Source of the DNA: Candidatus Sulfopaludibacter sp. SbA3
GTDB taxonomy: Bacteria > Cyanobacteriota > Cyanobacteriia > PCC-6307 > Cyanobiaceae
Assembly (NCBI GenBank): GCA_943367425.1
Contig: CALRJF020000011.1
Span: forward strand, 53,709-117,708
DNA length: 64,000 nucleotides
Reading direction: 5' to 3'
Made by a program: the position numbers and the translations under genes. This document shows, piece after piece, positions 1 through 64,000 of this stretch (positions are counted from its first letter, which is position 1; the number at the start of each line of letters is the position of its first letter). Below the pieces are notes generated by a model. The model was not told where the DNA came from. It did not search any database and saw only the letters and a program-made list of their open reading frames with translations.

Positions 1-60
1 TCGCCATGGGCCACCGGATGGCAGGCTGTGACGATCGGTGGGCAGACCCTGGGGACGGCC

Positions 61-3015
61 ATGGAGCGGGACAAGCCCCTGTTGCTGCTGGTGGACGGCC
101 ACTCCCTGGCCTTCCGCAGCTTCTACGCCTTCGCCAAGGGCGGCGAGGGGGGACTGAGCACCAAGGACGGGGTGCCCACCAGTGTCACCTACGGCTTTCT
201 CAAGGCCCTGCTCGACAACTGCAAGGGCCTGGAGCCCCAGGGGGTGGTGATCGCCTTCGACACCGCCGAGCCCACCTTCCGCCACGACGCCGACGCCGCC
301 TACAAGGCCCACCGGGAGGAGGCGCCGGAACACTTCTTCGCCGATCTGGCCAACCTGCAGCGCATCCTGCGGGAGGGGCTGGATCTGCCCCTGTGCATGG
401 CCCCGGGCTACGAAGCCGACGACGTGCTCGGCACCCTGGCCAACCGGGCGGCGGGCGAGGGCTGGCGGGTGCGGATCCTCTCCGGCGACCGCGACCTGTT
501 CCAGCTGGTGGACGACGAGCGGGACATCGCCGTGCTCTACATGGGCGGCGGCCCCTACGCCAAGAACAGCGGCCCCACGGTGATCCGCCGGGGCCAGGTG
601 ATCGAGAAGCTGGGGGTGCCGCCGGAGGGGGTGGTGGATCTCAAGGCCCTCACCGGCGACAGTTCCGACAACATCCCCGGCGTGAAGGGGGTGGGTCCCA
701 AGACGGCCCTCACCCTGCTCAAGGCCCACTGCGACCTCGACGGCATCTACGCCGCCCTGGATGAGCAGAAGGGGGCCCTGAAGGGCAAGCTCGAGACCGA
801 CCGGGACAACGCCTTCCGCTCGCGGATGCTGGCGGAGATCCTCGTGGCCATCCCCCTGCCCGAGGAACCGCGCCTCGACCTGGGGGAGGTGAACCGGGAG
901 GTGCTCGGCCAGAGCCTCACCGAGCTGGAGCTGTTCAGCCTGGTGAAGCAGGTGGAGGGCTTCGCCCGCATCTTCTCGGCCCATCCCCCCACCGCCCCTG
1001 CGGAAGCCGCGGTGGCGAAGGCGGCAGCGGCCCCAGCGGCCACGGACGCCGACAGCCCGGCCCCCCCGGACGCCCCCAGCGGCGAGGGCGACGAGCCGGC
1101 CGGCAACGCCCTGCCGCCCCTGCAGCCGGAGCTGATCACCAGCGCGGAGGCCCTCGAAGGCCTGATCCAGCGGCTGATGGGCCACACCGATCCCGCCGCG
1201 CCGGTGGCCCTCGACACCGAAACCACCTCCCTGAATCCGTTCAAGGCCGAACTGGTGGGAATCGGCCTGTGCTGGGGCGAGGGGCTCGGCGATCTGGCCT
1301 ACATCCCGATCGGCCACCAGAGTCCGGCCGCCACCGACCTGCTGAGCGATCCGGCGCCGACCCCACAGCAACTGGCCCTGGATGCGGTGCTGGGGGCCCT
1401 GGGGCCCTGGCTGGCCAGCGCCGATCACCCGAAGGCGCTCCAGAACGCCAAGTACGACCGCCTGATCCTGCTGCGCCATGGCCTGCCCCTGGCCGGTGTG
1501 GTGATGGACACCCTGCTGGCGGATTACCTGCGGGACGCCAACGACAAGCATGGCCTGGAGGCGATGGCGGAGCGCAACTTCGGCTTCAGCCCCACCAGCT
1601 ACACGTCCCTGGTGGCCAAGGGGCAGACCTTCGCCGCCGTGCCGATCGCCGATGCCGCCCTCTACTGCGGCATGGACGTGCACCTCACCCGGCGCCTGGG
1701 GGCCCTGCTCACGGAGCAGCTGGAGGCCCTGGGGCCGGCCCTGCTGCCGTTGCTGCAGCAGGTGGAGCTGCCCCTGGAGCCGGTGCTGGCCCTGATGGAG
1801 GCCACGGGCATCCGCATCGATGTGCCCTACCTGGCGGAACTGGCCACCGAACTGGCCGCCACCCTGGAGCGGCTGGAACGGGAAGCCCAGGAGGCCGCCG
1901 GGGTGAACTTCAACCTGGCCTCCCCCAAGCAGCTGGGGGAACTGCTGTTCGACACCCTGGGGCTCGACCGCAAGAAATCGCGCCGCACCAAGACCGGCTG
2001 GAGCACCGATGCGGCGGTGCTGGAAAAGCTGGAGGACGACCATGCGGTGGTGAAGCTGGTGCTGGAGCACCGCACCCTCAGCAAGCTGCTGAGCACCTAC
2101 GTGGAGGCGCTGCCGGCCCTGGTGGAACCGGAGACCGGCCGGGTGCACACCGATTTCAACCAGGCGGTGACCGCCACCGGGCGGCTGTCGAGCAGCAATC
2201 CCAACCTGCAGAACATCCCGATCCGCACCGAGTTCAGCCGCCGGATCCGCAAGGCCTTCCTGCCCCAGGAGGGCTGGCAGCTGATCAGCGCCGACTACTC
2301 CCAGATCGAGCTGCGGATCCTCACCCACCTCTCCGGCGAGCCGGTGCTGGTGCAGGCCTACAACGAGGGCGACGACGTCCACGCCCTCACCGCCCGGCTG
2401 CTGCTGGACGCCGAGACGGTGACGGCCGACGAGCGGCGGCTGGGCAAGACGATCAACTTCGGGGTGATCTACGGCATGGGGGCCCAGCGGCTGGCCCGGG
2501 AGACCGGCATGGGCCAGGCCCGGGCCAAGGAGTTCCTGAGCCTTTACAAGCAGCGCTACCCGAAGGTGTTCGCCTTCCTGGAGCTGCAGGAGCGGCTGGC
2601 CCTGAGCCGTGGCTACGTGGAGACGATCCTGGGCCGCCGGCGCCCCTTCCACTTCGATCCGGCCGGGCTGGGGCGGCTGCGGGGCCGGGATCCGCTGGAG
2701 ATCGACCTGGAGGTGGCCCGCCGGGGCGGCCTGGAGGCCCAGCAGCTGCGGGCCGCCGCCAACGCGCCGATCCAGGGCTCCAGCGCCGACATCATCAAGC
2801 TGGCGATGGTGCAGCTGCACCACGAGCTGGCGGCGGCGGCGCTGCCGGCGCGCCTGCTGCTGCAGGTGCACGACGAACTGGTGCTGGAGGCGGCCCCGGA
2901 AGCGGTGGAGGCGGTGCGGGCCCTCACCCGCACCACCATGGAGCAGGCGGTGCAGCTGCAGGTGCCCCTGGCGGTGGAGACCGGGGTGGGCCCCAACTGG
3001 ATGGAGGCCAAGTAG
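61..3015 (+). CDS. polA: DNA polymerase I
   Basis: 5'-3' exonuclease motifs (LVDGHSLAFR, GYEADDVLGTL, SGDRDLFQL), 3'-5' exonuclease-like DTET, polymerase motifs ADYSQIELR, KTINFGVIYG, QVHDELV. Start placed at ATG 61 (track ORF starts at 28). Confidence 0.98.
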   Translation: MERDKPLLLLVDGHSLAFRSFYAFAKGGEGGLSTKDGVPTSVTYGFLKALLDNCKGLEPQGVVIAFDTAEPTFRHDADAAYKAHREEAPEHFFADLANLQRILREGLDLPLCMAPGYEADDVLGTLANRAAGEGWRVRILSGDRDLFQLVDDERDIAVLYMGGGPYAKNSGPTVIRRGQVIEKLGVPPEGVVDLKALTGDSSDNIPGVKGVGPKTALTLLKAHCDLDGIYAALDEQKGALKGKLETDRDNAFRSRMLAEILVAIPLPEEPRLDLGEVNREVLGQSLTELELFSLVKQVEGFARIFSAHPPTAPAEAAVAKAAAAPAATDADSPAPPDAPSGEGDEPAGNALPPLQPELITSAEALEGLIQRLMGHTDPAAPVALDTETTSLNPFKAELVGIGLCWGEGLGDLAYIPIGHQSPAATDLLSDPAPTPQQLALDAVLGALGPWLASADHPKALQNAKYDRLILLRHGLPLAGVVMDTLLADYLRDANDKHGLEAMAERNFGFSPTSYTSLVAKGQTFAAVPIADAALYCGMDVHLTRRLGALLTEQLEALGPALLPLLQQVELPLEPVLALMEATGIRIDVPYLAELATELAATLERLEREAQEAAGVNFNLASPKQLGELLFDTLGLDRKKSRRTKTGWSTDAAVLEKLEDDHAVVKLVLEHRTLSKLLSTYVEALPALVEPETGRVHTDFNQAVTATGRLSSSNPNLQNIPIRTEFSRRIRKAFLPQEGWQLISADYSQIELRILTHLSGEPVLVQAYNEGDDVHALTARLLLDAETVTADERRLGKTINFGVIYGMGAQRLARETGMGQARAKEFLSLYKQRYPKVFAFLELQERLALSRGYVETILGRRRPFHFDPAGLGRLRGRDPLEIDLEVARRGGLEAQQLRAAANAPIQGSSADIIKLAMVQLHHELAAAALPARLLLQVHDELVLEAAPEAVEAVRALTRTTMEQAVQLQVPLAVETGVGPNWMEAK

Positions 3016-3055
3016 GGCGCAGGTAGGCTGCGACGCCAGAGCGCCATCGCCATCG

Positions 3056-3952
3056 ATGCCTGAACCGGTGAGGGTGCTGCTGACCGGCCGCAACGGCCAG
3101 TTGGGCCGGGCCCTCGCCGCCAGCCTGCCCGAGGGCATCACGCTGATCGCCCCCGACCGCAGCGAGCTGGATCTGGCCGATGCGGCGGCCTGCGGGGAGG
3201 CCGTGACGCGGCACCGGCCCGACTGGGTGCTCAATGCCGGGGCCTACACCGCCGTGGACCGGGCCGAGAGCGAACCCGAGCTGGCCCAGGCGGTGAATGC
3301 CGGGGCGCCCCAGGCCTTCGCCGAAGCCCTGGCGGCCAGCGGCGGGCGGCTGCTGCAGGTGAGCACCGATTTCGTGTTCAGCGGCCGCCAGGGCCACCCC
3401 TACCGGCCGGAGCAGCCGGTGGATCCGCTCGGGGTGTACGGCGCCAGCAAGGCGGAAGGGGAGCGGCGGGCCCTGGCGGCCCTGCCGGCCGATCGCCTCT
3501 GCCTGCTGCGCACCAGCTGGGTGTACGGGCCGGTGGGGGCCAATTTCTGCCTCACCATGCTGCGGCTGCACCGGGCCAAGGCCGCCGCGGGCGAACCGCT
3601 GGGGGTGGTGGCCGACCAGGTGGGCTGCCCCACCGCCAGCCATTCCCTGGCGGAAGCCTGCTGGAGCGCGATCCAGCGGCAGGTGAGTGGCCTGCACCAC
3701 TGGAGCGACTGCGGCGCCGCCAGCTGGTACGACTTCGCCGTGGCGATCGGTGAGCAGGCCGCGGCCCGGGGGCTGCTGGAGCGCCCCGCCAAGGTGCGAC
3801 CGATCACCACCGCCGATTACCCCACCCCGGCCGCCCGGCCGTCCTATTCGCTGCTGGCCTGCGGGGCCACCCGCGAGCGCCTGGGGCTGGAGGGCCGGCC
3901 GTGGCCGCAGCGGCTGGGCGAAGTGCTCGAGCGCGTGCCGCCGCCCCCCTGA
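3056..3952 (+). CDS. rfbD: dTDP-4-dehydrorhamnose reductase
   Basis: VLLTGRNGQLG, NAGAYTAVDRAESE, STDFVFSG, YGASK, LRTSWVYG, VVADQVGCPT. ATG at 3056 within track ORF 2609..3952. Confidence 0.95.
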   Translation: MPEPVRVLLTGRNGQLGRALAASLPEGITLIAPDRSELDLADAAACGEAVTRHRPDWVLNAGAYTAVDRAESEPELAQAVNAGAPQAFAEALAASGGRLLQVSTDFVFSGRQGHPYRPEQPVDPLGVYGASKAEGERRALAALPADRLCLLRTSWVYGPVGANFCLTMLRLHRAKAAAGEPLGVVADQVGCPTASHSLAEACWSAIQRQVSGLHHWSDCGAASWYDFAVAIGEQAAARGLLERPAKVRPITTADYPTPAARPSYSLLACGATRERLGLEGRPWPQRLGEVLERVPPPP

Positions 3953-4016
3953 CGCACCCGCCCGCCTGAGCCCACAGCTTCCCGCGTTCGCCTCCCCCTC
4001 CACGTCGCCCGCCCCG

Positions 4017-5164
4017 ATGGTTTCCAGCCCCCCACCAGCCCTCGATCTGCCGGCCCTGCTCGCCGGCCGCCGCCGCCTGCTGGTGACCGGCGGGGCGGGC
4101 TTCATCGGCGGAGCCCTGGTGCGGCGCCTGCTGCGGGACAGCACGGCGACGGTGTTCAACCTCGACAAGATGGGCTACGCCAGCGACCTGCTGGGCATCG
4201 AGCGCGTCCTGGCGGAGCTGGGGCCGGCGGCGGGAGGGCCCCAGGGGCCGCGCCACCGGCTGCTGCGGGTGGACCTCAGTGATGGCGAGGCGGTGGCGGC
4301 GGCGGTGCGCGAGGCCGACCCCGACCTGGTGCTGCACCTGGCCGCCGAGAGCCACGTGGATCGCTCGATCGACGACCCGGGCGCCTTCCTGGTCAGCAAC
4401 GTGATGGGCACCTACCAGCTGCTGCAGGCGGTGCGGGGCCACTGGGAGGGGCTGCCCGAGGAGCGGCGACAGCGGTTCCGCTTCCACCACATCAGCACCG
4501 ACGAGGTGTTCGGCTCCCTGGGGGCCACCGGGCGCTTCTCGGAAACCACCCCCTACGACCCCCGCAGCCCCTACTCGGCCAGCAAGGCGGGCAGCGACCA
4601 CCTGGTGCAGGCCTGGCACCACACCTACGGGCTGCCGGTGGTGCTGACCAACTGCAGCAACAACTACGGCCCCTGGCAGTTCCCCGAGAAACTGATCCCG
4701 GTGGTGATCCTCAAGGCCGCCGCCGGTGAACCGATCCCCCTCTACGGCGATGGCGCCAACGTGCGCGACTGGCTGTACGTGGAAGACCACGTGGAGGCCC
4801 TGCTGCTGGCCGCCACCAGCGGTGAGCTGGGCAGGAACTACTGCGTGGGGGGCCACGGCGAGCGGACCAACAAGCAGGTGGTGGAGGCCATCTGCGCCCT
4901 GATGGACCAGCTGCGGCCCGCCGGCGCCCCCCACGCGGCCCTGATCACCCGGGTGACCGACCGACCGGGCCACGACCGCCGCTACGCCATCGATCCGGAA
5001 CGGATCAGCAGCGAACTGGGCTGGCAGCCGCGGCACGACTTCAGCCAGGGCCTGGAGCGCACGGTGCGCTGGTACCTGGAGCAGCAGGACTGGTGCGACA
5101 CGGTGCGCGGACGGGCCGGCTACGGCGGCGGCCGCCTCGGCCAGGCCAGCAGCGGAGCGGGCCA

Positions 5165-5168
<4 letters not shown>
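4017..5168 (+). CDS. rfbB: dTDP-glucose 4,6-dehydratase
   Basis: [66 protein letters not shown]. Confidence 0.96.
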
Positions 5169-6664
<1,496 letters not shown>

Positions 6665-6668
6665 TCGG

Positions 6669-7919
6669 ATGGCAACCGTCTCGGTGGTCATCCAGTTCTT
6701 CGAGGATTTCGACTTCATCGAGCGGGTGGTGGAACGGCTGGCCTGGGTGGATGAGATCGTCGTCAACGACGGGCCGTTCACCTACACCCGGGAGCTGCTG
6801 GAGCCCCTGGTGGGCCGGGATCTCGATCAGCCTTCGCCGCGGGCGGCGGGCCTGTTCGCCCTGCTCTCCCGGCGGCTGGGGGTGGCGATCCACTACCACC
6901 ACGGCGTGTTCGAAGGCGAAAAGGAGAAGCGGATCCACGGCTACGGGCTGGCGACCGGGGATGTGGTGCTGTCGGTGGATGCGGATGAGCTGCTGCTGCT
7001 GGAGCGGCAGGCGGTGGAGCGCTTCTGGGCCAGCGCGGCGGTGGCGGCCAGCTTCGACTGCGTCAATTTCACCTACCTGAACCTGGTGTGCGGCAAGGCG
7101 GGCAGCCCGCTGGTGGCCCGCAAACCGTTCGCATTCAAGCGGGCGGCGATCACGGCCGAGCACCACCTGGATTACCTGTGGCTGGTGGGGGTGGAGCAGG
7201 CGGCGGTGGCCTCTGACGACTTCCTGCCGGAGGCCCTCTGCGACGGCGCCCACCTCACCACGGTGCGCAGCCCCTACGGGGCGAGCATCAAGTTCGGCTT
7301 CTACAACTGCCTCTATTTCCACCTGCACGGCGGGGCGGGCCTGCAGGGCAGCTTCCAGGCGGCCCGTGACTTCTTCGCCGGGGGGGCGTTCAGCGCCGAG
7401 GCCCAGGCCGAGGTGTACGGGCGGGCGATGGCCGATGCGATCGGCTTTCCCAATGAGCAGATTTTCCGGCGGGCCGAAGCGCCGGTGGTGCCCGAAGCGA
7501 TCCTGCAGGTGGCGGAGGAAGCCTGCCACCCCTACAACCATGGCCGGCCCCACCGGCTCCTGAACGGCCGCCTGGTGCCGGGGGTGCCGCTCTATGCGCT
7601 GATGGAGCCCGGACGCCACTGGCGGGTGGGCCTGGCGATCGCCGGGGAAGCGCGGATGAGGGTGCTGCCGCTGACACTGAACGGCCCACCGCTGGATCTC
7701 GACCATCCGGCGCTGGAACGGCGCTGGACGGCCGAAGCCCTGAAGCCCCAGGAGCTGCGATGGGAGGAAGAGCCCGGGGAGCCCGGCGGAGAGCGGATCG
7801 GCGACCTGGTGGAGCTGGTGGTGTGGAGCGGGCCGGAGGCGGCGGCGGCCTGGGCCGGGGCCTCCCTGGCGCCGCCGTTCAGCCTGCAGGTGCTGGATCC
7901 TGGGGCCGCTGGGCCATGA
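6669..7919 (+). CDS. GT2-like glycosyltransferase with unassigned C-terminal region
   Basis: N-terminal VSVVIQFFED, VDEIVVNDG, and VLSVDADE (DxD) as in GT-A/GT2 enzymes. Confidence 0.65.
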   Translation: MATVSVVIQFFEDFDFIERVVERLAWVDEIVVNDGPFTYTRELLEPLVGRDLDQPSPRAAGLFALLSRRLGVAIHYHHGVFEGEKEKRIHGYGLATGDVVLSVDADELLLLERQAVERFWASAAVAASFDCVNFTYLNLVCGKAGSPLVARKPFAFKRAAITAEHHLDYLWLVGVEQAAVASDDFLPEALCDGAHLTTVRSPYGASIKFGFYNCLYFHLHGGAGLQGSFQAARDFFAGGAFSAEAQAEVYGRAMADAIGFPNEQIFRRAEAPVVPEAILQVAEEACHPYNHGRPHRLLNGRLVPGVPLYALMEPGRHWRVGLAIAGEARMRVLPLTLNGPPLDLDHPALERRWTAEALKPQELRWEEEPGEPGGERIGDLVELVVWSGPEAAAAWAGASLAPPFSLQVLDPGAAGP

Positions 7920-8751
7920 ACACCAGGATCAAGGGGAGTTCGGCGCCGAGGATGCCATAGGTGGGGGAGTGGATCGCCTCGATGCGGGGATCTTCGAATC
8001 CGGCCTGGCGCAGCTGGTCGAGAAACTCCCAGCCGGGGATGCGATAGACGAGGGAGCCCCGTTTCGGTTGCACCGGGTCGCCGTGGTACTCCGGCTCGAG
8101 CAGCAGTTCCGGGTCCTGCGACGGGCCGATGTGCAGGGCCTTCACCGTGGACTCCATCTGGCCGTAGGCGAAGGGAACCGTGCCGAGCAGGGTGCCGCCG
8201 GGCACGAGCACCCGCCGCATCGAGGCCAGCGCCCCCTGGAGGTCGTAGACGTGCTCGAGGATCTCGTTGCAGATCACCACATCGAAGCTCTGGTCTTGAA
8301 AACCGAGCTGGCAGAGATCCTCATGGCGCACCTGCTGGCGCCGCGGATCCTGGGGATCGGGCAGGTATTCACTGCCCTGAAAGTGGCCCACCAGGCCGCC
8401 CAGGTGCTGGGCGAAGGGGGTGATGGCCTCCGGGCAGTAGAGCCGCAGCGCTTCGAGCAGCGGCAGACGGCCCGCTTCGATCAGCTGGCGCAGCAGCAGC
8501 AGCACAGCCCGCTGCCGCGACACCAGGCCCCTGTGCTGCAAGCTTTCGCGGTAGTTGCTGCCCTCCACCCGCAGGTCGCCGGCGGCGATGGGGGCGTCGG
8601 TGAGGGGATCCCGGATCCCGTTGAGCGCCATCAGCCGCAGGCTGGTCTGCACCTGCCGGTGGAGCTGGCTCCACTCGGCCTCGAAGTCGTGCTGGAACTC
8701 CGCCTGCCGGCGATAGGTGCGCTGATCGAGGACGGGGGAGTCCAGGGGCAC
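7879..8751 (-). CDS. class I SAM-dependent methyltransferase
   Basis: EDLCQLGFQDQSFDVVICNEILEHV, RRVLVPGG (motif II and post-II of Methyltransf_11-type enzymes). Confidence 0.85.
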   Translation of the reverse strand: MPLDSPVLDQRTYRRQAEFQHDFEAEWSQLHRQVQTSLRLMALNGIRDPLTDAPIAAGDLRVEGSNYRESLQHRGLVSRQRAVLLLLRQLIEAGRLPLLEALRLYCPEAITPFAQHLGGLVGHFQGSEYLPDPQDPRRQQVRHEDLCQLGFQDQSFDVVICNEILEHVYDLQGALASMRRVLVPGGTLLGTVPFAYGQMESTVKALHIGPSQDPELLLEPEYHGDPVQPKRGSLVYRIPGWEFLDQLRQAGFEDPRIEAIHSPTYGILGAELPLILVFMAQRPQDPAPAG

Positions 8752-8808
8752 GGGGCCGGAAACGTGGACGGGGCCACGCTACCGGGAACCTCTCCTAAAC
8801 TCCGCGCG

Positions 8809-9078
8809 ATGAGCCAGACGCCTGCCACCAGCACCGATCCGCAGGTTCTGGCGGCGGAGATCGCCAGCCTCCGCAGCCAGCTGGAGGAGGCACGGGATGA
8901 GGCGGAACTGAATCTGCTGCAGCTGCAGCAGGTGCAGGAGGAACTGGAGTTCTACGTTCTGGCCCACCAGGAGCAGGTGCAGCTGCTGGAGCAGCACCAG
9001 CAGGAGGAGCAGCGGGCGGAGGTGCTGATCGCGGCCCTGCTGGAGCGGCTCGAAGCCACCGGAAGATCGCCAGGCTGA
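8809..9078 (+). CDS. small coiled-coil protein
   Basis: 89 aa, L/Q/E-rich heptad pattern (EAELNLLQLQQVQEELEFYVL). ATG 8809 lies in the 3' end of track ORF 7969..9078. Confidence 0.75.
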   Translation: MSQTPATSTDPQVLAAEIASLRSQLEEARDEAELNLLQLQQVQEELEFYVLAHQEQVQLLEQHQQEEQRAEVLIAALLERLEATGRSPG

Positions 9079-9096
9079 CGGGCCGAGGGCAGAGCG

Positions 9097-11289
9097 TCAG
9101 ATCAATCCAAGCTCCCGCAGCGTCAGGGGTCCGGCGATGCCGTCGACCAGCAGCCCTTGTCGTGACTGGAAGGTGCGCACGGCCAGTTCCGTGCGCTCAC
9201 CGAAGACACCGTCAAAGCTGCCGTCGGCCGCCGACAGGCGGATCTGCACCGCCGCCTGCAGGGCCCGCTGGAGAACGCGCACATCATCGCCGCGCTGCAG
9301 GGGCGTCTGGCGCCGCAGGTGACGTTGCAGTCCGAGGGACTGCCGCGTCCGCATGCCCACCACACCGTCGACGGCAAGGCCGCGGCTGGTCTGCCACTGA
9401 CGCACCGCGGCCTCGGTGCGGGGTCCGAAAGCACCATCCACCTGAACCGTGAGGCCACGGCGCACCAGAGCACGCTGCAGGGAGCCGACGTCCGAACCTC
9501 GCAGGATCGGTGCCAACAGCCGAAGATCGCGCACCACCGCCGCTGTTGTGGCATCGCCACCGGGGTCCTGCGGACGACCCGCTGACGGTGACAGGGGCCT
9601 CAGCTCACCCCGGCGGGCGTCGTAGGCCACCTGGAGCAGGTCCGTCATGCGGAACACGCCCCGCACCGCTCCAAGGGTGGGCGTGAACTCCGGATCCCGC
9701 AGCAGCGAGATGCGGCTGCCGCCCATAGCACGGTGGAACACCTCCGCCACGATCCGTCCGCCCACCTTGCCGAGCCGGCCGGTACCCGGCCGTCCTTCGG
9801 TCAGGTTCAGCGACGCCTCCCGGAGCACGTAGAACCAGAGCGGCGTATGGGTGGCGAAGAAATCCCCCTCGGCCGCCGAGAGGCCGCCGAACTCGTCGCC
9901 CAGGATCTGCTCGCGGGTCAGGGGGGTGAAGGTCTCCCCGGAGCGGCCGGCGGCGGTGAGGGCCTGATTGATGCGGGCCGCCAGTTCCTGGCCAGTGGCC
10001 AGCTGGACCATGCGGCCACGCATCAGGTTGCGGAAGGCCAGATTGCGGCGGCGGTCATCCTGGGGAATGGGCGGGATGGAAGGTCCGCGGGCCCCGAAGG
10101 AGCCCAGGGGCAGTTGCCGGAGCGGATCGGTGAGGCGAATGTCGAGGGGGCGGGCGAAATTCACGAAGGTTTCCGGTGCCAGCTCGGGGGTGCCGTCCCT
10201 GACGAAATCAAACATGCGCGTCCAGTCGACCACCCAATTGCTGGGCAGGCGCTCGAAGCTGCCCGCGATCGGATCATCGGAATCCGTGCCGGGGTTGAGG
10301 TTGCCGCTGGTCCCGGAGAAGAGGAACAGATTCAACAGGGTGCCGAAATCGCCGATGCTGCCGTTGACACTGAAGACGGCGTTCCAGTCGTAGATCTCGC
10401 GGATCATCGAATGGCCCAGCCGGAAGGCGCCCACGGAGAACTCCAGGGGCATGGTGGGTGCTTCGGCCGAGCCAGGCTCCACGATCAACCGTCCCCTCTG
10501 GAACACGTCGTTGACGATCCCTGGATCCACCACCCGCGGCAGGTAGTCGTTCCTGAGCATCCAGTGATAGTGCTTGGTGACGAGTTCCCGAGCCCGCTCA
10601 AACAGCAGGGCGCTGGGGGTGCCGCTGCTGGCCAGCCGATCGCAGACTCGGTTGTGGAAGCGGATGAAGGCCAGATGGGTCTGGGCGACGGCCAGGTTCT
10701 CGTCGTTGCGCTGGTCGGGAATGTTGGCCAGCCGCACCTGACGGGGGTCGGTGGTGGCGCTGCCGATGCGGGGCAGATCGAATCCGTCGAGATCCTGGGA
10801 GGCGTTGGGCGTCTGCGGTGGGCCAGACGCCTGGGTGCGGCCCACCTTGAGCTTGATGCGATCGGGGGCATAGAAGCCAGGCTCGGCTGTCGGCCCGGCG
10901 CCGTAGAGCGAATCCAGATCAAGGGAAGGACTTCTGCCCTGCAGTAGATCCTCCGGCGAGGCGATCGTCGTGCCGAAGGGCACATTGGTGACATCCCGGG
11001 TGAGATCGTGGTCGACGAACTGCCCCAGATAGGTGAATCCGGCGGGGATCGGACTGTCGATGTCCGGGGTCTGCTGCGTCATCACCTCCGCCACCTTGAG
11101 CAGCAGCTCCTCACTGGGAGCCGGACTCGTCGTGGTGACGATCTCCGAGAAGCGGAACATGCGATCCGCTTCGGAACGGGTGGCAGGGCGGAGATTCTCA
11201 CTGTTGGCGACACTGGCGGCGGCCACCGGCCCACGCACCTCACCACGATCAGCCAGGAAGAAAAACTCTCTGTTGTGGCGCTCCGACAT
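9097..11289 (-). CDS. heme peroxidase (peroxidase-cyclooxygenase superfamily) with C-terminal peptidoglycan-binding domains
   Basis: YLGQFVDHDL (distal His), DQRNDEN (distal Arg), FRLGHSMIR (proximal His). C-terminal PG_binding_1-like repeats: LRGSDVGSLQRAL..VDGAFGPRTEAAVRQWQ..DGVVG and RGDDVRVLQRAL..FDGVFGERTELAVRTFQ..DGIAGPLT. Confidence 0.88.
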   Translation of the reverse strand: MSERHNREFFFLADRGEVRGPVAAASVANSENLRPATRSEADRMFRFSEIVTTTSPAPSEELLLKVAEVMTQQTPDIDSPIPAGFTYLGQFVDHDLTRDVTNVPFGTTIASPEDLLQGRSPSLDLDSLYGAGPTAEPGFYAPDRIKLKVGRTQASGPPQTPNASQDLDGFDLPRIGSATTDPRQVRLANIPDQRNDENLAVAQTHLAFIRFHNRVCDRLASSGTPSALLFERARELVTKHYHWMLRNDYLPRVVDPGIVNDVFQRGRLIVEPGSAEAPTMPLEFSVGAFRLGHSMIREIYDWNAVFSVNGSIGDFGTLLNLFLFSGTSGNLNPGTDSDDPIAGSFERLPSNWVVDWTRMFDFVRDGTPELAPETFVNFARPLDIRLTDPLRQLPLGSFGARGPSIPPIPQDDRRRNLAFRNLMRGRMVQLATGQELAARINQALTAAGRSGETFTPLTREQILGDEFGGLSAAEGDFFATHTPLWFYVLREASLNLTEGRPGTGRLGKVGGRIVAEVFHRAMGGSRISLLRDPEFTPTLGAVRGVFRMTDLLQVAYDARRGELRPLSPSAGRPQDPGGDATTAAVVRDLRLLAPILRGSDVGSLQRALVRRGLTVQVDGAFGPRTEAAVRQWQTSRGLAVDGVVGMRTRQSLGLQRHLRRQTPLQRGDDVRVLQRALQAAVQIRLSAADGSFDGVFGERTELAVRTFQSRQGLLVDGIAGPLTLRELGLI

Positions 11290-11530
11290 CGTTCAATCAG
11301 CCAAAGAAACGACCAGGAAGCAGATTATGCGCATAGCAAATTCGACACGATCGAGCCTTCAGGAATCTTCTGCCTTCTGGTTATTTATTGGTGAAGTTTA
11401 ATGTCTGAGTGAGGCTTTAATCACGTTTGCAGCATGGTGGCATAGCGGCATCAATGACCAGTGGGTTATGGAGTTGATGATCCACAGGACTGACGTGATG
11501 CGTTGCAGGCCATGGACTGCGGTTGCAGCG

Positions 11531-12763
11531 TCAGCTCTCCAGGGCGAAGCGCGCTTCGGCTTCGGTGAGGTTGCGGGAGAACCGCTCCAGCTGCTGGCGG
11601 ACGCTGGCGACATCGAGCTCGGCCCCCTGGGCTGCCAGGGTGGCGGGGGGCAGGGAGAGCCCGATCCGGGCGGCGGCCCGCTCCAGGTGCCGGGCGAAGC
11701 GCTGGGGTGAGTGGTCGGCAGCCGTTTCCGCACCTTGGCCGGCTCCTGAGGCGATGGCGGTTTCGGCCTCCAGCAGCAGGGCGCGCAGGGGCTGCCACTG
11801 GGGATCGTCGGCCACCAGGCGCTGCAACAGCACCAGGGCGGCCGGGGCCTCGCCGCGATGCAGGAGGGCGCGGGCCTGCTGCAGCCCCGGCCCCCGCCGG
11901 GCCTCGCGGCGCCGCATGCGGAACACCTCGACCAGCTCAGGGGGAGCTTCGGCCAGGGCCTGGCCCCAGTGGTCGAGGGCCAGGGCGATGGCGCCGGCCT
12001 CGAGGGCCTGGCGGGCGGCGATGTCCCAGTACCAGGGGTTTCGCCGGACATCGGGCGAGGCCGTGGCGATCCAGCTGGCGCAGCGGCCGGGATCGCCCCG
12101 GGTGAGGGCGAGATCGGCGGCCTTGATGCGGGCGTGGACCCAGTCGGGCGCGATGTCGGTGAGCAGCGACCAGAAGCGCAGGGCCTCGGCGGGGCTGGCG
12201 GCGATCTGCTCCTCCCCCACCAGGGAGGCCAGGAAGGGCTCGATCGGCGGAACGGCTGCGGGGCGGTGGCGGAGCAGCAGCACCAGCTCATCCAGCCCCG
12301 AACCGGCCAGAGCCTGGGTCCAGTCGGCCTGGGCCCGTTGCTGCCAGGCCTCGGCCAGGGCGATGGGATCCAGCCAGCGCCAGGCGCGGATCCGGGCCGC
12401 GAGCGCCAGGGCCTCGGCACGCTGCGCCGCGGGGGTGGCGCCGGGCTCGGGGGGAGCGGGCCAGAGCCCCCAGGGATCGGGCACCAGGGCCAGGGTGGGA
12501 TCGAGGCCATCGGCCTCGAGGAAGACCAGATCGGCCTGGTGGCCATCGCCGGCCAGCAACCAGGCCAGGCTCGCCTCCAGGGCCAGGGGCGCATCCCAGT
12601 GGGGAGTGGACCGCAGCCGCGCCAGCTGATCCCGCAACGGCTCCACCAGGCCGAAGCGGCCCAGCCAGCGCAGCTGGTCGGAGAGCTCGGAGCGGCTGGC
12701 GGCCCGTTCGCCCGGCAGCTCCTGGAGAAGTTCGGTGGCCGTGGGCCAGCTGCTGGGGTTCAC
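11531..12763 (-). CDS. TPR-like helical hypothetical protein
   Basis: 3' half of track ORF 11531..14035 reads as a real A/L/W-rich helical protein. GTG start at 12763, divergent from the next gene. Confidence 0.65.
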   Translation of the reverse strand: MNPSSWPTATELLQELPGERAASRSELSDQLRWLGRFGLVEPLRDQLARLRSTPHWDAPLALEASLAWLLAGDGHQADLVFLEADGLDPTLALVPDPWGLWPAPPEPGATPAAQRAEALALAARIRAWRWLDPIALAEAWQQRAQADWTQALAGSGLDELVLLLRHRPAAVPPIEPFLASLVGEEQIAASPAEALRFWSLLTDIAPDWVHARIKAADLALTRGDPGRCASWIATASPDVRRNPWYWDIAARQALEAGAIALALDHWGQALAEAPPELVEVFRMRRREARRGPGLQQARALLHRGEAPAALVLLQRLVADDPQWQPLRALLLEAETAIASGAGQGAETAADHSPQRFARHLERAAARIGLSLPPATLAAQGAELDVASVRQQLERFSRNLTEAEARFALES

Positions 12764-12829
12764 GGCCCTCCGAACACTGGCACCATTGTGCGGCGGTTCG
12801 CGGCGGCGGGCATCGAAGCGGTAGGGCGG

Positions 12830-14095
12830 ATGCGGAGCGGCCGGGTGGTGATCGTGGATCCGGCCTATGCCAGCAGCGTGGGCCACCACGGCGATGTGAA
12901 CGCCCAGCTGCTGGCGGCGCTGGCGGCGGACGGCTGGGCCGCCGAGTGCTGGGCCGATGGGGCGGTGGCGGCCGACGGCTGCCGCGGCGTGTTCAGCGGC
13001 TGCGGCTACGTGGATCCGCGCCACTGGGCCGATCTGGGCGGGATGGTGCACCTGGCCCGGCGGCTGGAGCAGCAGCTGCTGGCGGCCCTGGGGGGGGAGC
13101 CCGTGGCGGCCTGGGTGATGCACACGGCGCTGCCGTTCCAGCTGCTGGGGCTGGCCCGGGCGTTGCGCCAGTGCCCCGCCGCTGCGGTGATGGTGAGCCT
13201 GATGTTCGCGCCGGGCGAAACCCTGGAGGGCGACGGAAACGACGGGGCCGCCACTGGCTCGTGCCAGGTGGCGCTCAGCGCCCTGGCGCGGGCGGTGGAG
13301 CAGGGCGGCCACCGGCTGCGGCTGCGGCTGCCGAGCCGCCAGAGCCAGGAGCTCTACGCGCCGCTGCTGGCTGCGGCGGGCCTGGGCGAAGCGGAGCTGC
13401 ATCCGGCCGTGGTGGGGGCGGGGGTGCCGTTCCCGGCCGGGATCGCGGAGCCTGCCGCCGCCGGCACCCGGCCGCGGATCCTGCTGCACTGGGGCGATCT
13501 CAAAGCCGGCAAAGGCCGCAGAGAAGCCCTTGAGGTGGTGCAGCAGCTGCTCGGCGGTGGCCCGCTGCCGGCGCCGCTGCAGCAGGCGGAGTGGCTGTTC
13601 CAGCTGCACAGCCACGATCCCCTGCCGGCAGCGGAGCGCGCCTGCCTCGAACGGGCCAGGGAGCAGATCAATGGCTTCCAGTGGCTGAACGAGCGGGTGG
13701 AGACGGGGCAGATGCAGGCGCTGCTGGCCGGCTGCGACGCGGCCCTGCTGGCCTACGACCCGGTGCTCTACCGGCAACGCAGCTCGGGGCTGCTGTGGTG
13801 CTTCGGCGCTGCGCGCTGGAGCAGCGGCCGGCCGGCGGCGGTGGTGGGCCGGGAGGGGGGCTGGCTGGAGCGCGAAGCCAGGGATCTGGGCCTGGGCTGG
13901 CGCAGCGGCCGCGATGGCCAGTGGCTGGAGGACCTGGCGGCAGCGGTGGCGGAGAGCCGCGCCGGGGACGCCAGCGCCAACGAACGGTTCACGCCCTACG
14001 GCCAACGGATGCTGGGGGAGGGGTTCGCGAGCCATGTGGCCGGTCTGCTCCGGGACCTGCGGGCCCCGGAGGGCCAGACGACCGAGCAGGGCTAA
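12830..14095 (+). CDS. putative GT-B fold glycosyltransferase
   Basis: VVIVDPAYASSVGHH N-terminus, ILLHWGDLKAGKG, ALLAYDPVLYRQRSSG (similar to YxxRxSG motifs of GT4-like enzymes). Confidence 0.65.
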   Translation: MRSGRVVIVDPAYASSVGHHGDVNAQLLAALAADGWAAECWADGAVAADGCRGVFSGCGYVDPRHWADLGGMVHLARRLEQQLLAALGGEPVAAWVMHTALPFQLLGLARALRQCPAAAVMVSLMFAPGETLEGDGNDGAATGSCQVALSALARAVEQGGHRLRLRLPSRQSQELYAPLLAAAGLGEAELHPAVVGAGVPFPAGIAEPAAAGTRPRILLHWGDLKAGKGRREALEVVQQLLGGGPLPAPLQQAEWLFQLHSHDPLPAAERACLERAREQINGFQWLNERVETGQMQALLAGCDAALLAYDPVLYRQRSSGLLWCFGAARWSSGRPAAVVGREGGWLEREARDLGLGWRSGRDGQWLEDLAAAVAESRAGDASANERFTPYGQRMLGEGFASHVAGLLRDLRAPEGQTTEQG

Positions 14096-14337
14096 GCCTT
14101 GAAAACAGCGACAATACGGACTTCACTGATTTCCAAGGATTGCAGCTCCGCGACTGGTATTCCGAGCCATTTATCATCCCTTCCGCCTGGATCTAAGGCC
14201 TGTAGGGATGGAACATTGTTAGAGGATTGGCTGAGAAGTTCGAACGCTGACACAACTGTTCAGTTTGAACCCGCCCAACGGGTGGACGATCGTTAAGTTC
14301 CTGGCGATGCTGCAAGGCCACCGGCCCCAACGATCCC

Positions 14338-15480
14338 ATGCCCAAAACTGCCCTGATCACCGGCATCACGGGCCAGGACGGCAGCTATCTCGCTGAACTG
14401 CTGCTGGAGAAGGGCTATGTGGTGCATGGCATCAAGCGGCGGGCCAGCAGCTTCAACACCCATCGGATCGATCACCTGTATCAGGATCCCCACGAGAGTG
14501 ATCCGCGGCTGGTGCTGCACTACGGCGATCTCACCGACAGCACCAATTTGATCCGCATCGTGCAGCAGGTGCAGCCCGATGAGATCTACAACCTCGGCGC
14601 CCAGAGCCATGTGGCGGTGAGCTTCGAGAGCCCGGAATACACCGCCAACAGCGATGCCCTGGGGACGCTTCGCATCCTGGAAGCTGTGAGAATTCTTGGA
14701 CTCACAGAAAAGACCAGGATCTACCAGGCCAGCACCAGTGAGCTTTACGGACTGGTGCAGGAAATCCCCCAGAAGGAAACCACCCCCTTCTATCCGCGCA
14801 GCCCCTATGGGGTGGCGAAGATGTATGCCTACTGGATCACGGTGAACTACCGCGAGTCCTACGGGATGTATGCCTGCAATGGAATCCTTTTCAACCACGA
14901 AAGCCCCCGCCGCGGCGAAACCTTCGTGACCCGCAAGATCACCCGCGGCCTGGCCCGCATCGATGCCGGACTCGACGATTGCCTGTTCATGGGCAACCTC
15001 GATTCCCTGCGCGACTGGGGCCACGCCCGGGATTACGTGGAGATGCAGTGGCGGATGCTGCAGCAGGAGAACCCAGAGGATTTCGTGATCGCCACCGGCC
15101 GGCAGGAGAGCGTGCGACGGTTCATCGAACTGGCGGCCCGGGAGCTGGGCTGGGGCGGCATTGAATGGAGCGGTGAAGGGCTCCAGGAGCAGGGTCGTCG
15201 TGCCGGCAGCGATGAGGTGGTGGTGCGGATCGATCCGCGCTACTTCCGGCCGGCGGAAGTGGAAACGCTGCTGGGCGATCCCAGCAAGGCCCACGACAAG
15301 CTCGGCTGGACGCCTACCACAACCCTGGAGGAACTGGTGGCGGAGATGGTGGCGGCCGACAAGGAGGAGGCGAAGAAGGAGGCGTTACTGCGGCTAAAGG
15401 GCTTCAATGTGGTGGGCTCGATGGAGAACCCTCCCACCAATCCCCATTCCATGGAGCGCTCCAGGGGAGGTCTTGGTTGA
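14338..15480 (+). CDS. gmd: GDP-mannose 4,6-dehydratase
   Basis: [67 protein letters not shown]. Confidence 0.98.
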
Positions 15481-16034
15481 TGGCTGCACCCGACAACGGG
15501 AAGATGATTATGCTCAATGATCAGATCTGCGTTGCGTGCCATCGGAGAATAGTCGGTAGCAACATCTATCGTGCAATGCCAATAAAGAGACACGCGCGTA
15601 TCTTGTCTGCGCCAACCCAAGAACCACTAGTTCCAAAGAATGAGCAGAAGACAAAGGAGAGAGAGATTCCCACACATGAAATCAATATGGATTCCCTTCG
15701 GATCCTCAATGCAAACATCAACTCTCATGCCGGTCTATGCAAATTTGTCAAAAACGCTGCTATGTCTTTTCGATATACGACAAAGATTCGGGCAGATGAA
15801 AAAAAGCTTTGGGAATTAGCGAATATTCAGCCAGGCGCAATATGCCCCAAAGTTCTAGGCGAATTTCCCATCTTGACTTCCAATAACTTAGTTGCGGCAA
15901 TCAATTTTACTCCAAGAAAAACCAGAAGACTGCAAAGAATAATTAGATTTCTTCATGCCAAGTTGCAACAGAGAAATTATTCAATGGCCCCATCGCCACG
16001 TTACTTACCATGGCTTCACCCAGAACACTTGTAG
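15477..16034 (+). pseudogene. highly diverged, truncated GDP-L-fucose synthase (fcl)-derived ORF
   Basis: Directly after gmd. DQICVACHRRIVGSNIYRAM resembles Fcl DxIFVAGHRGMxGSAIVRAL. AICPK..FPI resembles SCIYPK..QPI at the expected distance. Ends in HPEH. Catalytic YxxxK not recognisable. Confidence 0.65.
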
Positions 16035-16091
16035 GTCCATGCACCCGCAAGCCGTCTTCCAAAGACTTATCACACCCAATGAACCTCAAAG

Positions 16092-18068
16092 ATGACCAAG
16101 AGCAACGTATTCAAAATTGTAACTCCTACACGAAATTCCGAATTAACACTTGACAAAACCATAAGGAGCATTCTATGCCAAGACTTCGAAGGAAAAATAA
16201 GATATCACATACAAGACTGCTTATCATCTGATGGCACAATTGATATCGCTCAAAAATGGAAAGAGACACTTCAAGAAAACGGAAACTTTCTTGGGAATGC
16301 TTCTGTAGAAATCTCAATTGACAGTCGTGGCGACAAAGGCATGTATGATGCAATAAATCATGGCTTTCATCAGTTAGGGATTAACGAAGACGAGGATGCA
16401 TGGCTGACATGGATCAACTCAGATGACATCATGTGCAAATATGCCTTAAAAGTTGTCGATAAGATATCGCACTCCAGCAAATCTACTAGATGGATTGGAG
16501 GAAGTGCAGCAGTGATGATAAATGACATTCCAGTTTCAATTAACGAAAGAAGATTATGCTCAGATTTCTTACGAGAAGGTCTGGCAGATGGAATGTTTTG
16601 TGATTTTGTTCAGCAGGAGGGTACATTCTTCAAGCAAAGTTTGTACAAAGATGCCGGAAAAGGCAACGCCTTTGGGGGGCTCAGATATGCAGGTGACTGG
16701 AATCTATGGAGAATGTTTGCCTATAGGGCCGAGATAATACAGGTTAAGTGCTTACCCCTCGCCTACTTTGTTATATCCAACAATCAACTAAGCAAGACCT
16801 TCAGAGAAAAGTACAATGACGAAATAGCTAGCAAGATTTCCATAGACAAACGAAGGACCGCAGCAGAGTCACTACTTGACAAGAACCTCATCTTTTATCA
16901 GGCTCATTTTCAGTGGGACACATCGGATGTTTCGATAACCAAGAGTTATGACAGCATCCCATTCAGAGAATCAGCTTTTCGGTGCAGCTATGTCCATAAC
17001 GAATCCAATGCACATCTGCCAAGACCAACGGATACGAGCGACAAAATAGACAATATTAGCGGTCCTATATTGCGTAGTCAGAATATACTAGTATTCAAGT
17101 CGCATTGGCAATATCCTGCCATAACAGAAAAGAAGGCAGCACAGCTGTCCATTAGGGTGCTTCATGGGTTTGAGCATGTTGGCTACATTGGCTTTCCCTG
17201 GGCATCACTCATTGATTTATTGAATGCAGGCAAGCCTGAAGCACAAGACTTGCTATTAATACTACAAGCTGGCATTAAAGACTTCAAGAATGAATACAAG
17301 CGGATTTTTTCAGTTTGCCAGCACATACACGCATTGAGATACCCAAATCTATTTATAGATGCAGGAATAACTGATTTGTTTTGGAGCCACCTTGCCAAGA
17401 GGAAATATACTACTAAGTTTAAACTGCATCCATTTCCACTTTATGCTGTTAATTATAGTCAAGAATGGAAAAAATGGCATCAAAGGGCTTATGACGTAAA
17501 CTTTGTAGGAGCTCAAGCAGCCAATTGGTACATGACGCAAACCCGGAATTATATTCTCACTGAGCTAGAGGCATCTGAAAGATGCGTTATCACTGGCAAT
17601 CTTGAATGGTTCTTTAATGATGTCGTTTATAAAAAGCAGATATCTGGCGATAGTCAAGCAGCTGATGACGACAATCAGAAGGCGAAAGCCGCTTCCTTTG
17701 CTAAGCTTCTAGGTGAATCTGTGTTTACTCTTTGTCCGTCGGGGACTGGTCCAAATACGTTAAGACTGTGGGAAGCAATTGCGAGCGGCTCAATACCAAT
17801 TATTTTATCTGATCAATGGAGAGTACCTGGTGATTTTGCTTACTGGAATCAAGCATGTATATTCTTGCCTGATAGCATGGAGGGAGTGCGCCAAATTGCA
17901 CCTTTGATTCGTAGCTTATTCTTGAATCCCAGAAAAATAGCAAAGATGCAGGAGTCGCTTAAGGACCTTTTTCTCCTATACGGCCCTGATACGTTCATTA
18001 GCGATATATATATGGCGGCTTCCCGCTATGACAACATTCTTTGCTCACTTGATTCAAACAAGTATTAG
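16092..18068 (+). CDS. GT2 + exostosin (GT47)-like fused glycosyltransferase
   Basis: N-terminal IVTPTRNSE, IQDCLSSDGT, GMYDAINHGF, WINSDD (GT2). C-terminal FTLCPSGTGPNTLRLWEAIASGSIPIILSD (exostosin motif). AT-rich. Confidence 0.85.
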   Translation: MTKSNVFKIVTPTRNSELTLDKTIRSILCQDFEGKIRYHIQDCLSSDGTIDIAQKWKETLQENGNFLGNASVEISIDSRGDKGMYDAINHGFHQLGINEDEDAWLTWINSDDIMCKYALKVVDKISHSSKSTRWIGGSAAVMINDIPVSINERRLCSDFLREGLADGMFCDFVQQEGTFFKQSLYKDAGKGNAFGGLRYAGDWNLWRMFAYRAEIIQVKCLPLAYFVISNNQLSKTFREKYNDEIASKISIDKRRTAAESLLDKNLIFYQAHFQWDTSDVSITKSYDSIPFRESAFRCSYVHNESNAHLPRPTDTSDKIDNISGPILRSQNILVFKSHWQYPAITEKKAAQLSIRVLHGFEHVGYIGFPWASLIDLLNAGKPEAQDLLLILQAGIKDFKNEYKRIFSVCQHIHALRYPNLFIDAGITDLFWSHLAKRKYTTKFKLHPFPLYAVNYSQEWKKWHQRAYDVNFVGAQAANWYMTQTRNYILTELEASERCVITGNLEWFFNDVVYKKQISGDSQAADDDNQKAKAASFAKLLGESVFTLCPSGTGPNTLRLWEAIASGSIPIILSDQWRVPGDFAYWNQACIFLPDSMEGVRQIAPLIRSLFLNPRKIAKMQESLKDLFLLYGPDTFISDIYMAASRYDNILCSLDSNKY

Positions 18069-18073
18069 TCCAT

Positions 18074-19108
18074 ATGTCTTCTTCTGCAAGACCAAGAATA
18101 CATCTTCTTGGCAAGCACTGCCACCGAACCCCTTTTGCCTACAGGCTCTACAGGCATCTTCTCTCACGGTACTTTGAGTATAGAGATTCGATCTTTGATG
18201 CAGACTTCATCATTCTAGGTTTTTCGCGAGACATTGCAGAGAATTGCTTTCAAATCAGCAAGGCATTAGAAAGAAATCAGAAAGCCAAGTTGATCGTCAT
18301 ATCAGAGGAGCCACTCTGGGTCACTATGTGGAGTGAACATAAAAGCAATAACGCAACCACTATCCTGCGAGATTCATCATCTGGAATTGAATATTTTCAA
18401 CTTTCATGTCTTAATTCCGATTTATTCGCAGATCTACCGGTTCCATACTTTATAACGACTGAAGAAAAATATCTGGCGAGATACTCTACACTTCTATCGC
18501 GAAACACAACCCTTTCGACCAAGGATGTGGTGGATATATGGACTCAGTGTAAATACAAATATGCATATATCGGAGAAAAGCGTCAAGAAGCAATGAGCGT
18601 GCCAGATCAGTCGAATCCGCACGGTTATCCATTGTCAACCTACCGAACTCTCCTAGCAGAACATGTTAAGTCAGAAAAGCTAGTTCACGGATTAGGCTGG
18701 AAATCTGAGCGTACACCTCGCCAAGCGCTACCTGATTGGCATCTCAATAAGTTAAGCACACTGCACGCTTCAAGTCCATACATTTCAGCAATAGAGAATA
18801 CATATGTCAGCTCATATGTCACAGAAAAACCCTTTGATGCTTTGGCTTCTTTAGCAATACCTGTCGTTTGGGCACCAGATTGTTCAGAGCTCTATCACTT
18901 TATTCCCCAACAAGCTACTCTACAGCTCTATCCTCATAACCCGTCAGCTGCTGCCGAGTTGATCGACTCTTCAATACCATCGGAAGAACACGCAAGTATC
19001 CTAATTGACACTTCAAAACGCTTGCTATACAACAAGCTTACTCCACCACAAATAAACCAGTCTCGACGACAACTAGTCGATAGGTTGGTCAACTTTCTAT
19101 CTCTATAA
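18074..19108 (+). CDS. GT10 (alpha-1,3-fucosyltransferase)-like glycosyltransferase
   Basis: YISAIENTYVSSYVTEKPFDALASLAIPVVW matches the GT10 signature (F.ENS....Y.TEK...A.....PVV). Confidence 0.65.
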   Translation: MSSSARPRIHLLGKHCHRTPFAYRLYRHLLSRYFEYRDSIFDADFIILGFSRDIAENCFQISKALERNQKAKLIVISEEPLWVTMWSEHKSNNATTILRDSSSGIEYFQLSCLNSDLFADLPVPYFITTEEKYLARYSTLLSRNTTLSTKDVVDIWTQCKYKYAYIGEKRQEAMSVPDQSNPHGYPLSTYRTLLAEHVKSEKLVHGLGWKSERTPRQALPDWHLNKLSTLHASSPYISAIENTYVSSYVTEKPFDALASLAIPVVWAPDCSELYHFIPQQATLQLYPHNPSAAAELIDSSIPSEEHASILIDTSKRLLYNKLTPPQINQSRRQLVDRLVNFLSL

Positions 19109-19277
19109 AGACGCACATTAAGCTACTCCTTAATGTATCCACGATATGCAAATAGTGCAGCGACGGCGCCTTGACTATCAGCTCTATGGAGGCCAGAGCA
19201 ACTTAAACACATGGGCAATCAGCACAAGCCAGTTTATGCTGAGAAATGTGCTAACGTAAATCAGCTGTCTAAAAAAT

Positions 19278-19976
19278 ATGAATCTGGTGACATCTCATAA
19301 ACTTCCCATCAGCCTGCTCCCAGCTCCTCTTGGTCAAAATATCGCAACTTGGGCCATCCTAAATCCACAATTTAACCAAACTTATTTTGATGACTCCCAA
19401 ATGGAGTCTTGGATTAATGATAATTTATCGAAGCGGCTAATTAATGCATTCAAGCTTTTAAATACTGGAGCTGGCAAAGCCGACTTTTTCAGAATTGCTT
19501 TTATCAATAATTGCGGTGGCATATGGCATGACGCAGATTTACCCGCCTTTGATTTGCTGGCTCAAAGAAGTGACTTAATTGAAGTTTTAAAAAGCCATGA
19601 ATTGACACTAGTTCATAATCGCCATGGCGGGTTTAGGTATACCCTTATTGGCGGGCAGAGATCCTGTCTTTTATTGTCAGAGTTTTTAGACTACTTGGCT
19701 CAAGTTATTATAGACGAAAGCCTATGCCCTTCGGGCATAAAGACTATTGAGCTAACTGGGCCAATTTCTTTCATTCGCTTTTGTAATGACATCAAAGGCC
19801 TGAGCATTAAGTCCGGTGATGTATTTCGTCTTCTCAATCGAGAAATGATATGCATAAATGATATCGTCCCGGACAAAGGAGGCCAATCTGTTGAAAACAC
19901 AATTCCCGAGTATAGAAGATGCCTTGATGAAATGGGTGTTGAATACCATTACAACGCAAAAGCGACAATTGACTGA
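19278..19976 (+). CDS. GT32 (DxD sugar-binding) glycosyltransferase
   Basis: IATWAILNPQF..YFDD, KADFFRIAFINNCGGIWHDAD (GT32 D..R...L...GG.Y.D.D), LTGP. Confidence 0.8.
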   Translation: MNLVTSHKLPISLLPAPLGQNIATWAILNPQFNQTYFDDSQMESWINDNLSKRLINAFKLLNTGAGKADFFRIAFINNCGGIWHDADLPAFDLLAQRSDLIEVLKSHELTLVHNRHGGFRYTLIGGQRSCLLLSEFLDYLAQVIIDESLCPSGIKTIELTGPISFIRFCNDIKGLSIKSGDVFRLLNREMICINDIVPDKGGQSVENTIPEYRRCLDEMGVEYHYNAKATID

Positions 19977-20792
19977 GCCTTACAGACAGATCACTTGCAA
20001 ATACTGGGTTACTCTTGGAATATTGCGCAACAATTAACATGAAGCCGCAGTTATTGATCAAAATTTGAATTAAGGCAGGGCGAAGTCAGGAACTGCTTAG
20101 CCGTGGCGAAATTGGCTGTCTCCAAAAAGCTGGCGATGGGCAATGATGCTTCGCTGGGAATCGGTGGCTTCGTTGTAACAATAACCTGATTTCTCCCGCG
20201 GGCACGATCCCTAAAGTCTTCAACTGGCCCGCCTCTGCTGCTGCCGGTACTGCTTCCACTCTGGCGCATATGGTGTCAGTATCCTGGATTACATGGTCAG
20301 CCGCCGCAACAACAGCAGGATAGATGTTGCTGCTGATCGGCTCCAGTGGGCCCCCGCAGGATCCACCCAGATCTGACGCATCTGTTCGGCCAAAATGATA
20401 AGGTGGCCTTCGTGCAGATCAACTGTGGCGATTCAAAGCCAAGCAGCCCATCCAGGCAGTGTTGGGTCAGCTTAAAGAAATAGTCCTCAATGCTGCGTGC
20501 AATGACCCAGTACTTCTAAGGCTACAATTCGAGACAGAATCCACATTGGAGAGCCAACACCGCTGCTGAGGATGACTGGAACCAGAGAGCGCTAGATTCA
20601 CCCCGCCACCGAAGCGGTAGTCATAGGTCAGAAGTAATGTCGCAACCAGATGGATCGTCGGTACTCCAAAATTCGCCCCAATATGCTCCACAACTGGATT
20701 TGAAGGCAGATTCATTCAGGCCATCACCGCCGAAGCGGGAAATCAGATAGCGCCAACATTGCAGAGATACCTCCCCACTGGCCTTCCTAAAC

Positions 20793-21935
20793 GTGCCGGC
20801 TCCAGACACTGACACCGTTCGCCGCCTTTCTCTAGCTGGTGATCCCGCCGCGGCTCGTATTTTGTGGCGTCGTCTGGTCGCGGCAGCACCGAGTCTAGAT
20901 CCAGCACTCACCGTCCTCGGCGCCGAGCTTAGCTGGTCATTTGGGCACTTCAGCGAATGTCTTCCACAACTGGGATGCTTGCCCACAGTCGAGGACTGTC
21001 CCCTGGATATGTCCGATCTGTTCCCTAAGGGAACTGACCTCGCTAAGCGCCATGGCGGTGAAGAATGGCTGCATGCGCTCTGTAATCAACTGCGTATTCA
21101 CAAACAGATCCGGGCCGCCGAGCAATTGCGCCAACAGGTTGGCAAACCCTGGGCTGGCTTCGAGCCGGCAGTGGTGCGAACCCTGCACCATGTCGCTTGC
21201 AGCGGCGGCACTCTGATCAGTCGTTGTCTAGCGGCTCTGCCGGGCGTGGTCGTACTTAGCGAGCTGAATCCTACAAACCGTTACGGCCCAGCCTTTAACC
21301 CTAGCCATCCCCTAGGGTTGTATGCACTCCAGGCAGATCCTCTACCGCTGGAGGTGATAGAAGCCGAATTTGTCAGCCAGATCACGCAAGTGCTGGCCCT
21401 CTGCGAGACGCGCGGATCGGCCCTCGTGATCCGAGACCACAGCCATTCCGACTTTTTCCTCGGCACATCCGTGGCGCAGTTACAGCCCGTGCGGAATTGG
21501 TTGGCGCCTCGCCATCCCCTGCTTTCGGTTGTGACACTTAGACATCCGCTCGACAGCTGGCTCGGCCTGATAGCTGCCGGCTGGCATTCCCAACTGGAGC
21601 CTGCCAATTTGCGCTCCTACTGCAATCGCTACCAGGCCTTCCTCGACGCCTACGAAGACCTCGACTGGATCCACTACGAAAGCTTCTGCAGGCAACCAGA
21701 GCCCGTATTTCGTGAACTCTGCGATGTCCTTTGCCTTCCCTGCGACACAACAGCGCTTGATCGATTCGCCTCGATTAAGCTCAGTGGAGACAGCGGCCGA
21801 TGCTCCAGTCGCATCGAGTCGCGTCCTCGCCGAACCCTGCCCGAAGCAGTGCGCAAAGAACTTGCCGATCCCGCAACATCAGAGTCACTTCGGCAACTCT
21901 GCGGCCGGATGGGCTATCCAGCGAAGCTGGATTGA
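20793..21935 (+). CDS. sulfotransferase-like protein
   Basis: HHVACSGGTLISRCL..VLSELNP (5'-PAPS loop-like) and LRHPLDSWLG (3'-PB-like) in the C-terminal two thirds. Confidence 0.55.
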   Translation: MPAPDTDTVRRLSLAGDPAAARILWRRLVAAAPSLDPALTVLGAELSWSFGHFSECLPQLGCLPTVEDCPLDMSDLFPKGTDLAKRHGGEEWLHALCNQLRIHKQIRAAEQLRQQVGKPWAGFEPAVVRTLHHVACSGGTLISRCLAALPGVVVLSELNPTNRYGPAFNPSHPLGLYALQADPLPLEVIEAEFVSQITQVLALCETRGSALVIRDHSHSDFFLGTSVAQLQPVRNWLAPRHPLLSVVTLRHPLDSWLGLIAAGWHSQLEPANLRSYCNRYQAFLDAYEDLDWIHYESFCRQPEPVFRELCDVLCLPCDTTALDRFASIKLSGDSGRCSSRIESRPRRTLPEAVRKELADPATSESLRQLCGRMGYPAKLD

Positions 21936-21984
21936 GTATAGCTTAGCCAAGCACATACCAGACGTCCAACTGAGGCTTCTGTCG

Positions 21985-22713
21985 CTAATGAACTTGGGCT
22001 TCGCGCTGGTCTTTGAAGTTGTGTTCCACCATAGTGCAGCGAAACAAGTAGCGTTTCGAATCGATAGCCTCAAGAATCGCAAGTTCGCTCCCTTCCGTGT
22101 CAATGCTCAGATAATCGATCTCCCGAGGTGACCATGCTTCCTGAAGCAGATCCATCGACGACATGGTGACCACGCTGGTCAGCTCTCCAGCCTCCGCAGA
22201 TGCCTCCCGTTTCTTGATGTGGCTGGTCATCTTGCCCCGCTGGCGTAGGCTCCCAAAGGCATCGACCAGCACGAACTCAAGGCTCTGCCCGCTGGTGGGA
22301 TACACACAGGCCGGGCTTCCCTGTCAATCCCGACTGCGTTGCACTTGCTCGAACAGCCTGGGGTTCGGCTCCCAGCAGATCCCCTTCCAGTCGATCATCT
22401 TTTCCATCAGCCAGCTGTTGCTCAGCAGCACACCACCAATCGCGCCAAAATCAACGAAGAATCCACCTTTTTCTCAACCTGTCTGCTCCAGCATCCACAG
22501 GTTCTGCCCTAGCTAGAAGAGGCTCCAGCGCTTCCACTCCTGCTTACCGAATTTCATGGCTGCTGTCCCCAATGTTCCAGCTTTCACCTGCAGGGCGCCG
22601 CTGGCTAGAGCCAGGCTCAGCTCATAGGAAAGCTGTTCCGCTTCCGTGCGCAGGATCGTCAGCTGGGCCAGCATCTGGTCGTGATCCTCCCCTCGCGGCT
22701 CCACCGAGTACAA
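21985..22713 (-). pseudogene. FkbM family methyltransferase pseudogene
   Basis: One frame reads SLF*LGQNLWMLEQTG*EKGGFFVDFGAIGGVLLSNSWLMEKMIDWKGICWEPNP...RSRD*...IDYLSIDTEGSE..VEHNF. In-frame stops at 22513-22515, 22474-22476 and 22324-22326. Confidence 0.85.
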
Positions 22714-22727
22714 GACGCCTGCCCCGT

Positions 22728-22860
22728 GTCAATCAAGTTGACGGGTGGCGTCAATCTGGTTGACCGATAAAGATGGTTGTTCGGAAGCCCGCTAGAGCCT
22801 GAGATTGCAGCTGGGAACGGGATCGTGACCAGGCTGTCGTGGCTCGTCAATCAAGTTGAT
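22728..22860. repeat. three GTCAA-N5-TTGA(C/T) palindromes
   Basis: gtcaatcaagttgac 22728-22742, gtcaatctggttgac 22750-22764, gtcaatcaagttgat 22846-22860. Confidence 0.85.
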
Positions 22861-23214
22861 TTTCTGGCATCCATCTCAAGGCGGGTGGGTCAGTATTCAT
22901 ATTGCCGCCGTGCTTCTGGTGCGCTGGGTGGTTGCGGCCGTTGATCGTGATGGGCATGGCGTCCTCGTCAATTCCGTAGGCGGGTCTTCCGATTCACTGG
23001 AAACCCTTGCAGCAGCTTGCTTCTACCGATAACCCTCGTCCTCGATCCCCGCGATGTGGCAGTGGTGCACCAGCCGGTCCAAAGCAGCCACGATCTTCGA
23101 TCCACTCGGGAAGATATCGTCCCACTCCCGGAACGGCTGGTTGGAGGTCACCAGGAACGATAACAGCCAGCGAATAGGAGGGTATCAGCAATTAAATATA
23201 TGCAGCAATTCCGC

Positions 23215-24453
23215 TCAATAGAGGTCAACCTCATTTTCGAACTCCTGGCTCAAAACATTTACAAGATTAAAACCCATGGCCTGAAAGAAAGCATCGATCG
23301 CTTGAATCTGCCCGTCATTTCCACCTGCAGCTTGTTCGCCCTTCCCTGAATTGAAGGCCTGCCAAAGCGATGCATTCGCATACCCCTTCGAGCCATCAGC
23401 AGTTGGAAAGGCCAGCTGGTTGGTGCGTGCCGCCGCATTGGGCTGCAGGATCACCGCCGGCGCACCCTCCATCGCCAGCAACCAATGCATCCACAGATCA
23501 TCAGCCGTGGGTGCCAGCACCAGGGCCGCTTCCAGGCACAGATCCTCCGGAAAATCTGACAGCCGATAGAGCACGCCACTCTGCCCCGTTGGCAGATTGC
23601 CGAGCCGCGGCTCCCGCAGACCATCGGGCCACTGCCCATAGGGCCGGAAGGCGCCATCGCCCACCAGCATCCTGCGGCCTCGATGGGCCACCCTGCAGTT
23701 GTACTTCCCGTAATTGCGGGTCAGATACTCCAGAAATCTCGGTGGATAGATCGTGTCGTCATCAACGGTGACGAACAACCGCTCGGCCTGTGGGCTGAGG
23801 TTGCCTGCAGCCCGGGCCTGGGCATCGGTGACGTAAGGGTGAAACTTTCTGTAGGGCCCCAGGTTGGGCGTCCACTGAATCTCCACACCGTCCAAGGCCG
23901 CCAGCTCCTGCACAACCTCGCAACCCGGATCAATTCCCGTATCCAGCAGATAGGGATCTTCCGAGAGATAGATCTTCACCGCCGCCGGCTTCAGGGTTTG
24001 CGCCAGCAGCGACCCCACCACCGCCTTCAACGTATGCAATCTGGAGGCAATGGCCGTGAGCACCACCTCCGGGCCCAGATCGAGCTCTGCAGCGGCCACT
24101 CCCGGTTCAGGTTGGCGACCCACACCGCTGAATCCCAGCAGATCAGCCAGCGCCTCATGGGCCAAGGCACCCAAGTCGTCGGCAGCGTCACCGAGTCCGA
24201 TGGCTCCACAGGCTTCGGCCAGGGAAAGCAGGCCGGAAGCCTTGATCGCCTGGCTGGTCTCGGCCGGCGTTGCGCCGAAGCCCCGGGCCATCTCCATGGA
24301 CAGAAAGGCGTTCGCCTGGTCGCCACCGCCCGGCCCGCTGACCTGGAGCAGGGCCACCCCATAGCGCAGCCACTCTCCCGGATCCGTGCTGGCCGGGTCG
24401 TGGGCCTGGATCAGCCCGGCCCAGTCGGCCTGTTGATGGGTCTGCAGCGTCAT
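23215..24453 (-). CDS. GT-A fold glycosyltransferase with unnamed N-terminal ~100-aa domain
   Basis: LTAIASRLHTL..VVGSLLAQT, NLGPYRK, VTVDDDTIYP (DxD), GQSGVLY, APTADDLW. ATG at 24453. Confidence 0.75.
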   Translation of the reverse strand: MTLQTHQQADWAGLIQAHDPASTDPGEWLRYGVALLQVSGPGGGDQANAFLSMEMARGFGATPAETSQAIKASGLLSLAEACGAIGLGDAADDLGALAHEALADLLGFSGVGRQPEPGVAAAELDLGPEVVLTAIASRLHTLKAVVGSLLAQTLKPAAVKIYLSEDPYLLDTGIDPGCEVVQELAALDGVEIQWTPNLGPYRKFHPYVTDAQARAAGNLSPQAERLFVTVDDDTIYPPRFLEYLTRNYGKYNCRVAHRGRRMLVGDGAFRPYGQWPDGLREPRLGNLPTGQSGVLYRLSDFPEDLCLEAALVLAPTADDLWMHWLLAMEGAPAVILQPNAAARTNQLAFPTADGSKGYANASLWQAFNSGKGEQAAGGNDGQIQAIDAFFQAMGFNLVNVLSQEFENEVDLY

Positions 24454-24460
24454 CGCCGTG

Positions 24461-25936
24461 TCACGCCGAAGTGAGGCGGGCCAGGGCCGCCTGGCGCAGA
24501 CCATGGTCGAACAGACCCGGTGCCGCCCGCTGCTCGCTTCTGCCCGGGGCGGGCAGGGGCACATTCAGACCCAGCCACTGCTGCAGCTCATACACGGAGA
24601 TCACCCGCACGCCGGCCGGCCGGCCTCCGCTTGCGATCGAGGGCGCCATCTGGCGCGCGAACACACCGCTGAGCAGGCAGCCGCCACTGAGGTCCCAGCG
24701 GCTGTAGCCCTCCCCTTCCAGCACCGTGCGGCAGGCCAGCTCGAGGGCCTCCTCCACGAACGGATGGCCGGCTCGGGCGGCGATCAGCTCCAGGCTGAGG
24801 CTGCCCCAGCCGTCCTGCACCAGCAGCAGATCCACCCCGTCAGCCAGCAGCGGGTCCAGTGGGGCCTGGCTGCGCACGTTCCAGTCGACCGAAACGCCGC
24901 CGTGCTGCCAGAGCAGGGCCAGGCGCAGCAGGTCGGAGCGCACGGCCGGATCCTTCAGGCAGGCGCAGGCCTCCCGCACCAGGAGCGGCAGCTGGCTCCG
25001 CCGATCGATCGCTTCGGGCTGGTGATCCAGCCACTCCAGATCCCATCCCGGCTGGTGACAGCGCCAGCGCTGCTCGCTGGCCGCCAGAGCCGGGCCGCCG
25101 TCGCCATGGCGGCGCAGCAGCCATAGGCGTCGGGGAATCGCGGCCGCCCCGTAGACCACCGGAGCCTTCAGGCCGATCCAGCCGGCGCGGCGCAGCCGCA
25201 GCAGCAACGCGAAGGCCAGCGCCGTGGCATTGGGCTCCTCCAGCAGGCGGCTGGCGATGGCCTGGCAGGCCGCCGCATCGGGCAGGGCCCGCAGGCCCTC
25301 CAACGCCCGCACGGCGGCGGGGTTCGCACCGATCTCCAGCCGCCACTGGCGCAGCGGTTCCGCCCCCACCCGTTGGCGCTCGGCGGGGTCATCGCTGGCC
25401 AGCAGCAGGACCCGGATCCGCTCCCGCAACGAGCGGGCCAGCACCAGGTCCCCATCCATCAATGCCAATCGCTCCGCCAGTTCCAGCGCCTCACGGCGGT
25501 GTGGCACGGGTTGATCGCCGGGGGCCAGGCGATCAAGCGCCAGGGCCAGGGCCGTGGCGGTGGCGAAGCGGTAGCGCTGCTGGGCCAGCCGCATCCCCTG
25601 GAGCATGCGCCAGCGGCTTTCGTCGTCGCTGCGGGCGGGCAGGGCTGCCAGGGCGCCGTCGGCGCCGGCATCGGCCATGAGCAACAACGCCCCGAAATGC
25701 ACCTTGCGCAGGTGATCCAGGGTCTGGGGTTCCGCATCCGGCCGGTCCGCCAGGAGCTGCCGGCTCAGCGCCGCCACGCGCGGTTGGTCGCGGCCGTGCT
25801 GGGCAAGCTCCAGCTCCAGCCACAGCAGATCGCGCCTGCCGGGATGCTCCTCCAGTTCACGCTGCAGGAGGGCCAGCCCCTCATCGATCAGGCCGTCTCG
25901 CTTGCAGTGATCGATGGCCTGGCGCAGCTCCTGCAC
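24461..25936 (-). CDS. TPR-like N-terminus + GT32 glycosyltransferase domain
   Basis: C-terminal IPRRLW, WRCHQPGWDLEWLD, RSDLLRLALLWQHGGVSVDWNV (GT32-like). Helical A/L/R-rich N-terminal half. Confidence 0.72.
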   Translation of the reverse strand: MQELRQAIDHCKRDGLIDEGLALLQRELEEHPGRRDLLWLELELAQHGRDQPRVAALSRQLLADRPDAEPQTLDHLRKVHFGALLLMADAGADGALAALPARSDDESRWRMLQGMRLAQQRYRFATATALALALDRLAPGDQPVPHRREALELAERLALMDGDLVLARSLRERIRVLLLASDDPAERQRVGAEPLRQWRLEIGANPAAVRALEGLRALPDAAACQAIASRLLEEPNATALAFALLLRLRRAGWIGLKAPVVYGAAAIPRRLWLLRRHGDGGPALAASEQRWRCHQPGWDLEWLDHQPEAIDRRSQLPLLVREACACLKDPAVRSDLLRLALLWQHGGVSVDWNVRSQAPLDPLLADGVDLLLVQDGWGSLSLELIAARAGHPFVEEALELACRTVLEGEGYSRWDLSGGCLLSGVFARQMAPSIASGGRPAGVRVISVYELQQWLGLNVPLPAPGRSEQRAAPGLFDHGLRQAALARLTSA

Positions 25937-25945
25937 CGCCGCAGA

Positions 25946-26875
25946 TCAGAGGCTCACGGAGGCCCTGGGTGCCGTTTCGTGGCGCTGGAGCAGCAGCCGC
26001 ACACTCGCAGGCAGCTGGCGGGCGAAGGGGATCCTGGGCAGATCAAGCTCCTCCATCGGGGCCGAGGCGCCATACAGGGCGAGGTAATCGTCATGGTTGT
26101 CCCAGCTGTCTCGGCTGAAACCATTGGTGCGGTAACTCGCGAAATAGCTTTCCGTCTGCATCCCATTGGCCCAGATCAGTTCATGCTGATCGAGTTCAAT
26201 GTTGAAGTAGGTGATCTCCTCAGCATCGAAGGCTTCGAGCTGGCTGATGGTGCTGCCGTTGAGAAGCGCGCCGACCTCCACCAGATGACCATCCAGGGCG
26301 ATGGCATGGCTGGGGCTCAGGAAGGTGTCGCGCTCAGGACCATGGGTTCCCAGCGCACCGGCGGCGATACGGATCGGCATCTTGCCGAAGCCCCGCAAGG
26401 TGTTGAGGTCGCGGCTGGAACGGGCCAGGAACTTCACCGGCCTAGGACCACCGGCCGTGGACACCAGATCGCCGACCGCCAGGGTCTCGATGGCACGGGG
26501 GCCGTCGGGGGTGCGGATCAGGGTGCCGGCAAGGAAGCAGACGGGGCTTGAGGCTGTCGCTCCTGTGATGAAGGAATAGGGGGTATTGATGGAGCCGCTG
26601 GTAGGCAAGCCGGTATTTCCGGCATAGAAATAGTTATTGCCTGACCTGACGATGATGCCGCCGTTGTAAGTACCCACGTAGGTGTAGGAATCATCTCCAT
26701 TGGAGACGATCTCACCAGGTGACAGCTGGGCGGAATCCGCATCGCTGCTGGCACCGACTTCTGACCAGGTGAAGGAACGATTGCCGGTGCGGTCTCTCGC
26801 TGCTTTGATCTTGTTGCCGCCGCTTGTAGAACTGATCTTTTGAAAGAAGCTATAGGTGACTGACTTGACAGCCAT
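25946..26875 (-). CDS. Hint (hedgehog/intein, Hint_2-type) domain protein
   Basis: PVCFLAGTLIRTPDGPRAIETLAVGDLV (block A, Cys113), LSPSHAI (block B His), YFNIELDQHELIWANGMQTES. Confidence 0.9.
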   Translation of the reverse strand: MAVKSVTYSFFQKISSTSGGNKIKAARDRTGNRSFTWSEVGASSDADSAQLSPGEIVSNGDDSYTYVGTYNGGIIVRSGNNYFYAGNTGLPTSGSINTPYSFITGATASSPVCFLAGTLIRTPDGPRAIETLAVGDLVSTAGGPRPVKFLARSSRDLNTLRGFGKMPIRIAAGALGTHGPERDTFLSPSHAIALDGHLVEVGALLNGSTISQLEAFDAEEITYFNIELDQHELIWANGMQTESYFASYRTNGFSRDSWDNHDDYLALYGASAPMEELDLPRIPFARQLPASVRLLLQRHETAPRASVSL

Positions 26876-27062
26876 GGGGCAGCAAATACAAAACGAAGTA
26901 TTAAGTTAGTCACAACTTCAAAAAATGCATCCCTCCCCACCCCCGGGCCAGACAGAGCTGATCAATTCCGCATGAAACGATCAGCTCGGCTTATGACGTG
27001 CGCTTGTAGCTTGCTCTCTTCATGGACCGACACCCCCTTCATCTGCCCAGCAGTCCGATCCG

Positions 27063-27224
27063 ATGATCCTTCCCGGACGCCCCCGCCTCGTCTGGCTCTG
27101 GGCCCTGTTGATCGGACTGTCCGTGATTCGCGGCTCCAGCCCGCTGTGGCTGCCGCCGGGGTCGCCGCTGCATCAGCCCCTCTGCCGCCTGATGCCGGGG
27201 TTGCCGGCCTGTAAGAACGGATAA
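27063..27224 (+). CDS. possible small hydrophobic protein (53 aa)
   Basis: MILPGRPRLVWLWALLIGLSVIRGSSPLWLPPGSPLHQPLCRLMPGLPACKNG. Below the ORF-track cutoff; basic N-terminus followed by a hydrophobic stretch. Confidence 0.4.
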   Translation: MILPGRPRLVWLWALLIGLSVIRGSSPLWLPPGSPLHQPLCRLMPGLPACKNG

Positions 27225-27367
27225 CGCTTGATGAAGCCCCAGAGTCCCTCCGCTGAGCAGTGCTAGTAGACATCTGAACGGACAAGTTTTGGCGTGAACA
27301 GATCTGGCCAATCGTCAGTGGCATGTTCTCCAAAACCTGACGACGTAGAGCCATCTGCAACATTCTC

Positions 27368-29227
27368 ATGACCAAAAAGCTTGCCATTGTGATCTCCGGA
27401 GCCGTGTCGCTCGGGAGTTATGAAGCCGGAGTGATGTATGAGGTGCTCGAAGCCATCGCCCTGCATAACGAGTCGCTTCCTGAAAAACACCCTGATCGTG
27501 TGGTGATCGATGTGATCACCGGCGCGTCCGCTGGTGCCATGACAGCCGCCATCTTGAGCCAACAGCTCTATTTCGGTGGCAAGACATTGCGGCAACCCTA
27601 CGACGGCAACCCCCTGTTCGATGCCTGGGTCAAGCAGATCAACATCAAGGATCTCCTGGAGGTTAATGTCAATGAGCACAAGTATTCCTTGCTGAGCTCC
27701 GCCGTCATTGACGACATCGGCCAAAAGGCAATTCCCGATGACCCCGGCAAGCCCTTGGAGCCCCACCCGGCTTCAGGGAATACCCTGCAGCTTGGCATTG
27801 CGATGTCCAATCTCAATGGCTACAAACAGGAGATCCCAGGCTCCGGAAGCAACGAATCCTTCGCCTACTCCCGCTACAAAGACCAGTTCGTCTGCCGATT
27901 GCAGCGCCTGCCGGCGAAGACTGATCAGCCCGATTCCCGCCATCCCAGGCCTGCCGAGACTCTCCATCTGTCGGAAATGGAACCTCGCATGAAGGGACGC
28001 AAGGTGGTATGGCGGCCGATGCACAACACCTGCAACTGGGGAATTCTTCGGATGATGGCGTTGTCCTCAGGAGCCTTTCCCTTTGCTTTCCGGGCACGGC
28101 GCATCGTCCGATCCGGGGGGTCAGACAAGAGCATGATGGCCACCAGGGACAGCGGTCGTAAATCCTCTGCCGGCGACCAACTCTATGGCGGCAACTATCT
28201 GTATACCGACGGCGGCGTTTTCGAAAACGAGCCCGTAGGGATGGCTGTCAACCTCATCGAGGCCATCGGTGCAGAGCATCAGGATCCCAACCGAAGTTAC
28301 CTTTTCGTTGCCCCCGGCAAACGAACGATCGATGCCGATCCGTTCTTCAATACGGAGGATGATCTTCTCGCGATGGCGACCGGGCTGATCAGTGCCATCT
28401 TCGGCCAGTCCCGATTTCAGCAATGGGTTACCGAGGGCCTCACAGGCCAGTTACTCACCGTCACCGCCACCGAAGCCTCTCTGGTTGGCGATACGTTCTC
28501 GGCCTTTGGCGGCTTTCTGGAGTATGAGTTTCTAGCCCATGATTACAACATCGGCCGCTGCAATGCACGCCAGAAGCTTCGCGATGGAAGTTTCGATCAT
28601 CTGATCAAGAACTACAAATCCATTGACGCTTTGATGCCGAAGGTTGAATGGCCGAAGAAGTGCCATGGTCAACCGGGCAGTCTTCCACCTGACTCCACGT
28701 TTCCAGCCCTTCAGGCCCGTTCCCGCAGCCAGGAACAAAAAACAGACGGCTATGGCGAGTATGAAACAGATGCCTGGAAGGCGGCCCGAAAAAGGTTTGC
28801 ACCGCTGGCCAAGCCCAGATTCAAGCCAGGCAAGGGCCCTCGAAGGCGTGATCTGGGAGCGGAGCTGAGCATTCTCATGTGCGAAGTGGATCAATCGCGC
28901 CGCCAGCTGATTGCCAAACAGGTCCAGGCACGCGTCGATTCGCTGGTGGGCTTCATCCTCGGCAAAATCCTCAATCCAAAGCAGGCGAAGCGACGCTCTG
29001 TGCGTTTCGGGTTGCAGCTGGCTCTGGTGGTGCTCACGCCTTTCGCACAGATCGTGTTGAAGGCACTGATTTGTCCTGCCATCGCCACCTATATCCTCCA
29101 CCCCAGGCCTCCTGCCGAACCGCCCCCAGACGAGGCCTGCTGCGGCGCGGCAGACGACGAAGCACCATCCCCTGCGAAGACCATCGCATCCCCTGAGAAG
29201 AACATCGATGGTGGCGAGTCGCCTTGA
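27368..29227 (+). CDS. patatin-like phospholipase domain protein
   Basis: ISGAVSLGSYEAG (Gly-rich loop), TGASAG (GxSxG), SSGAFP, YTDGGVFENEP (DGG). Confidence 0.9.
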   Translation: MTKKLAIVISGAVSLGSYEAGVMYEVLEAIALHNESLPEKHPDRVVIDVITGASAGAMTAAILSQQLYFGGKTLRQPYDGNPLFDAWVKQINIKDLLEVNVNEHKYSLLSSAVIDDIGQKAIPDDPGKPLEPHPASGNTLQLGIAMSNLNGYKQEIPGSGSNESFAYSRYKDQFVCRLQRLPAKTDQPDSRHPRPAETLHLSEMEPRMKGRKVVWRPMHNTCNWGILRMMALSSGAFPFAFRARRIVRSGGSDKSMMATRDSGRKSSAGDQLYGGNYLYTDGGVFENEPVGMAVNLIEAIGAEHQDPNRSYLFVAPGKRTIDADPFFNTEDDLLAMATGLISAIFGQSRFQQWVTEGLTGQLLTVTATEASLVGDTFSAFGGFLEYEFLAHDYNIGRCNARQKLRDGSFDHLIKNYKSIDALMPKVEWPKKCHGQPGSLPPDSTFPALQARSRSQEQKTDGYGEYETDAWKAARKRFAPLAKPRFKPGKGPRRRDLGAELSILMCEVDQSRRQLIAKQVQARVDSLVGFILGKILNPKQAKRRSVRFGLQLALVVLTPFAQIVLKALICPAIATYILHPRPPAEPPPDEACCGAADDEAPSPAKTIASPEKNIDGGESP

Positions 29228-29522
29228 ACGTTGCAGCAATTTCAGGGCTTGCCGTTCCGTACGGAGACAGGTCACCAACCACCGCTTGCTGCTGCGCCGT
29301 CTCGGCGTGCAGCCAGGCCAGCAGATCGAGGCCTTCATCGGACGCCTCACGGGCCTCCTCCCCAGTAGCAGCCAAGAGCCCACGGGCCCACTCCGTGAAA
29401 CCACGGATGCGCGCTCTCCTAGTACTGACATACCATTAGCTCATCAGTTCGGACTGGGCGCCGCTACGGTCATGCCATAGAAAAAAGCGTCAGTTTCCCC
29501 AGGTCAGCCCTATCCATTTCCT

Positions 29523-29915
29523 TTGCTGGATCGCGTCGGCTTTGCCTCCCTTGTCGGCGGTGCCCTTGTCGTCCTGATCACGTTCTTCACCTCCTACAGC
29601 CATGTCGATCTCCTCGGGATCCACGTCAACGTCAATCAGCGAATCGGAATTCCTTGCCTCTTTGCCGCCTTGGCGGCGTTGGTTGGCGAAGTTAAACTGG
29701 CATCCAACGATCGATGCGCAGATCAGAGCACTCGAGAGCGAGAAGCGAATCAAGCGGCTCGAGAAAGAGGACAAGCGACTCGCCGATCTGGAATCCAAGC
29801 TCGATGCGTTGTTGCTCAGTGCAGATTCCTCCTCGCCGACACCACCCTCAACCGGCTCCAACTGAGTGAGGCCTTGGCTTTGTTGATGGAGACAATCAAG
29901 CCGTCTGAGACCTAA
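29523..29915 (+). CDS. hypothetical membrane protein (two predicted TM segments + charged tail)
   Basis: FASLVGGALVVLITFFTSY and IGIPCLFAALAALVG hydrophobic segments. TTG start uncertain. Confidence 0.55.
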   Translation: MLDRVGFASLVGGALVVLITFFTSYSHVDLLGIHVNVNQRIGIPCLFAALAALVGEVKLASNDRCADQSTREREANQAARERGQATRRSGIQARCVVAQCRFLLADTTLNRLQLSEALALLMETIKPSET

Positions 29916-30069
29916 ACTTCCATCGCGAAGCAATCCAGCCCATACCGGCAATCATTGTGCTTCTCCAGCAGGTGGCGCCTACGGGCGGGCACTCAGGCGG
30001 CGGCAACGCCTTGGCAGCCGTGCCGCTCGAAAGCCAGAGTTGAATCCAGCACCAAAGCGGAGCGTCGCC

Positions 30070-30314
30070 ATGGCCAGGACCACCCGAGCCCCTGCGGTCA
30101 AGTTGGTTGGCGCTAATGGACAAATTAGCCTCGGCAAGCCTTACGCCGGCCACCAGGTGTTGGTGGAAGAGCGCAAGCCCGGGTGTGGATCGTGCGCACC
30201 GTCACCGTGATCCCCGACAGCGAGCGCTGGCTGCACGAACCGAAGGCCGCCGACGCGCTCGAAGCCGCGATGGCCTGGTCGGCCAGCCAAGCGCCTGCTG
30301 ATGCCGTGCGATGA
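30070..30314 (+). pseudogene. frameshifted AbrB/MazE-like putative antitoxin
   Basis: MARTTRAPAVKLVGANGQISLGKPYAGHQVLVEERKPG continues in another frame as VWIVRTVTVIPDSERWLHEPKAADALEAAMAWSA. Adding one G at cccgggtgtgg (~30181) restores an ~81-aa ORF. Confidence 0.65.
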
Positions 30315-30412
30315 CGCGACGGCACCGTGGGCCAATCGTCTTGGGGCCACGGAAGCTGGACAAAGGCTCCCGATGTACCAGGCACGGCAAACCCTCGGGC
30401 TGAAGGCATCGC

Positions 30413-30757
30413 TCAGGTCCTGGTACCCAACAGCTTGCGCAGCTGGGACGCCACACCGGCACGATCGGCGGTGGCCAAAGAGCCCAGGCCCCCCGACACC
30501 AGCCGCTCATCAAGGGTGAACAACTTGAAGCGCACCAGGCAAGACTGGGGCAGACCTGCAGCCTGCAGATCTTCAAGGGGCCAATCGAGGGGCCACGAGG
30601 ATTGCCGCGCCGAGGTGATCATCGCCAGCAGCAGGTGGCCGCAACCACGCGGAAAGTCGGGCTGGGAAAGAACCACCGCTGGCCGCAGCTTCTGGGCCTG
30701 CCGATCCGTGAAGGGGAACGGCACCCGCACCACCGAGTACCTGTCGAAGTGGCTCAT
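30413..30757 (-). CDS. PemK/MazF family toxin
   Basis: VVRVPFPFTDRQAQKLRPAVVLS, LAMITSA, SCLVRFKLFTLD. Confidence 0.9.
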   Translation of the reverse strand: MSHFDRYSVVRVPFPFTDRQAQKLRPAVVLSQPDFPRGCGHLLLAMITSARQSSWPLDWPLEDLQAAGLPQSCLVRFKLFTLDERLVSGGLGSLATADRAGVASQLRKLLGTRT

Positions 30758-30978
30758 AGATCGCGGAACGCCTCCTCATCCTCCGGGCTGCTCCACTCGC
30801 TCAGGGTGCTCTCCAGCCCCTCCAGAAAGGCCAGATCCAACGGCGCCACGGCCCGCACGCGCACCGAGCCGTCCTCCAGCTCCCAACTGAGCTGATCGCC
30901 TTGCCGCAATCCCAGGGCCTCACGCACCGCCTTCGGCACCGTGACCTGTCCCTTGGCGGTAAGTGTGGCGACCTCCAT
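30754..30978 (-). CDS. AbrB/MazE/SpoVT family antitoxin
   Basis: MEVATLTAKGQVTVPKAVREALGLRQGDQLSW. 4-nt overlap with the toxin start. Confidence 0.92.
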   Translation of the reverse strand: MEVATLTAKGQVTVPKAVREALGLRQGDQLSWELEDGSVRVRAVAPLDLAFLEGLESTLSEWSSPEDEEAFRDL

Positions 30979-31355
30979 CGCTGGTAAACCAGTCACTGGA
31001 TCTCACCCTAGGCCGGATGTCTCCTTGTCGTAAGGCGTCCTTACGGGCTTGCGTCAAAGATGGGCCCCTGACCTCGCGGCAGAAGTTCTCCAACGAGAAG
31101 CCGAGATCTCTGTCTGAAAGGGCCTGAGCTCATCCACCGTGATCGGCTGCGGCTGATGTTGGCCATCGCCTAGCTGCTGCTCTCTCGGCAGGTGGATCGG
31201 GATGGCCGACCGAGGCCCATGAACAGACTCAGCCTTCGGCCTCGGGCAACAACGTGCTCGGCTCGAAGCCGCGGACCGGCACTGAACAATCCCTGGGCCT
31301 GAAGGCGATCCGGCCCCGGCAGCGGCGAAAGGCACACGGATACGGACCCTGAGCC

Positions 31356-32699
31356 TCACCGCTCCACCAGCTTCCAGAAGCCCCAGCGGGTCCCGAAGCG
31401 CTCCTGCAGCCGTGCCACGAAAGCCCCGTGGTCGGGATGGCCCTGCCAGTCATCGATGCGGTCGGCGAGCTGGTCGCAGCTGCGCAGGTGCTCGGCGGCG
31501 TGGCGGTAACGACTGGAGCGGCCCATCGCCAGCGCCCACCACACCATCGGCCGCAGCAGCAGCGTGGCCGCCAGGGGATGGTCGGCGCTGAGCCGCTCGG
31601 CGGCGGCGCTGTGGATGGCGTAGGCCTCCCCGTCCCACGCCGCGGCGTGGGCCATCCCATGGCGGGCCGCCCGGGGCAGGGCCCCCCAGCCCACCAGGAA
31701 CTCCAGCCCCAGCAGGCGGTTGGGGTGCTGCTCGGCCACCCCCAGGGCCCGTTCCTCCGCCTCCCCATCCTCAAAGTCGTCGAGGCGCCGGAGGAAAGCC
31801 TGCAGATGCGGGATCGAGAGGCTGCGGCAGAACCACTGCCAGCGCATCTCCTGGGCTTCGGCGGGCCGATCCAGCGCCTCGAGCACGGCCATGCGGATGT
31901 CCTGCCAGTCGCCATCGAGCAGGCCTCGGTGCTCGGCCGTGGCGCCATCGAGGATCTCCAGGGCCTGGGCCGCCCGGCCGTGGTTCAGCAGGTGCCGGGC
32001 CGCCATGGCGGCGATCGGGCGCCGGCGCAGATCCCCAGCGCTGAACTGGCCCAGGTAGCCCTCCACATCCCCCCGGGCCACAGCGATCTGGAGCCGATGG
32101 CGACTGCCGTCGCGGGCGCCGCGCTCCCGGCAGCAGCGTTCCAGCTGCTCCAGCCCGCCGTCGCCCAGCGCTTCCTTCAGGGCCGGCACCAGCCCATCGA
32201 ACTGGCCATGGCCGTCCTCCATCAGCAGCTCGGCCGCCTGCTCCGCCAGCACGTCCGGGGCCAGCTGGGCGGCCACCGCCAGCGGGCCGAGCTGTTCAGC
32301 CGCCCGCGCGAACACCCCGATCACCACGCCGGTGCTGTCGGTGCAGCGCGCCAGCACCCCCTCGGCGATCTCCAGAAAGCGCAGCAGCAGATCGCAGGCC
32401 CCCCGGGGATCCGCGGCCGCGATCGGGCCGGTGATCGCCTGCAGCTGGGCCTCCAGATCGCTCACCAGCGCCGGACGCCGGGCCGAACCCACCAGCGTCC
32501 GGGACCGATCGATCGCCGCCAGCCGCTTGCGCACCTCCTGGGCGGCACCGCCGGCCCCCTCCGCCGCGGCCAGCGCCAGGCGCAACCGCCGCTGGATCAC
32601 CGCCTGGCCGCTCGACACCTCCATCAGCAGCTCCGCCAGCGCCGCCGCCCCGAGGGCCTCCAGGTTCTTTGGGTTCAGCGTGCGCCTGCTGGCTGGCAT
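31356..32699 (-). CDS. DUF6880-like helical protein
   Basis: N-terminus RRTLNPKNLEALGAAALAELLME..QRRLRLALAA and C-terminus SSRYRHAAEHL..HGAFVARLQERFGTRWGFW recalled from this family. Confidence 0.7.
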   Translation of the reverse strand: MPASRRTLNPKNLEALGAAALAELLMEVSSGQAVIQRRLRLALAAAEGAGGAAQEVRKRLAAIDRSRTLVGSARRPALVSDLEAQLQAITGPIAAADPRGACDLLLRFLEIAEGVLARCTDSTGVVIGVFARAAEQLGPLAVAAQLAPDVLAEQAAELLMEDGHGQFDGLVPALKEALGDGGLEQLERCCRERGARDGSRHRLQIAVARGDVEGYLGQFSAGDLRRRPIAAMAARHLLNHGRAAQALEILDGATAEHRGLLDGDWQDIRMAVLEALDRPAEAQEMRWQWFCRSLSIPHLQAFLRRLDDFEDGEAEERALGVAEQHPNRLLGLEFLVGWGALPRAARHGMAHAAAWDGEAYAIHSAAAERLSADHPLAATLLLRPMVWWALAMGRSSRYRHAAEHLRSCDQLADRIDDWQGHPDHGAFVARLQERFGTRWGFWKLVER

Positions 32700-32725
32700 G
32701 GCCGACTGTGGGAGTACAAGACCCT

Positions 32726-33088
32726 TCAGAGCCTGTAGGGGACGACGACACCGGCCAGCTCTTCCGGATAATCCTTCGTGTTGCGCGTCGCCAGGCGCAA
32801 CTGATGGCAACGGGCCGTGGCCAGGAGGATGGCGTCCGGCACCTTCAGCCCCAGTGTGCGCCGGCAGTCCACGGCTTCACGGGCCACGGCGGCATCGAGC
32901 GGCAGGCAGTGGAAGCCCCGCAACCACACCTCCACCGCCTCGCTCTCGCCCGGGCCGCAACCCACCAGCACCTCGATCCAGGTGATCACGCTGATGCTGC
33001 AGCGGGGCTGCTCCTCGAGCCACTGCAAGGCAACCCCCTGGCCAAGCAACACATCGATCAGGATGTTGGAATCGAGCAGCAATCCCAT
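32726..33088 (-). CDS. VapC/PIN domain toxin
   Basis: LLDSNILID, ISVITWIEVLVG, VPDAILLATA, LATRNTKDY. Confidence 0.92.
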   Translation of the reverse strand: MGLLLDSNILIDVLLGQGVALQWLEEQPRCSISVITWIEVLVGCGPGESEAVEVWLRGFHCLPLDAAVAREAVDCRRTLGLKVPDAILLATARCHQLRLATRNTKDYPEELAGVVVPYRL

Positions 33089-33309
33089 CAGCGCTGGTCC
33101 CAGTCCTGACGCAGCCGACGCTGCAGCTCCACCCCGTCAGGGCCCCGGTCGCTCCAGAGCCCGAACACCGCCCCATGGCGCGGCCGCTCCCGCTCCAGCC
33201 AGAGGACCAGGGCCTCCCGGAGCGCCTGGGCCCGCGAAATGCCCCGCTGGGCACAGAGGGCATCCAGCTGATCGCGCTCGCCCTCGGGCAGATCCACGAT
33301 CGTGCGCAT
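33088..33309 (-). CDS. CopG/RHH family antitoxin (VapB-like)
   Basis: MRTIVDLPEGERDQLDALCAQRGISRAQALREAL..VFGLW. Stop overlaps the toxin ATG. Confidence 0.88.
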   Translation of the reverse strand: MRTIVDLPEGERDQLDALCAQRGISRAQALREALVLWLERERPRHGAVFGLWSDRGPDGVELQRRLRQDWDQR

Positions 33310-33420
33310 GCCGTCATCGTCATCAGATGACGGCTTCCTAAAGGGAACCGTCTTGGCGGCCACGGCACGTCCAGCCAGCCCCCTTAGCCTTCTCTTGTTG
33401 CCCACCCTGGGGCCCTGACC

Positions 33421-34041
33421 TTGGCACCGCCAGCTTCAACGCCCGCAGCGGCCCCGCCCCTGCTGCTCCCGCCAGGTCTGCAGCTGAGCCCCGAGCAGTT
33501 CCATGCCGTCTGCGCAGCCAATCCCGAGGCCGTGCTCGAACTCGATGCCAGTGGGCACCTGATCGTCATGACCCCCACCGGAGGAGAGACAGGTGCCCGC
33601 AACAGCACCCTGCTCGTGTTGCTGGGGATGGCCCTTCGCTCCAGCGGACTGGCCATCAAGCTGTTCGACAGCTCCACCGGCTTCCTCCTTCCGGATGGCT
33701 CCGTGCTCAGCCCCGACGCCTCCCTGGTGCGTCTCGACCGCTGGTTGGCTCTGACCCCCGACCAGCGCCAAGGGTTCCCGCCCCTCTGCCCCGACCTGGT
33801 GGTGGAACTGGCCAGCCCCACCGACGCGGGCCCCCGTGGCCTCGCATCCCTGCGGCGGAAGATGGAGACCTATCAGCGCCATGGCGCCCAGCTGGGCTGG
33901 CTGCTGCTTCCATCCGAGCGGTCGGTGGAGATCTGGCCCAGCAACGGCGAACCCCAGCGCCACCCTGAAGCCATCCACCTCGATGGCGGCAGCCTGTTTC
34001 CCGGCCTGCAGCTCGATCTGGCCGAAATCTGGCAGGCCTGA
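33421..34041 (+). CDS. Uma2 (DUF820) family endonuclease-like protein
   Basis: LELDASGHLIVMTPTGGETG, FDSSTGFLLPDGSVLSPDAS, CPDLVVELASP, GAQLGWLL. Confidence 0.93.
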   Translation: MAPPASTPAAAPPLLLPPGLQLSPEQFHAVCAANPEAVLELDASGHLIVMTPTGGETGARNSTLLVLLGMALRSSGLAIKLFDSSTGFLLPDGSVLSPDASLVRLDRWLALTPDQRQGFPPLCPDLVVELASPTDAGPRGLASLRRKMETYQRHGAQLGWLLLPSERSVEIWPSNGEPQRHPEAIHLDGGSLFPGLQLDLAEIWQA

Positions 34042-34060
34042 ACCCGCGGTGCCCGGCGCC

Positions 34061-34375
34061 CTACGCCCAACCGGCGAGGCGCCGCAGCGCCGCCGCCGAC
34101 GACCCCGCCCCGGCCAGCTCCAGGCCCTCCGCCAGGCTCAGCAGCGTCGCCTGCCGCTGGCTCAGGGCCACCTCCTCCTTCGGCGCCCCCAGCGCCTCGG
34201 CGTGGGCGAAGGCCAGCCCCGCCTGCTGCTGCTGCTGCCGCTCCAGGGCCGAGGGTTCGATCAGCTGGCTGAGGGCCACGCCGTAGCGCAGCCATGCGGC
34301 CGGCTCATGGCTCTCCAGCGGGTGGGCCGCCACCAGCGCCTCCCATGGCGCCTGTCTGCCGTCCCGATCGCTCAT
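34061..34375 (-). CDS. 104-aa hypothetical protein (standalone WLRYGVAL domain)
   Basis: ATGA overlap with the upstream gene at 34372-34375. Homologous to the N-terminus of the 23215..24453 protein. Confidence 0.75.
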   Translation of the reverse strand: MSDRDGRQAPWEALVAAHPLESHEPAAWLRYGVALSQLIEPSALERQQQQQAGLAFAHAEALGAPKEEVALSQRQATLLSLAEGLELAGAGSSAAALRRLAGWA

Positions 34376-36318
34376 CGCAGCCACTCCGCCAGGGGAGTAG
34401 CCACCACCACCGCCAGCACCCCGAAACGGCTGGCGATGGCCTGGGCCAGCGGCAGCCGGTAGGCCCCGCCGCCGGCCAGCAGCACCGTGAACGGCCGCTC
34501 CCGGTACAGCGCCTCCACCACAGCCACCAGCGTCTCCAGGCTGGACGCAAAGCCCGCCGCCGGCCGCTGCGGGTGGCGACTCTCCGGCGTCTCCAGGCAG
34601 CGCAGCCCGAACGCCTCCCCCGCGAACAGGCGGCCGGCCCGGTGGGCCTCCTGGAGCGCCGCCGTTCCCGCGGCCACCGCCACCACCTCTTCGCCGCCGA
34701 GCCGTTCCAGCAGCCCGCGGCCGCTGGGGGGCTGCCGCAGGCGGCCGATGCCCTCCAGCCCCCAGGGCAGCCACAGGCCCTGGGTCGCCGGCTCGGCGCT
34801 CCACACCTGCGCCGGCAGCAGACCCTGCAGCGCCGGCTGCGCCCACTGCCGCAGGCTTTCCAGCGGCGCATGGGTGGTGCTGTAGAACCCCGCCTCCAGC
34901 TCAAACCGCCGCAGCGCCTCCAGGGCGCCGAGTTCCGGCGTCACCGGCCCCCCGGCCGGCGCTTCCCAGAAATCGGTGTCGTGATGGCGGCGGCGCAGCT
35001 CCGCCAGGGCCTCCTCCAGCGGGTCTGCCGCGCCCCTGGCGTGGCCAAGCACCGCCAACTCCAGCGGATCCAGCTCCACCACCAGCCCGGCAGCCCCCCA
35101 GTCCACCGCCGGCAGCGGATCGATCTGCGCCGCCAGCCGCTCCTGCCAGAGCGCCGCCCCCCGACGCAGCACCGCCAGCGCCGCGCCCATCAACGGCGGC
35201 CCAGGCAGCGGCCCCTGGCCCGCCAGGCTCTCCACCAGGCTGGCGATCGGATGGACCGACCGCCGCTCCCCGCCCTGCCACGGCTCCAGAAACACCTCCA
35301 GGGCGGCCATCGCCCCGTCACCGTCTCCATCGAGGTAGGGCGCCAGAGAAAAGATCTCCAGCCCGTTCTCCGGATCCGCCACCACCGCATCCCCCACGGT
35401 CGCCACCAGCCGCAACGGCGGCGGCGGCACGCTCCCCCCGGGACCGTCCCCGTCGTCGAGCCATTCCGGCTCCAGCACCTCCAGCCCCGCCGCCGCGGCC
35501 CTGCCGCCGGCGCCGCGGCCCTGCTGCATCAGTTCCAGGCTGAAACGGGCCCGCAGCAGCGCGGCATCAAACGCCGGCCGCTGCTCCGCCGCCACCGGCA
35601 GCCGGCCCACCCGCTCCACCAGCAGGGCCAGGTCGTCCTCGCCCATCGCCCCGGCGGGCGGCAGCGCCTCGATCACCTGGCCCATCGCCCGGCGGCAGGC
35701 CTGGGCCACCCAGTCGGGCACCGGATCCACCAGCTGGGCCAGCCGCAAGAACAGGTCCAGGCAGATTCCGGCTGCCGCCGGATCATTGCCGCTGCCGTGC
35801 TGTCCGGCCAGGGCCCCGTGCTGCACCAGCTGCTGCTCCAGCACCGGCAGCCAGTCGGGCACCTCCCAGGGCTGGGCCAGCCCCTGCTCCAGGGCCCGGG
35901 CCATCCGCAGACAAAGTGCTGCATCACCACGGCGCCAGGCCGCTTCGGCATCGGCCCGCTCCCCCTGCTGGGGCATCACCCGCCCGTGCACCTGGATCGT
36001 CAGCTGGCCCAGCAGATCGCCGTAACGCGGCCACAGCACCGCCGCCAGCTCCGGCCGCACCGCCACCAGCGCGGCCACATCGCCCAGCAGCAGGTCATGG
36101 GCGGCCAGGGCCTCCTCCGGATCGCTCCGCTCCAACGCCTCCCGCAGGGCAGTGGCGCTGGCCTCCGCCAGTTCCGCCAGCAGCGGATCCTCCGGGGCCG
36201 CCCTGCCCCTGCCCCGCAGCGACGTGATCAGCTGGTGGTAGGCCGCAAACGGCAGCGGCAGCTGCCGCAGCACCCTCAGCGGCACCCATACTCCAGGCTC
36301 ACCGCCGGCAGTGTCCAT
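34372..36318 (-). CDS. helical hypothetical protein with C-terminal GT-D-like domain
   Basis: C-terminal FTVLLAGGGAYRLPLAQAIASRFG resembles FDxALxGCGAYxxPLAxxIK of GT-D-like proteins. Start 36318 or 36348. Confidence 0.6.
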   Translation of the reverse strand: MDTAGGEPGVWVPLRVLRQLPLPFAAYHQLITSLRGRGRAAPEDPLLAELAEASATALREALERSDPEEALAAHDLLLGDVAALVAVRPELAAVLWPRYGDLLGQLTIQVHGRVMPQQGERADAEAAWRRGDAALCLRMARALEQGLAQPWEVPDWLPVLEQQLVQHGALAGQHGSGNDPAAAGICLDLFLRLAQLVDPVPDWVAQACRRAMGQVIEALPPAGAMGEDDLALLVERVGRLPVAAEQRPAFDAALLRARFSLELMQQGRGAGGRAAAAGLEVLEPEWLDDGDGPGGSVPPPPLRLVATVGDAVVADPENGLEIFSLAPYLDGDGDGAMAALEVFLEPWQGGERRSVHPIASLVESLAGQGPLPGPPLMGAALAVLRRGAALWQERLAAQIDPLPAVDWGAAGLVVELDPLELAVLGHARGAADPLEEALAELRRRHHDTDFWEAPAGGPVTPELGALEALRRFELEAGFYSTTHAPLESLRQWAQPALQGLLPAQVWSAEPATQGLWLPWGLEGIGRLRQPPSGRGLLERLGGEEVVAVAAGTAALQEAHRAGRLFAGEAFGLRCLETPESRHPQRPAAGFASSLETLVAVVEALYRERPFTVLLAGGGAYRLPLAQAIASRFGVLAVVVATPLAEWLR

Positions 36319-36371
36319 GGCGGAGTGCACCAACGGGCCGAACGGCATAGGGTTCCGGCATCGATTCCAGC

Positions 36372-39305
36372 ATGGCTGCGATGCTCGCCGAGCCGCCCGG
36401 CACCCTGGACGACACCACCGCTTCCCTCGCCGAGCTGCGCCGTCCCGGCCTGGTGGGGCGGCTGGAGGGCTGGAGTCCCCAGACCGGCCTCAGCGGCTGG
36501 GCCTGCCCCTGGCCCCCCGATCCCCAGGCCCCGCCCCTGCGCCTGCGGCTGGTGCTCGAGGATCTGCTCGATCCCGGCCGGCGCCTGGCCATCGCCGAGC
36601 TGATGGCGGCCCAGGCCCGGCCCGACCTGGCCTCCCTGGGCATCGATCAGCCCTGCGGCTTCCGCTTCTGGTGGGGCTCCTCCCACCCCCTGCCCCCCTT
36701 CTCCCAGGGTCTGGTGCTGCGCCTGTTCGCCGCCGACGGGGCCGCCGCCGAGCTGGCCGGCAGTCCCCTGCGCATCGACGCCGCCACCTACCGGGAGATC
36801 GAGACCCAGCGCCAGCAGGGTCCCGCCCGCGACGGCGCCCTCACCCACCTCCAGGCCCCGGTCCTCCAGGGCTGGGGCCGGGGCAGCGAGCCCCTGCTGC
36901 TGCGCCTCGATGGCGGCCTCACCCTGCCCGTCGATCCCCCCGCCCCCCTGCCCGAGGGGCCCTGGCCCTTCCAGCTGCTGCTCCCCGCCGCCCTCGCCGA
37001 CGGCGCCGTGCACCACCTGCAGCTCGAAACCGCCTCCGGCCAGGTGCTGGATCAGCGCTTCGACCTGCTCCCCTTCCACCTCACCCCCTGGGCGGCCCTG
37101 CAGGAGCACGCCCGTCCCCCCTTCCCCGACGAGCTCTCCCCCCTCGCCCGCGAGCGCTACCGCAGCCTGCGCACCTGGCTGAGCTGGGCCGATCGGCACG
37201 GCACGCCCCTGCCCCCCGACCTTCCCCGGCTCCAGCGCCTGCTCGAGCGGCCCCTGCCCCGCAGCGACGGCCCGCCGGCCGCCGCCGGCAGCCACGAACC
37301 CGGCCCCGACGGCAGCCCCGTGCCCCGCCGGCCCCTGCAGCTGCCCCTGGCGGCGGAACCGCAGGTGTCGATCGTGATCCCGGTGCACAACCAGTTCGCC
37401 GTCACCCTGCGCTGCCTGGCCGCCATCGCCTATGCCCCCACCCGGGTGCCCTTCGAGATCCTCGTGGTCGACGACGGCTCCAGCGACGGCACCGCCGACG
37501 CCCTCGCCGCCGACGCCCCCGGCGTGCGCCTGATCCGCCACGACTTCGCCCGTGGCTTCAACCAGGCCTGCTGCAGCGGCGCCGCCGCCGCCCGCGGCTC
37601 CGTTCTGGTGCTGCTCAACAACGACACCGAACCCTGCGCCGCCTGGCTGGAGGAGCTGCTCGATCCCTTCGAGCGCTGGCCCGACACCGGCCTGGTGGGA
37701 GCCCAGCTGCTGCTCCCCGACGGCACGCTCCAGGAGGCCGGCGGCATCGTCTGGGGCAACGGCGACCCCTGGAACTACGGCCGCGGCGGCAACCCCCACG
37801 ACCCCCGCGTCGCCTACGCCCGCCAGGTGGATTACGTCAGTGGCGCTGCCCTCGCCATTCCCCTGGCACTGTGGAACCGGATCGGCGGCTTCAGCCCCGA
37901 GTTCTCCCCCGCCTACTACGAGGACACCGACCTGGCCTTCAAGGTGCGCCAGGCCGGCCACACGGTCCGCTACACCCCCCTCGCCCGGGTGATCCACCAC
38001 GAGGGCGTCAGCTGCGGCACCGACACCGCGGCCAGCACCGGGCTCAAGCGCTTCCAGGCCACCAACCGCCCCCTCTTCCAGCAGAAGTGGGCCAGCGCCT
38101 TCGAAGGCTGCAGCGAGCCGGGCCCGGCGGAAGCCGAAAGCATCAAGGACCGGGGGATCCTCGGCCGCGCCCTGTTCCTCGACCAGCAGACCCCCCGGCC
38201 CGACCGCGATGCCGGCAGCCATGCGGCCCTGGTGGAGATGGAGCTGCTCCAGGCCCTCGGCTGGAAGGTCACCCTGCTGCCCCTCAACCTCGCCTGGCTG
38301 GCCACCTACACCGAAGACCTCCAGCGCCGTGGCATCGAAGTCCTCCATGCCCCCTTCGTGCTCTCGCTTGAGGAGTTCCTGCGCGAACGCGGCCGTGAAT
38401 TCGACCTCCTCTACCTCACCCGCTACACCGTGGCCGCCGAGGCCCTGCCCCTGATCCACCGCTACGCCCCCCAGGCCCGCCTCCTGTTCTGCAACGCCGA
38501 TCTCCACCACCTGCGCCAGCTGCGCGCCGCCCGGGCCGAAGCCCTCGACGGCGACGCCGCCCGCCGGGCCCTGGAGGCGGTGGAGGAGGTGAAGCGCCAG
38601 GAGCTGGCGGTGATGCGCCAGGTGCACCTCACCTTCAGCTACTCGGATGTGGAACGGGCCGTGATCGAAGCGGAAACCCTCGGCGAGGCCGCCACCGCCC
38701 CCTGCCCCTGGGTGGTGCAGGGCCCCGAGGCGCCCGCCCCCCTGGAGGGCCGCAGCGGCCTCGCCTTCCTCGGCAGCTACGGCCACCCCCCCAACCACGA
38801 CGCCGTCGAGGCCTTCCTGGCTCAGGTGTGGCCCCAGCTCCAACAGCAGCGGCCCGGGCTGCGGCTGCACCTCTACGGCAGTGGCCTCTCCCCGGAGCTG
38901 GCCGCCCGCTGGGGGGCCGAACCCGGTGTCATCGCCGAGGGCTGGGTGGCCGATCCGGCCACCGTGTACGCCCGCCACCGTCTGTTCGTGGCCCCGCTGC
39001 GCTCCGGCGCCGGCCTCAAGGGCAAGGTGGTGGCCGCCGCCGCCCACGGCCTCCCCCAGGTGCTCAGCCCCCTGGCCGCCGAGGCCACCGGCCTGCGCCA
39101 CGGCCAGGAAGTGCTGATCGCCCGCAGCCCCGAGGAGTGGTGCCAGGCCGTGCTCCTCCTCAACGACGACGACGACGCCTGGCGGGCCATGGGCGACGCC
39201 GCCTTCCGCTACGCCCGCGCCACCTGGAGCCGGGAGCGTGGCCTGGCCCTGATGGCCGACGCCCTGGCCCGCCTCCAGCTGCCCCACCGGGTGCCCGGCC
39301 CATGA
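36372..39305 (+). CDS. multidomain GT2 + GT4-like glycosyltransferase
   Basis: VSIVIPVHNQ, VVDDGSSDGT, LLNNDTE, PAYYEDTDL (GT2). TPRPDRDAGS, FLGSYGHPPNHDAV, VAPLRSGAGLKGKV (GT-B). Confidence 0.92.
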   Translation: MAAMLAEPPGTLDDTTASLAELRRPGLVGRLEGWSPQTGLSGWACPWPPDPQAPPLRLRLVLEDLLDPGRRLAIAELMAAQARPDLASLGIDQPCGFRFWWGSSHPLPPFSQGLVLRLFAADGAAAELAGSPLRIDAATYREIETQRQQGPARDGALTHLQAPVLQGWGRGSEPLLLRLDGGLTLPVDPPAPLPEGPWPFQLLLPAALADGAVHHLQLETASGQVLDQRFDLLPFHLTPWAALQEHARPPFPDELSPLARERYRSLRTWLSWADRHGTPLPPDLPRLQRLLERPLPRSDGPPAAAGSHEPGPDGSPVPRRPLQLPLAAEPQVSIVIPVHNQFAVTLRCLAAIAYAPTRVPFEILVVDDGSSDGTADALAADAPGVRLIRHDFARGFNQACCSGAAAARGSVLVLLNNDTEPCAAWLEELLDPFERWPDTGLVGAQLLLPDGTLQEAGGIVWGNGDPWNYGRGGNPHDPRVAYARQVDYVSGAALAIPLALWNRIGGFSPEFSPAYYEDTDLAFKVRQAGHTVRYTPLARVIHHEGVSCGTDTAASTGLKRFQATNRPLFQQKWASAFEGCSEPGPAEAESIKDRGILGRALFLDQQTPRPDRDAGSHAALVEMELLQALGWKVTLLPLNLAWLATYTEDLQRRGIEVLHAPFVLSLEEFLRERGREFDLLYLTRYTVAAEALPLIHRYAPQARLLFCNADLHHLRQLRAARAEALDGDAARRALEAVEEVKRQELAVMRQVHLTFSYSDVERAVIEAETLGEAATAPCPWVVQGPEAPAPLEGRSGLAFLGSYGHPPNHDAVEAFLAQVWPQLQQQRPGLRLHLYGSGLSPELAARWGAEPGVIAEGWVADPATVYARHRLFVAPLRSGAGLKGKVVAAAAHGLPQVLSPLAAEATGLRHGQEVLIARSPEEWCQAVLLLNDDDDAWRAMGDAAFRYARATWSRERGLALMADALARLQLPHRVPGP

Positions 39306-40132
39306 GCAGCGAGCGCGACACCCTGCCCGAACCCCTCTCCGGCGTCCGGGAGCCGGCCGTGGTGGAGCTGCCCCCGGGCCGCCCCTGGCTGGCCCTCTCC
39401 GAACTCAACCGCCTCATCCGCCAGCAGGGCCAGGCCCGCCCCCTCGCCCGTGCCTGGCTGCTCGACCAGCTCGTGCATGCCATCCCCCTGCCCGCCGGCG
39501 AGGAAACGACCCTGATGGCCGCCTTCCTGCAGCAGCGGGGCATCACCAGCGACGATCAGGTGCCGGCCTGGCTGGCGGAGCGCGGCCTGGCCTTCGACGA
39601 CCTGCGCATCCTCGCCACCCAGCAGCAGCGCCTGCAGCGCCTGCAGCGCTGCCGCTGGGGCGACGAGGTGGAAGTGCGCTTCCTGCAGCGCAAGCCCGAA
39701 CTGGATCAGGTGGTCTATTCCTTGCTGCGGGTCGACAACGAGGACCTCGCCGCCGAACTGCACCACCAGATCGTCGAGGGTGAAGCCGACTTCGCCAGCC
39801 TCGCCCCGCGCCACTCCATCGGCCAGGAACGCCACAGCCGCGGCCAGATCGGCCCCATCTCCCTGGCGGCCGGCCACGACACCCTGGTGAGCCGCCTGCG
39901 CCGCGGCCGCCCCGGCCAGCTGTTCGAACCCTTCAAGGCCGGCGACAGCTGGGTGGTGCTGAGGCTCGAACAGTTCCTGCCGGCCGAGTTGAACGAAGCC
40001 ACCAGGGTCCGCATGATGGGCGAACTGTTCGAGGAATGGCTCGAACAACGGCTGCGGCTGCTCCTCGAGGGCCAGCCCCTGCCGCCCCTCGACGCCATCC
40101 TCGCCCTGTTGCAGGAGGATCCCGCCCCATGA
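39302..40132 (+). CDS. PpiC/parvulin-type peptidyl-prolyl isomerase (foldase)
   Basis: VVYSLLRV, EGEADFASLAPRHSIGQERHSRGQIGP, VVLRLEQFLPA. ATGA overlap with the GT gene. Confidence 0.85.
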   Translation: MSSERDTLPEPLSGVREPAVVELPPGRPWLALSELNRLIRQQGQARPLARAWLLDQLVHAIPLPAGEETTLMAAFLQQRGITSDDQVPAWLAERGLAFDDLRILATQQQRLQRLQRCRWGDEVEVRFLQRKPELDQVVYSLLRVDNEDLAAELHHQIVEGEADFASLAPRHSIGQERHSRGQIGPISLAAGHDTLVSRLRRGRPGQLFEPFKAGDSWVVLRLEQFLPAELNEATRVRMMGELFEEWLEQRLRLLLEGQPLPPLDAILALLQEDPAP

Positions 40133-43086
40133 CCTCGTCCCCCGGGGCCATCAGCGGCCTGCTCAACGACTTCACCCCCTTCGAGCGGCTTCCCGCCGCC
40201 CGGCTTGAGGCGATCGATCCCCTGCTGGAGCCCCTCCGCTTCCGCATCGGCCAGACGGTCCTGCGACCCGACGTGCTGCCCGAGGGCCTGCTGCTGGTCT
40301 GCAGCGGCCAGCTGCGCAGCCTCGGCCCCAGCCCCAGCGGCCGCGGCCTGCGCACCATCGAGCGGCTCGGCCCCGGCGCCATCGCCGGCTGGTCCGGCCT
40401 GCTGCGCCGCGACCCCTGCGAACACCTGCGGGCCACCACCGAGGTGGAGGCGCTGCAGCTGCCCGCCGCCGCCTTCCGCGACCTGCTCTCCGGCCACCCC
40501 GAGTTCGCCGCCTGGTTCGCCAACCAGCCCGCCGCCGCCGAACTCCACGCCCTGCTGCTGGCCCTGGCCCGGCGCGATCCCCTCGGCGAAACCCTGCTCG
40601 ACGACTGGCCCCTGCCGCCCGAGCAGGTGCGCCTGCGCAGCCTGCAGCCCGGCGCGCCCCCCGAACTCGGCCTGCCCCCCGGCTTCCGCTGGTATGCCAG
40701 CAGCGGCCTGCCCCTGGCCGAACCCTGGTCCGACCGTCCGCTCCAGCCCCCGGGCCCCGACGCGCCCTGGCTGCGCCTGGTGGGACTGGCCGTTCCCCGC
40801 GAGGCCGAGGCGCCGATCACCCTGGGCGCCGAACCCCTCACCCCCGCCGTCTTCACCGAAGTGGTGAACCCCGGCGACGTCTACGCCGCCAGCGTGGAGC
40901 CCCCGCCGCGCCGCGCCGGCGACCGCAGCGGCGTGCTCAGCCTGGGCCGTGCCAGCGGCCCCCGCGCCGTGCCCATGGCCCTGTGCCAGGCCCTGGCCGA
41001 CTACTTCGGCCTGCCGCTGAACCGCGACGCCCTCGCCGACCAGGTCGACGCCATCCTGCAGCGCCAGGACCGGCTCAACCTGGTCAACATCGGCCAGATC
41101 ATGGACACCTTCGGCCTGCGGGTGGTGCTCACCCGCGTGCCCGCCAGCCGCCTGGGGCGGGTGCCCGCCCCGGCCCTGCTGTTCCAGAACGGCCACTTCG
41201 GCCTGCTCGATGGTGTCGAGCCCGACGGCCGCGCCCGCCTGCTCGAGGCCGAACTCGGCGCCCTGCTGGTGCCGGCCCAGGAGCTCGTCACCCACGACGG
41301 CGGGATGGTGGAACTGCTCCTGTTCGACCGCAAGCCCGATGCCAAGCAGCGCCGCTTCGACTGGAGCTGGTACTTCCCCTTCCTGCGCCAGCACCGCCGC
41401 GAGCTGATCGAGGTGCTGGTGGCCTCGCTGGTGATCAACGCGCTGAAGCTCGTCTTCCCCCTCGGCCTGATGGTGCTGATCCAGAGCGTGGTGGCCAGCC
41501 GCAACATCAGTGCCCTGGTGAGCATCGCCAGCGTGATGCTGCTCGCCGCCCTGGTGGAAAGCATCTTCCGCACCCTGCGCAGCTTCCTGTTCACCGACCT
41601 GGCCAACCGGGTCGACCAGGACGCCAAGGCCACGATCCTCGACCAGCTGGTGCGCCTGCCCCAGGGCTTCTTCGATGCCCGTCCCGTGGGCACGATCACC
41701 TTCTATTTCTCCCAGCTCGACCGCCTGCGCGATTTCCTGCTCGGCCAGACCCTGCCCACCCTGGTCGACTTCGCCTTCAGCTTCCTCTACCTGGCGATCC
41801 TGTTCGCCATCAGCCCCCTGCTCACCCTGGTCACCCTGGCCACCCTGCCCCTGATCCTGGTGGTGGCTCTGGTGAGCAATCCCCTGGTGCGCAGCCAGGT
41901 CAACCGCACCATGGCCCAGGCCGTGAAGGCCTCCAGCTTCCTCAACGAGGCCATCACCGGCATCCAGACGATCAAATCCCAGAACGCCGAACTCAAGACC
42001 CGCTGGGAATTCCAGAACCGCTATGCCGCCTACATCGGCGAAGACTTCAAGCTCAAGGTCACCCGCGAATCGATCGCCAACCTCTCCACCTTCCTCAGCA
42101 ATCTCAGCCAGCTCATCGTCATCGCCGTGGCGATCTGGCTGGTGATCCAGGGCCAGCTCAACCTCGGCGCCCTGATCGCTTTCAACATCCTTTCGGGCTA
42201 CATCAAGCAGCCCCTGGTGCAGCTGGTCAGCACCTGGCAGGACTTCCAGTTCAACTCCCAGTCCCTGCGCATGGTGGCCGACGTGGTCGACCGCGACACC
42301 GAGCAGACCACCGAGCAGGCCAGCAACATCCCCCTGCCCCCCCTCCAGGGCCGGGTTCAGTTCGTGGATGTGGCCTTCCGCTTCCGCGACACCGGTCCCC
42401 TGGTGCTCGACGGGGTGGATCTGGAGATCCCCGCCGGCTCCTTCGTGGGCCTGGTGGGCGGCTCCGGCAGCGGCAAGTCCACCCTGCTCAAGCTCCTTTC
42501 CCGCTTCTATCCCCCCGAGCGGGGCAGCGTGCTGATCGATGGTCTCGACATCGGCAAGGTGGAGCTCTATTCCCTGCGCCGCCAGATCGGCGTGGTGCCC
42601 CAGGATTCGCTCCTCTTCGACGGCACGATCCGCGAAAACCTGCTGATGGTGAAGCCCGATGCCACCGCCGCCGAGATGATCCGCGCCGCCCGCATCGCCT
42701 GCGCCCACGACTTCATCATGCAGATGCCCCAGGGCTACAACTCCAGCGTCGGCGAGCGGGGAGCCGGCCTCTCCGGCGGCCAGCGCCAGCGCCTCGCCCT
42801 GGCCCGCGCCGTCCTCCAGAACCCCCGCATGCTGATCCTCGACGAGGCCACCAGCGCCCTCGACGCCACCACCGAGCGCCAGGTCTGCATCAACCTCTTC
42901 GAGGCCTTCCGCGGCCGCACCGTCTTCTTCATCACCCACCGCCTCTCCACCGTCCAGCCCGCCGACACGATCGTGCTCATGGACCGGGGCGCCGTGATGG
43001 AAAAGGGCAACCACCGCCAGCTCATGCAGCTGCGCGGCTGGTACTACGCCCTCTACCGCAGCCAGAACCAGGAGGGCCTCAGCTGA
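40129..43086 (+). CDS. type I secretion ABC transporter (cNMP-binding + C39-like + TMD + NBD; HlyB-like)
   Basis: N-terminal cNMP-like domain, ABC membrane domain, GGSGSGKST, LSGGQRQR, LILDEATSALD, ITHR. Confidence 0.95.
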   Translation: MTSSPGAISGLLNDFTPFERLPAARLEAIDPLLEPLRFRIGQTVLRPDVLPEGLLLVCSGQLRSLGPSPSGRGLRTIERLGPGAIAGWSGLLRRDPCEHLRATTEVEALQLPAAAFRDLLSGHPEFAAWFANQPAAAELHALLLALARRDPLGETLLDDWPLPPEQVRLRSLQPGAPPELGLPPGFRWYASSGLPLAEPWSDRPLQPPGPDAPWLRLVGLAVPREAEAPITLGAEPLTPAVFTEVVNPGDVYAASVEPPPRRAGDRSGVLSLGRASGPRAVPMALCQALADYFGLPLNRDALADQVDAILQRQDRLNLVNIGQIMDTFGLRVVLTRVPASRLGRVPAPALLFQNGHFGLLDGVEPDGRARLLEAELGALLVPAQELVTHDGGMVELLLFDRKPDAKQRRFDWSWYFPFLRQHRRELIEVLVASLVINALKLVFPLGLMVLIQSVVASRNISALVSIASVMLLAALVESIFRTLRSFLFTDLANRVDQDAKATILDQLVRLPQGFFDARPVGTITFYFSQLDRLRDFLLGQTLPTLVDFAFSFLYLAILFAISPLLTLVTLATLPLILVVALVSNPLVRSQVNRTMAQAVKASSFLNEAITGIQTIKSQNAELKTRWEFQNRYAAYIGEDFKLKVTRESIANLSTFLSNLSQLIVIAVAIWLVIQGQLNLGALIAFNILSGYIKQPLVQLVSTWQDFQFNSQSLRMVADVVDRDTEQTTEQASNIPLPPLQGRVQFVDVAFRFRDTGPLVLDGVDLEIPAGSFVGLVGGSGSGKSTLLKLLSRFYPPERGSVLIDGLDIGKVELYSLRRQIGVVPQDSLLFDGTIRENLLMVKPDATAAEMIRAARIACAHDFIMQMPQGYNSSVGERGAGLSGGQRQRLALARAVLQNPRMLILDEATSALDATTERQVCINLFEAFRGRTVFFITHRLSTVQPADTIVLMDRGAVMEKGNHRQLMQLRGWYYALYRSQNQEGLS

Positions 43087-44615
43087 TGACCACCCCGTCC
43101 GGCCCCACCGATCCCGGCTCCCGCCTCGTGGCCCTGCTGGAGGGCTGCGTCGGCTGGCTGCGCTCCCCCCGCGCCCGCCGCCCCCAGCCCGTCATCCCCG
43201 TCCGCGTCGACCTGGTCGGCCACCCCTCCCTCCCGGCCAGCTCCCCGCCGGGCAGCGTTCCCGCCGCCGCCCCGGAGAAGCCGGCGCCCCCTGCCGACGA
43301 ACCCGCCCATCCCTTCGGCGGCGGCATCGCCACCACCGGCTCCCCCACCTCCCAGGAGTGGTCGTTCCGGGAAACCGTGGTGCTTCGCAAGAGCCACCGC
43401 AGCTCCAGCCTGCTGCTCTGGGCCGGGGTGGGGGGCGTGGCCGCCCTCGGCCTCTGGAGCGTCACCGCCACGATCTCCGAAACCATCGCCGTGCCCGGCA
43501 AGCTCGAACCCTCCAGCTCCGTCAAGGAGGTGGATTCCCCCGTGCCCGGCGTGGTGGAGGAGGTGCTGGTCAAGGAAGGCCAGGCGGTCACCAAGGGGCA
43601 GCCCCTGATCCGCTTCGACCTGCGCGAACCCCGCAGCAAACTGGCCGCCGCCGAGAGCATCCGCGAACGGCTGCTCAACGAGAACCGCGTCGCCCGCGCC
43701 ACCCTCGGCGAGGACCCCGCCACCGTCGGCCTCACGGCCAACCAGCAGAGCCAGCTGCGCGACCGCGCCCGCGAACGCAGCAGCCGCCTCGATGCCGCCC
43801 GGGAGGAGCTGGCCAAGAGCACCGTGCGCCTCGCGGGCTTCCGCGATTCCCTGCGCATCTACACCGACATCGAGCGCCGCTACGACTCCCTCGTCCGCGT
43901 CGGCGCCGTCAGCGAGGTGCAGCTCCTGGAGGCCCGCAACAAGATGCAGGATCTGCGCGCCAGCGTGAGCGAGGAGGAGCGCGAGATCGCCCGGCTCCGC
44001 TCCCAGCTGATCAACACCGGCTCCGCCCCCGACGTGGAGCTGCGCACCGCCATCGAGGCCAACCTGCGCCAGATCAGTGACCTCGACGCCCAGATCCGCC
44101 AGGCCCGGCTGCAGATCCAGTACGGCGTGCTCACCGCCCCCAGCGACGGCCTGGTGTTCGACATCGTCCCCAGCGCCGGCAGCGTGGTGGGCGCCAGCGA
44201 AGCCAGCCCCCTGCTCAAGGTGGTGCCCCAGGAATCCCTGCGGGCCAAGGTCTACCTGCCCAACAAGGCCATCGGCTTCGTGCAGGTGGGGCAGGCCGCC
44301 GACATCTCCATCGAGACCTTCCCCGCCAACGACTTCGGCTATGTGCCGGCGAAGGTGCAGCGCATCGGCTCCGATGCCCTCACCCCCGAGGAGCAGACCA
44401 AGGTGCTCGGCACCGAGGCGGAGGGGCTGCACTACCCGGTGATCCTCCAGCTCGGCCGCCAGTCCATCTCCCTGCCCAACCGCACCAGCGTGCCCCTCCA
44501 GGCCGGCATGGCCCTCACCGCCGACGTCAAGTTGCGCGATCGGCGTGTGATCAGCCTGCTCACCGGCCTGTTCGAGGATCAGCGCCGCAACCTCCAGCGG
44601 CTGCGGGCCCATTGA
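43086..44615 (+). CDS. HlyD family type I secretion membrane fusion protein
   Basis: TM anchor, PGKLEP..VKEVDSPVPGVVEEVLVKEGQAVTKGQPL, coiled coil, LTAPSDGLV, LQAGMALTADVKL. Confidence 0.93.
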   Translation: MTTPSGPTDPGSRLVALLEGCVGWLRSPRARRPQPVIPVRVDLVGHPSLPASSPPGSVPAAAPEKPAPPADEPAHPFGGGIATTGSPTSQEWSFRETVVLRKSHRSSSLLLWAGVGGVAALGLWSVTATISETIAVPGKLEPSSSVKEVDSPVPGVVEEVLVKEGQAVTKGQPLIRFDLREPRSKLAAAESIRERLLNENRVARATLGEDPATVGLTANQQSQLRDRARERSSRLDAAREELAKSTVRLAGFRDSLRIYTDIERRYDSLVRVGAVSEVQLLEARNKMQDLRASVSEEEREIARLRSQLINTGSAPDVELRTAIEANLRQISDLDAQIRQARLQIQYGVLTAPSDGLVFDIVPSAGSVVGASEASPLLKVVPQESLRAKVYLPNKAIGFVQVGQAADISIETFPANDFGYVPAKVQRIGSDALTPEEQTKVLGTEAEGLHYPVILQLGRQSISLPNRTSVPLQAGMALTADVKLRDRRVISLLTGLFEDQRRNLQRLRAH

Positions 44616-44887
44616 GCCCCGCCCCCCCCGACGACTGGTGGCGCTACGTGCCGGCCCACCAGCGCCCCCGGCGGCGCTTCAAGGCCTGGCGCCTGCGCTG
44701 GCGGGAGCGGCTACGCCATCGCGGCGTGGCCATCACCCTGGCCCTGCTCGCCTACGGCCTGATCCTGCTCTGGCTGCTCCGGCACCTGCCGCCGGTGGTG
44801 GCCCTGCTGGCCGTGGCGCCCATGGTGCTCGTCCCCCTGCTCGGCTACCTCACCTACTGGCTGCTGTGGAAGGAATTCCACGAGTGA
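44612..44887 (+). CDS. small membrane protein
   Basis: Basic N-terminus and two hydrophobic helices, ends WLLWKEFHE. TTG start overlaps the HlyD stop. Confidence 0.7.
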   Translation: MSPAPPDDWWRYVPAHQRPRRRFKAWRLRWRERLRHRGVAITLALLAYGLILLWLLRHLPPVVALLAVAPMVLVPLLGYLTYWLLWKEFHE

Positions 44888-44908
44888 AGGGCGCGCGGCG
44901 CCGCCCCC

Positions 44909-46006
44909 TCAGCTCTTCACGTAGAGGCTGGGCAGGGCGCCCAGCAGCCACTGGGGCATGAACTGCTCCCCGCCCGCGAAACCGATCTTGCCGGGCGGGA
45001 AGAAGGGCAGCACCGCCAGCACCGCCTGGGCGGCCTTCGGACGGGTCATGTTGCGCACGTAGCGGGCCAGCTGGGTGCGCAGCTGCAGGTCGTCGTCCCC
45101 CAGGGGCGTGGCCGCGTAGCCGCTGCGCAGGAACTTGCGGTAGGCCTCACCGAAGCGGCTCTCGAACAGGGGCTGCAGCTGATCATCGGCGCACTCCAGC
45201 CAGATCTGGCCCAGCTGGCGCCGGTAGCCCCCCAGCTCCTGGAGGATGGCGGCGTCGTCGGGGTCGATCTCGAACAGGTTGACCAGCCCGTTGAGCCGGG
45301 TGAGGAACTCCTCGTTGCCGGTGAGCTCCAGGGCCTGGGCGCCCCCGTAGGCGGACAGCCGCGGCAGCGGCGGCAGGTCCGCCTCCCGCCCCGATCCCCC
45401 CGCCGGCGCCAGGGCCTTGCGGGGCCGGGGGCTGGGCTGGCGCAACCGGGGCAGAATCTCCGGCTCGAACAGACTGGCGTAGTCCTCGAGCAACCAGGCG
45501 GGCAGGTTCTGTTCGCAGTTGCGCACCGTCATCTTGCCGCGGCGGAAATAGGGCATCACCGCCAGAAGGATGTTCACCATTTCCGGCCGATCAAAGCCGC
45601 TGAACAAACGCTGAGAGAGAGTGTCCCTCCAGGCTTCTTCATCCCGCAGCAATGGTTGGGAAGCCAGCTCGGTTCCGATCATCTGCCGATAGCAGTCGCC
45701 GATCGCCGAGCCGTACAGAAGTTCGAGCGTATCGATCGGCGCATTCAGCCAGAACTTCGACAGGCACTGGCGTGCCAGCCGCGCCTCCGCCACCCGGGTG
45801 GGGGTGGCTTCGTGGGCGAAATCCAGGAAGATCGTGGCCAGCCGTGCCGTCGACCAGGGGGTGATCTCGGGCCGCCGGGCCATCTCCAGCGGCACGGTGC
45901 CCGGATCACTCACCAGAGTATCGAGCAAGGCACCTTCGTTCTCCACCTTTCTCTCACCCCAGCTGACCGTGTCCCGACCACCGAACAGACGGCTCCAGAG
46001 TGACAT
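44909..46006 (-). CDS. hypothetical protein made of two tandem homologous domains
   Basis: LLAVMPYFRRGKM..EQNLPAWLL and VLAVLPFFPPGKI..EQFMPQWLL end the two repeats. Confidence 0.8.
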   Translation of the reverse strand: MSLWSRLFGGRDTVSWGERKVENEGALLDTLVSDPGTVPLEMARRPEITPWSTARLATIFLDFAHEATPTRVAEARLARQCLSKFWLNAPIDTLELLYGSAIGDCYRQMIGTELASQPLLRDEEAWRDTLSQRLFSGFDRPEMVNILLAVMPYFRRGKMTVRNCEQNLPAWLLEDYASLFEPEILPRLRQPSPRPRKALAPAGGSGREADLPPLPRLSAYGGAQALELTGNEEFLTRLNGLVNLFEIDPDDAAILQELGGYRRQLGQIWLECADDQLQPLFESRFGEAYRKFLRSGYAATPLGDDDLQLRTQLARYVRNMTRPKAAQAVLAVLPFFPPGKIGFAGGEQFMPQWLLGALPSLYVKS

Positions 46007-46050
46007 CAGGCAGACCGAGAGACGCAGCGGGATTGTAATAGCGTTGGCCG

Positions 46051-47256
46051 ATGGAACTGTTGCTGATCCATCAGAACCATCCCGGCCAGTTTCGTGATCT
46101 GATTCCCGCTCTCGAGCGCCGCGGCCATCACGTTCTGGGCCTCGGCGCCACCCCCCGTGGCCAGCGGTTCGACTACGCCTGGCAGGCTCCCGCCCTGCCG
46201 GAGGATCTGGCCGATCCCTTGCTGGAAACCAGCCTGCGCCGGGCGGCGCGGGTCCAGGAGCGCTGCCTGCAGCTGCGCGACCAGGGCTGCCGTCCCGACG
46301 CCGTCGTCGCCCACAGCGGCTGGGGCGAACTCCTCTATCTGCGCGACGTCTGGCCCCGGGCGGTGCTGATCGCCTACCCCGAGCTCTACGCCGCCCCCCA
46401 CCTGCTGGGCTACGGCTTCGATGCCGACCTGGGCGAACCCTCCCCTGCCCAGCGCGCCCACTGGCGTCGCGGCAATCTGATGGGGCTGGCGGCGATCGCC
46501 GATGCCGACGCCTGCGTCGTGCCCACCCGCTTCGCCCGCGACACCTTCCCCCCCCACCTGCGCGGCCGCTTCCACGTGCTGCACGAGGGCATCGCCCTGC
46601 CGCCGCCGCCCGCTGCCGGCGGCCCGGCCACCATCCAGCTGGAGGACGGGCCCACCCTGCGCAAGGGGGATCCGGTGATCACCTATGCCAGCCGCAACCT
46701 CGAACCGCTGCGCGGCTTCCGCAGCTTCTTCCGCGCCCTCCCGGCGGTGTTCGCGGCGCGGCCCGACGCCCGGGTCGTGATCGTGGGCGGCACCGACACC
46801 GGCTATGGCTCCCCTTCCTCCCATCCAGGGGGCCACAAGGGCGAACTGCTGGCCCTGCTCGGCCACCGCCTGCCCCTCGACCGCCTCCACTTCCTGCCGC
46901 CCCTGCCCCACCGGGAGCTGCTGGCCCTGTTCCGCGTCAGCGCCGCCCACGTCCACCTCTCCTATCCCTATGCCCTCTCCTGGAGCGTGCTGGAGGCGAT
47001 GGCCTGCGGCGCCCTGGTGGTGGGCTCCGACAACCCGCCGCTGAGCGAGCTGATCCGCCACGGCCACAGCGGGCTGCTGGTGCCCTTCAACGACACCGAC
47101 CGTCTGGCCGACCAGCTGCTGGCCGTACTGGCCGATCCCGGGCGGTTCGCGGCGATGGCCGAAGCCGGCCGGGCCACGGTCGCCGCCCGCTATGAGGTGA
47201 ACCGGGCCGCCGAGGCCTACGAGGCCCTGATCCGCAGCCTGCAGCTGCTGCCGTGA
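46051..47256 (+). CDS. GT4 family glycosyltransferase
   Basis: IHQNHPGQF, VVAHSGWGE, RNLEPLRGF, SYPYALSWSVLEAMACGALVVGSD. Confidence 0.93.
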   Translation: MELLLIHQNHPGQFRDLIPALERRGHHVLGLGATPRGQRFDYAWQAPALPEDLADPLLETSLRRAARVQERCLQLRDQGCRPDAVVAHSGWGELLYLRDVWPRAVLIAYPELYAAPHLLGYGFDADLGEPSPAQRAHWRRGNLMGLAAIADADACVVPTRFARDTFPPHLRGRFHVLHEGIALPPPPAAGGPATIQLEDGPTLRKGDPVITYASRNLEPLRGFRSFFRALPAVFAARPDARVVIVGGTDTGYGSPSSHPGGHKGELLALLGHRLPLDRLHFLPPLPHRELLALFRVSAAHVHLSYPYALSWSVLEAMACGALVVGSDNPPLSELIRHGHSGLLVPFNDTDRLADQLLAVLADPGRFAAMAEAGRATVAARYEVNRAAEAYEALIRSLQLLP

Positions 47257-47271
47257 ACAGACCAGCAGGGA

Positions 47272-48594
47272 TCAGCGCCGGTCGCTGCGGCGGCAGCGCA
47301 TCCAGAGGCCCAGCGCCTCCAGCACGGTGTCCACCACCCGGCCCCAGTCGCGGTCGCTCCCCTGGCGGAACAGGCGCAGGCTGGGGTACCAGGGGCTGTC
47401 CGGGCGGTCCCGCAGCCAGCGGGGATCGGCGCTGAAGGGCAGCAGCACCCAGGCCGGATGGCCCATGGCGCCGGCCAGATGGGCCATGGCGGTGTCCACC
47501 GAGATCAGCAGATCGGTGCCGGCGAGCCCCCGGGCCGCCGCCAGAAAATCCCCGTCGGCGGCGTCCTGGCGGCGGAACAGGTGCTGCAACGGCTGGGCCA
47601 GCTCCCGATCGTCCCCATGCTGGAACGGCACCGGCTCACAGCCGCGGGCCACCATCCCCTCCACCAGCCGCTGCAGCGCCCAGCCGGGCAGCGACCGTTT
47701 CCGGTACTCCCGCCGGGTGAAGCCATCCTCCAGCTTGCGACCGCTCGCCCAGGTGAGGCCCACCAGCGGTGGCCGTCGATCCGAGTCGGAGAGATCCACG
47801 GCCCCCAGCCCCCGGAGGTAGCCCCCAGTCCCCTCCGCAGCCGGGAGCTGGGGGGAAGGTGCCCCACCCAGCAATGCCGGCAGCGACAACAGGCTCACCG
47901 CGCCGCCAGGCGCCGACGACTCCGCCAGGGACCGCACCGCCACCGGGGCAGGCAACCAGGTCAGCCCCTTCTCAACCAGGCTCACCATCGCCGGCTCCAC
48001 CTCCAGCACCAGCGACTGGCCCCGGGCCCCGGCCCGCTCCTGCAGCAGGGGGATCCAGCGCAGGTACTGGAGGCCATCGCCGAAGCCCTGCTCGCTCCGC
48101 ACCCGCAGCACCGGAGCCGTTGTCAGCAGCGTCGCCGGGTCGGGGTGGAGGGCCGGGTCGCGGCCGGCGAGCTCATGACGGCGCTCCGCCAGGGCGAAGG
48201 CGTCGGCGTAGGCCTCCAGGCCGATCAGCAGGGCGGCGTGGTTGCAGGCCACCTCGGCGGAATCCCGCAGCTCCCGGCTGGCCCGGAAGGCGCGATCGGC
48301 CGCCTCGAAGCGGTTCAGGTCCCGCAGGCAGTTGCCCAGGCCCATGAAACCGGCGGCACTGAGGGGTTCCAGCAGCGACGCCCGCTGATACAGCCCCAGG
48401 GCCTCCTCGGGCTGATCCGAAAGCCAGAGGGCGTTGGCGGCCCTCACCAGCACATCCGGCGACGCCCCACCACTACTGATCGCCTCAAGGTAGATGCAGG
48501 CCGCCTCTTGCCATTCATTAAGCCGTTCTGCCGCCTTCGCCTCCAGAAGCATCTGGTTGATGGTTAATTCGGGAAGGAGAGGCGTCCTGAACAT
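47272..48594 (-). CDS. TPR + GT9-like glycosyltransferase
   Basis: TPR helices (MGLGNCLRDLNRFEAA), EQGFGDGLQYLRW, LISVDTAMAHLAGAMG..WVLLP..PRW. Confidence 0.88.
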   Translation of the reverse strand: MFRTPLLPELTINQMLLEAKAAERLNEWQEAACIYLEAISSGGASPDVLVRAANALWLSDQPEEALGLYQRASLLEPLSAAGFMGLGNCLRDLNRFEAADRAFRASRELRDSAEVACNHAALLIGLEAYADAFALAERRHELAGRDPALHPDPATLLTTAPVLRVRSEQGFGDGLQYLRWIPLLQERAGARGQSLVLEVEPAMVSLVEKGLTWLPAPVAVRSLAESSAPGGAVSLLSLPALLGGAPSPQLPAAEGTGGYLRGLGAVDLSDSDRRPPLVGLTWASGRKLEDGFTRREYRKRSLPGWALQRLVEGMVARGCEPVPFQHGDDRELAQPLQHLFRRQDAADGDFLAAARGLAGTDLLISVDTAMAHLAGAMGHPAWVLLPFSADPRWLRDRPDSPWYPSLRLFRQGSDRDWGRVVDTVLEALGLWMRCRRSDRR

Positions 48595-48877
48595 GGGGAT
48601 GATTTAAAGAGAATTCCAGGTACGTTTCACTGGAAATTTCCCTGGTCAGGGAATCAGCGTTTCCCTGCAGATGCCAGGGGCCAGACAGTGCCATAATGCA
48701 CTCCTGGACAAGGTTGGCTGCAGTGATGACGCAGATGAGCGGCATCGCAACGCCTTGTCAAGTGTGGCCATTTGCTGATGCGGTCAAGGCCGCCCGAGGC
48801 CAATGGACAAATCGTAACAACGACAACTTCCACCCCGCCTACCGCGCTCTAACGTCCGCTCACAGATAGGAATTCCC

Positions 48878-49645
48878 GTGGCATCCTCTTCAACACTGGC
48901 CATCTTTGTTCCTCCCGTCGGTACAACCGTCGTTCAGGACACAGCCTCTGGATCGAAGGTGTCCACCACCCAGTTTGTGGACACCACGAGAAGCCGGATC
49001 TTCCCCGGCGACCTGGGAAACATCGTCACTGATACGGGGATCAAGGAGGCCACCTCCGGCAACACCAGCACCACCTTCTCCGGCCGCACCAACGACACGT
49101 CCTATGTCGGCAACGATGACACCAACAGTGTCAACTTCACCGGCACGGCAAGGAATCTCACGGCCGACCTCGGTAAGGGCAACGATTCATTCCGTTCCAC
49201 CGACATCATCGACAGCTCCATTTCCCTGGGGGATGGCAACGACACGTCGGTGACTCGCTACACCACCGATACCACGATCACAACCGGTGCCGGCAACGAC
49301 AGCGTCACCATCCTCAAATCCGCCAACTCGGTTTCGATTGACACGGGAACCGGCGACGACACCCTGATCTTCGGCGGCAAGGTCACCAATTCCGAGGTCC
49401 TCCTCGGCCAGGGCGCCGATCAGGCCACGTTCAGCGGCCCCATCACCAACACCACCATCAACCTGGGCGGGGATACCGACCTTGACACCGTCACCGTGAA
49501 TTCCAAGTCCGATCTTGGTACCGGTACGGTGATCACCGGCGCCGGTGAGGGCGACCTCCTCATCATCGGTGGCGAAGAGTACGTCTTCGACAACAGCAAG
49601 CAGGCCTTCATCTCCGGCAGCAACGACTCCATCAGCTTCGGTTGA
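48878..49645 (+). CDS. RTX-like Gly/Asp repeat, Ser/Thr-rich secreted protein (candidate T1SS cargo)
   Basis: Repeats LGKGNDSF, LGDGNDTS, TGAGNDSV, TGTGDDTL, LGQGADQA about every 19 aa. No signal peptide. GTG start after AGGA. Confidence 0.8.
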   Translation: MASSSTLAIFVPPVGTTVVQDTASGSKVSTTQFVDTTRSRIFPGDLGNIVTDTGIKEATSGNTSTTFSGRTNDTSYVGNDDTNSVNFTGTARNLTADLGKGNDSFRSTDIIDSSISLGDGNDTSVTRYTTDTTITTGAGNDSVTILKSANSVSIDTGTGDDTLIFGGKVTNSEVLLGQGADQATFSGPITNTTINLGGDTDLDTVTVNSKSDLGTGTVITGAGEGDLLIIGGEEYVFDNSKQAFISGSNDSISFG

Positions 49646-49669
49646 TCCCCATCGTCTGCCACGGGGCCC

Positions 49670-50659
49670 TTGGATCAGGCCAGATTCGCCCGTAACTACA
49701 TCGCCTGTACCGAGCGGGGGGACGTCGTTGCCACGAAGTCCCTCCTCTTTCTTTGGGTCAAGACCTATTTCGCCTCCCTCTCACCGGCACCCAGTCGTCA
49801 GGAACTCACCAACCCCGACCTCTGGGGCTGCCTGGCCCAGTACGCCTCCGTCACCGGTGATCACGCTCCAGTCGACGACTTCTGGTCGCGGCTCGACGGC
49901 ATCAGCCCCTGCGCCGAGCCGTCCGCCAGCATCCCGCTGCTGGGCGTGCCGATCCTCAATCGCCCCGATCTGCTCGAACGGCTGATCGAGAGCATCGACG
50001 CGCCTGTCGACACCCTGGCGATCGTCGACAACAGCGTCGGCTCCGGCCTGGCGGACAGCGACGCCCTCTCCCGCCTGCTCCGGCAGCTCGAACGGGAACC
50101 CCCCGGCGCCATCCAGCAGGTGAAGGTCTCGCGGCCCTTCAACAACCAGGGGGTGGCCGCCAGCTGGAACGCGATCCTCTCGTCGTTTCCCCACGCCGCC
50201 TACGCCCTGCTCGTCAACAACGACGTGGTCTTCCCCCCGGGGGCCCTGGGCCAGGTGATCGAGCGGATCAACCCCGCCAGGCCCCAGTTCCTGCCGATGC
50301 TGCCGGCGCCCCAGGAGTTCTCGGCCTTCGCCCTCACGCCGGGCGTCTGGGATCGGGTGGGACTGTTCGACGCCAGCTTCTACCCCGCCTACTGCGAGGA
50401 CCTGGAATACATCGAGCGGCTGCGCCTCGACCCGACGGTCGAATGGATCGTGCTCGATTCCCTTCAGGACGCCCTGGAGCGCTGCAACCCCACGGTGAGC
50501 GCCACCATCGCCAGCGACCCTCGGCTGGAGGCCTGCAACCGGACCACCCACCTGCTCAACTGCCTCTGGCTGCACAGCCTCAGGCGCCTGGAGGCCCCCC
50601 ATCGCGGCACCTGGATGCGGCGCTGGCTCAGCCAGTGGGATCTCGAGCCCCTCCCCTGA
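49670..50659 (+). CDS. GT2-like glycosyltransferase
   Basis: LGVPILNRPDLL, AIVDNS, NQGVAASWN, LVNNDV, FDASFYPAYCEDLEY. Confidence 0.8.
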   Translation: MDQARFARNYIACTERGDVVATKSLLFLWVKTYFASLSPAPSRQELTNPDLWGCLAQYASVTGDHAPVDDFWSRLDGISPCAEPSASIPLLGVPILNRPDLLERLIESIDAPVDTLAIVDNSVGSGLADSDALSRLLRQLEREPPGAIQQVKVSRPFNNQGVAASWNAILSSFPHAAYALLVNNDVVFPPGALGQVIERINPARPQFLPMLPAPQEFSAFALTPGVWDRVGLFDASFYPAYCEDLEYIERLRLDPTVEWIVLDSLQDALERCNPTVSATIASDPRLEACNRTTHLLNCLWLHSLRRLEAPHRGTWMRRWLSQWDLEPLP

Positions 50660-50681
50660 GGCCCGAAGTCGATGGGGCCGC

Positions 50682-50906
50682 TCAGCCCTCGGGGGTCCGG
50701 CCCGCCATCAGCTTCTCGATCTTGCGGATCCGCTGCAGGGTGGTCTGCCACACCTCCAGCCGGAAGGCCGCATCCCCATCCGCCGCCGCCTCGGCGCGGC
50801 ACTGGTCGATCAGGGCCTCCAGGTCCTCACGCCGTTCGTAGGCGTCCCAGAGCTGCCGTTCCAGCCGGGCCCGTTCGATGAAGTTCCAGCGCTGCAGCCA
50901 CGACAT
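50682..50906 (-). CDS. small conserved-type cyanobacterial hypothetical protein
   Basis: [44 protein letters not shown]; coding-like composition. Confidence 0.75.
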
Positions 50907-50998
50907 GGGAAGGGTTCGGCGTGGCACCAGTTAAGCCAGCGGGCGCGGCGCTGGTGGGGATGGGAGACTGGCGGCCACGATTCATGCGGGAGCCAGCC

Positions 50999-52245
<1,247 letters not shown>

Positions 52246-52249
<4 letters not shown>

Positions 52250-52593
52250 ATGGGGTCCAGCACCATCTGCTGCTCTGCGCCACCCCCACCAAGGCGCTCT
52301 GCGGCGATCCGGCGGTGGGAGCCGCCAGCTGGGACCGCCTCAAACAGCTGATCCGCGACCTGGGCCTGGAGGATCCCCAGCGCCCCGAAGGTCTGGTGCT
52401 GCGCACCAAGGCCGATTGCCTGCGGGTCTGCGCCGCTGGCCCGGTGCTGCTGATCTGGCCCGACGGCATCACCTACGGCGGCGTCACCCCCGAGCGGATC
52501 GAGCGGATCGTCCACGAGCATGTCATCGGTGGGGTGCCGATCGAGGACTGGATCGTGCGGCGGCTTCCCTTCGCTTCGGGCGCTAAGGGCTGA
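52246..52593 (+). CDS. thioredoxin-like [2Fe-2S] ferredoxin
   Basis: [38 protein letters not shown]. Confidence 0.9.
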
Positions 52594-53629
52594 GCTGCTC
52601 CAGCCAGGCCGCCGCCAGGCGGTCAGCCCAGCAGGCACCAGGCCCGTCATCGGGGGCATGGAAACCGTTGTGGCCGCCATGGGGGGTGATCACCACCTCC
52701 AGCCTGTCGGGGCGGTCGGCGGCCAGGCCGGCCGCCAGCCGTTGCAGCGGCCCCGCCGGCACCCAGGGGTCATCGGCGGCATGCACCAGCAGGGTGGGTT
52801 GCACCGGCGGGCGGGCCTGCAAGGTCTGCAGGGGACTGGCGGCGGCGTAGTAGGCCGCCACCGACCCATACCCCCAGCGGGGTGCGGTGATGGCGGCGTC
52901 GAAACCGCGGATCGTGCGCGCCCGCTCCGGCCCCACCAGGGCCTGGCGCTCGCCGTCCGCCAGTCCGCCTGGATCCCCCAGGGTCTGGTGCCGCAGCCGG
53001 CCCATCAGCCAGCGCTGGTAGACGCGGTTGCGGCGCCGCTCGAACTGGTCGGCGCAGACGGTCAGATCAAGGGGACTGCTGATGCAGACCAGCCCATTGA
53101 GCAGGCCGGCGGGCCCGGCCGGATCAAGGCATCCATTGAGCAGCACCGTGCCCCCCAGGGAGATGCCGGCGCCATACAGGGGCAACGATCCGGCCCGCTG
53201 CCGCGCCCAGGCCAGAGCCGGCCAGAGATCGCCGTTGCAGCGCGCGCAGTAGGTGCCCCTGGCCAGGGGGCGGCCCACGCCGGCGCCCCGCAGGTTAAGC
53301 CGCAGCACGGCGAAGCCCCGGCCCCGCAGCACGATGGCGAGCCGCCGGGGGCCGGGTCCGTCGCAGGAGCCCCCCAGCCCATGAACCACCACCACCAGGC
53401 CCTTCGGCCCGCCGCCGGGGCTGGAACCGGGACCACCCGGCCCGTCCAGGCGGCCGGCCAGCTGGTCGCCATCGGGCAGGGGAATGGTGACGGGCTCCGC
53501 CCGTTCCGGCGGGAAGCGCTGGGGACGCATGGTGTCCCGCAGGGTCTGCAGATCCGCCCCCAGCCAGGGGGAGCGCTCCCGGAACGGGGTGAGGCCGAGC
53601 CGGTCCGGGAGATCAGGACGCTGCGCCAC
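52583..53629 (-). CDS. YheT-like alpha/beta hydrolase
   Basis: GADLQTL, VHGLGGS, NLRGAG, GISLGG (nucleophile elbow), HAADDPWV, GGHNGF. Confidence 0.88.
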   Translation of the reverse strand: MAQRPDLPDRLGLTPFRERSPWLGADLQTLRDTMRPQRFPPERAEPVTIPLPDGDQLAGRLDGPGGPGSSPGGGPKGLVVVVHGLGGSCDGPGPRRLAIVLRGRGFAVLRLNLRGAGVGRPLARGTYCARCNGDLWPALAWARQRAGSLPLYGAGISLGGTVLLNGCLDPAGPAGLLNGLVCISSPLDLTVCADQFERRRNRVYQRWLMGRLRHQTLGDPGGLADGERQALVGPERARTIRGFDAAITAPRWGYGSVAAYYAAASPLQTLQARPPVQPTLLVHAADDPWVPAGPLQRLAAGLAADRPDRLEVVITPHGGHNGFHAPDDGPGACWADRLAAAWLEQLSP

Positions 53630-53638
53630 GGCCGGCCC

Positions 53639-55069
53639 TCAGGCGGCCACCTTCGCCTTGCCGACGCCCATGGACCGCAGTTCGCTCAGCAGGCCGTTGA
53701 GCACCGCCTTGGCGTCACCGAAGACCATGGCGGTCTGGGGCATTTCGAACAGGGCGTTGTTGATGCCGGCATAACCGGCGCCGAGGCTGCGCTTCACCAC
53801 GAACACCTGACGGGCCTGGTCCACCTCCAGCACGGGCATCCCGTAGAGGGGGCTGGTCGGATCGTTCTTGGCCTGGGGGTTCACCACGTCATTGGCCCCC
53901 AGCACGATCACCACATCGGTGCGCGGGAACTCCGGATTGATCAGGTCCATCTCCTGCATCTGCTCGTAGGGAACATCGGCCTCCGCCAGCAGCACGTTCA
54001 TGTGGCCGGGCATGCGCCCCGCCACCGGATGGATGGCGTAGCTCACCTCCACCCCATGGGCCTCGAGCAGCTTGGCCAGCTCCCGCAGGGCGTGCTGGGC
54101 CTGGGCCACCGCCAGGCCGTAACCGGGCACGAACACCACCCGCTCCGCCTGCTCCAGCGCCATGGCGCATTCCTCGGCGCTGCAGCTGGTGATGCGGGTG
54201 TAGCCCGCTTCGCTGCCGCCGCCGCCCACCGCGCCGCCGCTGGCCCCGAGGGCACCGCCGAACAGGACGGACACCAGGGAGCGATTCATGGCCGTGCACA
54301 TCACCTGGGTGAGGATCAGCCCGGCAGCCCCCACCATGGCGCCGGCCACGATCAGCAGCTGACTGCCCACCACGAAGCCCGCCGCCGCCGCCGCCACACC
54401 GGAATAGGAATTGAGCAGCGAGATCACCACGGGCATGTCGGCGCCGCCGATCGGCAGCGTCACGCCGATGCCGAGCAGGGTGGCACCGCCCACCAGCAGC
54501 CAGAGGGGCAGGCCGCCCGGATCGCCCGGCAGCAGCAGGGCCGACACCAGGCAGAGCACCGCCAGGGAAATGTTGACGCCATGGCGCAGGCGGCTCTGGG
54601 TCCAGGCGGGGGTGTCCAGCCAGCCCTGCAGCTTGGCCATGGCCACGATCGAACCGCTGAAGGTGATCGCGCCCACGAACACGGACACGGCGATCGAGAT
54701 CAGGGCCACGATGTCGGCATCGCCGGTATCGAACAGGGCCACCCCCACCGCCACCAGCAGCGAGGCCATGCCGCCGCAGCCGTTGAACAGGGCCACGGTC
54801 TCGGGCATGGCCGTCATCGGCACCCGACGGGCGGTGATCAATCCGGCCACGCCGCCGGCGGCACTGCCGACGGCGATCCACAGCCAGGCCTGCGGGTCGG
54901 GGCGGATCTGGATCAGCAGGCCCACCACCGCCAGGCCCATGGCCAGGGCGGCCAGACCATTGGCGCCCCGGGCGGAACTCACCTTGGCCAGCCCCTTGAT
55001 GCCGAGGGCGAGCAGCAGAACGGCCGCCAGGTCGATGCCGGCGGCGAACAGATCCATGGAAACGGTCAT
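53639..55069 (-). CDS. pntB: NAD(P) transhydrogenase subunit beta
   Basis: MPETVALFNGCGG, IGGADMPVVISLLNSYSG, VPGYGLAVAQAQH, HPVAGRMPGHMNVLLAEA, GANDVVNP. Confidence 0.97.
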   Translation of the reverse strand: MTVSMDLFAAGIDLAAVLLLALGIKGLAKVSSARGANGLAALAMGLAVVGLLIQIRPDPQAWLWIAVGSAAGGVAGLITARRVPMTAMPETVALFNGCGGMASLLVAVGVALFDTGDADIVALISIAVSVFVGAITFSGSIVAMAKLQGWLDTPAWTQSRLRHGVNISLAVLCLVSALLLPGDPGGLPLWLLVGGATLLGIGVTLPIGGADMPVVISLLNSYSGVAAAAAGFVVGSQLLIVAGAMVGAAGLILTQVMCTAMNRSLVSVLFGGALGASGGAVGGGGSEAGYTRITSCSAEECAMALEQAERVVFVPGYGLAVAQAQHALRELAKLLEAHGVEVSYAIHPVAGRMPGHMNVLLAEADVPYEQMQEMDLINPEFPRTDVVIVLGANDVVNPQAKNDPTSPLYGMPVLEVDQARQVFVVKRSLGAGYAGINNALFEMPQTAMVFGDAKAVLNGLLSELRSMGVGKAKVAA

Positions 55070-55359
55070 CGGCTGTCGCCTTTGCGGCGGAACATGGCGA
55101 GCATGCGGTCGGTGACGAGGAAGCCACCGATCACGTTGTAAAGGGCGAAGCCCAGGGACAGGGCACCCAGCACCAGCAGGGCGGTGTTGGATCCGGCCTG
55201 CTGAATCAGGCTCAGGGAGGCCAGCACGGTGATGCCGCTGATGGCATTGGCCCCCGACATCAGGGGCGTGTGCAGGGTCGGCGGCACCTTGCCGATCAGT
55301 TCGAGCCCCAGGAGGCTGCCGAGCAGCAGCACCCAGAGGGATTGGGAAAGGGCACTCAT
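55066..55359 (-). CDS. pntA: NAD(P) transhydrogenase subunit alpha, part 2
   Basis: KVPPTLHTPLMSGANAISG, NVIGGFLVTDRMLAMF. Confidence 0.96.
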   Translation of the reverse strand: MSALSQSLWVLLLGSLLGLELIGKVPPTLHTPLMSGANAISGITVLASLSLIQQAGSNTALLVLGALSLGFALYNVIGGFLVTDRMLAMFRRKGDSR

Positions 55360-56513
55360 CAGCGGGCTCCGACAGGGGAAAGACCAGCGGGCTGAACGAT
55401 GTCCTCCCGACGGCAGGCACCCTCATGGGTGAACAGGCAACCATCGAGGATCGGATCCTCCGGATCCAGCCGGAAGCCCTCCTCCCCCAGCAGGTGCTCG
55501 ATCAGGGCCGCGATGTTGCGGGCGTAGAGGGCGCTGGCGTGGTTGGGCACGGTGCTGGGCAGGCCATCGGCGCCGATCAGCAGCACCCCCCGGCGCTCCA
55601 CCGTGGCGCCGGGAATGGTGCCGTAGCAGTTGCCCCCCTGGGCCACCGCCAGATCCACCACCACCGCTCCGGGACGCATGCCGTCGAGCATCTCCTCGCT
55701 GATCAGCCGCGGCGCCGGTCGACCCGGCACCAGGGCCGTGCAGATCACCATGTCGGCGAGGGCGAGCTGGTCGGCCAGCTGGCGCCGCTGGGCCGCCAGG
55801 AAGGCATCGCTGGCCTGGCGGGCGTAGCCGCCCACCTCGGCGGGCCCCTCCTCCAGCTCCGGCGGATCGATGAAGCGGCCGCCGAGGGATTCCACCTGCT
55901 CCTTCACCGCCGGCCGCACATCCGACACGTAGACGACGCCGCCGAGGCGGCGGGCGGTGGCCAGGGCCTGCAGGCCCGCCACCCCGGCCCCGAGGATCAG
56001 CACCCGCGACGGCTGGATCGTGCCGGCCGCCGTCATCAGCATCGGCACATAGCGATCGAGGGCGGCGGCGGCCAGCAGCACGGCCTTGTAGCCGGCGATG
56101 TTGGCCTGGGAGGAGAGCACATCCATCGACTGGGCCCGGCTGATGCGCGGCAGCAGCTCCAGGGCGATGGCGGAGGCCCGGCGGTCGTTGAGGACCTCCA
56201 CCAGGGCCGTGGCCCCATAGGGCGCCAGCAGTCCCACCACCAGGGCCCCCTGCCGCAGGCGCCCCAGGCTGGAACTGGCCGGAGGCTGAACGCACAGCAC
56301 CCCATCCGCGTCCTCCCAGGGCAGGGCCTCGCCCTCGTGCAGCTCGGCGCCCACGGCCTCGAAGTCGTCATCGAGGAAACCGGCGGAGGCTCCCGCGCCC
56401 CTCTCCACCTGCAGGGTCGCCCCCTTGGCGATCAGGCGCCGCACCGTTTCAGGGGTTGCGGCCACCCTTCGCTCACCGGAGGCCGTCTCCCTGGGAATCA
56501 GCAGTTTGACCAA
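55359..56513 (-). CDS. pntA: NAD(P) transhydrogenase subunit alpha, part 1
   Basis: GERRVAATPE, RISRAQSMDVLSSQANIAGYKAV, GAGVAGLQA, DVR, TALVPGRPAP. Confidence 0.97.
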   Translation of the reverse strand: MVKLLIPRETASGERRVAATPETVRRLIAKGATLQVERGAGASAGFLDDDFEAVGAELHEGEALPWEDADGVLCVQPPASSSLGRLRQGALVVGLLAPYGATALVEVLNDRRASAIALELLPRISRAQSMDVLSSQANIAGYKAVLLAAAALDRYVPMLMTAAGTIQPSRVLILGAGVAGLQALATARRLGGVVYVSDVRPAVKEQVESLGGRFIDPPELEEGPAEVGGYARQASDAFLAAQRRQLADQLALADMVICTALVPGRPAPRLISEEMLDGMRPGAVVVDLAVAQGGNCYGTIPGATVERRGVLLIGADGLPSTVPNHASALYARNIAALIEHLLGEEGFRLDPEDPILDGCLFTHEGACRREDIVQPAGLSPVGAR

Positions 56514-56629
56514 CGAAAACCCACGCGCACCCTCTATCCATTAGGCAGGCCTGGGGAAAGGGGGCAACCCATCCGGCCCCCATGTGCGGACACGCCCACC
56601 AACCTGTCCGGGCCCTGCAGAATCGGGCC

Positions 56630-58102
56630 ATGCCGGCACCCTCCTTCGACCTGGGTCTGCACCGCAGCCACCGGCCCGCGGCGGCGGCGGCCCTGCCCCA
56701 GCCCCGGGCCTGGCAGAGCCGCCTGATCCAGCTGCTGCGTTCCCGGCTGGTCACGGAAGCCGCCGCGGGCCATGACGTGCTGATCCACGCCGGACCCGGC
56801 GCCGGCAAGACCCTCGGGGCCCTGCTCGCCTTCCGGCAGCTGCACCGGGAGGGACGGCTGGACCGCTTCGTGGTCTTCTGCCACCGCAGCTCGATCGCCC
56901 GTCAATGGCGCGCCTCTGCCGCCCGGGTCGGCCTGGAACTGGCGGAATGGGACCCCCAGGTCGACACCAACACCGCCTGCGACAGCCACGGACTGCTGCT
57001 GAGCTACCAGGCGGCCTGCCTGCACCGGCAGCGGCTGGCCGACGACCTGGAACAGCGGCTGCATCCAGGCCGCTGGCTGGCCGTCGCCGACGAGGTGCAC
57101 CACCTGGGCCTGGATCCCCTCGAGCCGGAAGCCAGCGCCTGGGGCCATGCCTTCAGCGAACTCACCACCCGGGCCAGCCTGCGACTGGGACTGACAGGGA
57201 CGCCTTTCCGCGCCGACAACCTCGGCTTCTGTGCCGCCCGCCGGATCCGGGTCCTGGACCGGCACGGTCCGGCCGAACGCATCATCCCCGACCTGTGCGT
57301 CGAACCCCGCGGCCTGATCGCCGCCGGCGACGTGCGCCCCCTGGAATTCCGTTTTCAGGATGGCTGGGTGGAGCATGGGCGCCCCGAGGCGGGCGAGGCG
57401 CGCGAAACCTCTCCGCTGTCGGGGGAGCAGCGGGAGAGCTGGCGGGCCCGCAACCTGCGCCGGGCCATCCGCCCCGGCGACCGCGGCGGCATCGCCCTGA
57501 GGCTGCTGCTCCAGGCCCGTCGCCGTCTGGAGCGGGTGCGCCTGGAGCATCCCGGCGCCGGTGGCCTGGTGATCGCCCGTGACATCCGCCATGCCCAGCG
57601 GATCGCCGATCTTCTGGAACAGGAAGGCGACCGGGTGCATCTGGTCCACTCCCAGGATCCGGAGGCGGCGACACGGCTGGCGGCGTTCCAGGCCGGTGAG
57701 GCCGACTGGCTGGTGAGCATCGACATGTGCGCCGAGGGCTTCGATGCGCCCAGGCTGCGGGTGGTGGCCTACCTGACCACGGTGGTGACCCGCAGCCGCT
57801 TCGTGCAGGCCATCACCCGGGCCGTGCGCATGGATGCGGAACGGTCGGCCATCGAGGCGATCCCCCGCCAGCCCTCCTACGTGTTCGCCCCGGCCGATCC
57901 CCTGCTGATCGGCTATGCGCGGGGCTGGACCCTGAGCGAGCCCTATCTGATCCGACCTCGGGCCGAAGGGGAGCCGTTGGCAACGGCGGCGGGAGCTGCA
58001 GCGTCAGGTCCACTTCCCCTTCTGGCCCTGGCCGATGACGCCGGTGAAATCCTTGCGGTCAACGGGCCCTCGCTGCCTTTTTTCCTGCGCAGGAGAACTT
58101 AA
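56630..58102 (+). CDS. SF2 (DEAD/DEAH-like) helicase
   Basis: PRAWQ, AGPGAGKT, DEVHH, LTGTPFR, MCAEGFD, QAITRAVR. Confidence 0.9.
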   Translation: MPAPSFDLGLHRSHRPAAAAALPQPRAWQSRLIQLLRSRLVTEAAAGHDVLIHAGPGAGKTLGALLAFRQLHREGRLDRFVVFCHRSSIARQWRASAARVGLELAEWDPQVDTNTACDSHGLLLSYQAACLHRQRLADDLEQRLHPGRWLAVADEVHHLGLDPLEPEASAWGHAFSELTTRASLRLGLTGTPFRADNLGFCAARRIRVLDRHGPAERIIPDLCVEPRGLIAAGDVRPLEFRFQDGWVEHGRPEAGEARETSPLSGEQRESWRARNLRRAIRPGDRGGIALRLLLQARRRLERVRLEHPGAGGLVIARDIRHAQRIADLLEQEGDRVHLVHSQDPEAATRLAAFQAGEADWLVSIDMCAEGFDAPRLRVVAYLTTVVTRSRFVQAITRAVRMDAERSAIEAIPRQPSYVFAPADPLLIGYARGWTLSEPYLIRPRAEGEPLATAAGAAASGPLPLLALADDAGEILAVNGPSLPFFLRRRT

Positions 58103-58222
58103 AATCGGCTGATTTTTCCGGCTTTGAGGCACATTTTCTGCAACGATGTGCCAACCAACACCATGAATCGGCCGGACACCCGCCAACGTGGGCCCCACAG
58201 GACATCCACCGAGATCAACCCG

Positions 58223-58501
58223 ATGGACTCTCCCAAGGACGGTTCCCTCAACCAGGACGGTTCTCTCGACGCCGCGGTGCACCGAAGGGTGACCGTCGCG
58301 GTGTGCTGGGCACTGGCCAGACGGGCGGCTCTCGATGGGCGTGAACTCTTCGAAGACAGCTACGCCATCAACGAGGAATTCCGCGAGTGGCTGCTCAGCC
58401 TGGAAGACCACCCGGACGTGCTGCAGGCCAACGTTCTGATGGTGCCCCGTGATCTGCACCTGGGACGGCGACCGGAAACGGATGGGCTGCTGGAGATCTG
58501 A
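58223..58501 (+). CDS. small conserved-type hypothetical protein
   Basis: RRVTVAVCWALARRA..FEDSYAINEEFREWLLSLEDHP. Start uncertain (58124-58223). Confidence 0.7.
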   Translation: MDSPKDGSLNQDGSLDAAVHRRVTVAVCWALARRAALDGRELFEDSYAINEEFREWLLSLEDHPDVLQANVLMVPRDLHLGRRPETDGLLEI

Positions 58502-58566
58502 GCAGGGTCCCGCCGTGGGCGAAGACATCTTCTAGGGTGAAGTCATAACTGATTCGCGTTAGAACC

Positions 58567-59955
58567 ATGGCCGGCGAGAGCGTTGTCGAAAACCTCGTGA
58601 TCGTCGGTTCCGGTCCGGCCGGCTACACCGCCGCCATCTACGCCGCCCGGGCCAACCTCAGTCCCCTGCTGATCACCGGCTTCCAGGACGGCGGCATCCC
58701 CGGCGGTCAGCTGATGACCACCACCCACGTGGAGAACTTCCCCGGCTTCCCCGACGGGATCCTCGGCCCCGACCTGATGGACCGGATGAAGGCCCAGGCG
58801 GAACGCTGGGGCACCCGGCTGGTCGAAGCCGATGCCGAGGCCATCGACCTCTCGGAGCGTCCTTTCCGGGTTCGCGCCGAAGGCCGGACCATCCGCACCC
58901 ACGCCCTGATCCTGGCCACCGGCGCCAGCGCCAACCGGCTGGGGCTGCCCCAGGAGGAGCGCTTCTGGAGCCGCGGCATCAGCGCCTGCGCGATCTGCGA
59001 CGGCGCCACCCCCCAGTTCCGCCAGGCCGAGCTGGCGGTGGTGGGGGGTGGCGATTCCGCCTGTGAGGAAGCCGTCTATCTCACCAAATACGGCAGCCAC
59101 GTCCATCTGATCGTCCGCGGCAGCCACCTGCGGGCCAGTGCCGCCATGGCCGACCGGGTGATGGCCAATCCCGCCATCACCGTCCACTGGAACCGCCAGG
59201 TGGTCGAGGCCCTCGGCTCCGACGCCAGCCCCGAGTGGCTCGCGGCGATCCAGCTGCGCGATGTGCTCAGCGGCGCCAGCGAAACCCTGGCCGTCAAGGG
59301 ACTCTTCTATGCCATCGGCCATACCCCCAACACCCACCTGGTGCGCGACCAGCTGGAGCTGGATGCCCATGGCTACCTGGTGACCCGCCCCGGCCGCCCC
59401 GACACGCCCATCGAGGGGGTGTATGCCGCCGGCGACGTGGCCGATGCTGAATGGCGCCAGGGGGTCACCGCCGCCGGCAGCGGCTGTCAGGCCGCCCTGG
59501 CCGCCGAGCGTTGGCTCAGCCACCACGGCCTGGCCACCACCATCAGCCGCGAGGTGGTCGAGCCGGCGCCCCTCGGTGAAATCGTGCCCACCGCCGTCAG
59601 CGACGAGGAGAATTTCGACCCGCAGGCCCTCTGGCAGAAGGGAAGCTTTGCCCTGCGCAAGCTGTACCACGACAGCGACAAGCCCCTGCTGGTGGTTTAC
59701 ACCTCCCCCAGCTGTGGCCCCTGCCACGTGCTCAAGCCCCAGTTGAAGCGGGTGCTTCAGGAGCTGGAGGGCCGGGCCCAGGGGGTCGAGATCGACATCG
59801 AAGCCGACCAGGACATCGCCCTCCAGGCCGGTGTCAACGGCACCCCCACCGTGCAGCTGTTCTTCCGCAAGGAACTCCGCCAGCAATGGCAGGGGGTGAA
59901 GCAGCGCAGCGAATTCCGCAGCGCCATCGACGACCTGCTGGCGGTGCCGGCCTGA
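58567..59955 (+). CDS. trxB: thioredoxin-disulfide reductase with C-terminal thioredoxin domain (NTRC-type)
   Basis: GSGPAGYTAAIY, GGQLMTT, CAICDG, GGGDSA, AAGDVAD, C-terminal CGPC. Confidence 0.96.
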   Translation: MAGESVVENLVIVGSGPAGYTAAIYAARANLSPLLITGFQDGGIPGGQLMTTTHVENFPGFPDGILGPDLMDRMKAQAERWGTRLVEADAEAIDLSERPFRVRAEGRTIRTHALILATGASANRLGLPQEERFWSRGISACAICDGATPQFRQAELAVVGGGDSACEEAVYLTKYGSHVHLIVRGSHLRASAAMADRVMANPAITVHWNRQVVEALGSDASPEWLAAIQLRDVLSGASETLAVKGLFYAIGHTPNTHLVRDQLELDAHGYLVTRPGRPDTPIEGVYAAGDVADAEWRQGVTAAGSGCQAALAAERWLSHHGLATTISREVVEPAPLGEIVPTAVSDEENFDPQALWQKGSFALRKLYHDSDKPLLVVYTSPSCGPCHVLKPQLKRVLQELEGRAQGVEIDIEADQDIALQAGVNGTPTVQLFFRKELRQQWQGVKQRSEFRSAIDDLLAVPA

Positions 59956-59990
59956 TCGGATTCAGATACGCGTCGGAGCGATGCGCCGGA

Positions 59991-60260
59991 TCAGCGGCGC
60001 CGGGGACCGCCGGGCCGGTTGCCGCCGGGACGGGGCCCCGTGGCTCCGGCGTTGCGTTCCCGATAGGTGATGCGGCCCCGGGACAGGTCGTAGGGGCTGA
60101 TCTCGACCAGCACCTTGTCACCGGCCAGCAGCTTGATCCGGAACTTGGTCAGCTTCCCCGCCGCCCGGCAGAGGCACTGGTGACCGGCAGGCTGCTCGAG
60201 GGTGACGAGGTAGAACCCGTTGCCCTGCTCCTTTTCGATCACACCGGACGTTTCGATCAT
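59991..60260 (-). CDS. infA: translation initiation factor IF-1
   Basis: GKLTKFRIKLLAGDKVLVEISPYDLSRGRITYR. Confidence 0.97.
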   Translation of the reverse strand: MIETSGVIEKEQGNGFYLVTLEQPAGHQCLCRAAGKLTKFRIKLLAGDKVLVEISPYDLSRGRITYRERNAGATGPRPGGNRPGGPRRR

Positions 60261-60386
60261 GCGGGGGGTTGGTCAGCGAAAGACAGCTTTTGAAAGCTTA
60301 GTTGGCGGCCGTGCCACCCCCCTTCGCCCCGCGGCCGGGGGAACGGGGCGATAGCCTCGGCCCTCCTTCGGACCTGGCCTGCCCCC

Positions 60387-60485
60387 ATGATCCTTCCTCC
60401 TTTCTCGATGGATCTGGGCCTGCTGCTGATCTCGATCGGCGTGGTCAATGTCTGGCGCGTGTGGCGTGCCCGCGAAGGCTCCTGA
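60387..60485 (+). CDS. possible 32-aa single-TM protein
   Basis: MILPPFSMDLGLLLISIGVVNVWRVWRAREGS; stops 12 nt before the next gene. Confidence 0.45.
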   Translation: MILPPFSMDLGLLLISIGVVNVWRVWRAREGS

Positions 60486-60497
60486 GACACCGGGCCG

Positions 60498-64000: not shown

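Follow-up and report, generated by a model that had tools for sequence, protein, structure and literature searches.

Gene organization of the cassette

The window, the 64,000-nucleotide stretch of DNA analysed here, comes from a lake picocyanobacterium and contains a cassette of three minus-strand genes in the order Hint_2 protein, GT32L and G3, spaced by 9 and 7 nt. All three open reading frames were found where the initial annotation had placed them. The first gene (25946..26875, minus strand; 309 aa, ATG start) encodes a Hint_2 or type-B bacterial intein-like (BIL) precursor with a cargo-Hint-tail layout, as defined from the ORF, Pfam, AF2 and Foldseek. The second, GT32L (24461..25936, minus strand; 491 aa), has a GTG start that matches its homologues in alignment A4, and combines a helical-repeat (TPR-like) domain with a GT32-like GT-A domain. 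The third, G3 (23215..24453, minus strand; 412 aa), joins a "w104-like" N-domain (approximately residues 1-90) to a KfiA-like GT-A glycosyltransferase; its ATG start, chosen in the initial annotation, is also called in a 94%-identical relative (L001). A hydrophobic signal or TM stretch is absent from all three proteins (highest 19-residue Kyte-Doolittle mean 1.48). The island of the window is rich in TA modules, IS remnants and glycosyltransferase (GT) blocks of foreign GC content, with many further GT genes; a GT2 + GT47 (exostosin-like) glycosyltransferase was recognised by Pfam in a 41% GC block (16092..18068, plus strand). Next to the three genes, neither a peptidase-ABC exporter nor a RiPP enzyme was seen; the closest gene for an ABC transporter is about 13 kb away (40036-43086). 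Among RNA sequencing runs, none was found that contains the region.

Domain architecture of the Hint protein

The Hint protein was modeled by AF2 with a mean pLDDT of 86. Its cargo, residues 1-98 (26582..26875, minus strand), is a hypervariable small beta-rich domain according to AF2, composition and homologue comparison, with eight predicted strands and block pLDDT values of 60-89. It is followed by a flexible linker, residues 99-112 (26540..26581, minus strand; pLDDT <50 at residues 105-110), which ends in ...ASSPV directly before the cleavage site; GT-linked homologues mostly finish in [ST]PV, PV or PI before the Cys. As previously noted, this N-segment (residues 1-112) is S/T/G/Y/N-rich (53% versus 27% for the remaining protein) and devoid of a signal peptide.

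The Hint domain, residues 113-246 (26138..26539, minus strand), was delimited by Pfam and alignment and modeled with pLDDT >90. Pfam Hint_2 matches residues 112-246 (E=1e-33), and inteins and BIL domains were matched by Foldseek at E~1e-4. Cys113 (TGC codon, 26537..26539, minus strand), the block-A nucleophile at the predicted scissile bond V112/C113, and His190 of block B (S-P-S-H190; His codon 26308-26306) are invariant in 68 homologues; the domain, its Cys and its block-B His all agree with the first description. The domain also carries E227, H231 and A-N-G at positions 236-238. The intein block-G His-Asn is absent, with M-Q-T-E242-S in its place, and the domain is therefore unable to splice. 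It retains the residues required for an N-to-S acyl shift at V112/Cys113, namely Cys113 and S187-x-x-H190, and the competence for this shift that had been proposed for it is thus upheld as a prediction from conserved residues. The protein belongs to the described type-B BIL domains (PMC4031507, PMC7765530), in which cleavage is uncoupled from splicing.

Beyond the Pfam Hint_2 model, alignment and AF2 delineate a conserved C-terminal tail, residues 247-309 (25949..26137, minus strand; SWDN..Y..LYG...M.EL..PRIPFARQLP), predicted as three helices (pLDDT 85-96) and with R255, N260, R286 and P289 invariant in the 68-sequence comparison. A search of 1.84 billion representatives with this tail returned 118 matches, every one at an extreme C-terminus. 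The Hint plus 60-aa-tail module also ends giant proteins, whose cargo of 1300-2800 aa carries extracellular-type domains (LTD, Big_12/13, FG-GAP, Calx-beta, Exo_endo_phos), and the tail is found in all paralogues, including many that have no GT neighbour. In two GT32L loci (L048 and L049), the Hint partner bears a DUF4347 cargo of about 450 aa instead of the beta domain of about 100 aa.

These observations bear on the initial annotation of the gene as a glycopeptide precursor. In its narrow form, residues 1-112 would be a RiPP-like precursor peptide, glycosylated and then freed as a small bioactive glycopeptide. The small size and composition of the released part, the missing signal peptide and the adjacent GT genes would fit such a scheme. 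We nevertheless regard it as very improbable, since the segment folds as a beta domain in the AF2 prediction, is hypervariable and shows no conserved core or leader among homologues, can be replaced by DUF4347 or by the very large cargos of the paralogues, and is encoded next to neither a peptidase-ABC exporter nor a RiPP enzyme.

GT32L has lost the canonical DXD and QxW motifs

The AF2 model of GT32L (pLDDT 92.8) shows a helical repeat at residues 1-250 (25187..25936, minus strand), which AF2 and Foldseek identify as a 15-helix alpha-solenoid or TPR-like domain, and a GT-A domain at residues 268-470. In Foldseek, GT32L came closest to YeGT, Och1 (a GT32 enzyme), SetA and PaToxG, together with the TPR domains of OGT, SPY and KLC1; its helical domain also matched that of BamD. 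By Pfam, the Gly_transf_sug match is marginal (23.7 bits versus a cut-off of 23.0) and no TPR was matched; the helical domain aligns to the region of canonical TPR-GT32 proteins between their TPRs and their GT domain. The previous assignment as TPR-GT32 is consequently correct by fold, without clear Pfam backing, and had overlooked that the DXD motif is degenerate. At the DXD position, where canonical relatives have D-A-D, GT32L reads D351-W-N353 (24878..24886, minus strand; alignment A4) and the Hint-linked subfamily DWN, EAH, EAN, EPH, DWC, EWN or DFG. The second Asp is missing in every GT32L member, and the QxW early in the GT domain is lost as well. Because the canonical DXD motif is lost, the activity of GT32L is uncertain: the protein may be inactive, may have an altered chemistry or may be no conventional transferase. 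The pocket motifs GYSRWDLSG, HGGVAV, RGDLLRLA and WLDH are strongly conserved. GT32L homologues form only 25 clusters, all picocyanobacterial, compared with >276 for Hint-tail, and are thus roughly ten times rarer; one of them (L048) is fused to a GT1/GT4-like domain, at a locus where G3 is missing.

Conservation of the Hint-GT32L pairing

An adjacent Hint_2 gene occurs in 13/13 picocyanobacterial GT32L loci with readable context (the window, L001, L026, L042, L044, L046, L048, L049, L052-L054, L058 and the P0143 contig), among which GT32L identity ranges from 43 to 93%. The Hint_2 gene is co-directional with GT32L and immediately upstream of it in 12 of them, and the pairing is kept through at least five different surrounding gene arrangements. 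With an assumed, not counted, set of some 10 Hint paralogues per 3-Mb genome, a gene picked at random would have a Hint gene no more than 2.5 kb away with a probability of roughly 0.02 per locus. Two proteobacterial-type loci (L033 and L034) have a short Hint_2 gene followed by a canonical TPR-GT32 gene; canonical TPR-GT32 genes adjoin Hint_2 in L034 (Muricoccus), L033, L040 and L002, and a TPR-GT41 gene does so in L023.

Viewed from the Hint side, the linkage is not general. An adjacent GT gene is missing from most Hint-tail paralogues, most of the family adjoins housekeeping genes, and the GT-linked modules do not form one clade in an NJ tree. The initial proposal had named a lack of GT linkage of Hint homologues elsewhere as its refuting test, and this test does not refute it: the link is present at every readable GT32L locus and in the two proteobacterial-type loci, and is missing for most Hint paralogues. 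One could argue from those housekeeping neighbours, and from the numerous other GT genes of the island, that the three genes only happen to share a glycan island, their short gaps being fortuitous. Such an absence of any functional link is hardly credible given the adjacency in all 13 loci despite divergence and rearrangement, which is strong counter-evidence, and its echo across phyla. The pattern of conservation instead supports a genuine functional neighbourhood for the three genes. GT32L is kept while the cargo differs, which suggests that it recognises the linker, the Hint domain or the tail. The literature searched gave no account of this cassette; the earlier statement that no such system is described is therefore fair for the cassette, but not for the Hint protein, itself a type-B BIL.

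G3 and the surrounding glycan genes

The third gene product had been proposed to be a GT-A enzyme, and this was borne out: a profile of eight G3 homologues matches the heparosan GlcNAc-transferase KfiA (PDB 5z8b, E=1.2e-5) and, weakly, PmHS2, and its DXD motif D231-D-D233 (23755..23763, minus strand; alignment A6) is invariant within an invariant TVDDDT. On this evidence G3 looks active as an enzyme, and it resembles a polysaccharide-type enzyme such as KfiA and PmHS2 rather than a protein-directed one. In Cyanobium sp. NS01, G3 is present with a heparinase II/III-like gene, without Hint or GT32L, and it is therefore not dedicated to the Hint protein. Of the two GTs initially proposed as partners, GT32L is thus the dedicated one, albeit lacking DXD and QxW. 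G3 usually adjoins the Hint-GT32L pair, this adjacency being kept in most loci across several rearrangements.

Genes for GT47, for heparinase II/III-like (Hepar_II_III_C) and sulfotransferase-like proteins and for UDP-glucose dehydrogenase are repeatedly found near the cassette. GT47 relatives lie beside it in L042, L026, L001 and L054 (tblastn) and in L058 (Pfam GT47), and in L026 GT47 is fused to G3. A recurrent fourth neighbour, w380 (20793..21935, plus strand), has homologues in L042 (70%), L044 (68%, immediately following G3) and L048 (45%, immediately following GT32L). It carries the motifs ACSGGTLIS and LRHPLDSW, and its profile weakly matches the CurM sulfotransferase (E=0.005) and TPST1 (E=0.02) in the PDB, pointing to a sulfotransferase-like protein. 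Together with G3, these genes belong to a putative pathway for a GlcA/GlcNAc-type glycan, perhaps a sulfated one.

Proposed function

The initial interpretation is partly supported. We tentatively favour, at somewhat less than even confidence, a type-B BIL cargo-Hint-tail precursor that its dedicated TPR-GT32-like partner links with a heparosan-like glycan pathway, through glycosylation followed by release. In the cytoplasm, the helical-repeat domain of GT32L would recognise the precursor; GT32L would then add a priming sugar itself, or recruit G3 (or the fused GT4-like domain), so that the cargo or the linker becomes glycosylated. The precursor would be exported by a non-Sec route, and the Hint domain would form the thioester at Cys113, freeing the cargo from the Hint-tail module. 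The product would be a hypervariable protein domain that bears glycan and is either secreted or located at the surface. The resemblance of the GT32L model to protein-glycosylating toxins (YeGT, SetA, PaToxG) and Och1 would count for a protein-directed GT, and the domains of the giant paralogues for an extracellular fate. A role in cell-surface variation is suggested by how variable the cargo is, by the number of paralogues and by the position within a glycan/TA/IS island. Counting against glycosylation, as far as sequence can tell, are the loss of the second Asp and QxW from GT32L, the polysaccharide-like nature of G3 and its occurrence without the pair, and a Ser/Thr excess before Cys1 that is slight (0.26 over 25 residues in GT-linked Hint versus 0.20 in unlinked Hint), with no conserved acceptor site in the cargo. 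Most Hint-tail paralogues are also GT-free, and the GT-linked modules are not one clade.

The degenerate motifs raise the question of whether GT32L performs any sugar chemistry. As a pseudo-glycosyltransferase, it could be a dedicated chaperone, anti-cleavage factor or secretion adaptor for Hint-tail precursors that retains their Hint-tail module up to export; the glycan genes would then adjoin it only through a shared hypervariable surface-glycan island. The loss of DXD and QxW from all members, the variable cargo facing a conserved partner, the rarity of GT32L, compatible with one trans-acting factor for several paralogues, and an island crowded with TA modules, IS remnants and GT blocks of foreign GC content all speak for this role. 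We consider it unlikely, given the retained adjacency of G3, the GT32L fusion to a GT1/GT4-like domain, the DXD-intact TPR-GT32 genes that adjoin Hint_2 genes too, and the conserved pocket motifs.

The same pocket, conserved with its metal-binding DXD lost, would suit sugar binding without transfer, as would be needed if the Cys113 thioester were resolved by a sugar hydroxyl or amine rather than by water. In this hedgehog-like transfer, the cargo C-terminus (Val112) would be covalently joined to the heparosan-like glycan made by G3/GT47, or to its lipid-linked precursor, with GT32L and/or the tail as the adduct-recognition element presenting the acceptor. The layout of cargo, Hint and conserved structured C-terminal region is that of Hog domains, and the pair nearly always adjoins glycan genes able to function without it. 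Characterised type-B BILs, however, only cleave (PMC4031507), the tail, present in GT-less paralogues too, is not specific to a glycan adduct, its likeness to the SRR is so far one of position, and cytoplasmic GTs would have to meet an extracellular cargo; such a transfer is accordingly quite improbable.

Comparison with known systems

Some bacterial adhesins are paired with dedicated cytoplasmic GTs, as in HMW1A/HMW1C (GT41), TibA/TibC, AIDA-I/Aah and SRRP/GtfA-GtfB. In these, as we propose for the cassette, the gene of a secreted or surface protein adjoins that of its GT, with cytoplasmic modification before non-classical export; the non-catalytic GtfB is a precedent for a GT-like co-factor. 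The cassette differs by a GT32-like protein with a degenerate DXD, a self-cleaving Hint module on the substrate and heparosan-type companion GTs.

Those companions recall heparosan/heparan synthesis (KfiA GT45, PmHS2, exostosin GT47+GT64, heparinase II/III-fold enzymes, sulfotransferases): G3 is nearest to KfiA, the four recurrent gene types around the cassette are shared, and the GT47-G3 fusion resembles the two-domain exostosin layout. Kps-type export genes were not seen with the cassette. We know of no bacterial description of a proteoglycan-like association between a glycan and a protein precursor.

Polymorphic toxins are variable secreted proteins in which a bacterial Hint likewise serves as an autoprotease for release; there the variable toxin lies C-terminal to the Hint and an immunity gene follows (PMC3417536). 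The cassette, by contrast, has its variable part N-terminal to the Hint, a conserved tail at the C-terminus and a GT-like gene next. Hog domains, which consist of Hint and a sterol- or adduct-recognition region (SRR/ARR; PMC2362128, PMC7765530), share with it the order of variable cargo, Cys-initiated Hint and short conserved C-terminal region and, as predicted for the cassette, a cargo bound for the cell exterior and a thioester at the cargo-Hint junction. The cassette is bacterial, lacks a signal peptide and has a GT-like partner rather than a sterol; the likeness rests on layout, transfer to a nucleophile being a Hog feature.

The closest relatives remain the type-B BIL domains (Pfam Hint_2, PF13403; Amitai et al. 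2003, Dassa et al. 2004, as summarised in PMC4031507 and PMC7765530). They share the Hint fold, the N-terminal Cys, the block-B (T/S)xxH, the absence of the block-G His-Asn and of a +1 nucleophile, the expected N-terminal autocleavage, and a setting in hypervariable, non-conserved proteins with multiple paralogues. Two features differ here, and go unmentioned in the type-B BIL literature searched (PMC4031507, PMC7765530): the strictly conserved 60-aa tail after the Hint domain, and the obligatory pairing of a subset with a TPR-GT32-like gene in glycan clusters. For bacterial intein-like domains of this long-orphan class, the cassette offers a first lead to function.

A Hint precursor gene followed by two glycosyltransferase-like genes

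The initial annotation had described a Hint-domain gene heading an operon with two glycosyltransferase genes, as a candidate autoprocessed glycopeptide system. An ORF check confirmed three minus-strand reading frames at the coordinates proposed there, which encode the Hint_2 protein (26875–25946, 309 aa), a helical-repeat (TPR-like) and GT32-like protein referred to as GT32L (25936–24461, 491 aa, GTG start) and a KfiA-like GT-A protein referred to as G3 (ATG at 24453, ending at 23215, 412 aa), with intergenic gaps of 9 nt and 7 nt, as claimed. A signal-peptide-like or TM-like stretch was seen in none of them, nor did NCBIfam or PADLOC return a match, and G3 has no match in Pfam. An anti-phage defence system was also considered and rejected, the three genes, the neighbouring sulfotransferase-like gene w380 and the patatin-like neighbour being all without a match to PADLOC defence models. 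The sequencing runs holding this region are lake-metagenome DNA only, with no RNA run among them, and a promoter and terminator scan of window 22.5–27.5 kb found neither a promoter-like site nor a terminator-like site on the minus strand, its counts being no higher than those of shuffled sequences, which makes the scan uninformative. Rfam and tRNA scans found nothing. The window was annotated by ORF/GC3 analysis and Pfam, and a look-up of the exact sequence of its Hint protein gave no record.

The Hint_2 domain spans residues 112–246 of the 309-aa protein (Pfam, E=1e-33, 117 bits for a cut-off of 28.4). The catalytic cysteine lies where it had been predicted (Cys113, codon 26539–26537) and the block-B His is indeed kept, in the motif S187-P-S-H190; both the first cysteine of the domain (Cys1) and this His are invariant among 68 sequences. 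After A-N-G the protein reads M-Q-T-E242-S-Y-F, with E242 invariant, and the intein block-G His-Asn is absent. The family comprises more than 276 clusters, which have in common an invariant Cys1, (S/T)xxH, E227, H231, A-N-G and a strictly conserved C-terminal tail of ~60 aa that falls outside the Pfam Hint_2 model (residues 247–309 here). A search of 1.84 billion representative proteins with the tail only returned 118 matches, every one at the extreme C-terminus. The AF2 model (pLDDT 86) consists of a folded beta-rich N-domain (residues 1–98), a low-confidence linker (99–112), a confident Hint domain and a confident tail with three helices, and Foldseek matched it to inteins and to bacterial intein-like (BIL) domains (6tmm, 2lwy, E~1e-4).

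The segment preceding Cys113 is rich in S, T, G, Y and N, as had been noticed (53%, vs 27% in the remainder of the protein). Its interpretation as a 112-aa peptide precursor did not hold: since its N-domain is predicted to fold and the same Hint-tail module ends far larger proteins, the segment is a variable cargo in its shortest form. The N-terminal ~110 aa are hypervariable among family members, and the N-terminal parts vary in length between ~100 aa and 2800 aa and contain domains unrelated to one another. In the same genomes the Hint-tail module also terminates proteins of 466 to 2822 aa, the giant ones carrying LTD, Big_12/13, FG-GAP, Calx-beta and Exo_endo_phos domains, a set typical of extracellular proteins. 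A RiPP-like glycopeptide is thus very improbable and was rejected, given that the cargo is hypervariable and predicted to fold, or is a large DUF4347 domain, with no conserved leader or core, and that no peptidase-ABC exporter or GT2-type enzyme is adjacent to the three genes.

Five to six paralogous Hint-tail loci occur in single MAGs. Hint-tail genes are often found in tandem duplicates (L049 4650–9720, L054 1269–3599, and the loci L018, L027, L028 and L035), and some copies look frameshifted or truncated (L049 7282–7972, L040 3889–4272, L023 8882–10611); the damaged and duplicated copies suggest rapid turnover. Six MAG records with Hint loci of picocyanobacterial type bear the title 'Chitinophaga pinensis' (L004, L005, L011, L020, L021 and L037), a label that is probably wrong, as the genes in these records match Cyanobium/Prochlorococcaceae relatives.

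GT32L resembles TPR-GT32 enzymes and has lost the DXD motif

The match of GT32L to the Pfam family Gly_transf_sug (GT32, PF04488) is marginal (23.7 bits for a cut-off of 23.0), and its homologues score from none to 28 bits. The TPR-GT32 architecture assigned to it at the outset is nevertheless supported by the predicted fold, which combines a 15-helix TPR-like solenoid with a GT-A domain (AF2, pLDDT 92.8) and was matched by Foldseek to the protein-glycosylating toxins YeGT, SetA and PaToxG, to the GT32 enzyme Och1 (9n3s, E=2e-4) and to the TPR domains of OGT and SPY. Identity with canonical TPR-GT32 proteins is 23–29%, the tblastn match to the one in locus L040 covering residues 1–473. Alignment with these relatives revealed that the conserved DXD following GG(I/V)Y, which in them reads GG.Y.D-A-D, is missing from GT32L, where the window protein has D-W-N and other members of the subfamily EAH, EAN, EPH, DWC, EWN or DFG. 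The IP..xQxW motif is changed as well, to IPRRLWLLRR, and the remaining pocket motifs are strongly conserved. With the DXD replaced and QxW changed, conventional Mn-dependent transfer seems doubtful, while the conservation of the other motifs makes a functional pocket likely. It is against this background that a non-catalytic role of GT32L, as a chaperone or adaptor, has to be weighed: the altered DXD and QxW are in keeping with it, the conserved pocket is less so, and we consider it somewhat unlikely. An 853-aa version of GT32L with a C-terminal GT1/GT4-like domain (weak Pfam matches) is encoded at L048 5777–8338 (P0124), a locus without a G3 catalytic domain.

GT32L adjoins a Hint gene in every locus with readable context

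The linkage of Hint homologues to glycosyltransferases, which the initial annotation implied, is clear when viewed from GT32L and holds only in part when viewed from the Hint family. We found 25 clusters of GT32L homologues, all picocyanobacterial, and a Hint_2 gene adjoins GT32L in 13/13 loci with readable context (the window, L001, L026, L042, L044, L046/L051, L048, L049, L052, L053, L054, L058 and the P0143 contig), which, belonging to related picocyanobacteria, count as only partly independent. In 12 of the 13 the Hint gene is co-directional with and immediately upstream of GT32L, the two being convergent in L026. Conversely, most of the 38 genome loci of Hint genes have housekeeping neighbours, for instance uvrB, a secretin, glnE, fpg, a nitrite/sulfite reductase or sulP. 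A scan of metagenomes with the GT32L profile yielded six loci only.

The Hint-GT32L pairing is kept through at least five gene arrangements: Hint, GT32L and G3 in series; Hint and GT32L with a convergent G3; G3 followed by one or, in some cases, two Hint genes and GT32L; Hint and GT32L convergent, then a GT47-G3 fusion and a second G3; and a sulfotransferase gene followed by DUF4347-Hint, a GT32L-GT4 fusion and w380. The cargo of the partner Hint proteins is either a short beta domain or DUF4347. In L001, which encodes a 94%-identical Hint protein, the order of the three genes is the same and the content of the flanking island is different. Chance co-location of the Hint gene with glycosyltransferase genes is hardly credible against this record, even with the housekeeping neighbours of most Hint genes in its favour, and it was rejected.

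Two features were not found to distinguish the linked Hint proteins: Ser/Thr enrichment before the Cys was not convincing (0.26, vs 0.20 in unlinked proteins), and the GT-linked Hint modules did not form a single clade in an NJ tree, which carried no support values. An echo of the linkage is present beyond the GT32L subfamily. A Hint_2 gene is followed by a canonical TPR-GT32 gene and a SulP/STAS sulfate permease gene in Muricoccus radiodurans (L034 9848–16619), and by a TPR-GT32 gene and Sulfotransfer_3 at L033 9635–14665; canonical TPR-GT32 genes are convergent with or near Hint genes in two picocyanobacterial loci (L040, L002), and a DUF4347-FG-GAP-Hint gene precedes a TPR-GT41 gene in L023. 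A giant Hint protein gene is likewise followed by SulP/STAS at L009 238–8950, and a sulfate theme recurs around Hint_2 genes outside the subfamily in L033, L034 and L009.

G3 and the surrounding glycan island

The GT-A assignment of the third gene proved correct and could be narrowed. The G3 profile matched the heparosan GlcNAc-transferase KfiA in the PDB (5z8b, E=1.2e-5 over ~100 residues including the DXD) and, weakly, PmHS2, and the DXD is intact, TVDDDT being invariant in eight homologues; G3 is accordingly predicted to be a KfiA-like (GT45-type) GT-A protein. G3 appears to be part of a glycan pathway and not dedicated to the Hint protein, because its homologues outnumber those of GT32L and because in the corresponding island of Cyanobium sp. 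NS01 it accompanies a heparinase II/III-like gene, with neither Hint nor GT32L there. Its N-terminal ~90 aa constitute a separable domain, which is also free-standing in L048, in L023 just upstream of the DUF4347-FG-GAP-Hint gene and in the window as a 104-aa protein (34061–34375, minus strand). The latter comes after a 658-aa protein without Pfam match (34372–36348, minus strand); L001 keeps both of them as a pair, and the 658-aa protein is also conserved in Cyanobium sp. NS01. At L026 2336–5236 (plus strand), a single 966-aa protein joins a GT47 exostosin-like domain to a G3 domain; another G3 gene and a heparinase II/III-like gene come next, and the layout is reminiscent of bifunctional heparan polymerases.

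Homologues and sequencing-run metadata assign the window to a freshwater picocyanobacterium (Cyanobium / Prochlorococcaceae) of a lake-water metagenome. The window has a GC content of ~70% and contains a lower-GC island at ~14–31 kb that, by its gene content, reads as a surface-glycan island. Its genes include a GDP-mannose dehydratase, w380, the three cassette genes, DUF6880, Uma2, the 658-aa and 104-aa pair, a 977-aa GT2+GT1 protein and a block of 41% GC (15400–20200, in a genome otherwise of ~70% GC), probably acquired horizontally, that encodes a GT2/GT47 protein (16092–18068), a GT10 fucosyltransferase-like protein (18074–19108) and a small GT32 of canonical type whose DXD is intact (19278–19976). 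The w380 gene (20793–21935, plus strand, 380 aa) has no Pfam match; it carries the motifs ACSGGTLIS and LRHPLDSW, its profile matched CurM sulfotransferase (E=0.005) and TPST1 (E=0.02) weakly in the PDB, suggesting a sulfotransferase, and it recurs beside the Hint/GT32L/G3 cassette in L042, L044 and L048. Other recurrent neighbours are GT47 exostosin-like genes (the window, L001, L026, where it is fused to G3, L042, L054 and L058), Hepar_II_III_C genes (L026, L046 and the P0143 contig) and UDP-glucose dehydrogenase (P0143 contig). From their family names, these neighbours suggest a GlcA/GlcNAc-type, possibly sulfated polymer, and the recurrent GT47, KfiA-like, heparinase II/III-like and sulfotransferase-like set hints at cyanobacterial heparan-like polymers.

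Directly downstream of G3 lies the C-terminal remnant of an IS21-family IstB helper ATPase (23020–23190, minus strand, ending …TSNQPFREWDDIFPSGSKIVAALDRLVHHCHIAGIEDEGYR at its stop), which points to former mobile-element activity at the cassette border. Between w380 and G3, an FkbM-type methyltransferase is represented by 106 aa of its C-terminal part only (21985–22305, minus strand), probably a pseudogene remnant. The patatin-like phospholipase gene (27368–29227, plus strand, 619 aa), divergent from the Hint gene, probably lies outside the cassette, as it is absent at that position in L001 and without PADLOC match. AbrB/MazE-like antitoxin and MazF/PemK-like toxin reading frames are present at 30300–31000 (minus strand), and toxin–antitoxin modules (PIN, RHH, MazEF, ParE, Zeta) crowd the syntenic island in L001, L046 and L056. 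Elsewhere in the window, a 730-aa protein combines an animal-haem-peroxidase domain with two peptidoglycan-binding domains (9097–11289, minus strand).

Proposed role of the cassette

We regard the anatomy of the precursor, its thioester-forming catalytic residues and the conserved gene pairing as established. GT32L would be the dedicated partner of the Hint precursor, coupling it to sugar chemistry, and the Hint domain would afterwards part the cargo from the Hint-tail module. The evidence on the cassette is comparative or predicted throughout. What we tentatively favour is that the cargo or the linker may be glycosylated before or around export, because TPR-GT architectures are typically protein-directed, because L048, which lacks G3, has a GT32L with a GT4-like domain fused to it, and because other TPR-GT families adjoin Hint genes.

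A hedgehog-like reaction that hands the cargo over to a glycan is unlikely. Distinctly unlikely is its fuller form, a counterpart of hedgehog processing in which a sugar of a sulfated heparosan-like polymer, or of its lipid-linked primer, would attack the Cys113 thioester and the DXD-less GT32L and/or the tail would present the acceptor. This would yield a protein covalently joined to a glycosaminoglycan, a bacterial 'proteoglycan' showing hypervariable domains on the picocyanobacterial surface, and type-B BIL domains would acquire a general role as self-contained ligases acting at the C-terminus. Were the thioester passed to a sugar, nature would have a new way of ligating proteins, one of interest to biotechnology. 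Picocyanobacteria, which are major primary producers in fresh water, have hypervariable surface-glycan islands believed to influence how they interact with phages and grazers. A device coupling proteins to glycans in such islands would bear on this biology.

Comparison with known systems

Type-B BIL domains carry out cleavage but not splicing and are found within hypervariable proteins (PMC4031507, PMC7765530), and they lack both the block-G His-Asn and a C-flanking nucleophile (PMC4031507). Described about two decades ago, they are known, according to reviews, only as cleavage modules in hypervariable proteins, and their biological role is not settled. The Hint protein of the cassette has a significant Hint_2 profile match and an intein-like fold, the block-A N-terminal Cys and block-B (T/S)xxH, neither block-G His-Asn nor C-flanking nucleophile, and a location in hypervariable regions of non-conserved proteins. 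It is thus assigned by its motifs to the known type-B BIL / Hint_2 kind, and the autocatalytic cleavage of that kind, N-terminal and atypically also C-terminal, is predicted for it. A polymorphic-toxin Hint was rejected, the variable part being on the wrong side and no immunity-like gene being present.

The literature searched did not contain a BIL-B precursor combined with a dedicated DXD-less TPR-GT32-like protein and a KfiA-like glycosyltransferase in a GAG-like glycan cluster. The strict pairing with one TPR-GT32-like protein inside GlcA/GlcNAc-type clusters raises a testable idea, namely glycosylation-coupled or glycan-directed autoprocessing of a secreted cargo. In its layout of cargo, Hint domain and conserved structured tail (residues 247–309), the Hint protein may be likened to the hedgehog/Hog proteins (PMC2362128), of which it is not a member. 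In gene logic the cassette would be comparable to pairs of an adhesin and a dedicated glycosyltransferase, to which it does not belong either; if transfer to a glycan were borne out, it would come closer to being a system of a new kind.

Follow-up and report, generated by a model that had tools for sequence, protein, structure and literature searches.

Do the genes for glycosyltransferases (GTs), a parvulin-like protein and a type I secretion system (T1SS) that overlap one another at this locus form a single apparatus for glycosylating and exporting a surface protein? The window, which is the whole 64-kb stretch analysed, is a large glycan-gene region from a lake picocyanobacterium of the Cyanobium type (70% GC). 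We read the locus as a lineage-specific, GT-linked variant of the cyanobacterial haemolysin-class T1SS that would export a chaperoned, glycosylated surface protein, and we give this reading an even chance of being right.

Gene families were assigned with Pfam and NCBIfam profile searches. The core of the locus is an operon on the plus strand, headed by the gene for a 977-aa GT2 + GT4-type fusion (36372..39305; Glycos_transf_2 76.8 bits, Glyco_trans_1_4 72.9 bits) and continued by genes for the parvulin-like protein, an ABC exporter, HlyD and a mini-protein with two predicted transmembrane segments (2-TM). Direct reading places the junctions in an ATGA at 39302-39305 (fusion GT/parvulin-like gene), another ATGA at 40129-40132 (parvulin-like/ABC gene), a TGATG with 1 nt of overlap at 43086 (ABC/HlyD gene) and a TTG start across the TGA at 44612-44615 (HlyD/91-aa gene). 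Every gene and every overlap of 1-4 nt that an earlier, sequence-only reading had claimed for 36372-44887 is present, as are the further GTs (GT4, GT9-like, GT2-like) and the Ser/Thr-rich 255-aa gene that it placed downstream. The exporter, HlyD, the mini-protein and the parvulin-like protein are, as predicted from these junctions, translationally coupled to the GT2-GT4 enzyme. TolC had been reported absent from the window; the three TolC-like (OEP-family) genes of the genome sit on other contigs (C21, C9 and C5).

The ABC protein (985 aa; 40129..43086, plus strand; Pfam cNMP_binding, ABC_membrane and ABC_tran) consists of an N-terminal cyclic-nucleotide-binding (cNMP) domain, a non-catalytic C39-like domain, a six-helix TMD and an NBD. 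It scores 606 bits against the HlyB model TIGR01846, whose cut-off is 725, and its closest bacterial relatives in the PDB are the E. coli HlyB structures 7sgr and 8dck (residues 327-979). In a profile alignment, Cys21 of PCAT1 (4ry2) is replaced by Glu in the consensus of the ABC family and by Val in this protein, and the column of the catalytic His is variable within the family. The cNMP-binding domain and the C39-like domain without catalytic Cys identify the exporter, at the level of sequence, as a haemolysin-class T1SS and not a bacteriocin exporter. The HlyB-type assignment of the sequence-only reading is thus borne out, with these two domains added.

HlyD (509 aa; 43086..44615, plus strand; HlyD_3 64.3 bits, TIGR01843 193 bits with a cut-off of 208) begins with some 105 aa of Pro-rich cytoplasmic extension, followed by one transmembrane segment that hydropathy shows as a single hydrophobic span near residue 108; its residues 1-127 find no alignment in the HlyD proteins of paralogous triads. 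The HlyB and HlyD scores, both below the curated NCBIfam cut-offs, count against our main reading. The mini-protein (91 aa; 44612..44887, plus strand; two hydrophobic spans by hydropathy) belongs to a family of 88-99 aa with the motifs WWRFVP ... GYLxYWLxWKEFHE. Of 36 GT-linked loci, 34 have such an ORF starting between -3 and +6 nt from the stop codon of HlyD, the exceptions being one locus without the ORF (L056) and one that ends before this point (L022), and it is absent after HlyD in the seven paralogous triads examined (L026-L034). On this sequence comparison the 2-TM mini-protein is specific to the GT-linked T1SS lineage.

The second gene of the operon (276 aa; 39302..40132, plus strand; Rotamase 25.6 bits, cut-off 21.7) had been called a parvulin PPIase, or foldase. 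The fold is right: the AF2 model (pLDDT 85) matches PrsA/SurA along the entire protein in Foldseek (6vj6_A, E 1.9e-8, probability 1.0), with the same helical N- and C-terminal chaperone domain around the parvulin domain. The activity is not: when aligned by profile with PrsA and Pin1, the protein has Leu, Gly and Val where catalysis requires His, Cys/Asp and His, which rules out a prolyl isomerase role. Unlike PrsA and SurA, the protein has no lipobox, and neither a signal peptide nor a hydrophobic span was found by hydropathy. Lacking both signal peptide and catalytic residues, this pseudo-parvulin is read, with the help of its model, as a chaperone or adaptor that serves the T1SS from the cytoplasm. 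A conserved N-terminal motif, LPEPLSG, is modelled at low confidence. It further differs from PrsA/SurA in being genetically tied to a GT4 enzyme and a T1SS, and in Nostocales it is fused to GT4.

The most likely cargo, or one among several, is predicted to be the 255-aa Ser/Thr/Gly/Asp-rich protein (48878..49645, plus strand), on the strength of its sequence and model. It is acidic (31 D+E against 13 K+R), free of Cys and rich in S+T (29%), and no signal peptide was found by hydropathy; its GxGxD turns at residues 99, 118, 137, 157 and 177, of the form GxG(N/D/A)D, are spaced by 19-20 residues. The AF2 model is all-beta (pLDDT 93.5), and its top fold match is 3p4g, a Ca2+-dependent beta-helix from the Marinomonas antifreeze protein (probability 1.0, TM 0.49-0.54), followed at low probability by RTX domains. 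The Marinomonas primoryensis antifreeze protein is region IV of a T1SS-secreted RTX adhesin and likewise has repeats of about 19 residues with GxGND-type turns; the match is at fold level only (17-20% identity, TM about 0.5), and the 255-aa protein stands alone, with nothing pointing to ice binding. Of the description 'RTX-like', the GxGxD-type turns and the Ca2+-type beta-solenoid model hold, whereas a canonical GGxGxD nonapeptide array and a PF00353 or other Pfam match are absent. A T1SS-type substrate, being acidic, Cys-free, signal-less and a predicted Ca2+-type beta-solenoid, it nevertheless resembles. The HMM of the family, in which a C-terminal F-G is invariant, also matches a 914-aa GGxGxD RTX ORF that immediately follows HlyD at one paralogous locus (L031; E 3e-16). 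The gene is the fastest-evolving of the cluster (41-57% identity), and both flanking GT genes evolve fast alongside it. In six of the 12 loci from other genera that have a full cluster (L053-L055, L057-L059) it went undetected, and it may not be the sole or the essential cargo. About 10 canonical RTX genes lie on other contigs of the genome, and RTX genes are only weakly enriched near triads (4 of 20 loci; baseline 6%, estimated from one genome; p about 0.03), a further point against our main reading.

The E. coli HlyB-HlyD-TolC/HlyA system shares with this locus a non-catalytic C39-like domain in the ABC protein (His retained), an HlyD-type adaptor, a TolC encoded elsewhere and an acidic, Cys-free, Ca2+-binding Gly/Asp-repeat substrate without N-terminal signal. 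The locus differs in the cNMP-binding domain of its exporter, its dedicated cytoplasmic PrsA/SurA-like partner and 2-TM mini-protein, scores that fall short of the TIGR01846 and TIGR01843 cut-offs, cargo repeats 19-20 residues long in place of the tandem nonapeptides of HlyA, and five linked GT genes where Hly has an acyltransferase.

The GT2-GT4 fusion comprises an N-terminal domain (about 1-320) without a family match in Pfam or NCBIfam, a GT2 domain (about 330-545) and a GT-B/GT4-type domain (about 795-950). By hydropathy, neither this enzyme nor any other GT of the cluster has a hydrophobic span, and the GTs are therefore read as cytoplasmic. Downstream are a GT4 (46051..47256, plus strand; Glyco_trans_4_3, PF12000, 121.7 bits), a protein with TPR matches and weak similarity to Glyco_transf_9 (47272..48594, minus strand) and a GT2-like protein (49670..50659, plus strand; Glycos_transf_2 20.4 bits, below the cut-off of 23.3), whose gene starts 24 nt after the 255-aa gene. 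The profile of the catalytic part of the TPR/GT9-like protein matches the nucleotide-sugar region of WaaC heptosyltransferase I (2gt1, E 0.002); fast-evolving (61-66% identity within the genus), it is a candidate protein-directed glycosyltransferase.

Coupled glycosylation and export draws its strongest support from comparison with sequences outside this locus. In Nostocales the PF12000 GT4 and the T1SS chaperone make up a single fused ORF, verified at two loci (L037, 741 aa; L097, 743 aa) and inferred for two genomes (G065, G104) from identical open-frame lengths; at the first, HlyB, HlyD and five GGxGxD RTX ORFs surround the fusion. On contig C5 of the present genome, a 2316-aa RTX ORF is followed, 48 nt downstream, by a paralogue of the GT4. 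The fusions concern the PF12000 GT4 and not the GT2-GT4 gene, full-length homologues of which lie directly upstream of the chaperone-ABC-HlyD genes in 13 of 13 loci. GT4 homologues directly follow HlyD in one paralogous locus (L027) and occur within 10 kb of the chaperone gene in at least 19 of the 125 genomes that have this gene. Fusions, linkage and the GT4 after the RTX gene together support the claim that GTs work with the T1SS chaperone.

The same layout of 11 genes recurs in 25 Cyanobium-clade species loci, with identical gene order in all 21 whose contigs are long enough; another 12 loci, from different genera of the family, share it. Order persists across at least 10 genera even where protein identity drops to 41-60%, which, with the overlaps, supports the view of these genes as one conserved functional unit. 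Divergent from the operon, and outside the coordinates of the sequence-only reading, is the gene for a 658-aa orphan (34372..36348, minus strand). It adjoins the GT2-GT4 gene at 24 of the 25 loci of the Cyanobium clade, being missing on the short contigs L016 and L022, and is present at 11 of the 12 loci from other genera that have a full cluster; the protein has no Pfam match even at E<=10 and just 67 representatives among 1.84 billion proteins. The gene for a soluble 365-aa orphan without Pfam or NCBIfam match (44909..46006, minus strand) was found in every full locus examined. Its 103 homologues are, save the weakest, unnamed or 'hypothetical', and the named ones are all cyanobacterial, mostly from Cyanobium/Synechococcus (e.g. 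Cyagr_1144). The PF12000 GT4 is missing from four of the 12 loci of other genera (L051, L052, L058, L059); the position of the GT2-like gene after the RTX-like gene is conserved across loci.

Similar loci had been expected in other cyanobacteria, though no mechanistic description was known to the sequence-only reading. They do recur in at least 10 genera, but a description of the chaperone-ABC-HlyD triad already exists: a 2011 catalogue lists it for 42 of 43 cyanobacteria, under the name of 'group I bacteriocin' clusters (Wang, Fewer and Sivonen 2011, PMC3140520), made of a SurA/rotamase protein, a long CAP_ED + C39 ABC transporter and HlyD, in one to three copies in nearly all cyanobacteria. 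The triad here has this make-up, and this genome has two copies. The bacteriocin label is unsupported, peptidase and rotamase catalytic residues being missing and the recurrent neighbours being RTX genes and GTs. What marks the present lineage, by sequence, is what the group I description (PMC3140520) does not include: the upstream GT2-GT4 fusion, the 2-TM mini-protein, the 365-aa orphan and the TPR/GT9-like transferase. SwmA and oscillin, both cyanobacterial RTX proteins, are reported to be glycosylated (PMC3034196).

Transporter and GTs are likewise brought together in a second cyanobacterial system. According to McCarren and Brahamsha (2005/2009), genetic work in Synechococcus WH8102 reportedly showed that making and localising SwmA, an RTX glycoprotein of the S-layer, requires both a multicomponent transporter and glycosyltransferases; the cargo, said to be of 130 kDa, is encoded elsewhere. 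We take the WH8102 transporter cluster SYNW0192-0195 to have the chaperone-ABC-HlyD-GT4 order seen in L027, and its swimming-motility locus is presumably a paralogous triad (about 40% identity) outside the GT2-GT4-linked lineage.

In the mechanism that we propose, the beta-solenoid protein, and possibly large RTX proteins from elsewhere, would stay unfolded in the low-Ca2+ cytoplasm, held by the catalytically dead parvulin chaperone, and soluble nucleotide-sugar-dependent GTs would decorate its Ser/Thr-rich repeats. The chaperone would pass the cargo to the C39-like domain of the ABC protein for single-step export through ABC-HlyD and one of the three TolC-like proteins; extracellular Ca2+ would fold it into a glycosylated surface or S-layer-type protein, and the cNMP domain would put export under second-messenger control. 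We infer both the glycosylation of the cargo and its timing, in the cytoplasm before export. We know of no system in which T1SS export of a glycosylated chain has been demonstrated mechanistically. The beta-helical adhesins AIDA-I, TibA and HMW1 are glycosylated in the cytoplasm before export, by AAH and TibC (GT9-related heptosyltransferases) and HMW1C, respectively. They share with this locus soluble GTs, beta-solenoid repeats of about 19 residues and a GT9-like gene beside the substrate gene, but use type V secretion via Sec where a T1SS route would apply here, and the GT9 similarity to AAH/TibC is weak (E 0.002). The 255-aa protein has no conserved NxS/T sequons, and N-glycosylation of the HMW1C type is therefore unlikely.

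Given the large glycan-gene region, polysaccharide synthesis may account for part of the clustering of GT genes here, and this counts against our main reading. A separate glycan anchor is the alternative with most weight, although we think it unlikely: the T1SS would export an unglycosylated RTX/S-layer-type protein, which would bind to a surface polysaccharide or LPS-like glycan built by the GTs. The model is Caulobacter RsaA, whose T1SS genes lie beside O-antigen genes needed for S-layer attachment. The abundance of glycan-synthesis genes in the window (including an AT-rich GT cassette at 15.5-20 kb), the resemblance of the two-domain GT2-GT4 enzyme to polymerising polysaccharide GTs, the occurrence of its homologues with another N-terminus away from any T1SS (L060-L062) and the inferential status of cargo glycosylation all speak for it. 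But a GT fused to a protein chaperone is hard to square with action on a lipid-linked glycan, the TPR domain of the GT9-like enzyme suggests a protein partner, translational coupling ties the GT2-GT4 gene to that of the chaperone, and Pfam/NCBIfam searches showed no flippase, Wzx/Wzy or ABC-2 export gene within the cluster itself.

That ABC-HlyD instead pumps the glycan or glycolipid product of the coupled GTs and no protein, as NdvA/ChvA or DevBCA/HgdBC do, is very unlikely. The operon is headed by a GT gene, and the ABC protein does score on glucan (NF010178, 314 bits) and heterocyst-envelope (HepA family, 323 bits) exporter models, yet both scores are far below the cut-offs and below that of the HlyB model, and the C39-like substrate-docking domain, T1SS-type HlyD, protein chaperone and the RTX genes found immediately alongside in paralogous loci all fit a protein substrate better. 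It is highly improbable that the genes have no functional link, a housekeeping T1SS lying by chance in a glycan-gene neighbourhood with an unrelated 255-aa protein that is cytoplasmic or otherwise exported; T1SS cargoes are often encoded elsewhere, as the RTX genes on other contigs could be, but the stop-start overlaps, the conserved order and the GT4-chaperone fusions oppose it. Export of a bacteriocin/RiPP with a double-glycine leader cleaved by C39 and matured by the rotamase, suggested by the SurA + CAP_ED/C39 ABC + HlyD architecture and a weak TIGR04500 'peptide maturation' match of the parvulin-like protein (37.9 bits, cut-off 180), can hardly be upheld when the C39 catalytic Cys is absent across the ABC family and the His not conserved, the rotamase residues are gone, group I clusters have 0.35 precursors each against more than 3 in groups II-V (PMC3140520), and a crude scan of 30-55 kb of the window found no GG-leader ORF.

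The cluster thus offers a testable set of genes for the making and export of sugar-coated surface proteins in cyanobacteria.

The window (C11:53709-117708) belongs to a 3.33-Mb assembly that is 99.7 per cent complete, and the nearest relatives of its proteins are found in Cyanobium and freshwater Synechococcus genomes. Its composition profile is about 70 per cent GC, with an island at 16-20 kb; this block of about 41 per cent GC (15500-20100) was probably acquired horizontally. The cluster analysed here (34372-50659) contains, in order, a 658-aa orphan (reverse strand), a GT2-GT4 glycosyltransferase (GT) fusion, a parvulin-like protein (39302-40132), an ABC exporter (40129-43086), an HlyD adaptor (43086-44615), a 91-aa protein with two transmembrane segments (2-TM), a 365-aa orphan (reverse strand), a GT4, a TPR/GT9 protein (47272-48594, reverse strand), a 255-aa protein (48878-49645) and a GT2-like protein. 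The same cluster is carried by Cyanobium gracile PCC 6307 (L050, around Cyagr_1144).

All the genes listed in a sequence-only reading of this DNA were recovered with Pfam and NCBIfam. These models identify a fusion of GT2 and GT4-type domains whose N-terminal 320 aa or so have no assigned family, a parvulin-like protein, a cNMP-binding/ABC protein with HlyB as best model, an HlyD protein, a GT4 of family PF12000, TPR repeats with a weak GT9 match, and a weak GT2. They assign no family to the 91-aa, 365-aa and 255-aa proteins, and searches for families and homologues gave neither a family nor a name for the 658-aa and 365-aa orphans. The junctions carry the 1-4 nt overlaps that had been claimed (ATGA, ATGA, a 1-nt overlap between the ABC and HlyD genes, and a TTG/TGA overlap), and the window indeed lacks TolC: the three OEP-family genes of the genome lie solely on other contigs (C21, C9 and C5). 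A scan of the sequence found no promoters, and terminators did not exceed the shuffle expectation. The 658-aa orphan (34372-36348) matches no domain, and a set of 1.84 billion representative proteins contains only 67 relatives of it. Just 23 nt separate its start from the one annotated for the divergent GT2-GT4 gene; the true start codon of either gene, or of both, may therefore lie further in.

Gene order and orientation are identical in 25 Cyanobium-clade species loci wherever the contig is long enough (tblastn with the window proteins). Across these loci, identity is 87-93% for the ABC protein, 77-88% for the chaperone, GT2-GT4, HlyD and GT4 proteins, 66-71% for the GT2-like protein, 61-66% for TPR/GT9 and 41-57% for the 255-aa protein. 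A family-wide survey, in which the GT2-GT4 protein served as query and the flanks were then fetched, covered the window and 12 loci of other genera. The full-length GT2-GT4 gene, which is joined to the chaperone gene by a stop-start overlap, stands directly upstream of the chaperone-ABC-HlyD triad in 13 of 13 loci, down to 41-60% identity; GT2-GT4 homologues whose N-terminus differs (L060-L062) are not near any T1SS (type I secretion system). The 365-aa orphan and TPR/GT9 genes are present in all 12 loci of other genera, the divergent 658-aa orphan in 11 and the PF12000 GT4 in eight. The expected recurrence of such loci in other cyanobacteria is borne out as synteny both within the Cyanobium clade and in other genera.

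The 91-aa protein represents a family of 2-TM ORFs that are 88-99 aa long and share the motifs WW(R/Q)xVP and GYLxYWLxW(K/R)(E/D)FH. The ORF starts between -3 and +6 nt of the HlyD stop codon in 34 of the 36 GT-linked loci, and none follows HlyD in any of the seven paralogous triads examined. This distribution indicates a real, lineage-specific gene.

The parvulin-like protein gives a Pfam Rotamase match of 25.6 bits. A Foldseek search with its AF2 model (pLDDT 85) finds PrsA, SurA and PEB4-type chaperones at probability 1.0, in alignments of 230-290 columns, as well as isolated parvulin domains. When a profile of 32 sequences is aligned to PrsA (6vj6) and Pin1, the catalytic His is replaced by Leu (YSLLRV), the Cys/Asp by Gly and the second His by Val (WVVLRLE), the Pin1 equivalents being H59, C113 and H157; the Gly is invariant in the 32 members (SxGxER). 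The protein had been called a parvulin PPIase: the parvulin fold stands, while the catalytic triad that would make it an isomerase has been replaced at every position. Hydropathy analysis reveals neither a signal peptide nor a hydrophobic segment. We read this protein as a predicted dead-enzyme chaperone. Residues 8-16 (window 39302-39370) carry the stretch LPEPLSG(V/L)PE, invariant or nearly so in the family and modelled as disordered (pLDDT about 50), in which LPEPLSG could be a short linear motif by which a partner docks.

The candidate cargo is the 255-aa protein, which is acidic (31 D+E versus 13 K+R), free of Cys and rich in Ser+Thr (29%). GxG(N/D/A)D turns occur at residues 99, 118, 137, 157 and 177, i.e. 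every 19-20 residues, and no signal peptide was found. AF2 models it as an all-beta solenoid (pLDDT 93.5, pTM 0.90), and its top structural match (3p4g; probability 1.0, TM 0.49-0.54) comes from a Marinomonas antifreeze protein, whose Ca2+-dependent beta-helix is region IV of an RTX adhesin that is secreted by a T1SS and repeats every 19 residues. The RTX domains of CyaA, lipases and serralysins follow at lower rank and low probability. The HMM of the family matches a 914-aa ORF with ten GGxGxD motifs (E 3e-16); this ORF stands immediately behind HlyD in L031, a locus of another genus with a paralogous triad. The earlier description as RTX-like is in keeping with a candidate that is an acidic, Cys-free GxGxD beta-solenoid with an HMM link to an RTX ORF; it does not extend to the canonical repeat family PF00353, which has no match within the window. 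Glycosylated RTX proteins, namely SwmA and oscillin, have been described in cyanobacteria (PMC3034196).

The family of the 255-aa protein is small (83 matches, most of them unnamed and a few called 'Ca2+-binding RTX toxin-like'). Its C-terminal residues I-x-F-G are conserved, with the terminal F-G invariant, and short hydrophobic tails also terminate other RTX ORFs in the genome ('FLFG' in one case). Of the 25 genus-level loci, 21 have a homologue inside the cluster, and so do six of the 12 loci of other genera; in the remaining six, nothing similar was detected within the fetched flank. At one locus of another genus (L056:15710-17572, genome G474), the TPR/GT9 gene is followed by a tandem pair of ORFs, each about 250-270 aa long and with a high S/T/G/D/N content. 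The RTX-like HMM recognises only the first of them (E 9e-9), and the pair may represent a duplication of the cargo. HMW1C-type N-glycosylation at NxS/T was considered for the 255-aa protein and rejected: it has nine sequons, three of them in GNDS/T turns, versus one to five in the orthologues, at unconserved positions. A double-glycine leader around the conserved Gly15 was likewise dropped, because position -2 is Pro and the peptidase-like domain of the exporter lacks its catalytic Cys.

About 10 canonical RTX genes, including an open frame of 5519 aa, lie outside the window in the same genome, which has just two such pumps; the pump of the window probably exports additional cargoes. ORFs with at least five GGxGxD motifs are found near triads in four of 20 loci versus 6 per cent in the background, a weak signal (p about 0.03). 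A threshold of at least two motifs was dropped owing to its 29 per cent background in this GC-rich genome.

Besides the overlap of the GT2-GT4 and chaperone genes and their linkage in 13 of 13 loci, several observations connect the GTs with secretion. The PF12000 GT4 and the chaperone are encoded within 10 kb of each other in at least 19 of the 125 GT4-bearing genomes among the matches listed, the chance expectation being roughly estimated at 1-2%. In four Nostocaceae genomes (G144, G278, G065:C113 and G104:C8) the two are found in a single open frame of 696-743 aa. Two of these fusions were verified (L037, ORF 8063-10285, in G144, and L097, a 743-aa ORF, in G278), and in both of them the N-terminal part is the GT4 and the C-terminal part the dead-parvulin chaperone. 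The L037 fusion lies amid five GGxGxD RTX ORFs and adjoins HlyB-HlyD. The genome of the window itself encodes a GT4 paralogue (C5:155807-157159) 48 nt after a 2316-aa RTX ORF with 27 GGxGxD motifs (the pair spans C5:155807-164154). GT4 homologues also directly follow HlyD in L027 and adjoin the RTX gene in L031. A TolC-like gene (C5:195185-196453) is located about 30 kb from the RTX-GT4 pair. PF12000 GT4 homologues (E 1e-35 to 1e-53) were also found, without the chaperone, in non-photosynthetic relatives of cyanobacteria that belong to another class of the phylum and have genomes of about 2 Mb (family f34), so the GT family is broader than its association with T1SS.

None of the GTs of the cluster has a hydrophobic segment and T1SS bypasses the periplasm; if these enzymes modify the cargo, they would act in the cytoplasm. 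On either side of the candidate cargo gene, the TPR/GT9-like and GT2-like genes also evolve fast among the Cyanobium-clade loci, which would fit enzymes tracking a variable surface protein. The GT9 assignment of the TPR protein is weak (PF01075, 17 bits versus a cut-off of 22), as is the match of its catalytic part to the heptosyltransferase WaaC (2gt1, E 0.002 over about 80 residues); the full-length profile finds only TPR proteins in the PDB.

From these data we tentatively propose, as a possible though by no means established scheme, a dedicated cytoplasmic 'glyco-chaperone' route into T1SS in cyanobacteria, in which substrates would be held, glycosylated and delivered to the ABC exporter. 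The catalytically dead PrsA/SurA-like protein would hold unfolded RTX-type substrates in the cytoplasm and recruit GTs to them: the PF12000 GT4 that is physically fused to it in Nostocales and, in the Cyanobium lineage, the GT2-GT4, TPR/GT9 and GT2 enzymes. Once glycosylated, the chain would be handed by it to the cNMP-gated exporter, at the C39-like domain. If correct, the scheme would define a pathway for glycosylation of T1SS substrates for the first time.

The main rival explanation, which we consider rather unlikely, is that the exported protein binds a glycan synthesized by the GTs, in the way that RsaA of Caulobacter attaches to O-antigen. The GT-chaperone fusion argues against it for the GT4 and the TPR domain for the TPR/GT9 enzyme; neither argument applies to the GT2-GT4 enzyme. 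That the pump itself exports a glycan is very improbable, and that the T1SS and GT genes are neighbours by coincidence is slightly more so, both readings being contradicted by specific results.

A bacteriocin exporter, the remaining alternative, is scarcely credible given the sequence of the pump. The ABC protein matches ABC_membrane (125 bits) and ABC_tran (118 bits). Its best-scoring model is HlyB (TIGR01846, 606 bits versus a cut-off of 725), that of the adaptor is HlyD (TIGR01843, 193 versus 208), and both scores are below the trusted cut-offs, which indicates a divergent subfamily; HlyD_3 is matched with 64.3 bits (cut-off 22.2). The best bacterial relative of residues 327-979 in the PDB is E. 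coli HlyB. The C39-like region gave no match in a single-sequence phmmer search of the PDB and 13.8 bits with Pfam Peptidase_C39; a profile built from 15 sequences of the stretch that links the cNMP domain to the TMD does match PCAT1, in its C39 domain (E 9e-8 to 1e-6). At the position of the catalytic Cys21 of PCAT1, the family consensus has Glu and the window protein has Val; the Cys that the family does conserve is the non-catalytic second one in DCGxxC. The column of the catalytic His varies within the family; the window protein keeps this His, as HlyB does, and like E. coli HlyB has a C39-like domain without the catalytic Cys. A crude regex scan found no GG-leader ORF in 30-55 kb of the window. 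By these criteria the exporter is a haemolysin-class T1SS pump and not a leader peptidase. The earlier name HlyB is thus justified for the predicted mechanism, and the cluster is by membership a divergent subfamily. The first 127 residues of HlyD (window 43086-43470) form a Pro-rich cytoplasmic extension that does not align to the HlyD of paralogous triads.

Homologues of the parvulin-like protein are present in 160 of the 401 sampled genomes of the phylum, in up to six copies per genome; all are among the 178 sampled genomes of the same class, with none in the 223 others. In 17 of 20 loci from different families the chaperone gene is followed by a cNMP/C39-like ABC gene, and in 16 of these 17 an HlyD match comes next. 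A second triad of the window's own genome (C14:71846-76799, L034; about 37-49% identity) has neither the GT2-GT4 gene nor the 2-TM ORF, and an 830-aa RTX ORF (C14:40974-43464) lies about 30 kb from it. The same combination of SurA/rotamase, long CAP_ED and C39 ABC protein and HlyD was described by Wang, Fewer and Sivonen in 2011 as the 'group I' putative bacteriocin cluster, with 57 such clusters in 42 of 43 cyanobacteria and 0.35 double-glycine precursors per group I cluster versus more than three in groups II-V (PMC3140520). The triad of the window contradicts the bacteriocin label. The sequence-only reading rightly expected PPIase-T1SS-GT loci to recur in other cyanobacteria and knew of no mechanistic description; the triad itself is old and already catalogued. 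New here are the recognition of all 11 genes as one conserved unit, a 2-TM protein confined to this lineage, a structure-based identity for the candidate cargo, the pairing of an RTX gene with a GT4 gene, and the fusions of GT4 to the chaperone.

Glycosylated RTX proteins such as SwmA, oscillin and the Synechocystis S-layer protein build cyanobacterial S-layers and motility surfaces. In Synechococcus WH8102, SwmA reportedly depends on a transporter cluster and on glycosyltransferases, according to McCarren and Brahamsha in 2005 and 2009. We know of no account of how a T1SS-exported protein, which leaves the cell in one step, gains its sugars. The cluster makes this route directly testable, as a compact, conserved set of genes open to genetic tests, comprising a pump, a dead-parvulin chaperone, four or five GTs, a 2-TM protein and a small, tractable cargo candidate, and the natural GT-chaperone fusion hints at how the glycosylation and export steps connect physically. 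There are grounds for re-labelling a module of nearly every cyanobacterium that genome-mining papers still list as a bacteriocin cluster; if the glyco-chaperone route is correct, the widespread group I clusters would be exporters of surface glycoproteins. Surface RTX glycoproteins probably affect grazing, phage attachment and mineral nucleation in organisms responsible for a large share of aquatic primary production.
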